From Octopus sinensis (lineage: Eukaryota), in NCBI RefSeq assembly GCF_006345805.1, contig NW_021835481.1, positions 5,022 to 69,021 of the forward strand: a stretch of DNA of 64,000 bases, read 5' to 3'. The notes below the pieces were generated by a model that saw only the letters and a program-made list of their open reading frames with translations, ran no database searches and was not told the DNA's origin. The position numbers were made by a program, and so were the translations under genes. Of this stretch, positions 1-64,000 are shown piece by piece; within the stretch, counting starts at the first letter, position 1, and every line of letters begins with the position of its first letter.

Positions 1-420
1 GTCTCTCCTTCTCCCATTCATTTCCCACATTTAGTAACCTTTCTTAGTGGCACTTCAACACATCTTTCTTCTCTGAGTCACTAATTGTAAACATACCATT
101 ATCCATTCACACACATTTCTCACCCAACATACACCTATTATCTCTGATACATGCTTTGCTATCCTGAACACCTTACAACTCTGATCCTCACACCATAGAA
201 CATTGGCATAGCTCTTGCCTTCTGCTGTTCCTTTTGCTATGTAAACCTGTCACCTAGCTTCCCTTCTGGCTACCTGACAACCGTCACCAGAATATAAAAG
301 AAACGGCGAGAAACTTACGAATAGGCATTTTGTGTGTGTGATCGAGTTTTGTGTAAAATAATTTTTCCACCATTTTTCCAGTCCTTCTAGGCTTGTCTCT
401 TCACTTTTATAGCGCTGTCC

Positions 421-572
421 ACCTCCCTATTCCACCACCATGTCACCCTCAGCTTAGCTGGGACTTTGCACCAGATTTGGTTTGCAGCTCTCAGTAGATT
501 GTCCTGCAGGAACTTTCATTTGTCCTCTAAGCTGTATGTTCCTAGCTCCTCCTCTTCTCTATCATCAGAGGC
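421..572 (-). mobile_element. Short RTE LINE ORF fragment
   Basis: Same-orientation similarity to the RTE segment at ~13430-13600 (ctttgcacca...tgtcctgcaggaa). Confidence 0.55.
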
Positions 573-654
573 TTCCATATATGAAGTTTTTGTAATAAAT
601 TCAGTGCAACAATCAGAATTACATAATAATGAACAGAAAAAACTTTATTTGGAA

Positions 655-1880
655 AAAAGTTGAAATTCAAAACAAAAGTTTACAACACATTTAACTCAAT
701 TGAATAATTTTTCATATATTTTGAATAAAAATGATTTTGTTTCTCAAAATATCCATAGTGTTCTAGAAGATTTGGGAAGTTTTGTTTGTGAATATTTATA
801 GCCATTGCATCATTTCTGACATCAGTTCTGGGTAAAAATAAACAAATTGTTTAAGACCTTTATGAGTGTATTGTTGACCTTCACAAGAGTGGCAGTGGGT
901 ACAGAAAGGTCTCTGCACAGCTTAATGTGCCACTGAATTCAGTTGGTATGCTAATGCCTAACTGGAAATTCTCTCTAGTCTGTTCAAGTCACCCATGTAA
1001 GTTAGCAGAGCATACAGCAAGAAAACTTACAAGGACAGCTAGTAATAGAGCACAAACCACACTCAAGGAGCTGCAGGAAGATCTGGAATCATGTGAAGTA
1101 TAAGTGAGCAAAGATATAATTAGTATATCACTTTGTTATTAGGATCACTTTTCTCCTTCTCCAAGAAAGACTCCATTGTTTAAGAAATGTCACTTTAAAT
1201 TTCATTTTGCCTTTGCAAAGAGACATTTAAGTAAACCGGTTACATATTGGGAAAATGTAGTGTGGTCTGACGAAACTAATATTGAGCTTCTCAGCAGAAA
1301 CTCAGTCAACAAGGTTTGGAGAGAGAACAGTATAGAGTACCTGCCATAAAATACTATCTGTACAGTCAAATTCAGAGGTGGATCAGTAATGGTATGGACT
1401 TGTTTTTGCTCATCAGGTATTGGTAGAATGGAAATAACAAAAAGAATAATGGATGGGGAAATATATAGGGAGATTTTAGAGTAATGTTTAATACCTAGTG
1501 CTTGCTCCCTAAACATGGAACAAGGATGGGCCTTTCAACATGATAACGATTCAAAGCACACAGCAAAGCTGACCAAGTATTAGTTGGAAACAAATGGGAT
1601 TAATGCTTTGGAATGGAGAAGTCAATCTCCAGACTATAAGCCAATCAAAAATTTGTGGTAAAAATCGAAACTCAGAGTTCAAAACAGAAATCCATGTAAC
1701 TTACAAAAACTGAAAAGAATTTGGGAATGGGGGAAAATAGGCCCCGCCACATGTAAAAAGTATTTAGGAAACTATTCAAAGTGTCTGCAAGCTCTCATCA
1801 TCAACAAGGGTTATGTAACTAAATACGGATTTAATTGTATAAATGTGTTGTAAACTTTTGCATTTTGAAGTTCAACTTTT
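655..1880 (+). mobile_element. Tc1-family DNA transposon remnant (DD34E-type transposase pseudogene ~830-1827)
   Basis: Manual translation gives [56 protein letters not shown] and NKGYVTKY, with stops and frameshifts. 655-692 and 1841-1880 are inverted repeats (aaaagttgaa.ttcaaaa..caaaagtttacaacacattt). Confidence 0.85.
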
Positions 1881-1970
<90 letters not shown>

Positions 1971-1997
1971 ATATGTGTATATATATATATTTATATA
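1881..1997. repeat. (TA)n microsatellite
   Basis: Direct reading; interrupted TA run. Confidence 0.95.
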
Positions 1998-3571
1998 TCT
2001 CTATATAAAACTGAGAATGTCTGTCTGTCTGTCTGTGTGTTTCCCTAAAACTTGAGAACTACACAACCAATTTCATTCAAATTTGACACATGCCTTACTT
2101 AGGGTCCATGTAGTTTCATGGGCACAAAAAAAATGTTTAACTTCTTACTTAGAGCGAGCCCATAGCAATATCATATCTTCTCCACTATTTCAGTATTATG
2201 TAAAAGTGAAACAAAAGCATTTCTCTATTTTATGTCAGATGCTTTCACTTTAACAATAAAATAATAATAACAATTGAATTATATGTAGTAAGTAATAATT
2301 AAAATCAAACTAAAGTATAATATTATCGTAACATAACAAAAGTAAAAATAACAATTGGTATAAAATTGCATCAATGACTTGAACTTGAATCAGTCGTTTC
2401 ACATGAATGGGAATAAATAAAAAATAAAATTTAAGTGGAGAAATGGAATAGTCCAGATGGAGGTGTGCACGGCTTTTACATTAGATTATTTGCTAATTAG
2501 CTAGCATTAAGTATCTATATGAAGTTTGGCTGTATATAATGTCTGTTTTCTCGAAAGATGCTTCTACTGAGTACTGCTGTTGGTTTATTTCTGATCCATA
2601 AAGGTCTATAGCTTCAACAGAGTACTGCTCTTTGGTTTACTGTAAGGTTTGTTGTTATTATTATTTCTGTTTAACTATTGTTATCACGTTTGTTGGTTCC
2701 TCGTAAGGGAAGCGTTGTTGTGTTGCATTTGTTAAATAATTGTAAACCGTAACCCTCCCCCTTTGGGAGAAGGAGCTTTGGTTATTGTTTAAAAATTGAA
2801 TTGTGTCCCTGTTTGGGGAAATTGAAAATATTTTCACCGTTTACACAGAAACATTCTTGTTAAAATGTCTTCGATAGAAGAAAGTCCAAAAATGAATTTC
2901 GCTGCAGCCGTCGGCGGGCGGCGAATTCATTAAAATTAAAATGGAAGAAATACAAACCTATTTTGGATTGATCACCGACAAAGACGGTGAATCTAGAATA
3001 ACACCACCAAACGAAATAAAAAATTAAATTAAAGAAAAGACTATTGCCTATAAAGTATACAATGTAGAGAAAAAAAACGATTTAAACACCTGGAGGAAAG
3101 CACCATTGAAAAGTGTCTTGGTGTGACTGTGAAAGATATCAAGTATCTAACCAGAGGTGGTAAATTCGCCACAATAGAAGCAAGGTTCGAGTCAACAGAG
3201 CATGCAAGGGAGTACTCGACTCGAGCCTTGCAATGTGGAAATATTTTATTTTTACCTTTATATCTGGGACGTAGGAGGTCCCGGATAAAAATTTAAAATG
3301 TCCCCCCAAAAGTAGAGGTAGGCTGGATTGTAGCCACACTTCTATACAAGAGGGAGGACAAGATAAAATTGATCGAAATTGCAAGAGACAGGCCTACAAT
3401 TCCAGTCTGTTATATATTTTGAGTATTGTTATTACTAGCGATATCAAGATATAAGTTTGTATTTTGTATTTTATGTGTAGATGTATATATAGAGATGTAC
3501 ATGTAACATGTACACATATATATATACATGCACTAGCACTATGACCCGGCAACGATGGGTCATAATGCTAT
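1998..3571 (+). mobile_element. Non-autonomous Helitron-like element
   Basis: 5' A|TCTCTATATAAAACTGAGAATGTCTGTCTGTCTG. 3' hairpin tatgaccc-ggcaacgat-gggtcata followed by atgCTAT|T (CTAG with one change). Both ends match the motifs of the other Helitrons in the window. Confidence 0.6.
2865..3422 (+). pseudogene. Degenerate LINE ORF1/gag-like N-terminal fragment
   Basis: MSSIEESPKMNFAAAV, then after frameshifts KHLEESTIEKCLGVTVKDIKYLTRGGKFATIEARF...LFLPLYLGRRRSRIKI*NVPPKVEVGWIVATL. It is protein-like and resembles ORF1 RRM-type regions; the family is not assigned. Confidence 0.5.
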
Positions 3572-3606
<35 letters not shown>

Positions 3607-4138
3607 ATACATGCATATAAATATAATGAGAAGCAAATTAGGCAAGTCGATTTAAGATATTTAATAAGTATTTGAAAATGGAATTGCATCTTCAAACTCT
3701 ATTCTGTCAACACCTCAAATGTAAAATTCTCCAGTGTAAAACTCTCCCCTGAAGACAAAGGCAATGTTATCTGATGATGACTGCAAATAACCACCATTAT
3801 TCGGGACTACCAAGCTCCCAGAAACAGCTTTTGGACTTAAAAAACTCTACCTGTTTAACTCCTGATATCATTTATATTCTATAAGTCGGACTTATTTTAT
3901 ATCTATACATATGTATATTTTTCCTATTAAATGTATTTAATATTCTGTGTAAAGCAACTTGTCTAATTTGCTTGTCATTATATTTACTCATCTACCAGCT
4001 GAAGTTCAAATCTCTTGAGCACTTCGAAGTGTATTCTATATAGAGAACACCTGTCTTCATCCTCTAAACTATATATATACATATATGTACATGCAGTCTG
4101 AATAAGCGTATGCTTAAATGTAAATATATATATACATA

Positions 4139-4368
4139 AAAGGTGGCGAGCTGGCAGGACCGTTAGCACGCCAGGTGAAATGCATAGCCGTATTTCGTCT
4201 GCCGTTACGTTCTGAGTTCAAATTCTGCCGAGGTCGACTTTGCCTTTCATCTTTTCGGTGTTGATAAATTAAGTACCAGTTACACACTGGGGTCGATGTA
4301 ATCGACTTAATCCATTTGTCTGTCCTTGTTTGTCACCTCTATGTTTAGCCCCTTGTGGGTAATAAAGA

Positions 4369-4371
<3 letters not shown>
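4139..4371 (+). mobile_element. tRNA-derived SINE, family 1 (best-preserved copy)
   Basis: Pol III B-box-like gttcaaattc, core gcctttcatcttttcggtgttgataaattaagtaccag and a (TA)n tail. Homologous copies lie at 33590-33750 and 39800-41340. Confidence 0.8.
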
Positions 4372-4431
<60 letters not shown>

Positions 4432-4522
4432 CCCACAAGCACATACATTTACATACACATGTGTATATATATATATGGAATCCACATAAGTGCATACTTA
4501 CATGCACATGGTTCTTTAACAG

Positions 4523-4623
4523 GCATATGCACACAAGTATATGGGTACAAAGAACCTCTACTCACAGAACAGGAGGAGTACAAGCAGCTAGGGAAGCAAG
4601 TCATGCACATTCAGATTGAAAAG
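4523..4623 (+). CDS. Possible small coding exon (unassigned)
   Basis: Acceptor ttctttaacAG and donor aag|GTGAAT. One open frame, (G)ICTQVYGYKEPLLTEQEEYKQLGKQVMHIQIEK, with no domain recognised. Confidence 0.2.
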
Positions 4624-5739
4624 GTGAATGTGGGTGAGCAGACATAATTGGTTTGCAAAAATGGATGCTAAGCCCAGAAACCTATGCAGAGAAAACCAGT
4701 TGCCCCATGTTGCTTACAGTTTTAATTATTTACTGTTAATCAGACTTATGATAAAGTTTTAGCATTTAATCATTATTATTATTAATACAATAGTTATACA
4801 GATGGGCATTCTAACTGGCATATTTATCATATAAGCAATGAGGATAGAGTGTACAACTAGTTTTTGCAGGGGATAGGATGTTGATGGGAGAGAGGAATTG
4901 TAAGCATTGATTGATCAAGTGACATTTGAATAAAATAGATTAATACTTAGATGTAGTCCCTTGAACAAGTAGACAGCCAAGCTGAGTGATATTTATGAAA
5001 ACCATTCCTTAAATATGTTAATGGCTGCTATGTCCAGAAAACATACGCAGAGAATAAAATAGTACCCCCATGTTGCTTACAATTTTAATTATTATTATTA
5101 TTAATGCAACATTTATACACATGTACACTTTAAGCAGCATATTTATCATATGAAAACGTGTGTGCAAACACGTATATAGGTGTGTTATATATGTGTATAT
5201 TTTATGTATATATATGTGTGTGAATCTATATATGGCTTTGTCAATCAGTTTGCTTGGTATGCATCTTGTCATTTTATTTTCCTTTTTATGAGTTTTCTGT
5301 CTCCCCTTCTCTTTCTCTCTCTTTCTCTCTCTCTCTCCCTCTCTCTTGTTGTATATATTTGGTTTTGAGAGAAGTGTAGCTTTGTTCAGACTTCCTTGAT
5401 GTAATACTTTGTCCACTATTTTATGTATTATTTCTCTTGCATCACTTCCATTTTATCATTAGCTATCACATACGAATCCTGTTTTCTAATTGGGTAAAAA
5501 TGATCAAACTTTAAACCTGTCTATCATTTTTCTAAAATTTTTCTAGAATAAATGAATTGCAAACTTGGTTTCAATGTGAAAAAGTACATCAATATACCAA
5601 ATTTGAAAATTTTCACCAAGTTCAAAATCTAACAGCTACAGAAAAGATCTCTCTATTTGTTTATCTCTTTGATTTTTTTGCTTTTCTCATGATGAATTTT
5701 CCCCCTGTCTATATATATATATTTGCAACTTTCTTTCTC

Positions 5740-6037
5740 TCTATATATAAAAATAGTGAGCTCCAATTTTTTTTTAACTTCCAGGCTACTCCCAGTGTTT
5801 TTAAGTGAGTAGTGCAAAAAAAAATTGGCCAAATCAGTGGTGCGTGGAGGTTGTAAAAAACTTCATACATTTTCACAACTTTTTTATCATCAAAAGCCTT
5901 TCCACCTCCATTTGCAGACTGTGATGACGAAAAGTTGAAAAATGTTAAAAATCCAATTTATGTGGGTGTGCTATTCCAAAAGTTCACCAAGATATTCTAT
6001 TGTAAAAATTGACCAGGAACAACAGGATACTCAGCTA

Positions 6038-6038
<1 letters not shown>
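5740..6038 (+). mobile_element. Mini non-autonomous Helitron (~300 bp)
   Basis: 5' TCTATATATAAAAATAGTGAG; 3' gaccaggaacaacaggatactcagCTAG|T. Confidence 0.5.
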
Positions 6039-6079
<41 letters not shown>

Positions 6080-6699
6080 CTTGTATGTAAAAAGTTCAGA
6101 GTTTGCACACAAATAAATATATATTGAAAAAATAAGAAATAGAAGGTTTCAGTTGTTTAAGATAACTTCTTTGTGCTAGAGTAAAATTGAAAGAAAAATT
6201 GACATAAATTAAATTATACTTTCGTAATATCAGTTCTCGAAGATTACATAATCATATTTTTCATATGAAAATTTCATGGTGCTGTATTTCATGTCCTTCT
6301 GATTGTTACTTATGAATGCTAAAGAGTTATAACCTCTAATCAATTTTGTCTCTTTGAATTATGTTATCGCAAGTTAAGTCCATCATGTTATTTGGGCCTG
6401 ATGGGAGATACGTAGGAAATATGAGCATTAAATAATTGTCTACAGATGTAGATTTTGTAACCTAGGGGTAACCTAACTGAGCCAGTAGACTATATTATTA
6501 ATAACATTCATCTCTATTGACTCTATAGAATGTTGTTCTTTCTATTGTCTTTCTGCAGAAACTTTTGATACTACATATATATATATTTATATATATATAT
6601 ATATATATATTGTCATTTTTCTTTTTCTTTTCTCTTTCTACATCATGTTACATTGTCTTCTTTAATGTCTTTCACTCACCATCACTTGTGTGTAAAAGC

Positions 6700-7200
6700 A
6701 ATATTCCCCACTCTCTCCATACTCTATGAGTTCTTTCTATAGACTCAACAATGATTGACAGTATTTTCATTATTGTGGCTGGCAACTTCATTTAATATGT
6801 TGGCCAAAAAGATGGTGTTTTCCATAATGTTAGTGAAGGTTCTGGTTGTGATTTAAGAAATGGGGAGGGTGTAATGCTCCTAGAATCCTGTGATGCAAAT
6901 CATCAAACACATACTAATCTGGTGAACACATAAGTAGTCAGATAAATGACATTTTCACTAACAAACCAAACAGAAGGTTTTATTTGCTAGTGAAAATCTT
7001 TTCTAATGAAGAATGCACTATACAACATAGATTGGTAGCCAATAACATAACAGTCGGAGCTAAGCAGACACAGGAATGAAATATGACTTGGAGAAGGAAA
7101 ATATGGAAACAAAACATCCCATAATTGGGAATAAGTCTAGGGAAATTTTAACTGATGCATATGGTTGTAAGGATAATGATTTAGGCACCTATAGCACAGA
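6700..7200 (+). mobile_element. Highly decayed RTE fragment (APE endonuclease region)
   Basis: IVAGNFI*YVGQKDGVFHNVSEGSGCDLRNGEGVMLLESCDAN matches the GDFNGHVG...RN.EG..LLEFC motif seen in the other RTE copies. Confidence 0.5.
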
Positions 7201-7228
7201 TGATAACTAGGAATTTCTACAAAATGTA

Positions 7229-7310
7229 TGGTTAAGACGTTTGCTTCCCAAACATATGATTTCAAGTACAGCCTCACTGCACTACACCTTGGGCAAGTGT
7301 CTTCTAGACT
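7229..7310 (+). mobile_element. SINE 5' head fragment
   Basis: tggttaagacgtttgcttccca...ccttgggcaagtgtcttcta; tRNA-like head only. Confidence 0.35.
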
Positions 7311-7472
7311 GGTTTATATTAGTGGTTCTATTTCCTACTTTGCCACAGCTGTTAGCCATCTGTAATACCATTGTATAGTGAGTAGCTTTGGCTCTCGTTG
7401 TTAAGACTGATTTGTAACTTACCTGTAGATATTGAATTCCAATGTCAATGGAGTTTTCAATTTCAGTGTCTG

Positions 7473-10400
7473 CATCATCATCATCATCATCATCATTTAG
7501 TGTTCACTTTCCCTGCTGGCATGAGTTGGACAGTTTGACTGAGAACTGGCAAGCCAGAAGGCTGCACCATGCTCCAATTTGATCTGGCAAGGTTTCTACA
7601 GTTGGATGCCCTTCCTAACACCAACCACTCCGAGATTGTAGTAGGTGCTTTTTACACACCACCAGCACCAGAGCCAGTCAGGCGGCTCTGGCAATGACCA
7701 TGCTTGAATGGTACTTTTTATGTGCTACCGGCACAAGAACCAGCCAGGAACTATGCTTGCTGAGTATCATGTTGTTCCTGGTCAATTTTTACAATAGAAT
7801 ATCTTGGTGAACCGGCACAAGAACCAGCCAAGAACTACGCTTGCATGGCGCTTTTTACGTGCCACAGGCATGGGACCAGTCAGCTGGCACTGGTATCAAC
7901 CACAGTTGTGTGGTACATTTTACGTGTCACTGGCATGGGAGCTAGTCCAGTGGGACTGGTATCAACCATGCTAGAATGGTGATTTTCATGTTCCACCGGC
8001 ATGGGTGCCAATCAGGCAGCACTGGCATCAGCCATGACAATGATTTCACTTGACTCAACAGGTCTTCTCAAGCACAGTTTATTGCCCTGTGGGCTGGTTA
8101 TGCTACACTGGCATATGGTCTCACTTGGCTTGCCAGGTTCTTCTCAAGGACTGCATATCTCCAAAGGTCTTGGTCACTTGCCATTGATTCCATGAAGCCT
8201 AATGTTCGAAGGTTGTGCTTCACTACCTCATCCCAGGTCTTCCTGGGTTTACCTCTTCCACGAGTTCCCTCCACTGTTAGGGAGTAACAGTTTTTCACAC
8301 AACTGTCCTCATACATATGTAACACATGACCATACCAGCACAGTCATCTCTCTTGCACAGCACATCTGATGCTCCTTAAGTCCAAGTTCTTTCTCGTGGT
8401 GCTTACACTCCATTGTGTATGCACAGACATTACACATCCAGCAGAACATACAAGCTCCATTTCTTGCAAGCTTATGCATGTCCTCAGCAATCACAACCCA
8501 TGTCTCACTGCCATATAGCATGTCTGTTAGCACACATGCGTCATGCGAGAGGCCCTTTGTTACCAGCAGAGGTAGAAGCTCTCTGAACTTTGCCTCGGTT
8601 ATTCTTATTCTAGCAGCTACACTCTCAGAGCATCCAACTCTGTGACTGACTTGGTTACTTGGGTAATGGAAGCTGTCAACTATTTCTAGTTTTCCCCCTG
8701 GCATGTGATGAAAGATGTTTTCTACACATTTTCAGTGTTTGTTGCCGCAGTGCATTTGCCACACACAAAAACTATCTTCCTAGATAGCCTTTGTTTGATA
8801 TTGCGCCCATCTCTTATGTGTCAATAGCTTACACCAGGTACATCTTATGGAGTTTCTATGTATGCCTTTTCTACAGACCGAGAAGGGTGATCTACCTGAA
8901 GGGATTTGTAATTTGTCTACCTTCCTCTTTGGTTTTTGCTAGAGTGACTCTAAAGCCCTTCAACTCTAGACCTTGCTTCCACATCTGAAACTTCTCCTAG
9001 TTCTGATAGTGACTCAGCTATTAGAGCAAGGTCAGCAGCATAGGGGAGCTCTCAGAGCATCTTGTCTTGAATTCCTCTTTTATTACCTGGTGGATTATGA
9101 TCCATAAGTAGGGGCTGAGGACTGATCCTTGATGGACCCCTACCCTTACCCAGAATTCTTCACTATACTCATTACTAATCCTCACCTTACTGACAGCATC
9201 CCTGTACATAGCTTGCACAGCTCTCACTAACCACTCATCTATCCCTAGTTTCCACATTGACCACCAGATAGGGCTTTCTCCATGTCAATGAAAGCCAAGT
9301 ACAGAGGTTAATCTTTGGTTGGGAATTTCTCCTGCAGCTGTCTTACCAGAAATATAGCATCAGTGGTGCTTTTCCTTGGCATGAACTCAAACTGCATCTC
9401 ATCTAAACTGACTCTCTCCCTAATTAGTTGGGCTATGACCCTCTCCGTGACCTTTATTACCTGATCAAACAAGTTGATACCTTTGTAATTATCTGTATCT
9501 AAAGCGTCACCTTTATCTTTGTAGCAGTTGACTATGGTGCTGCTACACCAAATCATTGGATATTACTTCTTCATGTATCACCTGATTGACTATATGGGTG
9601 ACTAGACTATAGCTGACACCACCAGATATTTTAAGCATCTGCTAGACCTGTAGGTGAATAGGTGACTAGCAGGTTTCCTGAAGTTAGTATTACAAATCAT
9701 AAGATCATTTACATCACAGAAATTCAGCAGCCTGTTTCCCGCCATAGCCACCATGCACACCATGGAAGTCCCCTGGATGTTGTCCAACATGCCCATTGAA
9801 GTCGCCAGCCACAAAGAGAAGGTCCTTGTCATTTGTCAATATGGTAGTCTGTAAGAGGGTATCATAACATCGGTCTTTCTGTTCATCAGGTAGCCCTTGC
9901 TGAGGGGCATAAGTCAAGATAATGGTTGCTAATCCATGTTGCGGTACTAATCTAAGCTTAAGTATTCTGTCATAGTCTCTGACTACCTTGATTACCTAAT
10001 CAACCCATTTATCCGCAAGAAGTATACCCACACCCCTGACCCCATCAGTGTTTCCAGCCCAGAAAATCTTATACCTGTATTCTTTGCCTGTGAGGAACCT
10101 AGCAGAACTTCCTCTCCATCTTACTTCTTGGATACAGCACAAATCTACACGTCTCCATTCAAGCATTTTAACAATCTCACCAGCCCTACCTTTCAATGTG
10201 CCAATATTAAGTATACCAACTCTGAGGTTGTGGAAGGTATGGGCCTGCGAGACCCTGGGATGGGGGACAGCAGCATCATGTGCCTGAAAAGAAAGCTCGC
10301 ATTTGACAGAACTCATAAACATACAATAGACTTCAACCTGCATGCACTACACCATCATTTTATGTCCTACATAATCACTACATTTCATAGGAGTTAAACA
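7473..10400 (-). mobile_element. RTE LINE copy A, near full length and disrupted (APE + RT, ATG-repeat tail)
   Basis: ORF track gives LRVGILNIGTLKGRAGEIV...CIQEVRW (APE), VAGDFNGHVG, DEMQFEFMP, GVHQGSVLSP and GRGKPRKTW. (CAT)n at 7473-7496 is the 3' tail on the minus strand. Confidence 0.9.
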
Positions 10401-10695
10401 CTAAGTAGAGATGGGGTAGCATTTAAGCCATTGGAGGTGTTCAGGGGAAAGACATCTGATAGAGGTCAGAGGACAAAGACTTCCAGTATAGGTGGTGGGG
10501 TGGGATGGGCAGTCACAGCTTGAAACAGCAAACATTCTGGCTGCTGGTGTGAAAGAATAATAATAATGAAAACAATGATAATAGAAATAATACTAATAAA
10601 AATAATGAGATGGAATTGGACATTTGCATTCTTAACAAGAGCTATAACTAACAGGTTTCAGTCAGTGAAACTGTGACAAAATTAGATAAATGAAT
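10400..10695. repeat. Partial copy of an unclassified ~650-bp unit
   Basis: ~10520-10695 aligns with ~14488-14636 (ggacatttgcat...ctgtgacaaaattagataaatgaat). Confidence 0.6.
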
Positions 10696-13600
10696 CATCA
10701 TCATTATCATTGTTTAATGTCCGTTTTCCATGCTAGCATGGGTTGGATGGTTCGATCGGGGTCTGGGAAGCCAGGAGGCTGCACCATGTTCCAGTCTGAT
10801 CTGACAGTGTTTCTACAGCTGGATGCCCTTCCTAATGCCAACAACTCCATGAGTGTAGTGGGTAAATTTTACGTGTCACCGGCACAGGGGCCAGAGGAGG
10901 CTGACAATGGCTACAATCGGTTGGTGCTTTTTACACCAGTTGGTGCTAGTCAAGGCTGTGCTGGCATTGGCCATGTTCAGATGGTGCTTTTTATGTGCCA
11001 CCAGCATGGGTATCACAACTACAATTTCCATTTGATTTTCATTTTGATTTTGATATACTCCTCAAGCACAGCAGGTCACCCTACAATCCAAGGTACTTTT
11101 GAATGGGCTGGGGCTGGTTATGCGAAACTGATGTAGGATACAGCCGTGAACTCACTTTATTTGCCAGGTCTTCACAGTCAGAGCATACCTCCAGAGATCT
11201 CGGTCTTTCATCATTGCCTCTGTGGGCCCCAACATTCAAAGGTCATGCTTGACCACCTCATTCTATGTCTTCCTCAATCTACCTCTACCCTGAATTCCTT
11301 CAACTGTTTGGAAGTTGCACTTCTTCACACATCTCTCCTCATCTATCCATAGTACATGACCATACCAGTGCAAACGTCTCTCTTGTATGTCACAACCAAT
11401 GCTTCTTATGTCCAACATTTCTCTCAGGGCGCTTACACTCTGTCGTGTGTGCACTCTGACATTACGCATCCAGTGGATCATGGTAGCTTTGTTTCTCTCG
11501 AGCCTACACATGTCCTCCGCAGTCACAGCCCATGTTTCACTGCTGTGAAGCATGGCTGTTTGCACACATGCATCGTACAATCTACCTTTCACTCTGAGTG
11601 AGAGGCCCTTTGTCACCAGTAGGGGTAGAAACTTTCTTAACTTTGGCCAGCTTATTTTTATTCTAGTGGTAACACTCTCTGAGCACCCACCTCCCTCCCC
11701 ACTACAGACTTGATCACCTAGGTAGCGGAAGCTATCAACTACTTCTAGTTTCTCCCCCTGGAGTGTGATGGAATCTGTTTTCTGAGCATCTGTGGTGTTT
11801 ATTGCCCCTGTGCATCTGTCGCACGCGAAAGCTATCTTCTCAATTAATCTTACTATGATGTTGCTGCACCTCTTATGTGTCCATAGCTTACACTGGGTAC
11901 ATCCTATAGAGTTTCTACCAAAACCTTTTCTACAGATTGAGCAGGGCCACCTGAGGAGGTGTATGATGTGTTCGCCTTCCTACTTACTAGAACTTTGGTC
12001 TTTGCTACATTGACTCTAAGGCCTTTTGATTCTAAACCTTGCTTCCACACCCGAAATTTCTTTTCTAGTTCTGGTAGTAATTCTGCTATGAGGGCCAGGC
12101 CATCAGCATAGAGGAGCTCTCAAGGGCAACCCATTTTGAATTCCCCTCTTATTGCCTAGAGGACTATGATAAATAAAAGGGGGCTGAAGGCTGAACCTTG
12201 ATGGACTCCTACTTCTACCAGGAATTCTTCACTAATTGCCAATCCTAACCATACTAACGACCTGTCTGTATAGGGCCTGTACAGTCCTTATTCTTAGTAA
12301 CCATTTGTCAGTCCCCAGTTTCTACATCACCCACCAAATATGGGATCGAGGGACCCTGTCAAAGGCTTTCTCCAAGTCCACAAATGCTAAGTATATGGGT
12401 TTATCTTTACCTAGGTATTTCTCATGCAGTTGTCAAACCAGGAATATGGCATCAGTGGTGCTTCTACCTGGCACAAAACCAAACTGCATCTCATCTAATC
12501 AGACACTCTCCCCTTACTAACGGCCTCTCAGTATAGGGCCTGTACAGATCTTATTAACCATTCGTCAATCTCCAATTTCCACATCACCCACCAGATAAGG
12601 GATCGGGGAACCCTGTCAAAAGCTTTCTCCAAGTCCACAAAATCTAAGTACAGGGGTTTATCTTCAGCTAGGTATTTCTCCTGTTGTTGTCAAACCAGGA
12701 ATATGGCATCAGTGGTGCTTCTACCCAGAACAAAACCGAACTGCATCACATCTAAGCAGATGCTCTGCCTAATGAGATGGGCTATGACCCTCTTCATGAC
12801 CTTCATCACCTGATCCAGCAGTTTGATACCCCTGTAGTTATTTCTATCTAGAGCATCACCTTTACCCTTGTAGCAGTTGACTATGGTGCTGCTACGCCAG
12901 TCATTGGGTATGACTCTGTCATGAACTGCCTGGTTTACAATGCAGGTAACTAGGCCATAGCCCACACCACCAGTTGTTTTAAGCATCTCAGCAGTGATTC
13001 CTGATAGGCCAGAGGCTTTTCCTGGCTTCATATCCTTAATTGCTTTATCTACCAGGGAGCTGTCTATTCGGATAGCTGGTCCCTCTACTGGGTCAACATT
13101 TGGCAGGCTCTCATTCTCCACATTCAGCAGTCTTTCATAATGGCTTCTCCAAGCCTCTTTCTTTTCCGAATCATTAAAAGCAAGTGCACCATCTTCGATG
13201 CGGACACATTTCGCTCCTGTGACATCACAATTTTCTCTCACACACTGTTTTGCAATCTGAAATACCTCAGTTCTTTGGTCCTCACATTGATGGACTTTCG
13301 CAAACTTCTTTTCTACTTCTCCCTTGGCTATGCATGCCTACCGCCCAGCCTCCCTTTTGTCTACCTGGTACAGTTCCCTGCTACACGCACCCTCCCAGGC
13401 TTTCCAGGCCTGTTTCTTTAGTGTAATGGCTTTGTCTACCGTACTATTCCATCACCACGTAACTCTAGGTCTTGAAGGGACTTTGCACCATCCGCAGTTT
13501 TGGTCTGTGGCACTCAGCAAGCTGTCCTGTAGGAATTTCCAGCTACCTTCTTTGTTTTAAGACTGTAGTTCCTCTTCCCTCTCATCAAATTTCTTGATGA

Positions 13601-13980
13601 GGATGTCCCTAAATCTCTGACCATTTGAAGGGTTCTTTAGCTTCCCAATCCTTGTTTTAGATTGGTCTGCTTCTTGGTATCCTTCTGGCCTTAAGCCTAA
13701 AGTCACTAATTACTAACCTATGCTGGGGTGTACATTCTTCACCTGGGAGGATCACTGTCTAGTGAGGATGAAAACAATCTGGCTAGCAGAGTCACCTGAT
13801 TGATAGGTTATCAGGTGGCTGTCTGGTTTGCTGAAGTTAGTGTTGCAGATTAAAAGGTTACATGCATCACAGAACTCCAGTAGCCTAGTTCCCTCATTGT
13901 TTCGGGAACCAATACCGTGGCCCCTGTGTACACCAGTGACGATACCTGAATCCCGCCCAACATGCCCATTAAAATCTCCA
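10696..13980 (-). mobile_element. RTE LINE copy B, disrupted
   Basis: GDFNGHVGRDSG (APE), AWRSHYERLLNVEN, QFGFVLGRSTTDAIF and LHWYGHV. There is an internal ~120-bp duplication at ~12300-12540/12540-12770 and a (CAT) tail at ~10694-10711. Confidence 0.9.
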
Positions 13981-14872
13981 TAATAATAACAATAATAAAT
14001 GAGCATGAAAGAGAAGAAGAGAGAAAGAGAGAGAATTGCATTGAACATAGGGATCTTAAGTTTTCACTAGCAGATGGTATGGAAGAAGAAACTGTGTTTA
14101 CATAGATAGATAATGAAATAACAAAGTAATTATAATTTGCACTAAAAAAAAAGGGGTTTTAGATGTGTTTTAGGTTGGAAAACAGAGTTGCTTATCTGAA
14201 CGTTTTCTTGGGTTCTACTTTGTGTGGCAAGATATTAAAATGTGAGGCAGCAGAATCTGAATGAAGCTACTTTATATAGGGTGGGGTTAGGAGCGCGGAG
14301 GTAATGTCGTGTTGGGAGAAGCAAGTGGTTAACGGAACTGAGAGAGAGAGGGAGAGAGAGAGAGTCCATAGTTAGGCTGGGCGAAGACAGAACATGGCGA
14401 GATGGAATTTTTGGAATTTAGAGTAATATAATTCATCAAATGGAATGGATTTAACTTGCCATCATAACAAACTGCTAGGTGAATAACACTGCGAAGCAAC
14501 AAACACTTTGGCTGTTGGTGTGAAAGATTGATGATGATAAGAAGAAGAAGATAGAATTGGACATTTGCATTTTTAACTAGAGTTATAACCAACAGGTTTT
14601 GGTCAGCCAAACTGTGACAAAATTAGATAAATGAATGAATAACAATAATAAATGAGCATGAAAGAGAAGGAGAATTGGATTGAATGTCGGGATCTTTAGT
14701 TTTTTCTAACCTATGGTGTGGAAGACTAAACCATGTTTACATACATAGATAATGAAATAATAAAGTAATTATAATTTGCACTGTAAAAAGAGGTTTTAGA
14801 TGTGTAGTCTGTTGGAAAACAAAGTTGTTTATCTGAACATCTTCTTGGCTTCTACTTTGTAAGGCAAGATTA
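13981..14872. repeat. Unclassified ~650-bp unit with ~240-bp direct terminal redundancy
   Basis: 13988-14235 and 14640-14872 are diverged direct repeats. There is a TATA-like cctatataaa on the minus strand at 14271-14280. Confidence 0.65.
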
Positions 14873-15039
14873 CTCTGTCAGTCTCACCATGAAAAGAGTT
14901 GAGCTTGAAAATGTCATCTGCATATCCGAAGAAAAAAAAGCATAAGAGTGTATTCCAGTTGGTCCATATATATGATGGTTTGCTAAGTTAGATCAAACAG
15001 TGAGTATTGTGCAACACCTGATTATTGATATTAACAAAA

Positions 15040-15165
15040 ATATTAAGTATCCCAACTCTGAGGGTGTGGAAGGTGTGGGCCTGTGAGACCCTGGAATGGG
15101 GGACAGCAGCATCATGTACCTGAAGAGAAAGCTTGCATTTGGCAGAACTCTTAAACATACAATAG
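15040..15165 (-). mobile_element. RTE 5' ORF fragment
   Basis: Closely matches 10205-10330 of RTE copy A. Confidence 0.75.
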
Positions 15166-15336
15166 CCTGTTTTATTTTTCATCTAACTAAAAATATATAA
15201 ACAATATTCATGAGATTACTATTATCACAGTTCTCTTATCCAGCAGAAATAAATATACATATATATATTTTCAAAATCTACACACACACATTCCATTCAT
15301 TTCTCAATATAATTTTTATCACTTTTCCTATTTCAG

Positions 15337-15657
15337 TTTTACCAAAATCAGTCACAATCAAGAGTATTTCTAACACAGTTCCTGTGGAAAATCAGATCAA
15401 AAGTTATGAATGCCTTATTAAAGACACCAACCCTGAATTTTCAGTCTTTTGGTTGATTACCAGGAATGATGGAACACAAAAAAATGCTACAAAGTATATT
15501 TCAAACAAGTCAAGCAAATCAGGAAAGCTGACTACTTTATCATCAGAACTGACATTAACTCTTAATAAGAATTTTAAGAAATTACAGTGTGTTGCATATT
15601 TTCCGGGTAAAAATGAATTTGGTAACCATTCAAAGGAACTCGATTTGCATATAAAAT
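15337..15657 (+). CDS. Ig-domain exon (C2-set/CD80-like) of a nephrin-like multi-Ig cell-surface protein
   Basis: Acceptor ttttcctatttcAG and donor t|GTAAGT; 321 nt, phase 1-1. Encodes LPKSVTI...YECLIKDTNPEFSVFW...SSELTLTLNKNFKKLQCVAY...LDLHIK, with the Ig Cys pair, a Trp and N-glycosylation sequons NAT, NKS and NHS. Confidence 0.88.
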
Positions 15658-15955
15658 GTAAGTTTTTCTTCTTTATCTCTATAAAGCACAAAGTATAGAT
15701 TTGTTCAAAATATTTTTGTGAAATATTTCTTCATTTCTAGATTTATATTTACTACAACAATGAGAAGATTACACAACTTCAGCAGTTTTGAAAAGATTTT
15801 TTGTTTTAATTCACTTTTTTGTTGTTGTAATATCGTATCTCTGAGCAATTATGAACTAGTTGATCCCAAAATATATGTGGTCATTTCTGTAATTTGCCTA
15901 AATTTACTAAAGCATCTACTTCATTGAGTTCTGGTTTCTAGAGTAAGATGTATAA

Positions 15956-16150
15956 TGTTGTGGAAGGATTCCGACCACTTCCTAATGATTAAACATGGAC
16001 TGATACTTTTCTATAAAATAAAGAACTGTCGAGTTGACTCGAGCAGTTGATAGAAAGTGTTTAGCCTCATCTAGCAGCAGTAGTACTACATCATACGAAG
16101 ACCTTACTTTACGCCCAAATCAGAAAATATATCCAACGCAGTAGGCTATA
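15956..16150 (+). mobile_element. Putative 5' LTR of a Gypsy element
   Basis: Starts TG, contains tataaaa/aataaa at 16012-16022, and lies immediately upstream of the PBS and gag. Confidence 0.5.
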
Positions 16151-16154
16151 AAAA

Positions 16155-16164
16155 TGGCGATGAG
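16155..16164 (+). promoter_or_regulatory. Primer-binding site (probably tRNA-Ser(GCT)-type)
   Basis: TGGCGATGAG is one CpG-decay change from TGGCGACGAG, the complement of the tRNA-Ser(GCT) 3' end, and sits between the LTR and gag. Confidence 0.5.
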
Positions 16165-16229
16165 ATATTCGAAGCTTGCATTGAACATTAAAACTTTTGG
16201 TGCAAAACAAAAAATTGTTTAACATGGAG

Positions 16230-17245
16230 GACTTATTGGCCTCCATGCAAAATCAGCATTAACAACAACTACAACAGTAACAACAACAGCAACTACAACA
16301 GCAAAGCCAACAGTTGCTTGGATTAAAATTAAAGAAGTTTAAAAATACTTAAGGTTCATACTCGCCAGAGAGCATAGCAAACTCAGTTGGAGAATTCAGT
16401 TATAATCCAGAAGACTGGATCACCTTCTCTGTATATTCTCAAAGATATGAAGAAATGTTCAAAGAAGAATGTATGGATGGATGAGAAAAAAGTACTACTA
16501 CTTTTAAGAAAGTTATCCCCTGCTGAACATGAAAAATATAGTAGCTATATTCTGCCGAAGAAACCAGGTGAGATTTGTTGTGATGAAATAATTTTTTATT
16601 GAAAGATTTCAGTGAAAGAAGTTCCCTGTTCTGTACTCACTGGTAGTATTTAAATTTGGTTAAAGAAGATGATGAAGATTTTGTCACCTATGCCAGGGTT
16701 GTTAAGAGATTATGAAAAATTCAAATTAAATGAATTAACCCTTGACATGTTCAAATGTCTAATTTTTGATCAAGCAAAGATGCAGATATCCATTTCTGAA
16801 TATTAACAACATTAGAACAAGACCAAAAATTAACTCTGTAGACTGTAGCAGAAGAATGCCAGAGGATTATAAATTTAAGAGATGACGCAGATAAAATTGA
16901 AAGAAAAGATTGCTCTCATATTCATTCATGTTGACCTGAATGAATAGAAAAAAGAAACAAATGTCAAGACCCAATCCATGCTATAGGAATGGAGGTTTAC
17001 ATTTCAAATGTAACTGCTCTTTTAAAAATCTAAAATGCTTTGAGCGTGGAAAAATAGGTCACAAAAGCTCACAATGTAAAAGGAAACGAAAATGTTTAAA
17101 GGTTGAATGAAATAAATTCTGGCAAGAAGGTATTGTCAACAGAAATCCTAAGCAAGGCTCAGAAAAGAAAATTCGAGTTTATAAAAATGAATAAAGTGAA
17201 TATCATGTTACAATTGGATACAGGCAGTGATATCACAATAATTAA
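16230..17245 (+). mobile_element. Ty3/Gypsy gag and protease 5' part (pseudogene)
   Basis: KVLLLLRKLSPAEHEKYSSYILPKKP (K02A2.6-like gag), a Cys/His knuckle at ~16978-17077 and the protease motif QLDTGSDITII at 17211-17243. Confidence 0.85.
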
Positions 17246-20200
17246 GCCTTTAGTGTTTAAACAGGTCATTACTGGCTGAAAATTATTCCTCTTTATTTGT
17301 TTGAACCAGTCAAATCTGCCATATCTGATTTCTCTACAAAATCACTAAAAAGATAAACAAATTATATTATTGAATTCTCGTAGCTTTCAGATAATGCGAG
17401 ATAAAGCCTTTCCCACCTTTATTCAAGTAAAAATATGGTGAAATTTTTGAGACTTCTTGGTTTTTAATGATATGGTATCAGCAAGTAGCAATTCCAACTT
17501 CAAAGATTTTACTCTTGATGATGTATAAAACACAAATGAAAACAGCAATGATTTGTCTGAAGACAAATCATATTCACATTTATGAATCTTCATCAGATGA
17601 GGAAAATTTTTATAATGAAAGTGATATAAATGATATTGAAAACATTATGGCAACATGGTTGAAGATTACTACATCAACCACAATTTCTGATTTCACAGAA
17701 AAGACTGGTCCATAATACAGTCTACCTCCCAATGCTCAATGACTGGACTATCTATTAATTTTTATTTTTACTGAAAAATTTTTTTTGAAACTGTCGCGGA
17801 GGAAACAAATGTTCAAGGCATAATTTATTTTCGCGGAAGACCCGATCCATTATGACAGCCAACTGATACTGTGGAAATGCGAGCTTTTTTTACTATAAAC
17901 ATTATGTTTGGTATCAAGAAGCTTACTCAGCTGAGGAACTAGTGGAATCCTGATATAAGGTATGGTGACCCATATATCTCCAGCATTATGTCTAACTATA
18001 GTTAATTCATATATCATGTAAAAAGCCACAAGGTACCTTCACCACCAAAGGACTACAACCATTTGAAATTTTGGGTTGACATTGCATCTCAGTTATGGGA
18101 GGGCTTTTCTTCCAGAAAGCACAGAACTGGGAGAAAAACAAAATTAACTGAGAGAAAATATTGACTTCCATAAAGTGGAGAAAATGAATGGTAGGGAAAA
18201 AGTTTGCAGATTGTGTTCACTGCAAATAAGTAAAACTCCAAAAGGATATCACTTTGAGACCTCATATATGTGTTTGTTTTGCAAAGTGCCCTTGTGTAAA
18301 GGGTGCTTTGGACAGTTTCACCATAGAAACATGGCATTACTATATTTTGTTGTTTGATAGTAATACTATCATGTATTCTTTTCATTTTATTAGAAATAAT
18401 ATGTGAAAGTGCAAAATACATATTTATTTTCATACATATTTATGTTACACACCTATATTCACCTTTGCCTCACCTATTAATGAGCTTTCTTTATTAGATA
18501 CATTTTGTTATGTAAATGTATTCATTAAATTGTATAAGAGTACATAGCCAATGGTATATTGACTAGTATAAGAGTTTTGTACTAGATGAGATGCAGTTTG
18601 GTTTCTTGCCAGGGAAAAGCACCACTGACGCTATATTTCTGGTAAGACAGCTGCAGGAGAAATACCTAGCCAAAGATAAGCCCCTGTACCTGACTTTCGT
18701 TGACATGGAGAAAGCCTTTGACAGGGTCCCCCAATCCCTTATCTGGTGGTCAATGTGGAAACTAGGGATAGTTGAATGGTTAGTGAGAGCCATGCAAGCC
18801 ATGTACATGAACGCTGTCAGAAAGGTGAGGGTTGGCAACGAGTACAGTGAAGAATTCAGGGTAGAGGTAGGGGTCCATAAAGGTTCAGTCCTCAGCCCCC
18901 TCCTATTTATCATAGTCCTCCAGACAATAATGGTGGAATTCAAGACAGGATGCCCCTGGGAGCTCCTCTATGCTGATGACCTTGCTCTAATTGCTGAGTC
19001 ACTATCAGAACTAGAGCACAAGTTTCAAGTATGGAAAGAAGGATTAGAATCAAAGGGCCTTAGAGTCAACCTAGCTAAAACCAAAGTCCTAATAAGTAGG
19101 AAGGCAGGCAAACCACAAATCCCTTGAAGTAGATGGCTCTGCTTGATCTGTAGAGAAGGCGTAGGTAGAAACTCTATAAGATGTACCCAGTGTAAGCTAT
19201 GGACACATAAGAGGTGCAGCAATATCAAAGGAAGGCTACCTGGGAGGATAGTTTTGTATGTGGCAGATGCTCAGGAGCAATAAATAAAACTGAAAATGTG
19301 CAAAGAACAACTTCCACCACATCCCAGAGAGAATAACTAGTAGTTGATAGCTTCCATTACCTAGGTGACCTAGTCAGTAACGGGGAAGGGTGCACTGAAA
19401 GTGTAGCTGCTAGAATAAGAATAGCCTGGGCAAAGTTCAGAGAGCACTTACCTCTGCTGGTGACAAAGGGCCTCTCTCACAGAATAAAAGGTAGACTGTA
19501 CGACACATGTGTACAATCAGCTACATGGCAGTAAAACATGGGCCGTGACTGCTGAGGACATGCGTAAGCTCACAAAGAATGAAGCCAGCATGCTCCGATG
19601 GATGTGTAATGTCAGTGTGCATACTCGACAGCGTGTTAGTGCCTTGTGAGAAAGTTTAGACCTAAGAAGCATCAGATGTGATGTGCAAGAGAGACAACTG
19701 CGCTGGTATGGTCATGTGGCGAGAATGGATGTGGATAGTTGTGTGAAAAAGTGCCACACCCTAGCAGTTGAGGGAACCTGTGGAAGAGGTAGACCCAGGA
19801 AGACCTGGGATGAGGTAGTGAAGCATGACCTTCAAACACTGGGCCTCACCGAGGCAATGACTAGTGACCGGGACCTCTGGAAATATGCTGCGCTTGAGAA
19901 GACTCAGCAAGCGCAAGTGAGACCATAACCTTATGGTCTATGCCAGGGGTGTAACCAGTCCACTTTTGCATGCCTTTCCTTCATTGGACACTAAACTCTG
20001 CTTGCGAAGACTTGTTGAGGCATAAACTCTGCTTGCGAAGACTTGTTGAGGCAAGTGAAGTCAAAATCGAAATCAAACTCGAAGACTGACATCTGTGTTA
20101 GTGGGGCGCTAAGAGTACCATATGAGTGAGATCGTTGCCAGAGCAACAATCTGGCCTCTGAGCCGATGGCAGGTTAAAAACATCATTGGAGCATGATTGT

Positions 20201-20979
20201 TACCTGCGTTGCCTTACTAGCACTTGTGCTGGTGGCATGGGAAAAAACATTCGAGCGAGGTTGTTGCCAGTGCTGCTGGACTGGCTCCTGTGCAGGTGGC
20301 ACATAAAAAGCGCCTATTAAGCATGGCCGTTGCCAGTACTGCCAGCCTGGCCCCTGTGCCGGTGGCACGTAAAAGCACCCACTACACTCTTGGAGTAGTT
20401 GGTGTTAGGAAGGGCATCTAGCTGTAGAAACTCTGCCAGATCAGACTGGAGTCTGGTGCAGCCATCTGGTTTGCCAGACCTCAAGCAAATCATCCAACCC
20501 ATGTTAGCATGGAAAGCGGACATGAAATGATGATGATGATGATTTTCGATAAGAATATTTGAATGAAATACAGGAAAAGAATAAAATCTTATGCTAATTA
20601 TAAATGTAATTCAAATTAATGTGCTTCTTCTTGAAAAGTGGCAAAATTGTTACTGGTTGAGATTGGGGATGATTTTCGCAACAAATCATATAGGTAAGAT
20701 GCATTAAGAATTTCAGTTTTAGTGTTTATCCATAATGTTATTACTGTTAATTAAATTTACTTGCTCATAAAAGTCAAAGTTAATCAACTAGATCAGCTAA
20801 AATTACATAACTATAATCTTTTGGTATATAAGCACCCACTGACAAAATTTCAAATCTGTATATAAAAAATAACAAAGTTACAAGCAATTATTGTGGACAC
20901 CCCTCTTGAACCTGAATAATTCAAAATAACGTGAACAAATAAGCATTACATTTGACAGATTAATCTGAACACTAAAGAG
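17246..20979 (+). mobile_element. piggyBac-like transposon, internally deleted, with TTAA target duplication
   Basis: TTAA at 17242-17245 and 20980-20983; terminal ctttagtgtt / aacactaaag inverted repeats. Remnants include an acidic N-terminus, EMRAFFTINIMFGIKKL..WNPD and a C-terminal Cys-rich domain, CRLC...CLFCKVPLCKGCFGQFH (18175-18357). Confidence 0.85.
18581..20543 (+). mobile_element. RTE LINE copy C, 5'-truncated, nested in the piggyBac
   Basis: QFGFLPGKSTTDAIF, GVHKGSVLSP, LLYADDL and LRWYGHV; the 3' UTR ends in a (TGA)n tail. Confidence 0.92.
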
Positions 20980-20983
20980 TTAA

Positions 20984-22530
20984 TACAGATACAGGGAGAA
21001 AATTGGGAAACCTAAATTGAAAGAAACTTCAAAAATTGCATGTGGTGTTTCAGTAAAAAAAATTACATTTCAAGGGTGAAATGATAAGTGATATTACATT
21101 TCATGGAAAAACCTTGAAAGTTTTTCTACTAAATAATAGGACAAATTTATTTGGAACAGACTGAATGGAATTATTTAACTTATGGGACCTTTCCATATAT
21201 TTTTCCTGAAAAATGTGAATGGTCTTTCCACCAGTACAAATCAGGTGTCAGAGGAATTAAAATAAAAATTAAAAATGATTTTTCCTGAAGTTTTTTCCTG
21301 ATGAATTAGGTCTTTGCACCAAAAGAAAGGTGAAGTTTCAAGTAAAAGAAGACATTATTCCGGTATTTAAACCAAAACAAACTGTACCTTTCACAGCATT
21401 GAAATAAGTTGATGGGGAATTGAATAGACTTGAAAAGCTTGAGATTATTGGAAAAATTGATCATGCTGAATGGGCATCACCAACAGTTTACGTCAAAGAA
21501 AAGAAAGCAAAATCCACGTATGTGTTAATTTTTCAACAGGGTTAAACAAGTGTTTGATCACTCATAATTAATTGTTACCAGGTCCAGAAGGAATTTTTGC
21601 TAAGTCAAATGATGGGAAAGTTTTTTCAAAGCATACCTACAGATACAAGTGGATTAGGAGTGTTCAAAAGTATTAACAATAAACACTCATAAGGGATTAT
21701 ATTAATTTAATGGATTTCCTTCTGACATAAAAGTTGCTCCAACTATATTCCAACTAGAGATGGATACGAAGCTTGCAGAGTGCAACTTTGTGATGACCTG
21801 CCTGGACAATATAGTAATTAAAAGTGAACCTTGGGACCTGTATGTAGAGCACATAAAGTATGTGTTGGAAAAAATAAGGGATTACAGCTTCACTTTGAGT
21901 GAGGACAAGTGTGAATTCCTACCGAAAATCAAATGTTTAGGGCAAATTATTGATAAAGATGGTCATCAACCAGATCCATCAAAAGCAGATGCATTTAAAA
22001 ATATGCCCTCTTTGACAACTATATCTACTTAAAACCTTTTTCTGAACTTGAAAACTATCATCAAAGTGATATACCAAAGATATATAAGGTAAGAGCTCCA
22101 CTAAATAATCTACTAAAAAAAGATGTAAAAGTGGAATTGGTCTGAAAATTGTCAGAAGGCATTCAACAAAATGAAGAAAATATTAACATCTGATTTGTTG
22201 TTAGTACATTTCGATCCTGTATCAGAGATAGTTGTAGCTTCAAATGCCTCTGAGTATGGTATCAGAGGCAATAATGCTACATAAATATATAGTAACATGA
22301 AGACTGTGGGTCATGCCTCACTTTCTCTGATACCAGCAGAAAAAATTTCAGCCAAATTGAGAAAGAGGCTCTAGCAATTTAGCAATTATTTTTGTTATAA
22401 AAAATTTCATATATTCTTACGCAGTAGAAGTTTTTGATTACAGACTGTTCAGCATCCGTTATTATCTATATACAAGTTGAAGAAAGGAATCCCTACCCAT
22501 ATTGCTAATACATTACAACTCAGAGGTACT
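20984..22530 (+). mobile_element. Ty3/Gypsy protease 3' part, RT and RNase H (pseudogene, no integrase seen)
   Basis: PVFKPKQTVPF...EWASPTVYVK, CLDNIVI (YLDD equivalent), LVHFDP..IVVASNASEYGI and SQIEKEALAI. Confidence 0.85.
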
Positions 22531-22539
22531 ACATATTAC

Positions 22540-24400
22540 ACTTGTTAGGTGTTCACTCCTATTGCCCAGTTTCCTTTGGTACAGTTCTGAAATTGATCAA
22601 TATTTTTAGTCAGGATTGAAAGTTTAGAAGATATCTTTTGCAGTTATTTAAGAATATCTTTGCTCTGTCTATTTTTGTTTCGGTTGGTTTTTGATGACAT
22701 TTTCATTCCTTGTGTGGGGAATATGTATAGAAAAAATAGTTATTAATCCATATAAGTAGTAGTAGTTATATAAAGGAAATTAAAAAAATGTTAAAAATGC
22801 ATTGAGAGTGTATAGAAAGATATATTAATATTAATGCACTTAACAGTTTCCACATTTGTATGATTTTCAAAATTATAAGATTTGAGGGACATAGAGCTGG
22901 TTCAGCTACAGTATTGCCTCTAGCTGTTGTTCTAAAATGTGTTTTTATAGAGAGAGTGAGACTCAGATCACTACCAGTTAATGTACAGATTGATTGGATG
23001 AGAATGGTCTCATAGTGAGGTAAGGGATTTCTGTGGTAAATTCTCTGCTACATTTATACATTAATGTCATGTGATGACCATATGTAAACGCCACTTCAAA
23101 AGTTAAATGCAGTAGATATGTCATGTGACAATCAGAACAATAGCTATGCTTAATAAAAGTTACACCTGAATTTTGGGCTGTGTCTAGTTGCTGTATGAGT
23201 AGTTATTATCTTAATTATCTAAGGTGAAGTATTAGTGTCTCATTTGTTCTTTGTATAATCTTGAAAATGTGGACAATTCTTATAATAAGACAGTAGCCTA
23301 ACTTGCCTAAAAAGAGAGGCAGAAGTTTATAAGGAGGTGAAGTTTATTTTAAATGCAGTAATGTTTAAGAAAAATATTTGAATGGTGATAGAGAACTATA
23401 AAAAAGGTAAATACAATAAACTCATTGGAAGTTGAAGTGGATAGGCTGTGTAACTTGGATATCAGCATTTATTGATGACTTTGTAATGTTGGCTTGAATA
23501 CTAAGTGATACCTACATCAGCAATGTCCTTAACAGAAACAAGACCATATTCACTTCCATCAGCAGGGATCTTCATATAAAAATGAAAAGCATTTATAGTG
23601 AGTGGCAAATTGTATATTTTTGATGTTTTTGTAGCCTACTCAACTATGGTTTGAATTTTTAAATAAAAGTATTTTCTTTACTTATTTGTGTTTGTGTTGT
23701 GGTATCACCTGTACAGTGATAAAGTGGAAAGACTAGGAATTTGTGGGATTTCATTGTTGCATATAGGTCCAACTGTTCACTGTTTGAGATGTATCTAGTC
23801 CTGGGATCTCAAATTTGTATTATTAATCTTAGTGTATCATTAATCTCATTTTCAAACTCAGTTTGGTTTTTCCAATGTAATCTTCACTGCATATATTACA
23901 TTTGATGACTATGTTAAATTATTTGATGAGCAAGTGAAGTTGTTTTCACAATAAAACGATATGCTGATTTAAATTTATGTTATGTATCTTCAATAAGTTT
24001 AGTACAAGTTATGAATTTAGAACTAGACTTTTCAGCTGTTTATAGGAAGTAGTTCTGAACTGGTATATAGTTTTTTGCCTTTTTAACGTTAAATGTCTTA
24101 GTGTTTCTTGTGGTCTGTGTTGTAATAATTGTTATAAAAGGTAGAGTTTTGTGTGTATCTTCAATGTCTATTGCTTTGGCATGTTCTATTCAATTCCCTG
24201 TTATCTTAGACAGGTATTGTCTTTCAAGTACTGCCTGTTTTAATTGTTGGAGCTTTTTATACTGTACTTCAAGATTGGAAACAAGAGAGTGAAGTTCTAG
24301 CAATGTTAAATGGTATATTTGGTTTGATATGTGTTGGTTGGCATAAGGTAACTAGTAGGTACTGTTTATATTCTGGTTAAATGTATCTCTTATGGCCACT
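22540..24400 (-). mobile_element. Possible very decayed Penelope-like element
   Basis: Only weak motif echoes on the minus strand (LVSNLEVQYKKL near 24290, RPFSSN near 23000, LLN near 22620). Confidence 0.3.
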
Positions 24401-24759
24401 CAGTGTATTTTCAACTTGTTTTATTTCCTTGATACTACTACATGTATAGATAAATAACACTCATATTTATATATACACACAAATAGACTCACACACGCAT
24501 ATATACTTTCTTCTTGACTTACGAATGAGTCCCATTCCGACTGGCAGGTTGTATGTTGAATATATATTTTTCAGCACTATTTTCATTACAAATATATAAA
24601 ACACAAAAATTTAATCTATAATTATTATATATAATGTAAAAAATACCTAAGTACCTTATTGCACTGTAAACAAAAATACAAGCTAAAATTAATGTAAAAA
24701 TTAAAACAAATGAAATTTCACATACATACAATAAAAAAATTGTTCCTGTGAAAAAAGTG

Positions 24760-25195
24760 CAATTGAAAATACAATTTTAATCTTCACAGTCATGTTCTTG
24801 GGTTGAGACAGAGGGTTTTTTGAGGCACCATGGTGAGCTTTGTTGGAATTTTTTTTTTTTTTTCCTGTCATATATCTTATGATAACAATACACAGTATCT
24901 TGAATGATACATTCAACCTTTGCAAAGCGGTTGACATTAGGATCCATTGCTTTGAAACTGGTAAGAGTTTTTTTCAATTGCGAAAAGGAATCAATAAACA
25001 CTTCATTTTGAATTTCTTTTCCTGTTCATCTTCTTCTTTCTCACTTTTTCTTCTGCTGCTCTGTGTGCTTCCAATCCAATCTCTGCAACTGAGTGAGAGA
25101 CAGTGGCAGGCAGTGGATACCTGGATTTGAAGGAGACCTGTATTACCAGATGCTGCCATAGTTATTGTATGCACAACTGCCCAAACCATCAGACA
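24760..25195 (-). mobile_element. Tigger/pogo transposase C-terminal fragment
   Basis: FKAMDPNVNRFAKVECIIQDTVYCYHKIYDRKKKKKFQQSS matches the Tigger C-terminal DPN.ER...CY..IY.EKK motif. Confidence 0.7.
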
Positions 25196-25267
25196 CATGG
25201 GAGATGGATGTTGAATGTTGATAATGATGATATATAATACTTACATATAAATATATATATATATATC

Positions 25268-27809
25268 TCATCTAGGGACATCCTCATCAAGAAATTTGAT
25301 GAGAGGGAGGAGGAACTATAGTCCTCAGACATAGATGGTAGCTGGAAATTCTTATGGGACAGCTTACTGAGTGCCACAGACCAAGTTTGTGGATGGTGCA
25401 AAGTCCCTTCCAGACCTAGAGTTTTGTGGTGGTGGAATAATACGGTAGACAAAGCCATTAGAGCAAAGAAACAAGCCTGGAATTCCTGGAAGGGTGGGAG
25501 TAGCAGAAAACTGTACCAGATAGCCAAAAGGGAAGCTGGGAGACAGGTATACATAGCCAAGGGAGAAGCAGAAAAGAAGTTTGCGAATGTCCAGCGATGT
25601 GAGGACCAAAGAACTGAAGTATGTCGGATTGCAAGACAGTGTAAGAGAAAATTGTGATGTCACAAGAGAGAAATGTGTCTGCATGGATGATGGTGCACTT
25701 GCTTTTAATGATTCAGAAAACATGAGGCTTGGAGGAGCCATTATGAAAGACTGCTGAATGTGGAGAATGAATGGGAGGAAGAGAGCCTGCCAAATATTGA
25801 TCCAACAGAAGGACCAGCTATCTAAATACACAGCACCCTGGTAGATAAAGGAATTATGGATATGAAGCTAGGAAAAGCCCCTGGCTAATCAGGAATCACC
25901 ACTGAGATGCTTAAAACATCTGGTGGTATGGGCTATGGCCTAGTCACCTGTATTGTAAACCAGGTGGTTCATGATGGAGTTATACCCAATGACTGGCACA
26001 GCAGCACCATAGTCAATTGCTACAAAGGTAAAGGTGATGCTTTAGATAGAAATAACTACAGGGCTATCAATCTGCTGGATCAGGTGATGAAGGTCATGGA
26101 AAGGGTCATAGCCTAACTAATTAAAGAGAGAGAGTCTGCTTAAATGAGATGCAATTTGGTTTTGTGCCAGGTAGATGCACCACTGATGCAATATTCCTGG
26201 TACAGCAACTGCAGGAGAAGTACCTAGCCAAGATATATTTGGCTTTTGTGAACTTGCAGAAAGCCTTTGACAGGGTCCCCCAATCCCTTATATGGTGGGA
26301 AAAGGGGAAACTGGGGATTGACAAATGGTTAATAAGGGGTATACAGGCCCTATACAGAGTAGGGTTAGTATTGGAAATGAGTATAGTGAAGATTCGGGTA
26401 GAAGTTGGGGTCCACCAAGGATCAGCCCTCAGCCCCCTCTTATTCATCATAGTCCTCCAGACAATAACAGAGGAATTCAAGACAGATTGCCCTGGGAACT
26501 GCTCTATGCTGATGACCTGGTCCTCATAGCAGAATCCCTACCAGAACTAGAGAAGAAAACATCAAGTGTGGAAGCAAGGTTTAGAATCAAAGGGCCTTAG
26601 AGTCAACGTTGTAAAGACCAAAGTTCTAGTAAGTAGGAAGGCGAACAATCACACACCCTTCAGGTAGGTGGCCTGTTCGACCTATAGAAAAGGTCTAGGT
26701 AGAAACTCCATAAGATGTACCCAGTTTAAGCTATGGACACGTAAGAGATGCAGTAATATCAAAGGAGATTAACCAGGAAGATAGCTTTCACATGCAGCAG
26801 ATGCACAGGGGCAATCAACACCACACAGATGCTCAGAAATCAGATTCCATCACATGCCAGGGGAAGAAACTAGAAGTAGTTTATAGCTTCCACTACCTAG
26901 GTGACCAAGTCTGTAGTGGGGAGTGAATGCTCAGAGAGTGGTTACCACTAGAATAAGAATAGCCTGGGCAAAGTTCAGAAAGCTTCTACCCCTACTGTGA
27001 CAAGGGTCTCTCACTCAGAGTGAAAGGTAGATTGTATGATGCATGTGTGCGAACTGCCATACTTCATGCTGCTGAACATGTGTAGGCTTGAAAGAAATGA
27101 AGCTACCATGATCCATGGATGTGTAATGCCAGTGTTAACACATAACAGTTGTAAGCTCCCTGAGAGATATGTTAGAGACATAAGAAGTATTGGATATGGC
27201 ATGCAAGAGAGACATTTGCATTGGTATGGTCATGTACTACAGATGGACAAGGAGAGCTGCGTGAAGAAGTGCCACTCCCAAACAGTGGAAGGAATCTGGG
27301 GTAGAGGTAGACCCAGGAAGATATGGGATGAGGTGGCGAAGTATGACGTTTGAACATTGGGCCTCACAGAGGCAGTGACAAAAGACCAAGACCTTTGGAG
27401 GTATGCTGTGACTGAGAAGACCCAGCAAATAAAATGAGTCCACAGCTGTAACCTACACCAGTGTCACATAACCAGCCCACTCAAAAGTACCTTGGATCGT
27501 AGGGTGACATGCCATGCTTGAGGAGATCTATTGAGTCAAGTACATAAACATCAACAGCAATATCAAAATGAAATCAAATGGAAATTGTAGTTGTAAACCC
27601 CTTGCTGGTAGCATGTAAAAAGCACCATCCGGGCGTGGACAATGCCAGTGCCGCTTTGACTGAATTCTGTACTGGTGGCATGTAAAAAGCATCATCCGAT
27701 TGTGGTCAACGCCAGCTCCTCTGGCTCCTGTGCCGGTGGTACATAAAAAGCACCCACTATGCTCTGACTTGTTGGCATAAGGAAGGGCATCCAGCTGTAG
27801 AAACACTGC
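25268..27809 (+). mobile_element. RTE LINE copy D, truncated at both ends and disrupted
   Basis: WWWNNTVDKAIRAKKQAW, QFGFVPGR, GVHQGSALSP, LLYADDL and LHWYGHV; the 3' UTR is present but there is no tail. Confidence 0.9.
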
Positions 27810-28699
27810 AAGACAGTGTAAGAAAATGGTTAAGCCATAGATATGAAACAAAGAGTGGAGGAATGAAAATAGACATGAGATATGTAGGGATGTTGCATCT
27901 GTAGATCCATTATTTGGGCAGAATGGTATACATATAAGAGTCCAGTACCTTGTGAGTAAGTTCCAATAATATTTAAAGTTGGTCACTCCAAGTATAGAGT
28001 TTGTACACATTGTTATTAAATTGAGGGTTTTATTTAAAGTGACTTAAAAGTTGGTAATGTATTTGTAACATCAAATCAAAACCAGGAGGATAGGAACAAA
28101 GAAAAGAAAAAAGAAAAAAAAGTGGGGAGAGAGATAATAAAGAGATGAAGAGGGGAAAATATACTGGTTAGTGGTCAGTATATAAAAGATAAATTGATAG
28201 TAGGAATAGGGAGGTGGGGTGATAAAGGGAGAAAGATATGAGAGTGTAAAAAGATGATAGGGTAAAGTGTAAAGAGTGTCAGATAGAAGGAATGGGGGTT
28301 GATTGGTGATAGAGAGAGATAGGTATGGGAGTGTAAAGAGTAAAGGATTGTCAGGAAGGTAGTGATAGAGCCTAAGTGAGGGGCTGAGAGAGGGGGGTAA
28401 GAGTAGTAAATTGGTGGAATGAAGAATTTGAGAATATAGGTTAGGTTGGTTAGAGGACTGGTCTATGCTTAGTAGTAGAAGAATATATATATATAAACAG
28501 GTATACACATGCATATATTAATATAGATATTTATACATATCAACACCTACACATACAACACGTACTCATATGTATATGTAGACCCATACATACATGTAAT
28601 TGTAAGTATTATCGCCCCTATACACGCAGGTATATATACCTTGCATACATATATACATACACACATTTATAAGGTTATTGGGATTACCTAAGGGGTACT

Positions 28700-30380
28700 G
28701 TGGAAATATGCTGTATGGTCATTTAGGCATTTGGATTTGTGGAAGAATTTGAATGTGTGAAAAAAGTGGTGGTTGCATGTGCTTAGTGCCTCATTATGTT
28801 TATTTAGCAGTGTTGGATAGTTGTGCTTTAATATGTGAAGTGCCTCCTTCAGGCAAAGCTAGCTGGTTGAGCGTTGACCTCTGTAGGGATGCCCTAAATC
28901 CAGTAGGGTATATTTGTATTTTTGAGATGATGTATATGGTTGGCGAGTGCTGTAGATTTACTATGTTTATCATATCTAAAAGAATGGAGGTGAGCGGCAT
29001 ATCGCTGCTTAAAATTTTGGGTTGATCCTATGTATATGGCTGTAGAGTTGTGTAATATATTAAGGACAGTGCATTTATAAATTACATTATATCTTCTGCA
29101 ATGGGTTTGTAACAGGCAGATGATTCCAGGATGGCAGGTACAATTAAGTGAATTTTGGGGAATGTGTTCAGGAATGGAGGAGGTAATATTATCAGAGGAG
29201 AGGTTAGAGAAGGGGGTCGAAGATTCTAGATTATTAGTATTATTAACATTATCATTAATGTCATTGTTATTATTACTATTGTTGTTATTAATTGTACTAT
29301 TTGTAAGAGTGGTAGAAATTGTGGTGGTGTTCTGGGCAGTGTCAGTAGGATGGGTTGGGTTGTGGTTGTGGTCTAATGTAAGGGCATCTGTGCTGGAGCT
29401 GTGTATATGTTGAGTGTTCTTATGACTAGAGTTGTAATTATGTGAGTTTTGATAGTAAAGTGCTTATTAGAGGCTGCTACAATAGATTCAAAATTGGGTG
29501 GGGCAGAATAAGATAGTTTCAGAGTGGATCTAATAAAGATAGAATGATATTTATGTTTCTGAAGGAAGTTAGAGTCTAGTATTTTAAAGAAGGATTCAGC
29601 TAAGTTCTTAAAGTTAAGTGAGAATGGGGGTATGTACCACAGAATGGCGCATCTGCCACTTATTTTAGAGTGTCTGGATGTAGTGCTATCAAAGTTTTTA
29701 GATAAAGAAGTGCTATCTATACTTTTGTAGAATGTATGTGGGCAGTGAAGCCTTTTGTTATTAGCTGTTTTAGTTGTTTTAGTTTTTGACCTAGTGTTAA
29801 ATGTATGTATGTGGGATCTAGGTTGCCTTGGTGTAAGACCTTCCTGGGTTCCATCAATGAGTGTGTGTGGTTGGTCGTTATGATGGTTGGTGGGTGTTTG
29901 AGATGTGATTTGAAATATATATTGTTTGAGCTTGGTGTTATGGATGTATTCTATTTGTTGGAAAATGCCACTAGCAGCAAGTGCTTGTGTGTAATATGGT
30001 GCGTGATTATTGAAAATTTCCTCAGTGGAAGAGAGGTTAGATATGCAGATTGGAGAGGATGTTAAAGTACAATTCGCTTTCTGCTTACATCTTACCCAGA
30101 ACGTGATATATAACTGTACAATAAAAACTACAACTAATGATTTTATATATATCAGTTGTTTGATTAATATGAAACGGCGTCTATACAACTACCTGTCATC
30201 CTTTAAACTTAAGTATAAAGCAATTTGTACGTTATTATCCAGTAAAATTTGGAAATTGAAGGAAATAGCAGATATGGGTGTGAGCTGTTCTCTATGGAAA
30301 CATGAAATTTTTAAGCAAAAAGATAAGGGCAACCTGATTAATAATTGATTAGACCTTAGGGTATCATATGTACATAGTGT
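28700..30380 (-). mobile_element. Penelope-like element (RT thumb region + GIY-YIG), decayed
   Basis: ISNLSSTEEIFNNHAPYYTQALAASG, ILWYIPPFSLN...IFIRSTLKLSYS and FKQRYAAHLHSF...STALANHIHHLK...CLKEALHIL...LLN. Confidence 0.8.
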
Positions 30381-30384
30381 CACC

Positions 30385-32300
30385 TGTACCTTTAAATATT
30401 TTAGAAAGTAGCACTTTATTGATCTTGAAATTTAAAACCTATTAGAAACTTCTTTGCTCAAAATTAGTATATAGTGAGCATGTCCTACAACATTATTACT
30501 TTAGCTAATACAGGGTAACAGTCTTTAGAGATAAAAGCTGAATAAGTAAATAAACTATTTTTAGTTTTAAATACTTGAATTGTATACATTTTCTATAAAT
30601 CTTCTCTATTGATGTTACTAAGTTGTGTATATACTTCATCATTATTTTTAGTGATTAAGCTATTTTATGTACTTTTCTATGGTGTTCTACCCTACCTAAT
30701 GATTTTAAAGTGTTCTGCCCTCCTGATCTTAATATTTATATAGGCCTTTATATAAGTAGCCTTTCAAATTAAGTACCCCTAAGAAACTATAAATATTATG
30801 TATGGAGTAAGAATAATATCTTCTAAAGCTTATAATATATTTCTTAGTTTTAAAATTTAGTATGGAATTAGTATGCCCTATAACATCAATATTCCTTTAG
30901 ATAATACCAGGTATCAGTCTTTATTGATCCTAGCTTAATAAATAAAGATTTAATTTTAGTTTAGTATACTTAAATTATTATACATTTTCTTTAAACCTTC
31001 TCTAATGATGTCAATAAGGTATATTTACTTTGTCATGTTGTTAGTGATTAAGATATCGGCAAGGTTGCATCCTGTCACCAGCAGCCTTCAACATGTACAC
31101 TGAAAAGGTCATGAGGAATGCAGGCCTGGAGGATAGCAGCATTGGAGTTAGGATTGGAGGAAGAAATATTAATAACCTTCGCTATGCAGATGATATAACC
31201 CTGCTGGCGGAGAGTGGTAAGGATCTGGAGGATCTTGTCCTGCTGGTCAAGAAAGAGAGTGAGAAATTTAGGCTGTACCTCAATGTTAAGAAAACAAAGA
31301 TCATGTCAACATCAGCCATGACAAACATCAGCATCAAGATCGATAATGAAGAGATTGAAGTGGTTGATGATTCCATCTTCCTTGGCTCCAAAATAAATCA
31401 AGATGGTAACTGCACTCCAGAAATAAGATAGTACTAGGATAGTACTAGGCAGAGAGGCAATGGTCAGCATGAGCAGGGTCTGGAAGAGTAGAGACATCAG
31501 ACTCGCTACCAAATGCAGATTGGTGAATGCAATTGTCTTCCCAATAGCAACATATGGATGCGAGACATGGACACTAAAGAAAGCTGACCAGAAGAGAATT
31601 AATGCATTTAAGCTTTGGTGTTGGAGAAGACTTTTACGGATTCCATTGACAGCGAGGCTCACCAATGGAGAAGTTCTTAAGCAGATAAGGTCGGAAATGT
31701 TGCTAGAAGCTAGGATCACCAAGCATAGATTGGCATATTTCGGTCATATTATGCGGAGAAAATCCCTGGAGAAGGACATCATGCTCGGAATGGTCAGTGG
31801 CAAGAGAGGAAGAATCCAACCGAGAACCTGCTTGCTTGACACCATCAAGAGTGATACCGGAATGGACATAGCCAGTCTGAAAGAAGCGGCCCAGGATAGA
31901 ACTGACTGGAGGACACTGATCCAACGAGTGACCGAGAGTCGACTTCAACTGAGTGGTTAGGAGAAAATGGTGTTCTGCCCTACCTGATTATTTTATTATC
32001 TATTATTTTAAAATAGCCTTTATTTATTTATAAAATGAATCTAATTTTGTACCTCTATAAATTCATACTGAGCATATACAAAACAATACTGGTATATTCA
32101 CTACTTAAAATAAACTGCTTAGATTATAATTTAATTAATATATAGTTAGTATGCTCTCTTACCTCAGTACACCTTTATTAAATACCAGTATATACTAATT
32201 GATCATTCTTCATAGATACAATCTGATAAGTTCGTATTTAAGTATATAATAAGTATAAATATTAAGCTATTATGAGATAACTTCTTTTCCTCCCTCTAAT
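30385..32300. repeat. Diverged ~400-bp AT-rich tandem repeat (about 3 units) interrupted by a LINE
   Basis: Recurrent blocks: ttagtat..cct.t..cat...cctttag.taata.cagg (30465, 30858, 32147), agtgattaag.tat (30647, 31043) and atggtgttct.ccctacct (30679, 31967). Confidence 0.6.
31056..31966 (+). mobile_element. RTE-BovB-like LINE, 5'-truncated and well preserved
   Basis: RQGCILSP, NINNLRYADDITLLAES, LNVKKTKIM, FLGSKI, ATYGCETWT and LAYFGHIMRR. The only lesion seen is at 31427-31448 (gatagtactag x2). Confidence 0.9.
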
Positions 32301-33589
32301 GTGGTAAAAGTTTGGTATATACTCAAAAGTATTCAAAAAAATCTTTTCATCCTTTTGTTTTAATATTCTTCTGAATAACCCTAAATTTTAACTTATAAAA
32401 TATGGAAATATTGTTTAAAATGTTTCAAATTTTTAACTATAGTACCACATAAGATTTCCCATTTTTCATTATAAATGGTCTAATAGTGGCCTGCCCCTTT
32501 AAATGGAAGCTAAAATCTTGATTTCAGTTTTCCTTTACCAAATCTCATGATACTGCTTCAAAATAAATCTTGATAGTTTTTTATGACTATACCCATTATG
32601 ATTTCTGTTGATTCCCTCAGCCCACTTCCTGACAGGCATTACTCCTTGCTCTTTTGGCCTTAGATATACAAAGATTTGATAAACTAGTCTATAAATTAAA
32701 ACTGACCCCATAAAACAGTGACAAGCAAAATCTGTAACAAGTCTTTCTTCCTTAGTAACTTCTAAGCTGAAGTGAAGATAGCATGTTCTCTGTAAATCTC
32801 CTTACCTTCTTGGAGATTTTATGTAAAATTATACTAATGTGTCCATCTGATTTAATTTAAATAAATTCTATGTCTTTATGCAGTTGAAGATTGCTCTGCA
32901 TTTAAATTGATTTAATGATTGCATTGTTCAATTAAATGGAATTACGTGTGAAACGATTGTACTGCATTACTTCTGTATACCCTTGTTGCATTTTTTGATT
33001 ACATATATATATATATATATGATACAATGATATCAAACCAATGTAAGACTTGCTATCTTGAAGATAGCTTGTTCACACTAGTATATATTAAAAGAAAGAC
33101 GCTGTAAAGTACGATATGTCGCCAAAGATCAGGCTCATTTGTGGGTTCGCACTTCACACTAATATCCAATGTATTATGATACAGGGCATCAAACTTGGGG
33201 TAGGCTACTGTGCAGAATACAAGCCAAATAACAACAACAATGATAATAGTAATAATTAAAAAACCAGTATGGTATCCATCACTTTATTGGACATACATGT
33301 GTTTCCGAAAAATGCCAAAGTATTTATATCACATTTGTAGAAACATAATGCAGCCACAGATGTCAAAACTCCTATACACTATTACTATTATTGGGAAAAG
33401 TGTATATACTTGGAGCTTTAAATCTGTTGTATTTATTGAGAGATACTAATGAGGTCAAATGTAAAGTTGCATAATGTTTCTACAACTGTTAAATAGTTAA
33501 TTCAGAATTTTGTTGAAATACTTATATATCCTATAAAGCATTGAATACCATACTGTTTTTTTGATTATTATTATTATTTCCATATAAGA

Positions 33590-33750
33590 CAGTGAGCTGG
33601 CTCAATCATTACTGCACTGGGCAAAGTGCTTAGCAGCATTTCTTGTTTTTACATCCTGAGTTCAAATTCCACCTGAAGGTGATTTTGCCTTTCATCATTT
33701 TGGGTCGATAAAGTAAGTACAGTCAAGTACTGGAGTCATTGTAATCAACA
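33590..33750 (+). mobile_element. tRNA-derived SINE, family 1
   Basis: ctgagttcaaattcc...ttttgcctttcatcattttgggtcgataaagtaagtac, homologous to 4139-4371. Confidence 0.75.
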
Positions 33751-34339
33751 AAACCCCTGTGAAACAGTTGGTGATTCGCTGTGCTTGAGAAGATTCATCC
33801 AGCTAAGTAAAATCAGGACAATTAAGGCATGTCATTTATGCCTATGTTCCAGGCAAACTTCTCCCACACAATCCAAACACCTCCCCCTCCTTCCATCCAT
33901 ATTCACCACTCACTGTATTCCCCTCCCTTCTATCTCCCACTCTCCCTTTGCACCTTTGTAAACCTACCTGCATAAAATGTGTCCCCGTCAAATCTCTTCC
34001 CAACAACATATCCTCCTAACATTCTGCCTCTGTCTGCTTGTGTCCACTTGCTGCAGCCCTTCCCCTCTACCTTTCACTCTTCTTTTGCATTCTCATAAAC
34101 TTACCCACCCACTCACCCTATCCAATCACTTACACCCCCTGTAACTTGAGTGTACTCCCCCCCCCATTATCACATCATCATCTCTCACCCTTCCCCTCTT
34201 TTTCCAGCTGAGGTAGCCATGCATCTCCTCTACTGCAAAGCAGTTATTTCTGTCCCTCTATTCCTCTTATCACTTAGCACAAAGCCACTGCTTTTGATAC
34301 TATTTCTCCTCTCAGTTGAGGAGTCTAGCCTTGCAAGTT

Positions 34340-35499
34340 ACTTACTTAGTGATGTTACTGCTGCCAGTGCCATGTAAAAACTTCATGTCCACAGTTGCAT
34401 GTGAGCATGGAACATTTGTTATTAAAAGGATGATGATACATTAAAGCACACATACATATACACAATTATAATAATAAAAATGGACAATTAGGCTTCTTGT
34501 ATCAAAGCAATGGATCATACACAATATTTTGAGTGGTACAGGTGCTGCAAAAGTGGAAGAACATTCCTGAAAGACACTGAGCAATCTGGAAGACCTGGAA
34601 CAAGCATCACCCCCAGGAAAGTGGAGAAAATTCATCAGCTTGTGCATGAGGACTGTCGGAGGAATGAATGACATTGCTGATGTTGTTGGTCTGTTGTATG
34701 GGTCCATGCAGGCAATTCTAATACCTGAATTGAACATGTGGTGTGTTTCTGCCAAGTTTGTCTCTCACCTACTGAGCAGAAAGAGTATCATGTTGAAGTT
34801 TGTCAAGATCTTCGTCAGTATGCCACTGATGACTCATCTTTTATGTCAAGGATCATCACCAGTTACAAGAGTTGAGCCTACAGGTTTGACCCTGAGACAA
34901 AGCAGCAGTCATCACAGTGGAAGAGCCCTTCATCTCCATGACTGAAGAAGGCACGACAGAGTCACAGCTCAATCAACAACATGCTCATCATTTTCTTCGT
35001 CATCTGTGATATTGTGCATTGAGGGTTCATCCTCCAGAGCCAGACTGTCAATTGTAACTTCTGTGATATTTTGAAACATTTGAGGAAGGGACATTTGGTG
35101 AAAGCAACCAGATTTATGGAGTGTGAAGAATTGGATTCTTCATAACAGTGTACCCTGTTACCAAGCTCCCCTCACTCATGAGTTTCTCCCCCAAAACAAT
35201 ATGGTATGACTTCCACACCCACCATGTTCGCCAAATTTAGTGCCTGCAGAATTCCATCTATTTCCCAAGATGAAAATGCAGCTCAATGGTCACGGTTCTA
35301 ATACTTTTAATCACAGAAGGTCTTCAACTCACTTATGGAAAACAACTTTCAGGTTGGATTCCAAAAGAGGCAGGAATGCTGAGACAAGAGTATTGTCACA
35401 CAAGGTGACTATTTCGAAGGAGATGATGTTAAGACTTAGTAAGTAAATAATTTTGTATTAAATATAACTAGTCCGGGAACTTTTTGATACTACCTCGTA
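34340..35499 (+). mobile_element. mariner (DD34D-type) transposon remnant
   Basis: IITSYKS*AYRFDPETKQQSSQWKSPSSP and HPPCSPNLVPAEFHLFPKMK. The right TIR ccgggaactttttgatactacctcg+TA ends at 35499; no left TIR was found. Confidence 0.85.
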
Positions 35500-35509
35500 T
35501 CTTTAATTG

Positions 35510-36330
35510 CCTTATGTATCATGCTACTGTCAACTAGGATAGATGGTCCCTGTGTTGGGTTCACATGATGGAGACTCTCTTTCTTCCATTCATTCTCCAC
35601 ATTTAATAGTCTTTCATAATAACTTTTCTATGCCTCTTTCTTTTCAGGATCACTAAGAGCAAGCATACCATTATCTGTTGGTACATCCTTCTCCCCCACA
35701 ACATCTTGTTTCTCTCTAACACACGGTCTAGCAATCTGAAATACCTCAAATCTCTGATCTTCACACTGTAAAACATTGGCAAAACTCTCCCTTTCTGTTT
35801 CTGCCCAAGCCAAATATACCTGACGCCTTGCTTCTTTTTTAGCAATCTGATATGTTTCTTTACTACCCACACTCTTCCATTATTTCCAAGACTGCCTCTT
35901 CTCTTTTATAACTCCATCAATCTCACTGTTTCACCACTTTGTCAACCTTGGTCTGAGAGAAAGAAACTTGCTCCAATCATAGGTTTGATCTGTCACATTT
36001 TGTTGATTGTCCCATAAGAACTCCCAATTGTCCTCTATGTTGCATGACTCCATCTCTACCTACTCATGAAAGGTTTCATTAAGAACATCTCTAAAGTCTT
36101 TGCCCATTTGAAGGATACTTGAGCTTCCATAACCTCCTTTTCTATTTTGGTTTGTGAGCAGTCTAGTTGATCACTTTCATCATACCTCTTGCATCCACAT
36201 GCCTCCACTCAAGCATTTCAACAATCTCACCAGACGTACCTTTCCTTGTTCTGACATTGATTGTGGCAGCTCTGAGCTTGTGAATCTAGGAAGCCTGGGA
36301 GGGAAGTTGTTTCTTTGCAAAATCAGGATC
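35510..36330 (-). mobile_element. Decayed, internally deleted RTE fragment
   Basis: RQVYLAWAETERESFANVLQCEDQRFEVFQIAR and a GTSGEIVEMLEW-like APE N-terminus. Confidence 0.7.
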
Positions 36331-37369
36331 TTAGCATTTGCTTGCTTGAATATAATGGGTCCTGCAGCCTAGAGTTAGCAGGTACAGGTACAGGTTGCAA
36401 CATAGATAACAATTAAAATTTCCATCGGTTCTGATTATCTTTTGTGGATATGCAACTATGGTGGAGGTTTCAGGTAAATTGGAAGTCTTTGACATTATTA
36501 TTATTATTAAGGCAACAATTAGTCTTTGGCGCTACAGAAGTAGCTGTGCACATCATGATAATATACATTTCTAAATTATAACTATCATCACATTGTACAC
36601 ACATATATATGAGACATACACTTGTATGCATAAGTGCATACATGAAGCATGCATTACTAGTAGTGACATGCACGTGGGTCCACAATGTTATATTTATGCA
36701 TTACGTGTATCCATAATTATGCACATCATGAAAACAGTTCACAGGTCAATAGAATAATTTTGACATAGTGACAAGTGCTACATATACATACATATTTATA
36801 TGCATGTATGTATATAGATACAATAGATACATATGTATGTGTTGTGTGTAAATTTTTAATAGAAAATTGTAAGTTGGAGTTGATTGTTGCCTGGAAACGA
36901 TGTGAATTATGAAAAATATTTTAACTTCAGACTAATTTACTGCTGAGCTGCTGAAGCAGAAATATTGTTGTAACATATAATCTGCTTGATACCACATATT
37001 TGCTTGTCATTTGCTTGATCTTTATCACTTGAGCATGCCTGTTATTGGTTGACAATCTGTGCATCTCTAATTGTGAGCTGAGTAGTAGTGGTGGAGCATT
37101 ATAGCCATGTGTTGAGAGGGATTCTTTGGGGTTTGAATAAATGTAACAAAAGCAAAGTTTGAAAGGAATATAAGCCATTTTTTATACTTTCTAGGGGTAA
37201 ATATATAGGAAATAACAGTTGCTACCAAGGACAAAAATCTTGTTTATAGATGTTATCAAATGTAACATGAAAACTGATAATACATGAAAACGAAATTCAA
37301 ATGAGATAATGATGAATAATGTATTAGGTATTAATGTATATACATATCTATATTAACAAATGTATTTTT

Positions 37370-38390
37370 TCACTACATAAACAAACAAACTTTGCTTTTT
37401 ATATTTTTGTTCACAATGGTCAGTGTAAAAACAAACAAACTTTGGGTTTTTTTCAGTGAAATAGTATGTAGATTGCTTGAAATAGGAGCCAATACACCAC
37501 CAAGTCACCCCCATCTATTTTCAGAAAATATGTGTACAGTTATGTGCGGAATCATCATCATCATTTAATTGGCCGTGCTGGCATGGGTTGGATGGTTTGA
37601 CTGGACTGGTATGCTGGAAGGCTGCACCAGACTCCAGTCTGATTTGGCATCGTTTTCTACAGCTGGATGCCCTTCATAACGCCAACCAGTCTGAGTGTGT
37701 AATGGGTGCTTTTACATGCCACTGGCATGACACTGAGGTGTGTTTATGAGCCACTGGCACAGGTGCCAATTAGTGTGACACTGGTATCTGCTGCATCTGT
37801 GATTTTGCTTGGCTTGATGGGTCTTCTTCTCAAGCACAACATAATGCCAAAGGTCTTGGTCATTGCCTCCGTGAGGCCCAACACTTGAAAGGAACTCAGC
37901 CACTTTGACACACAAAACCAGAAATACTATCAATTTTATTTAGTATTTTCAGCAGTCATAATAGGTGGAGTATTTCTTCACTTTGTGAAAAGCATTACAG
38001 TGAAATAGACTGTATGTGAATTGCTAGAAATAGGAGCCAGTATACCTCCTACTTGTCCCCTTTTCATTCCGTTTTCAGAAAATAAGTGCACAGTTATCTG
38101 CAGAATGGTCAAATTAATTCAAATGATACGAAAATCCTGAAATGTTGCCAATTTTATTTAGTGTTTTCAGTGGTCAACCTAGAAACAAACAAACTTTGCT
38201 TTTTATAAGGACATGTAGACATCACAGTGAAATAATACGTGGATTGCCAATACACCACCAAGTTGACTCTCACCAATCCATTTTTAGAAAATAAGTGAAC
38301 TGTTATGTGCAGAATGGTCAATAACAAGCAAAGCCTGAAATATTATCAATTTTATTGAGTATTTTCAGTGGTCAGTGTACAAACAAATAG
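37370..38390. repeat. Diverged ~235-bp tandem repeat (3 units)
   Basis: Repeated cagtgaaata...gaaataggagcca.tacacc...ttttcagaaaata.gtg..cagttat.tgc.gaat at ~37454, 37998 and 38225. Confidence 0.75.
37553..37910 (-). mobile_element. RTE 3' end fragment inside the tandem repeat
   Basis: (CAT)n tail at 37553-37563 and a 3' UTR matching copies A and B. Confidence 0.8.
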
Positions 38391-39580
38391 GTTGCTGGAC
38401 CGATAACCAACGTGAGATCTCACATCTCTATGATGGCATGGTAGGATGTTTGCAAACTAAATGCACTTTCTGAATCATTCTCCATCTCCAGAGGTCTGAA
38501 AGAAGGCTGCATCTTGGCTCTTACCTTGTTCTCCTTCAACCTGATAGTGATGTTCAATGAAATCTCACATAACTCTCTCAGTGTCAATATCCGCTATCAC
38601 CTGCATAGCAGACTCTATAACCTGGCACGCCTAAGATCCAAAACTTGAACATCAAATAGCAGCATCAAGAAGTTCCAGTACACAAATGACAGTGCTACTC
38701 CTATTGCCTCTGTTGTTGACCTCCAGCACTGTTTGACTCTTGTCTTAGAAGCCTACCATTGCTTTGGGATGGAAGTGAATGAGGACAAAATGAAAAGACT
38801 TGTGTAGTCTGTTCCTGGACAAGAAATACTAGAAGCTACTGTCAACAAAGGGGGCACCACTGGAAGTCATCAGTTATTTCCAGTACCTCAGCAGCACTCT
38901 CTCACAATCTGGACCATACAAAAGGGACATCGACCACAGAATCAAATCCACTCATTTAGCTTTTAGAAGACACAGCAAGCAAGTATTCAACAACCACAGG
39001 CTCCCTCTCTGAACAAAATTCATGGTGTTCCATGTCCTTGTCATCTTCACCTTGCTCTACACATGTGAGACATGGACTCTGTATTGAAAAGACTTGAAAA
39101 AGTTTGAGCATTTCCAACCAGCTAAGCTTTAACAGATCCTCAATATCAAATGGCAGGACTGACACGTCATCTACAAAGTCCTCGATCATTCAGAAATGCC
39201 AAGCATTGAAGTTGCCATCCTCAAGTTGCATTGCCTCAAGTGGTCAAGACATATATCATCTGAACAGTCCCATCCTCTACAGTGAGTTCGTCAATGGCAT
39301 TGAAGACCCCCAAACTGCAGATTCAAAGAACAACTGAAGTCTTCAATCCTTCAAGCTGCAATCACCCTTAATACCTGGAAACTGAAATTGTCAACTGTCC
39401 ACCTTGGCGAAGAGCAATTCATTTCAGTTGTTCTACTTTTGAGGAGAAAGACTGAAGAAGAAGCAAAAGAAAGCAATGCAAGGCCTGACAACTGCAGCCA
39501 AGTCCACACCCACCCTGCCATGCAGTCAATGCGTGAGGTTGTTCCATTCCTGACTTGGCCTTCTCAGCCATGTCAAGTTT
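38390..39580 (+). mobile_element. Third RTE-family LINE fragment (RT C-terminal half)
   Basis: FQYLSSTLS..DIDHRIK...TLLYTCETWTLY..LKKFEHF...ILNIKWQD and a terminal C2H2-like PCSQCVRLFHS*LGLLSH. Confidence 0.7.
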
Positions 39581-39799
39581 AAGTATTGTGGAGGCATCAA
39601 ATGAACCAAATCTGGACAGAGTGGTGCCAACAACTATGTATACATTTTACCTTGTTTTGTATTTTTACTGTGTATGTTTTCTACACATTTTTATCATGCA
39701 ATTCTATTTAAATCACCACATTTTATCTTCATCTTTGTGTATTGTCTCCCTCATCCATCACCCAGCTTGCAAATGAAAGAAATTGTAGCTGTTGTTGTT

Positions 39800-41340
39800 A
39801 ATGTAGTAAACTAGCAGAATCTTTGAAGCATTAGAAAAATGCTTTGTGGTGTTTGTTCCAACACTTTATGTACTGAGTTCTATTCTTGCAATGGTCAGGT
39901 GTACCTTTCACTCTTTTGGTGTTGATAAAACAAAATAAAATTGTATAATATTGGTGATATTGACTAATTCCTGGAAAATTGTCTAACTGTCACCTTTATT
40001 ATTATTATTATTATTATTATATTATTATTATTATTATTGTGGCAGTAAGCTAGCAGAATTGTAAGCACACCAGGCAAAATTCCTAGCAACATTTCATCCA
40101 TTTGTATGTTTTGAGTTCAAATTTTGCTGAGGTCAACTTTACCTTTCAACTTTTCGAGGTTGATAAAATAAGTACCAGTTGAACCCTGGGATAGATGTAA
40201 TCACCATGCCCCTCCCTCAAAATTGCTGACTTTGAGCCAGAATTTGAAATCATTATTATTATTGTTAAGGCAGTGAACTGACAAGACCATTAGCATGCTA
40301 AACAAAATGTTTGCAACATTTCATTTGTCTTTATATTCTGAATTCAAATGGCACGAGGTTGTCTTTCATCTTTGCAGATGACTAGGGTCTCATTGTAATT
40401 GGCTAACCCCACCTCCCTCAAAATTTCACCTTGTGCCTATAATAGGGTTATTGTTATTCAAGATGGCAAGCTGGCTGAATCATTGGCACACCAGGCAAAA
40501 TGTTTAGCAGTATTTCACCCATTCCTATGTTCTGAGTTAATTCCTCAGAGGTTGACTTTGCCTTTAATCCTTTTGGGGTTGATAAATTAAGTACCAGTGA
40601 AATACTGGGGTTGATGTAATTATTTAGTCCCCTCCCACCAAATTACAGGCCTTGTGCCTTTAGTTTTAGATTATTATCATTATTGTTATTATTATTATTA
40701 TGGTGTCAATCTGACAGACAAGATGTGTCAAACAAGATGTGTTGCAATATTTGCATTCATTTCCTAGTGAGATTAAATTCACCCTTAGTCCTTCCAATGT
40801 TGATAAAAATAAAGAAATTAAGTCAGGTGGTTGATGTTATCAGCTAACACACTTCACCTCGAAATTGCTGGCCTTTTGCAAAAACCAAAAGTAATTATTG
40901 GTTCCATATTTTGGCACAAGGCCTGCAATTTTAGGAGTTGGAGTAAGTTGATTACGTTGACTCCAGTGTCCTACTTGGTACTTATTTTATTGACCCTGGA
41001 AGGATGAAATGCAAAGTTCATCTCAGCAAAATTTGACCTCAGAATATAAAGTTGTTGAAATGCCACTAAGCATTTTTCCTGATATGCTAATGGTTCTGCC
41101 CGCTCACTGCCCTAAAATCCAAAGTAATTAATGTGGTAAATAAGCAGCATCAGCAGAGGATGGGACAAAATACAATGCATTATTTAGTTAGGCCTGTTTA
41201 CATTCTGAGTTCAAATTCTATTGAAATTGATTTTTGACTTCCATTTCTTCAAGGCCAGTAAAAGAGAGAACCCATCTTGGGTCATTGATATTGACATAGC
41301 CCCTCCTCTCAAAATTGTACCTGATTTATTACAAATGTGA
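39800..41340. mobile_element. Cluster of about 7 family-1 SINE copies (6 forward, 1 reverse at ~40900-41110)
   Basis: Repeated gagttcaaatt...ctttcat...gttgataaa..aagtaccag cores at ~39870, 40110, 40340, 40530, 40770 and 41205, separated by (ATT)n tails. Confidence 0.75.
39998..40038. repeat. (ATT)n microsatellite
   Basis: Direct reading. Similar simple repeats lie at 3573-3610, 4372-4430 and 6039-6077 (TA), 60360-60398 (ATT) and 63762-63793 (CA). Confidence 0.9.
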
Positions 41341-41516
41341 CCAATGTTCAAATCTTTATTATTAGAAACATATTTAAAAAATTTTGAAAAATTGCTAATT
41401 TTCTTCAAAATATACTTCTGGTTTGTTTTTTTCTTTACTTTTTTGTTCTTTTATTAAGTGCACTAATTTGATTTTGTTTGTTTTTCTTTTAACTCTTTAT
41501 GTTCTGAAATTCATAG

Positions 41517-41767
41517 ATTCTCCAGAAAATATGATACTAGATGTTTCTGGAGGAAAAGTATGTGTTGATACTCCAACCAAATTCCGCTGCAGTTGGAAAG
41601 GTGGTAATCCACCAGCAAGTGTAACCCTGGAGTATGAAAAATACTCAAATACTAGTAAAGAAGAAGTTGAAATTAATGTAATACCTTCCAAATCTCATCA
41701 AACAGTCAAGTGTCGGGCATTCATATTGCTGCAAATGTGTCTCGTGAAAAGAATTTAACTATTCATT
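41517..41767 (+). CDS. Ig-domain exon 2 of the same gene, with an apparent 1-nt frameshift
   Basis: Acceptor ttcatAG and donor t|GTGAGT. Encodes (Y)SPENMIL...FRCSWKGGNPPASVTL...TVKCRA, then in a shifted frame HIAANVSREKNLTIH; 251 nt instead of 252. Confidence 0.85.
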
Positions 41768-42254
41768 GTGAGTATAATGAAGCATCTTTTGAAAATTTTA
41801 TCTTCTGTTTTTATCATTTTCTTTTTTTAATTCAAATATGAAAAAAAATTTTAACTGTAAGATTTAGTCTTTTGTATATGTTGGTTGGTTTGGCTGTAGG
41901 TTTTTGAGTGAAGGAAAGAAAAAATAATAATATCCTGTGATTCCAAACCAGTGTGAGCGTTGTTATTCTTCTGGAACTATGTATCTAATTGCATTGTTGG
42001 AATTTGTGTAGTTTTATCATGCAAGTTGAATATACAGAGGAAATAAACTTATGGTCAAATGCCATTATAAATAGTGCCCCAGCATGACCACAACTTTGAA
42101 GTTGAAACAATTTAAAGATTTATGGCTAAATATCTGGGAGCTCTTTAAATTTTATTTAGGAAAAGAGATCAGTAATTAGAGGGATATCAAATTACTGGAC
42201 TAGTTCATTAAAGTCAGAAAAAGAGTTATGGCTCTGTTGATAATTGACAGTTAA

Positions 42255-44705
42255 ACTAGATGAGATGCAGTTCAGTTTTGTTCTGGAAAAAAGAAGTACT
42301 GATATCATATTCCTAGTGAGTCAACAAGTGAAGAACCTGTTGACCTAGAGAAAGCCTTTGACAAAGGTTACTCATTTGGGGATCTAGTAATTATTGATGA
42401 AGCTAGGAGTATAAGAATGGCTTATGTGAGCCATACAATCCATATACAGGTGTATTGTCAGCAATATGAGAAATAGCAATGAGTACAGTGATGACTTTAG
42501 TGTGTAGGTAGGATACCATCAGTGCTTAGTCTCTTTCTATTTATCAAAGACCTCCAGGGGAGTTTAAGATTAGGTGTCTACAGGAATTCTTATTTGCTCA
42601 TGTTCTCCTTTTTATGGCTGAAGCTGGAGTAAGACTGGGAAAACATTACAGGTGTGAAAGCAAAGCATGGAATCAAAGGGCCTCATTACCTTGGTAAACA
42701 TTCAAATCTTAGTAAATCAGAAAACATACAAGACCCTTCATCCATCTGGATAATTACCTTGTTTCATATGTAAAAAAGAAATGGGTGGAAAGTTGATATA
42801 GTGTATCCAGTGCAAACTGTGTATGTGCAAGAGATACAATGGAATTATGGGTAGGTTGACAAAGTGACATTGTATATAGCAGGTGTGCTGGAGCAATAAA
42901 CTTTAAGTGAACATGAGAAATGAAGCCTTCAAAAGCCCAGGAATATTTCTAGATGTAATAGAGAGCTTTTGTTATCTAGGTGATCAAAACAGTATTGGTG
43001 GAAATTGTTCTCAAAGTGTAGTAGCCAATGTAAAATCTGAGTAGAGAAAGTCCATGGATTTATTACTTCTGTCATAAACATAAAGTTTTTCTCTCAGTGT
43101 GAAAAGCTGACTTTTATGATGCTTTTTTCAACTTGAAATGCTCCATGATAGTGAGACATGAGCCTTGAATGTGGAGGACCTGAAAAGACTAGAAATAAAT
43201 AAAGCATACATGCTCCACTAGATATGCAATGTTAGTGTGAAAGATTGATGGAATACAATGTGTTGAGGAGAACAACTGGCCAAGAATTAAATGTAGTATA
43301 CATTAGTTTGGGTATGTAATATGTATGGATAAGACAGTTGTATATAAAGTAATGATCACTCACAGTAGATGAAACCTGTGTGAGAGAAAGACATGGGATG
43401 AGGTAGTGAAGGCTGATCTCAGGATGCTGGCACTCATGGAAGAGATGACAAACCAAGTTGATTAGTGATATGCAGTACTCAACATGATTTACCTTCCTAT
43501 GATTGCACATCATGGCTAAGGCTCTCAAAGCGTAATATATATATATATGTACACTATGCACCTGAGTCGTCTCCCCCATCTATCCAGACAACAAGTTCCC
43601 CCTTCAAGCCACTTCCATTCTCCTCATTGTAACAATTGACAATCCCTACCTCACCCTTGTTAATATCCATCTTAAACTCTCATCTTCATTTGTAACTTCT
43701 GGATCGCTGCCACTTCCTATTGATACTCATTCCTCATTTTTGTCATCCATGACTACATTCCTTTCCTCGTTGGGTTTCAATTTTCACATTCACTTCACTC
43801 ACAACCTCAACTCCACTTCTCATCCTCACATCTCACTCGCAATCTCTAATTCTACATCCAGCATCCTATCCCCTCAGTCTCCTCCACTTGCAACCTGAGT
43901 TCTATCCCTCATCACGCTATCACACATTCCTCTATCATTTCCCAATATACTACATTTTTCTGCTCTTGTAAGAAACTGATATAGAACCTGCTACTATATA
44001 CCATACCATTGCCATCTCTGTACTGCTGATCACCACTCTTCTCTATACTATTCTCAATCAGCCTTCATTCCTCATTCTCAATTGTACCTCACTCATACTG
44101 GTTACCTCCACCCTTGTTCACCCTTCTCTACATTTATCTTCTATATACTACTGACCTCATTCACCTCATGTTTATATCCACCTCACTCTCCTTTCACACT
44201 CTTACAGCCTTTTCGCAAACCTTCATTATTCTCCTGTATCCTTCTCTCTCCATTTATCTCTTGGACATGTTACCATGCATGTATGTTCTGTTACCTTGTC
44301 ATCACCATTTTTACCTCTTGAGTCCCATTCCAGTCCTTCCCACCCATTGATGCAAAATAAATAGTTGCCATACATCTTTCTGCCACCCTCCACAGTGATA
44401 CTTTAACATCTCAACTCCTTGCTTAAAGCATCCACCCTATCTCTTATCTTCCCCATTAGTTGAATAGCTCTTCAGTCTTGCAAGTTTCAAAGGAACCTCA
44501 TTAGAGTTGATGCTATGAAAATAGCACCCAGTAAACTCTGTAAAGTGGTTGGCATTAGGAAAGGTATACATAAAGCATGCTAAAACTGACTTTTAAGCAA
44601 GATGTGGTTCTCTGGCCTGCAGGACCTTGTTAAAACGTATTGTCATGCTAGCATGGAAAGCAGACACAAGATGATAGTGGTAGTGGCAGCAATGATGATT
44701 ATCAT
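42255..44705 (+). mobile_element. Old decayed RTE copy with a C/T-rich insert (~43540-44480)
   Basis: ctagatgagatgcagttcagttttg (DEMQF), acctagagaaagcctttgac and gacatgggatgaggtagtgaag. The 3' UTR and tail remnant lie at 44480-44705. Confidence 0.7.
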
Positions 44706-45597
44706 CATCTCTATGATGATAGTGCATGTCTATTTTGAGGAAGATATATACATATTAAGAATCCATATGTCAGAAAAAAATAAGCCCATTTACATTTGTT
44801 AATAGGGCAGGTATAATAGTCAAAATGTACAGTATTATAGATCCATTACAGCTAATCTTACCACTTGGTTTTACTCTGGGAATTAAAATGGATATTAGAT
44901 AACAGCACAATTAAGAAATACTCTGTGCTCTTGAGATCTGGTAGGTATGGAAAAAATATCTGTTTTGAGGAAGGTATAAAGAAATTAATAATGTAATGCA
45001 ATTTATGAAGTTTTGCAAAATGTAGGTAAAACATTATGAAAAGCCTGCACCAACAAATTTTCATAAATTCCTTTTTTAAAAACACCTATATTGTGGTATT
45101 TTAGTTTGACATTAAACTTCCCTTATTTTATTACAATTCTATCATTATCAGCAGTCCCAATTTACAAAAATGTAATATTTCATCATACACATTTTTATTT
45201 TATTTTATTTAATGATAGTAGTTGTGGAACCTATGTAGACTTATATTCAATGTTGCCTTTTATTCTGCATCCTTTTCCTGAAACTTTGTGTCTTGCTAAT
45301 TAAATTTTGCCAACATCTTCAAAACTTAAATGGTAGTCTGATGAAATTCTTGGATACAAGTATTTTTATATAGATGTGTATTTTCTAATATATTGGTTAG
45401 GATTTGAAAATTTGTATTGGACATTTCTTTCAGTGTAAAAGATTGCAATACTAATAGAATTTATTTAAAATTTTCTCATTTTTATGCATCACTTTATATC
45501 TAATGCAACTTGGAATATTAATCACCAATGTAACAGCAAAAAATAAAATATCTTTATGCAAGTATTTACGTAAATAATCTGATTTCCTTTTATACAG

Positions 45598-45716
45598 ATC
45601 CACCTAAAACAATAGAAATCAAGACTGATGAACCCTTTCTTGAAGGTCGCAAAGGTATTTTGCATTGTAAGGCAATAAATGGATATCCAGAAAAGTACAG
45701 CTACAGGTGGGATCCA
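45598..45716 (+). CDS. Exon 3: N-terminal half of the next Ig domain
   Basis: Acceptor ttccttttatacAG and donor cca|GTAAGT. Encodes (Y)PPKTIEIKTDEPFLEGRKGILHCKAINGYPEKYSYRWDP, with the first Ig Cys, G.P and Trp; phase 1-0. Confidence 0.85.
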
Positions 45717-46139
45717 GTAAGTAACAAACCTCACAAAATTTAACACTTTCTCAACTCAATCGAACACACAATAATGAGGTTTACACTTGTTATGCTTCTA
45801 ACAAGTGCAGTAAAAGAGAATTACATAAAAACATTGGATCAATGTAGAATGTAAGTTGAAAGCTTAAAATTCTATTACAAACCTGTAAAATAATTTATTT
45901 ACATTCATTACAGAAAAGTACTACGATCTTTCATCTTTGTTAATTTGGTTTTACCCCAAAATCTTCACATAGTTGATTTTCTTTGTTTTTCTAAAATAAA
46001 TTGTTTAATAAAAATACAAATTGTAGGTTGTAAAATTTATTTCAACCTATCAACTTTTAAACAGTATACAGCTGTATATTATTTACATTTGACGAATATT
46101 TGTCCTCATCTTGCTTGTCTTGTTAACACAATGTTTTGG

Positions 46140-46341
46140 CTGATATACCCTCAGGTGTCTTGGGAAATTGCGAACCTGGGTTCTCAAGATATAATGAGAG
46201 AAGGCGATATTCTCCCGATATCGTAAACCTTGTCTTCCATTAGAGTAGTTTTTGATGTTAGTATTATCATTCAGGTCACTGCCTGGAATTGAACTTGGAA
46301 TCTTGGGTTAGTAGCCTGCGCGCGCTCTTAACCACTATGCC
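46140..46341 (-). mobile_element. tRNA-derived SINE, family 2
   Basis: Minus strand ggcatagtggttaagagcgcg (A-box) ... aagttcaattccagg (B-box). Confidence 0.7.
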
Positions 46342-47099
46342 ATAAGCCCGTGGGTAATTATGGAGTGAATTTTGGGGTTTATAAATCTAATATTTTCCTA
46401 CCCTTCTTTAATACCATTTTGCATATGCTACTTATTGGATTAAGAACAGAACAAAGAGATAAGCCCTGCTTTCCCAGGAATTACTGGGTACATCAGCTAA
46501 TATATATATAGATAGATAAAACATAATAGCTTCCCCTGAACCATTTAGTTTCATTTTGGTTGACAAACAAATTAATTAACTCTCTTTATATATATAATAA
46601 ATTTTGCATTTTAAATGCTTTGGTGAAAATTTTCAGGGTGCATAAAAGGACAATATGTGAACTACATAGCGATTTACTGGAATATTCAAATATACACAGA
46701 AAATATATTTATGTTTACTATGTATATGTGTGTGTGCACGCATGCATTAAAAATATTCATTTATTTTTAAATTCAATATTACTAATAACAATAATCATGA
46801 ATAATGATTTATACTATGTAAGAGGAACATTATTTACTGAATAAAATGAAATAATATTAAAGTGAAAGAGAAATAAAGTTTATGATCATGTTTGTATATG
46901 TGTGTGCGCATGTCTATGCTCATATTTACATATACGCACGCACACACACACACAGACGCACATACAGAGATACAGATATATATACACACAATAATTATGG
47001 ATGCCAATGGTTTATATGTCAACTTACATGTGTATATATGTTACTTTCTAAGTTTTTTATTAATGTACATAAATACATAAGAGCAGCAATAAAAGTTCA

Positions 47100-47595
47100 T
47101 TCACACATTATTTGATATTAATATTTATATTGAAGTTTAATAATAATGATAATAATCAACTAAATTATATAAAAGTAAAAGTACATGATTAAATATATAT
47201 ATAATAAAATAAAATAAAATAAGGTAGCAGAATAATGAATATAGAATAAATAGGATAAGAATAAAAAATAGAAATAAAGGGGAAGTAAAATTTGTTTATG
47301 CGTGAATGCATGTGCGTGTATATGCATACATGGATTATATTATGTGTATGTGGATATCTATATATGGATAACATTGTTGGTATTTATAAAACATAATAAA
47401 TAAAATAAAATAAGGTAAATAAGTAAGCAGAAATAAGGAATAAAGAATAAATAAAAATATAAAGGTGAAATAAATTTGCTTATGTGTTTATACATGTGCA
47501 TACACGTATGGGTGTATCTTGTTTACATATTAGTATCTCTATATGTACTTGCATATACAGATATACAGATGTTTATTTCTAGTTATTTCATTAGT
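47100..47595 (+). repeat. AT-rich ~190-bp tandem units (left arm of a foldback)
   Basis: Direct repeat at 47195-47340 and 47385-47520. The reverse complement is found at 53365-53991 and 57239-57330. Confidence 0.75.
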
Positions 47596-47599
47596 TCAT

Positions 47600-48366
47600 T
47601 AGTTTATATTTCCACACCCTAGCGGTTGAGGGAACCTGTGGAAGAAGTAGACCCAGGAAGACCTGGGATGAAGTGGGGAAGCACGATCTTCGAACTTTAG
47701 GCCTCACCAAGGAAATGACTAATGACCGAGACCTATGGAAATATGCTGTGCTTGAGAAGACCCGGCAAGCCAAATGAGACCATAACCTCGTTTGCCTGTG
47801 CCAGGGGTGTAACCAGCCCACTTGTGCGTACCTTTTCTTCTCTGAACACTAATCTCTGTTTGCGAAGACCTGTTGAGGCAATTGAAATCGAAACGAAATC
47901 AAAATCAAAGTGAAATTCGATGACAGGCATGAGCACCATATGAGCGTGATTGTTGCCAGCTTCGCCTTACTGGCACTTGTGCCCTGTGCTAGTAGGGTGC
48001 TAAGAGCACCATCTGAGTGTGATCGTTGCCAGAGCGGCTAACTGGCTTGTAGGAGGCATGTAGAAGGCACCATTCGAGCGGGATCATTACCAGCATCGCC
48101 TTACTGGCACCTGTGCCGTTGGCATGTGTAAAAACAAATTCGAGCGAGGTCGTTGCCAGTACCGCCTGACTGGCCCCAAGCTGGTGGCACATAAAAGCAC
48201 CCACTACACTCTCGGAGTGGTTGGTGTTAGGAAGGGACTCCAGCTGTAGAAACTCTGCCAGATTGGAGCTTGGTGCAGCCATCTGGTTCACCAGCCGACA
48301 GTCAAACCGTCCAACCCATGCTAGCATGGAAAGCGGATGTTAAATGACGATGATGATGATGATGAT
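47600..48366 (+). mobile_element. RTE 3' end fragment
   Basis: ccacaccctagcggttgagggaacctgtgg, a complete 3' UTR and a (GAT)n tail. Confidence 0.9.
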
Positions 48367-49073
48367 GTATATGTGTATAATATTGTTGGTATTTATCTGT
48401 ATATAAAAATGCAGGATGTGTGTATGTGTACGTGAATGTATTTTGCACGTCCACAAATTAGCATATGTCGCTCCAATTTTAGGAGGACATTTGTCATGAT
48501 CCTAACTGTATTTTTGTCGAATTATTTTCCCGAAGCACCAGCGGGTAGTAGTAAAAACCTATTTTCAACCTTAACTTTTACCAATTTTGAAGTTTGCTAA
48601 CATGAGTTAAGTCCCTTCTTGCCATAACGAAGTGAAAATGTGTGTGTGTGAGGGAGAGAGAAGTTGTGTTGATGTATGTATGTGTGTGTGTGAGGGAGAC
48701 AGATGTTGTGTGTTGATGTGTGTGTGTGTGTGAGGGAGAGATAGAGTAAGTGACAGTGTTCACCAAAAATAAAAATGTAAAATGTTTTTTTTTCTTATAC
48801 ACGAGATATAGTATTCAAATTTAGGATGTTTTTGAAAGACACTATACTTTATAATCAGATTATATATACTTTCTCACACAACAATTAAAATATATTCATT
48901 TTAAATCATTTATTTATTTTAATTGTTCATCTTTCTCCCTGCCCCCCTCTCTCTCACACACACACACATTACTTTGGGCACGAAAGAGTTTGTTTTTATT
49001 TTACATTGAAAAAGTGTTTTGTTGAGAATCTATGTATTTAACAACATAGAAACATTAAGTTTCTGAAAAGACT

Positions 49074-51030
49074 TGCATTTAATGTTTCTGAAAAGAAAGT
49101 GGCTTGGAGAAGCTATTATGAAAGACTGCTGAATGTAGAGAATGAATGAGGAGAAGAGCCTGCCAAATGTTAACCCAGTAGAAGGACCAGCTATCTGAAT
49201 AGACAGCTCCCTAGTAGATAAAGCAATTAAGGGTATAAGAAAAAGCCCCGGCCTATCAGGAATCACTGCTGAGATGTTTAAAACATCTGGTGGAGTGGGC
49301 TATGGCCTAGTCACATGCATTGTAAACCAGGTAGTTCATAATGGAGCCATGCCCAATGACTGGCGTAGCAGCACCATAGTCAACTGCTACAAAGGTAAAG
49401 GTGATGCTCTAGATAGAAATAACTACAAGGGTATTAAACTGCTGGTTCAGGTGATGACTGTCACAGAGAGGGTCATAGCCCATCTCATTAGGGAGAGAGT
49501 CTGCTTAGATGAGATGCAGTTCGGTTTTGTTCTGGGCAGAAGCACCACTGATGACATATTCCTGGTTTAACAACTGCAGGAGAAATACCTAGCTGAAGAT
49601 AAACCCCTGTACTTAGCTTTTGTGGACTTGGAGAAAGCCTTTGACAGGGTTCCCCAATCCCTTATCTGGTGGGCAATGTGGAAATTGGAGATTGACAAAT
49701 GGTTAATAAGGGCTGTACAGGCCCTATACCGAGAGGCTGTTAGTAAGGTTACGATTAGCAACGAGTATAGTAAAGAATTCCGGGTAGAAGTAGGGATCCA
49801 CCAAGGTTCAGCCCTCAGTCCCTTTTATTCATCATAGTCCTCTAGGCAATAACAGAGGAATTCAAGACAGGTTGCCCCTGGGAACTCCTCCATGCTGATG
49901 ACCTGGCCCTCATAGCAGAATCACTACCAGAACTAGAAAAGAAATTTCGGCTATGGAAGCAAGGTTTCAAATCAAAAGGCCTTAGAGTCAATGTATCAAA
50001 GACTAAAGTTATAGTAAGTAGGAAGGCAAACTCATCACACACCCCCTCAATCTGTAGAAAAGGTGTTGGTAGAAACTCCATAAGATGTACCCAGTGTAAG
50101 CTATGGATGCATAAGAGGTGCAGCAACGTCAGAGGAAAATTAACCGAGAGATAGCTTTTGTGTGCTGCAGATGCACAGGGGCAATAGACACCACAGATAC
50201 TCAGAAAACAAATTCCATCACACTCCAGGGAGAGAAACTAGAAGTAGTTGATAGTTTCCCGCTACCTAGGTGACCAAGTTAGTAGTGGAGGTGGATGCTC
50301 ATAGAGTGTTCACCCCTACTAGTGACAAAGGGTCTCGCTCAGAGTGAAAGGTAGATTGTACGACACATGTGTGTTAACTACAATGCTTCATGGTAGTGAA
50401 ACATAGGCTGTGACTGCAGAGGACATGCATTGGCTTGAAAGAAATGAAGCTAGCATGATCCGCTGGATGTGTAATGTCAGTGTTCACACATGACAGAGTG
50501 TAAGTGCCCTGAGAGAAATACTGGACATAAGAAGCATTGGATGTGGCGTGCAAGAGAGACTTTTGCACTGGTATGGTCATGTACTAAAGATGGATGAGGA
50601 AAGATGTTTGAAGAAATGCCACTCTCAAACAGTTGAAGGAATCCAGGGTAGAGGTAGACCCAAAAAGACATGGGATGAGGTGGTCAAGCAGGACCTTCGA
50701 ACGTTGGGCCTCACAGAGGCAATGACAAAATACCGAGAACTCTGGAGGCATGCTGTGACTGTGAAAACCGACAAATAACTTGAGTTCATGGCTGTCTCCT
50801 GCACCAGCTTCACATAGCAGCCCCAGCCCATCCAAAGTACCGTGGATCACAGGACGACCTTGTGCTTATCTTGGATTGTCGGGTGGCCTGCTGTGCTTGC
50901 GGAGGCCTATTGAGTCAAGTACATCAACATCAAATAAAAATCAAATGGAAATTGTAGTTGTGATACCTGTGCTGGTGTCACGTAAAAAGCACCATCCGAA
51001 GCTTGACTGGCTTCCATGCCGGTGGCACAT
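49074..51030 (+). mobile_element. RTE LINE fragment nested in Helitron 1
   Basis: AWRSYYERLLNVENE, DEMQFGFVLGRSTT, DLEKAFDRVP and LHWYGHV; partial 3' UTR. Confidence 0.9.
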
Positions 51031-51429
51031 TTAAAAATTTCGTATGTGAAAATTGTGTGAGCTTTATCTAAAAATTTGCCTGGAGTGTTTCATGGTAAAT
51101 TTGAGAGTAAAAAAAAAATGTTTTCCATATTCTTAATCTCCTTATTTTTCCACATACATTGAAAAATAGATGGTGAAAAGATCAATGGGTATGGGGTGTG
51201 AAATTTCAGAAGCTTCCACTACAGCCCACCCTGTTTTTTAGACCACAAAAAGGGTTTTGTAGCATATTAGGTGGCCTTGGTAGTTGATTCCAAGCAAAAA
51301 ATCAATTTTTTTTACTTAGTGAAAGTCGTGCAAGTGTTAGTCTAAAATTTAATTCAAAACCTTTTCCATTCATTTCTTTATGAAATTCTCTGTATGTAAT
51401 TTTGCTTTCTTGATGGTCAAGGCAAATGA

Positions 51430-52910
51430 TGACTGGCAAAGCAACAGTGCCCTAATGCTGACATCGGATACAATGACCTGATCTACAATAATGCGCTGAT
51501 TGAAATCAAGGATGCCCTGCTCAGGATGGGTGGGGCAGCGTTGAACACATTCTGTTTGCCATCCTCATTGCGACAGGACGTTAACACACTCCCACCAAAG
51601 TTACATCTGGACTTGTCGTATGACGCTGATGGCCTTGCAGAGTACCTGAGAGTAAATGAACCAAAATTGCTGCCTGATCAGAGGCTAGTGTACGAAACTG
51701 TCGTCAGTGCCATTGAAAAACAGGTGGGCGGCATTTTTTTCCTCAATGCTGCTAGAGGTACCAGAAAATCCTTTGTAACACAATTAATACTTGCTAATAT
51801 TCATTGCAAGAAACAAATGCACTAGCAGTTGCTTCCTCGGGAATCGCTGCTACGTTATTGCCGGTAGGTAGAACGGTGCACTCGGTATTCAGGCTGCCTT
51901 TACATTTGGTGAGGGCCGAGGTTCCTACTTGCAAGATTGGCAAAATTTCAGAGGAAGCTGAAGTCCTTAGTACCATCTCATTGTATGGGACAAATGCACA
52001 ATGACAAGTAAGGGTGCCCTTGAGGCACTGGACCAGTCACTGAAAGGTATTAGGGATTCTACAGCTTCTATGAGTGGTGTAACTCTATTACTTTCAGGAG
52101 ATTTGTGGCAAACACTTCCTGTCATCCCTAAAGGGAGCCAGGCTGATGAAGTGCGTTTATGCCTTAAGTCATCGATGATGTGGCTCCAGGTTAAGACCTT
52201 AAGCCTAAGCGCAACATGTGTGCACACTTGCTTGGAGATAGCATGTCTGCAGCATTTGCTGAAGTCATTTTAACCCTTGGAGAAGGCAAGGTCCCTAGGA
52301 GTTATAGGGGTGACATATCCATCTCTGAACTGTGCAACACTGTGGACAACCCTTCTGATCTTTGGAAACAGTGTTCCCCAATCTGGAAAGTAATTATGCA
52401 GACATCAATTGGCTCAGTGAAAGAACCATCCTGGCCCCCAAAAACGTAGCTGTCAGTGCTGTCAACGACCAGCTCATAAGCCGAATTCCAGGTGAGGAGT
52501 GCATCTACAAATCAATTGACCAGATCTCTGACCCCCAAGACATTGCCATTTACTCTATCGAGTTTCTCAACTCATTGGAGCCAACATGGCTTCCACTCAC
52601 ATTCTTAGGCTAAGGGTTGGATGCCCAATTATGCTAATTAGAAACTTGCTTCCACCTAAACAGTGCAAAGGGACCTGCTTAGTAATCAAGTATCTGACGC
52701 CCCACTTGACTGAGGCCACCATTGTTACAGGGTGCTGGAGGGGTGAAAATATTTTCATTTCAAGGATGCAGCTTTATCCCTCAGGGTCAGACATGCCATT
52801 TAACCTCCTCAGATCGCAGTTCCCAGTGAGATCATGCTTCGCCATGTCCATCAACAAATCCCAAGGCCAAACACTATTGGTGGCAGGCATCCATTTGGGG
52901 TTTTCCATTC
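51430..52910 (+). pseudogene. Helitron PIF1-like helicase pseudogene
   Basis: DQRLVYETV..IFFLNAARGTRKSF (decayed Walker A), VASSGIAATLLPVGRTVHS, GDLWQTLPV, WLSERTILAPKN and FAMSINKSQGQTL; multiple frameshifts. Confidence 0.92.
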
Positions 52911-53536
52911 AATCAGGATAAAAAATTGATGAACCAATTCCTTATAGGATTTCCTACTAAAATTGGCTACACCCCATTTTCAACCATAACTTTCACATAT
53001 TTTGACATATTTTCCCCAAACTTGATGCCAGCATTACTTAGGACCCATGGAATCTTTGAATACTGTAAGTTCTCAAAAAAAATAAATAAACAATCGCTGA
53101 ATGGAAATAATCGATAAACCAATTCCTTATGGGATTTCATAATCAAATTGCCTGCAACCCATTTTCAGCCAATAGTATACCAATTTCAATGGATTTTGCT
53201 CAAATTTGATGTCGGTGTCACTTATTTTGGTTTGAAATAGAGTGTTTGATCACTTTATAATCCTAACTTAATTCCGGGCAACACCGAGCTATACTACTAG
53301 TAAAATATATAATAAAATAACATAAATAAGTAGGCAGAAATAATGAATGAATTAATTAATTATAAATAAAAATAACCACATAAGCAAATTTATTTCACTT
53401 TTATAGTTTTATTTATTCTTTACTCCTTATTTCTCCTTACTTATTTACCTTATTTTATTTTATTTATTATGTTGTATAAATACCAACAATGTTATCCATG
53501 TATACATATACACATAATATAATCCATCTATGCATA

Positions 53537-53854
53537 GTAAAGGCACGTGGCTTAGTGGTTAGGGCATTCAGCTCATGATCATAAGATCATAAGTTCAATT
53601 CCTGGTGATGCATTGTGTCCTTGAGCAAGACACATTATTTCACGTTGCTCCAGTTCACTCAGCTGGCAAAATGAGTAGCACCTGTATTTCAAAGGGCCAG
53701 CCATGTCATGCTGAATCTCCTTGAGAACTATGTTAAGGGTACACATGTCTGTGGAGTGCTCAGCCACTTGCACATTAATTTCATGAGCAAGCTGTCCTGT
53801 CGATCATATCAGCTAGGACCTTTGTCATCATAACCAATGGAGTGCTCCTCAATG
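53537..53854 (+). mobile_element. tRNA-derived SINE, family 3, with a 17-bp TSD
   Basis: A-box ggcttagtggttagg, B-box agttcaattcc and core tgtgtccttgagcaagacac. TSD is taatccat(c/g)tatgcata at 53520-53536 and 53855-53871. Confidence 0.85.
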
Positions 53855-54534
53855 TAATCCATGTATGCATATACACACAGATGTATACTTGTGCATGAAT
53901 TCCCACATAAACTTTCCCTTTATTTCTAATTTTTATTCTTATCTTATTTATTCTATATTCATTATTTCTGCTGCCTTATCTAATTTTATTACTAGCTGAA
54001 ATACCTACTGTTGCCCAGGTTTAAGAAAATAATGAAATTTAAAAATACCTTTTAGATCTCTAACATGAAACATAGACTACACTGGTCTTACCTCCTAGTA
54101 GCTGAGGTACCAACGTTATACATTAATAACCTGCCAGGTTATTGGAAATAATGAAATTTAAATATGCCTTTTAAATCCCTAACTAAAATGAAACCTGGAT
54201 TATGCAGTTCTCAACAGTAATTAGCTGAGGTACAAACTATTAATGTCAATAACATGTTTTATCCAATGTTTTCACTGTTAGAACTGTTAAAGACCAGGTA
54301 GTTCTTTGTCTTTGCAATCACCTTCAATTATCAGTACTTATTTGAAATGCATTGAACCTGAAAGTGCATAAATTTGAGAAGAACCAGTCTGCAGGCACTC
54401 TCCTCCTGTTAATAAGAATTTTAATAAAAATTCTATGTGATGATGTGTGAGTATAAACAAATGTATTGAAACAAATCCAGCAATCAGTCACAGTTTAATT
54501 ATCTAGAGCTTCTAAATGATGTTTAGAGTGTGTC

Positions 54535-55114
54535 CTGTAATTGGTGTATAAATGAAAAGATTTTGGGGACTTCCAACCTGCGAACATCCTACATATAATT
54601 GCCCATGCGAGAAGCAAGGTGAAGTTCAACAAGAGAGGCTGTCCTTATTTATTAACATAGTGAAACTTAGTTTCACTGGGAGCTGGAACCATTCAAAGGG
54701 GATGTCATGTGGGATTAACAGGATCTGTGGAATGAAGACATCCTCACCCTTATAGTTCCTAGTCATAATTATTGCTTCCGGGACATGGAATCACATCACT
54801 TTCACCACCAGTCAGGTGCCATTGCACAGTCGAGGTGATTCCAGATTCCTGAGCAGCATGATTGGGGCCTCCTTTTTAAGTGTTAAGTGATGAGGTAGCA
54901 TCTCAGATGGCTGTAGAGAGTTCAAGAACTTAGTTTGAAAGACTGTTATTGTCCAGGCAACAGCTACAAGAGATCCCAGTCGATTTTGTTAATAGCATCA
55001 TTACATGGTACTAAGATGGCTCGCTCACAGAGCCATTGACTGTTGCTAAAGTTTTGTGCAGTGTTTGGGAGCACATGCATTATGAGATCATTGACAGTTG
55101 GTACCATCTCACCA
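54535..55114 (-). pseudogene. Second Helitron helicase C-terminal pseudogene
   Basis: WLCERAILVPCN, FLNSLQPSEMLPHHLTLK..PIMLLRNL..PRLCNGT and CFSHGQLYVGCS. Confidence 0.88.
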
Positions 55115-56464
55115 CAGGCTTTCTGCCCCTCCCCACCAACTTTGGATGATGATAACTTTCAGAAAAATGGATATTTTAATGAAATTTTTAATGAATATGT
55201 GTTATATCATGTAGATTCCCAACATACAAATTGGGGGGGAAAAGTATTTTAGCAGGGGTTGGAGGAGGACTTTCGGAAAATTCACCGGAATCCACTTGAA
55301 TTTGTCTTAACTTTAGAAAATGGATATTTTTAATACAAATATACCTTGAAGTATGTAGATTCCATCCATATAGGATTTGGGAGGAAACAATTGGGATTAT
55401 TTTTGTGAACTATTCCCCACTGGAGGATGTTTCAGAACAAGTTATCCATATTTGTTTCTGTTTCTCCGTTTTGTGGTTTGTGCACCTGTATATAACCCTT
55501 AACCCTAGTTGTAAAATTCAAGAAAAAATTGAAAAGTTAAGGAGTGGTGTATTAAAAAGTCTAAAAGTAGATTTTTTGCATATTCAGAATCTCCATTGGA
55601 GACAAGGTGGGAATACAAAGAAAAAACAAAAGCACAAAAGGGTAGCATGCTTATTTTCAGTGTCTCACACACACACATATAATGAAAAAGATCAAATGAG
55701 GAATTTCCATCAGTATCATGTTTATTTTAGAGATTATGTAACAAATTATACTTACACTTCTATATTTACTGTTTGCATTTATAAACTAGAGAAGTAAAAA
55801 CTGGAGTTCCTGATGATGTCTGAGTAATATTAAAGGACTGTTGTGGTAGCAGACCACGAATGGTTTGTAATTCCTTCCTATTTTGCTCTGATGTCTTCTC
55901 CCTTTCTATGTAGAACCATTTACCTGGAATTTACTTCGAGTGAAAAAAAAAATGTATGCAATAGATAAGTCATGTTAGAAGCATATATTGTGTACCATAC
56001 GTTCAGCTGTTATTTTTAGCATGAGTTTTCTGATGAGGGGTTCATTTGCTTTCACTGCCTGTTGCTTCAGTAGAAATCTATGGATGCACAAATGCACAAA
56101 AGAGAGAAAATGTAACAAATACGGATGAGTTGTTCCAAAACACCTCCGAATGAGGAACAGTACTCAAAAATAATCCCCAATTGTTTCCCCCATCCCAAAA
56201 TTCCTATATGTACATATAGGATTTCCCACAAAATCCTATATGTACATAGTCCAAGGTATATTTGTCAACAATTTCATTTTAAAATATTCATTTTCGTGAA
56301 AGTTAAGCAGATTGAAGAGGACTCCAGTGAACACTTCCCCCAACAAATTTTATATATTCAGAATCTACATGATATAGAACATATTCGTAGAAAATTTCAT
56401 TAAAAAATATCCATTTTTCTTAAAGTTATGATCATCCAAAGTCTCTGAGGGTTGCAGAAATCTG
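55115..56464. mobile_element. Foldback/MITE-like element with long subrepeated inverted termini, inside Helitron 2
   Basis: 55115-55250 vs 56330-56464 and 55360-55460 vs 56100-56200 are reverse complements; no TSD was identified. Confidence 0.7.
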
Positions 56465-57330
56465 TAATTATGCCCTGTTGACAATTGATCAATTAAATGA
56501 AATCTCCATATGAAATTTTTTTTCTCTTACACACACACACACACACACACACTCACATAAGTATATATCTTACACAAATAGAAAGCCGGAGAAGAAAATA
56601 TACAATGTAAGTAACTTTAGAATTTGTTTTTTATCTGAAATCGTCACAACTGTAATGATGTATGCATACGTGTGTGTGTGTGTGTGTGTAAATAGCTGTT
56701 TACTTAGTTACTATGTTGACATTGACAATACAATTAAGTGAAAGTGTTAATAAGTTGATTTGCATCAAGAATAATCACATGGGATTTAAATGTGAAATAT
56801 CAAGTCTTAATAAAGCCACTTGTTCCCAAAATGGCCAAAATATGTTTTGGAAAATTAATGTACAGTATATAGTACCTCATTTAATTAACTGAAAAAATGG
56901 TGTCTGTCTCCGTATGAAATTATTTTTCTGACATGAAAGTACCTTTAGAAATTCTTTTTGTCAGAAATCATCACAACTGTAATGATGTATACATACATGT
57001 GTGTTAGGACATCAAAGACAGGAAGTTCAAGCACAGGAAGTTAAGAAAACGATTTGAACAAGTGAATCTTTTCTATAGAGCAATATTATTTATTTTAAAA
57101 AACAAAAAATAAATCAAGATTACATTATTCTTTCCAAGGTCAAATTATTCATGTACCCCAAGTATGGTACAAATTAATTCAGAACTTTGAGCATGCATTG
57201 AGGACACACACAGACAGGGTATTTTTTTTATATTAAGATATTATATATTTTAATTATCTACTTCTACTCTTATATAATTTAATTGATTATTATCATTATT
57301 AAATTTAAATATAAATATGAATATTAAACA

Positions 57331-58310
57331 AGAGCAGAAATCTCCACCAAGGCAACACTAACATCCTCTCAATGATTAACTGGAGAGGATTTTTAAAATG
57401 AGAATATCTGAAATAAACTCAACTGCTCTCACAAACGAGAATACTAAAAATGAACCTGACTGCTCTCAAAAATTAAGTAAAAAACACGGAAAATTAATCC
57501 AGAATCCTTATCCACTATCTGATCCATCCCAATGGTAGTCATGGAATGTGAAGGTGGGTGTGTGGGGCCATATTTGTAATGCTGCATGTGTGTCGTCTGC
57601 ATTGGGAACAGGAACAGTTTTCTCTATGAAAGCCTTTTTTAGTCTATCCACTAATATAGTGTCTTAATGACCATTAAAGTCTATAGTGAAATATTTATCC
57701 ATGTGTGAAAGAAAATGGAAAGGACCTGCATACAGTGCTGTTAACGGAGGTTTAACAACATCGTTGCACACAAAAATGTGAGTTCAAGAAGTAAAGCTTC
57801 CTTCAAGGCAGAGCTAGAAATGCAATTGCCAAGTAGGTAAGAGGTTTTGAACAGGAGCTATATATTCAAAATTGGTAAAACTAAAAATTATCAAGGATAA
57901 ATTAAATTTATTATTGTTACTAAATATTTTAGTGTTATTTAATTTCTGAGCAGTTTTGCTGCCATTTGTTTATGTAGTTTGATTTCTTTGTCCATCAGTT
58001 TCTACTAAGATAGAGATGTGTGTAAAATTAATATTAGAGAAACAAAATAATACTTTGGAAGCAACAACACTGTCATAACTTATGTGGAAACCATGGGTGT
58101 GCTTTCAAGGGAGATGATCAGAGAAAGACTTAAAATTCAGTGTAAGATCGTAATACTTAAGTAAATATAACAAATAATCTAGAATCCTTGTCCAGTACCA
58201 GATTGATCCCAAAATCTAATCAGTTTATGCTAGCCATGAGGCCAAGCATCCCTGAAAGTTTCATCTGAATTCATATGGTTGTTCTTGAGATATCTTGTCC
58301 ACCAGCTTTG
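57331..58310 (+). repeat. Two fragments of an unclassified interspersed repeat
   Basis: aat.cagaatcctt.tcca.tac..gat..atccc occurs at ~57495 and ~58180. Confidence 0.4.
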
Positions 58311-58569
58311 ATTTTAGTTTCACTCATGCTAGAAACAAATTTTTCACTGAGATATTTGAATCCTTCATTGTCTACATTCATGGCCGTAACAAAATTCTTA
58401 AACAAGCCAAATTTAATGTGTAAGGGATGAAGGAAAATTTTCTGAAGGTCAACTAAAGGGATATATATTTAATGTCATATCTCCCTGGAGTGAATTCTCT
58501 TCACTTTGGCCACTGTTTTTGATTATAGTGATGCTTGTCATCTCTGCTGTTCTAAAGGCACAAAAAGCA

Positions 58570-59381
58570 CTAACGCTTTACATACCTCATTTGCAACCCA
58601 AGAAGCAAACCAATAACTTTCAAGTCCCTGCATATATTCCACTTGTGTTCAGAATATTTAATCAAGTGCAAAATTTTATCCATTGATTCATACATTTCCT
58701 TTAATCCTACATGCAATGAATTAATGCAATTCTGTATGCCGTTTTGAAAGTACGAATATTTTATAACATGGTGTAAAAGATTCCATTGTTTCAACCTGGA
58801 GCCCAGTAGTTCTGACTTTTCTTTTGTTAAACCCAAGTCTCTAACTAAATCATTTAACTCAAGTGGACTCAATAAATACAGAACTTTTTTCGAAGATCCT
58901 GGTTCATCACAGTGATCTGCGGTATCACTTGACATGCCTTCAATTGAAGTAGATGCAGTATTTTCTTCATTTAAACTATCTTTGTCAAAAGATGAAGGAG
59001 GTTCTGGAATTGGAATATTTTCAGCAGCATGAGAAACTGGTTTTAAAGCTGAAGAGCAATCTCGACAAACAAATCTTGGATTTGTTCTCCCTAGAGAAAC
59101 CTGTGATATTAGTTAAGCAGAAATAACAATTGGTATAGTGGTTTGTTGGTTTGCGCATACTTTTCCGTTTATCTTTCAACCATTGGGTTAGAGCTATGTA
59201 GCAGCTTTTGCAACAAAGAGGAGGTGCCCACAGTTTATCTTGGTCCCCAACTTTGGACCCAAAGTAAAGCTTGTAAGCATTTTAAAATTTTGTTGTAAGC
59301 TTATTTCTCTGATCTTTTGATGTAAATTTTCCACACATAACAAAAGCTGTCCTGGGGATTAGCACAAACTTGTCTCCTCAT
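58570..59381 (-). mobile_element. DNA transposase N-terminal remnant, probably CMC-Chapaev3-like
   Basis: MRRQVCANPQDSFCYV...YFGSKVGDQDKLWAP..CCKSC...NHYTNCYFC, ELNDLVRDLGLTKEKSELLGSRLKQWNLL and WNICRDLKVIGLLLG. The superfamily name comes from recall of the motif and needs confirming. Confidence 0.7.
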
Positions 59382-60362
59382 CAAAAATAAACAGAAATAA
59401 CCTAAATCAACACTCAATGAAGACTATCAGTAAACTAAAATATAAAATAAATCAAATGTAAATGTTACTGTAAAACATCAAAATATATTTCTCAAAAAAA
59501 TCATTGAAATTATTATAGAATGTACTGAAGCTATGGCTATCATGAAACAATTTTTTCCATCTCTAAATTTTAAGGATTGATCACTTTAATAAATAACTAA
59601 ACTTTCTACTAAACTGCTTTTCATGTAACCTGGCTCTCTTATTTGATGTACTTTGTTTTAACAGCACTAACAGTTATCAAGGAAAGGGTGTCTGAGTGGC
59701 TTTCTATAACTTAATATCAATAGCCTTTTGTGAGGAGAACTTTACTATAATTACAGCAATAACAAAGTAAAATAAATTCTCATCTTGTGTGACAATTTAA
59801 CAGGTAGCCTACATTTAACCTCTATTAGCACTTATTTTTATTTCCGTGATGAGTATATGAATGAAAATTGAAAGCAAATAGCCTACTACTTTGTCAATAT
59901 TATCAATTGGTTGGAAAATCTGATGCTGTGAATAACTAAAAAAGCTACACTTGCTGTCTGAAAACTGATGTCAGATTCAGATTCAGTACCTTAAAATTAC
60001 CCTAAATCATCTGAAAAAGTTTAAATAGCATGACAGTTTTTTTTTTTTGCCCAATGATATTGTTATTAGTAATACTGAATTAAAAAAATGAATGAATATT
60101 TTTAACAATGCATGCACACACACTTACACATTGTAAACATAAATATATATTCTGTGTATAAATTGAATATTCCATCAAATCACTATGTAGTCCTTATATG
60201 TAACCTGAAGATTTTCACCAAAGGTATTTAAAATGAAAATTTTATTTATATTTGTATATGTCTTGTAATTTTGACTTCATGAAATGAAACAATTGTAGGT
60301 GATGGTATTGATTAATTAATAAATTCATTTATATTCAATTCATTTCCATTTTCTAATTATCA

Positions 60363-60399
<37 letters not shown>

Positions 60400-61020
60400 A
60401 TATATATAAATAAATAAGATATTCAGTGATCTGGATGGTTGTACATATACAAATATTTATTAAAGTGTGAAATGTTTTTACAAATCACATATAAGCACTT
60501 TCATCTACTCTAATAGATTTTTCAGATTTAAATTTTGTGAAGGGATTTATCTATTTTTATAGTATTAGTGAATAGGTTGGGGTGGAGAGGGAGAGGGGAG
60601 AAAGAAGAATAATGTGGAGGGAGGGAAAAACTGAGAATGTTTGTGTGTGTGTGTGTGTGCTCCTGTATCTGAAAGGAAGCTTTTGAACAAGAGACAAAGA
60701 AAAAGAATATATATTTTTAAGTAGGTGGCTAGGACAGATGCTTACTTTGGTTCTGCCAGCTCACCAGGTTTTTTGAAAGAAAAATGTTTTCAAAGTGAAA
60801 AAATGTGTTTTTTCTTAGTGTCAATGGAAAAGAGAAGGAAAGAAAGGAAGGAAGAAAGAAGAAAAAATGTGTTTATATCTATACAGTTGGTCAGTTCTTT
60901 CAATAGATGATGACAAGTTGATTCTTGGTCTGTAAAAATGCCAAGACCAGGTGGTTACTGTAAGTTTCATTTTTGGATTTGGTTTGCAAGATTCTTTATA
61001 TGAGTTCATGTGTTGAAGCA

Positions 61021-64000: not shown

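Follow-up and report, generated by a model that had tools for sequence, protein, structure and literature searches.

Nephrin, SYG-2 and Kirrel (IrreC) are single-pass proteins with multiple immunoglobulin (Ig) domains. Vertebrate Ig-type receptors such as CD22/Siglec and ICAM-type molecules combine a chain of C2/I-set Ig domains with one transmembrane helix and a tail of many tyrosines. Cephalopods have no antibody-type immunity, and their neuronal adhesion repertoires are expanded.

The closest relatives of the locus studied here are octopus 'uncharacterized protein' paralogues: LOC115212114, LOC115212116, LOC115212249, LOC115212246 and LOC118763632 in O. sinensis/vulgaris, and LOC106879981, LOC106874069 and LOC128247864 in O. 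bimaculoides. Domain order and junction peptides are as in the window (the 64-kb stretch of O. sinensis DNA that was analyzed), and per-exon identity is 89–100%. The closest copies also have one Ig domain per phase-1 exon and large introns, rich in transposable elements (TEs), that are collinear with those of the window. None of the three single-base deficits of the window copy is present in these paralogues. A literature search found no paper on this cephalopod multi-Ig receptor family. The genome of O. vulgaris, which split from O. sinensis 2.5 My ago, has a heterozygosity of 1.22% (PMC10700109).

The window holds domains 3–5 of one paralogue in this cephalopod-restricted, tandemly duplicated family. 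The finding is largely ordinary, since the likeliest cause of the frame break is an error of sequencing or assembly and not biology, and its main value at present is for annotation.

Exons and the receptor family

The exons, introns, frame breaks and insertion described below are all on the forward strand. Exon D3 (15337–15657, 321 nt) runs from phase 1 to phase 1 with borders ag/TT...AAAT/gtaagt. Its open frame encodes (V)LPKSVTIK...LDLHIK, a C2-set_2-like Ig domain (Pfam C2-set_2, E=7.5e-6). The frame-broken Ig exon D4 (41517–41767; borders ttcatag/AT...CATT/gtgagt) is 251 nt long, which is not divisible by 3, versus 255 or 258 nt in intact copies. Ig exon D5 (45598–45850) is 253 nt long, versus 252 nt in all three intact copies. 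It starts at 45598 (cag/AT CCA CCT...), and its end was placed at 45850 from the donor in relatives, ...HWINVE/gtaagt. From the intronless copy L001 the mRNA is seen to read WDPSNKTSQ...HWINVE-Y-PPDIT, without an intron after WDP.

The D3–D4 intron (15658–41516) is 25,859 nt long and is largely TE debris; the D4–D5 intron (41768–45597) is 3,830 nt long and aligns collinearly with L002 and L005, its nearest genomic copies. The junction peptides are LHIK-Y-SPEN between D3 and D4 and NLTIH-Y-PPKT between D4 and D5. Apart from the end of D5, the exon structure, both junction peptides and the 25.9-kb TE-filled intron proposed in the first-pass annotation were confirmed by sequence and frames. Its assignment of D3, D4 and D5 to one gene was also upheld, the K-Y-SPE and I(H/Y)-Y-PP junctions being common to many annotated family members. 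Within the window, tblastn detected no upstream D1/D2 and no downstream D6-to-transmembrane exons. The gene extends past both window ends.

In family members a signal peptide is followed by about eight Ig domains, each on a phase-1 exon of its own, then by a transmembrane helix and a cytoplasmic tail in which tyrosine motifs recur. The first and the last two of these elements are known only from relatives, their exons lying outside the window; full-length members have a hydrophobic N-terminus, a single transmembrane peak and Tyr-rich tails. The window copy agrees with the family in per-exon similarity, in the D3–D4–D5 order, in its junctions and in having one domain per phase-1 exon. D3 is 92.5% identical in protein sequence to O. 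sinensis LOC115230044 (P0003) and 89% to P0015. The first 66 residues of D4 are 100% identical to O. vulgaris P0007, and D5 is 97–98% identical to P0015 and P0006. This change of nearest relative from exon to exon suggested a mosaic or an unannotated paralogue. No database protein equals the window copy, and no database protein or Logan contig spans D3–D4 of this exact copy.

Relatives occur in Octopus and Argonauta and, at a greater distance, in cuttlefish, which agrees with the lineage-specific family that had been suggested. Outside cephalopods, a search of 1.84 billion representatives returned generic Ig matches only, which resembled hemicentin or perlecan and were about 25% identical.

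The name 'nephrin-like', on the other hand, did not hold as a statement of family membership. Pfam scans of the full-length members P0012, P0013, P0007 and P0016 returned Ig-type families only, with no FN3 domain. A PDB search gave weak matches to ROBO2, ICAM-1, DSCAM and CD22 only (E about 1e-6); nephrin, SYG-2 and Kirrel were retrieved neither there nor in the search outside cephalopods. The likeness to the nephrin group lies in the single-pass multi-Ig layout and the C2-set_2 match of D3. The tails appear to differ from those of Nephrin, SYG-2 and Kirrel, as YxN(V/I)S and (E/D)P(K/R)YLxM repeats predominate in them; a non-systematic look for YDxV-type motifs found a single YDSV, in P0012. 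In some members the tail terminates in VxYxxL or TxYxxI-like motifs, comparable to the CD22/Siglec type. The likeness to CD22/ICAM-type receptors is that of a generic Ig fold (E about 1e-6 to 1e-3), with no sign of orthology. The tyrosine motifs might hint at use in immune or cell–cell recognition, and we infer that the protein may act as a recognition or adhesion receptor signaling via tyrosine phosphorylation. The automatic NCBI name of one fragment, P0006, is 'synaptogenesis syg-2-like'.

Four RVT_1 fragments (18567–19124, 21706–22029, 26125–26526 and 31048–31428) were found in the D3–D4 intron, together with a weak GIY-YIG open reading frame on the minus strand (28897–29463). A mariner-like fragment (34510–34656) serves as an exon in one gene model of O. 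sinensis. In a comparison limited to about 350 kb of sequence, non-collinear DNA matched at least 39% of the intron, a figure in which some matches to the orthologous intron of O. bimaculoides are still counted. That intron is only about 12.4 kb long; its ends are conserved, and the exons around it come in the same order. Transposon insertions would have inflated the window's intron to 25.9 kb.

Frame breaks in D4 and D5

The first frame break is in D4 at 41714–41718, where one base is missing and the window reads TGTC-GGGC. At this site L002 and L005 have TGTCTGGGC (C-L-G), and L001 has TGTCGAGGC (C-R-G). P0007 continues after the 66 shared D4 residues with KCRGIHIAANVS. In the entry frame D4 reads SPENMILDV...QTVKCRAFILLQMCLVKRI and then meets a TAA stop at 41756–41758, while the +1 frame, IHIAANVSREKNLTIH, is open up to the donor. 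Both the stop at 41758 and the shifted frame reaching the donor had been noticed before. The first-pass annotation was also right that D4 is one base short; it had put the loss at 41718–41722, 0–4 nt away from the site found here.

It had described this as a single lesion, and D5 added to it two further single-base deficits and an insertion. The second break, at 45726–45729, lacks one base (AACAAACC in the window, versus AACAAAACC in L002, AACAAGACC in L001 and AAGAAGACC in L005). The third, at 45827–45831, reads CAT AAAAA CAT, with five bases versus six in the relatives; the missing position is G in L002, C in L005 and A in L001. Across D5, tblastn moved from frame 3 to 2 to 1. D4 and D5 together thus carry three single-base deficits and one 3-bp insertion. 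None of these deficits is seen in L001, L002 or L005, the copies nearest to the window's. All splice sites of the window copy are intact, and no stop codon is left once the frame is followed.

The insertion is a private GTA at 45717–45719, not present in L002, L005 or L001. It creates a donor-like CCA/GTAAGT, and the third exon had earlier been ended here, at 45716; the relatives read through to 45850. Splicing at this GTAAGT would give a phase-0 exon end, which does not match the phase-1 next exon. We rejected it as a true donor, since it would halve the Ig domain in the wrong phase and is missing from all relatives.

In a three-way alignment of the window with L002 and L005 over 16.9 kb, 29 single-base deletions are private to the window, compared with 4 in L002 and 12 in L005. 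Private substitutions are fewer in the window (139) than in L002 and L005 (202 and 234); Fisher p is 1e-7 and 7e-5. The window shows no excess of other indel types over L002: 1-bp insertions number 5, 3 and 4 in the window, L002 and L005, and indels longer than 1 bp number 22, 21 and 11, L005 having fewer of the latter. Within 41–46 kb, the stretch containing D4 and D5, lie 18 of the 29 private deletions, although 'private' there includes a longer branch, because the window's paralogue lineage differs from L002/L005 in that stretch. Six of 28 private deletions are at columns where L002 and L005 themselves differ, against a background of 2.6% (p=8e-5). This fits a consensus mis-called at sites of mixed reads.

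Three deletions in 507–828 coding nt are not unusual at the window-wide rate (P=0.06–0.17), and the three exonic deficits appear to belong to the same window-wide class of 1-bp deletion errors. Indels aside, D4 and D5 hardly differ from intact relatives, and by eye D5 has no substitutions relative to L001. In L002 and L005 the ratio of 1-bp deletions to substitutions is 0.02–0.05; at this ratio it would be very improbable for three real deletions to come with hardly any substitutions. From these sequence comparisons, we consider that the single-base deficits of D4 and D5 are probably deletion errors of the assembly consensus, and not mutations. An assembly indel was among the options listed in the first-pass annotation, and the private 1-bp deletion excess of the window now makes it the favored one. 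With such an error the real gene would probably be intact, and this stretch of the assembly probably has about 1.5–4 spurious single-base deletions per kb.

Some observations do not sit easily with an error. At two of the three sites the nearest relatives have no homopolymer run (CGAGGC and AAGACC), which makes these losses less typical of long-read errors. A simple homopolymer-run error fits the A run at 45827–45831 and neither of the other two sites. The left part of the window equals scaffold L003 base for base over about 15.5 kb, with 1–2 indels, suggesting either a consensus shared with L003 or a patchy error rate. L005 is also from the O. sinensis assembly and has fewer private 1-bp deletions than the window. 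A pN/pS of about 1 gives no argument for constraint, and the same value is found between intact copies.

Alternative readings

The second-best explanation after an assembly error, possible but doubtful, is that the window copy is a real pseudogene or null allele, in which the deletions and the GTA insertion are genuine and no full-length receptor is made. Three independent frame breaks and an insertion that makes a strong cryptic donor are spread over two adjoining exons; all are private to this copy, which has no matching annotated protein. Its private 1-bp deletions are at least as dense in exons as in introns, so that the exons are unprotected, and its pN/pS is about 1.1–1.3. Dead members are usual in tandem multigene families, and some pseudogenes are expected in a large paralogous cluster. 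Neutral decay of a gene, on the other hand, does not explain an excess that is confined to 1-bp deletions and also pervades the neighboring introns, when the sister copies lack it despite their longer substitution branches. D4 and D5 show frame-disrupting lesions, but private substitutions are nearly absent from them and stop codons wholly so, the splice sites are intact, and pN/pS does not discriminate, being 1.02 between L002 and L005, both intact. Relaxed constraint relative to intact paralogues was thus not seen in substitutions, stops or pN/pS, and dN/dS was rejected as a means of telling pseudogene from gene. If the lesions are real, they mark one dead member of a fast-evolving, uncharacterized, cephalopod-only Ig receptor family. 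A broader form of this reading, in which the window copy is a segregating null allele of a cephalopod-invented, quickly diversifying tandem multi-Ig cluster whose functional repertoire differs among individuals, we consider unlikely.

It is highly improbable that the frameshifted D4 is real and simply skipped, D3 being joined to D5 (K-Y-PPK) in a shorter functional isoform. The earlier point that skipping D4 keeps the frame was correct, all Ig exons being of phase 1-1, and relatives do skip Ig exons (P0019 lacks D3, P0016 isoform X5 lacks D5–D6 and P0020 lacks D3–D6). However, D5 is itself frame-broken at two sites, so that skipping D4 alone would not rescue the product, and the splice sites of D4 are consensus and the same as in intact copies. 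We also judged it very unlikely that D3 and D4 are in separate genes with no 25.9-kb intron, as several NCBI models draw them. P0003 (O. sinensis) runs on through the D3 donor to its end, the last exon of P0004 (O. bimaculoides) is a small one within the intron, and the models that begin at or inside D4 are P0001, P0002, P0018 and one of 704 aa from O. bimaculoides. Yet the upstream models have no transmembrane segment, and the downstream ones have no signal peptide, with starts that are mutually unrelated (one mariner-like) or at a Met inside an Ig domain. The scaffold carrying P0003 ends inside the D3–D4 intron. At least seven other family models (P0007, P0008, P0009, P0010, P0012, P0014 and P0015) join D3 to D4 by exactly the K-Y-SPE junction, followed by the D4–D5 junction, and the one-gene reading is therefore well supported. 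The models starting in D4 (P0001, P0002 and P0018) and those ending after D3 (P0003 and P0004) look like broken annotations. Several NCBI models in the cluster are split or chimeric: some have TE-derived first exons, some end by intron read-through, and others run across paralogues over more than 140 kb.

Divergence within the family

Between intact family copies and between species, pN/pS is 1 or higher. As a candidate set of recognition receptors the family is of moderate interest, which does not extend to the frameshift itself.

Of the 321 nt of D3, 12 differ from L003, otherwise 99.3% identical to the window, and 9 amino acids are changed. These differences lie within a 1.15-kb tract (14656–15808), the flanks of which are equally dense in them. 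We therefore rejected positive selection on D3, as the divergent tract covers the flanks too and is not exon-specific. The tract is one of three patches relative to L003, with zero substitutions in the background, and is consistent with a conversion tract or with haplotype mosaicism. Such patches, kilobases in scale and about 3% divergent where the haplotypes are otherwise identical, suggest gene conversion. Together with the pN/pS values and the patches, the cassette-like skipping of Ig exons may be a sign of rapid diversification of the family.

Exons D3 to D5 and their frame breaks

The window was AT-rich animal DNA (GC 36.7%) in which TA/CA microsatellites and transposon debris were abundant. 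Its forward strand carried three exons of Ig type, each with consensus splice sites: D3 (15337-15657, 321 nt), D4 (41517-41767, 251 nt) and D5 (45598-45850), which correspond to domains 3, 4 and 5 of a multi-Ig receptor family. The entry frame of D4 met a TAA stop at 41756-41758, and the +1 frame ran through to the donor. The three exons and the broken frame of D4, both proposed in the first-pass annotation, were thus confirmed from the sequence, the splice sites and the two reading frames, and the junction peptides LHIK-Y-SPEN and NLTIH-Y-PPKT were correct.

The exon structure proposed there was mostly right, except that the third exon had been ended at 45716. In L002 (an O. vulgaris scaffold), L005 (an O. 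sinensis scaffold) and L001 (an intronless O. vulgaris coding copy), D5 extended beyond WDP to ...HWINVE/gtaagt, which set its end at 45850. The apparent donor at 45717 (CCA/GTAAGT) came from a window-specific GTA insertion. Splicing there would leave only half of the Ig domain and would not match the phase of the exon that follows.

D4 and D5 together carried three single-base deficits in 504 nt of coding sequence, all private to the window. At 41714-41718 in D4, the window read TGTC-GGGC, and the relatives TGTCTGGGC or TGTCGAGGC. Within D5, the tblastn frame changed from 3 to 2 to 1. One base was absent near 45728 (window, AACAAACC; L001, AACAAGACC; L002, AACAAAACC), and another at 45827-45831, where the window had five bases and the relatives AAAAGA, AAAACA or AAAAAA. 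Skipping of D4, suggested earlier as a frame-keeping rescue, could not by itself restore a product, because D5 was also broken.

One gene across a transposon-filled intron

D3 and D4 are separated by 25,859 nt, and several NCBI models split between them, as if they belonged to two genes. In P0003 (O. sinensis LOC115230044), the D3 donor is read through into the intron, and the scaffold terminates within this intron; P0004 (O. bimaculoides) ends in a short last exon. P0001, P0002 and P0018 start at or inside D4 without a signal peptide, and their 5' pieces are unrelated. One of these pieces is a mariner-like fragment that also occurs in the window intron (34510-34656). On the other hand, the exact D3-D4 junction was present in at least seven other models (P0007-P0010, P0012, P0014 and P0015), and O. 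bimaculoides had the same D3...D4 layout and conserved intron ends, with an intron of only about 12.4 kb. These two findings supported the earlier assignment of the exons to one gene. We concluded from these sequence comparisons that D3, D4 and D5 belong to a single gene, the intron of which was enlarged by TE insertions.

The TE content of the D3-D4 intron was evident from a weak GIY-YIG ORF, from four RVT_1 fragments and from matches to non-collinear DNA over at least 39% of its length, a figure that includes some orthologous O. bimaculoides intron. No D1/D2 or D6-TM exons were present within the 64-kb window; they are positioned outside it.

Within the intron, a Penelope-like element may have left two long ORFs (189 and 271 aa) at 28897-30188 on the reverse strand, one of them with a weak GIY-YIG match. 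A TE-derived ORF at 9951-10394 (+), antisense to a LINE, was 94% identical to residues 199-285 of P0010, and a Helitron/PIF1-like helicase piece at 51433-52918 (+) matched the first 76 residues of P0021. Homologues of these two ORFs serve as coding exons in NCBI models, which indicated that several gene models in the cluster are TE-Ig chimeras.

Assembly error or mutation

The window, L002 and L005 were aligned over 16.9 kb, and the changes private to each were counted. The three copies were about equidistant (1.6-2.9% substitutions), with 139, 202 and 234 private substitutions, respectively. Private 1-bp deletions numbered 29, 4 and 12 (deletions versus substitutions, Fisher p = 1e-7 for window versus L002 and 7e-5 for window versus L005). 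Private 1-bp insertions numbered 5, 3 and 4, and longer private indels 22, 21 and 11, with no excess in the window over L002. The window excess was therefore confined to 1-bp deletions, mostly intronic. Neutral gene decay could not give such a pattern, and a deletion-biased consensus error could. The private deletions of the window were clustered, with 18 of the 29 at 41-46 kb, around D4 and D5. Moreover, 6 of 28 private deletions fell on columns where L002 and L005 differ (background 2.6%, p = 8e-5), which fits a consensus mis-called from mixed haplotype or paralogue reads. At the rate across the window of 1.7 per kb, three exonic deletions were unremarkable (P = 0.06-0.17). Indels aside, the D4 protein was identical to P0007 over 66 residues, and D5 showed, by eye, zero substitutions against L001. 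With next to no substitutions in D4 and D5, and only 0.02-0.05 1-bp deletions per substitution in L002 and L005, three genuine deletions would be very unlikely.

A real pseudogene or null allele is nevertheless a serious rival, to which we give a fairly low probability. In the closest relatives, two of the three deficit sites lie outside homopolymer runs, a caveat on the error reading. At 41-46 kb, the paralogue type of the window differs from that of L002 and L005, and "private" therefore takes in more branch length there. Over some 15.5 kb in its left part, the window was base-identical to L003 (another O. sinensis scaffold) apart from one to two indels, which means either that the two share a consensus or that the error rate is patchy. 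The deletion excess in a single class and the near-identical D4 and D5 proteins favored assembly error, which we regard as the likely source of the frame breaks; the D4 frameshift probably arose from poor assembly quality in this patch.

The receptor family and its relatives

The gene is real, and the family to which it belongs is a more interesting object than the frameshift. Protein search with the spliced product gave matches only in Octopus. The window matched L003 (VCDQ01000962.1) with 99.3% identity at 4386-25185, L002 with 93-99% at 26.5-60.4 kb and L005 with 92-98% at 26.7-49.1 kb. A query from D2 to the C-terminus found 18 proteins in O. sinensis/vulgaris and O. bimaculoides. When 1.84 billion representatives were scanned in full with HMMER, Argonauta hians (43% identity) and more distant cuttlefish proteins (31-34%) joined the list; outside cephalopods, the scan gave only generic hemicentin- or perlecan-type Ig matches (about 25%). 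The suggestion of a lineage-specific family was thus borne out. The window gene is a further paralogue of this annotated yet uncharacterised cephalopod family.

In the full-length members P0012, P0013, P0016 and P0023, a hydrophobic N-terminus is followed by about eight Ig domains and a single transmembrane helix, and the tail is 114-429 residues long, with 6-29 tyrosines that sit in repeated D-x-Y-V-N-V-S-K-K-P and E-P-K-Y-L-x-M modules. Judged from this architecture, the proteins may act in recognition or adhesion, with tyrosine-based signalling. Tandem modules (YVNVS-KKP, EPKYLxMK and EEQYAEVSGPxYLEL) were seen in the tails of P0012, P0013, P0018, P0020, P0023, P0009 and P0024, and their copy number differed greatly from one paralogue to another; VxYxxL or TxYxxI-like motifs closed some of the tails.

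"Nephrin-like" held only loosely, as a term for membrane proteins with several Ig domains, C2-set_2 among them, and was unsupported as a label. No FN3 domain was found in the full-length relatives. The PDB matches were ROBO2, ICAM-1, DSCAM and CD22 (E about 1e-6 to 1e-3), and 'syg-2-like' is a name that P0006, a fragment, received automatically.

The dN/dS comparison proposed for D4 was run on D4+D5. The pN/pS values were 1.29 (window versus L002), 1.10 (window versus L005) and 1.02 (L002 versus L005, both intact), a range in which a dead and a live copy are not separable. For D3, pN/pS was 1.2-1.6 between O. sinensis-type copies and O. bimaculoides. These ratios suggested that the Ig domains evolve very fast while their frames stay open.

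Of the 321 nt of D3, 12 differed from L003, with 9 amino-acid changes (background 0.5%). Exon-specific selection was rejected, because the divergence covered a 1.15-kb tract, flanks included. This tract (14656-15808) and two others, at 4386-5385 and 23.4-25.2 kb, formed patches that diverged by about 3% in a background with zero substitutions at 5386-13385 and one at 15886-23385. These patches suggested gene-conversion tracts from paralogues, or a mosaic of haplotypes or assembly.

The intronless copy lies at 33620-35073 of L001 (O. vulgaris OX597828.1) and is annotated within 'synaptogenesis syg-2-like'. It spans the coding sequence from the 3' portion of D4 to the TM exon (33710-34915) and has frame shifts of its own. 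It is bracketed exactly by 89-nt inverted repeats (33620-33708 and 34985-35073; 91% complementary, (TA)n-flanked), and no poly(A) tail was visible on it. This arrangement resembles a piece of spliced gene carried within a TIR-bounded element more than it does a simple retrocopy. In the window, mirror-image ORFs lay on opposite strands at 61100-61770 and 62936-63590. A CA/TG-rich low-complexity sequence and an ORF (...TVKTIEKVARCNENFRKIKIRNKWKF...) are common to both of these stretches; the ORFs that they enclose (61642-62869) belong to no obvious family.
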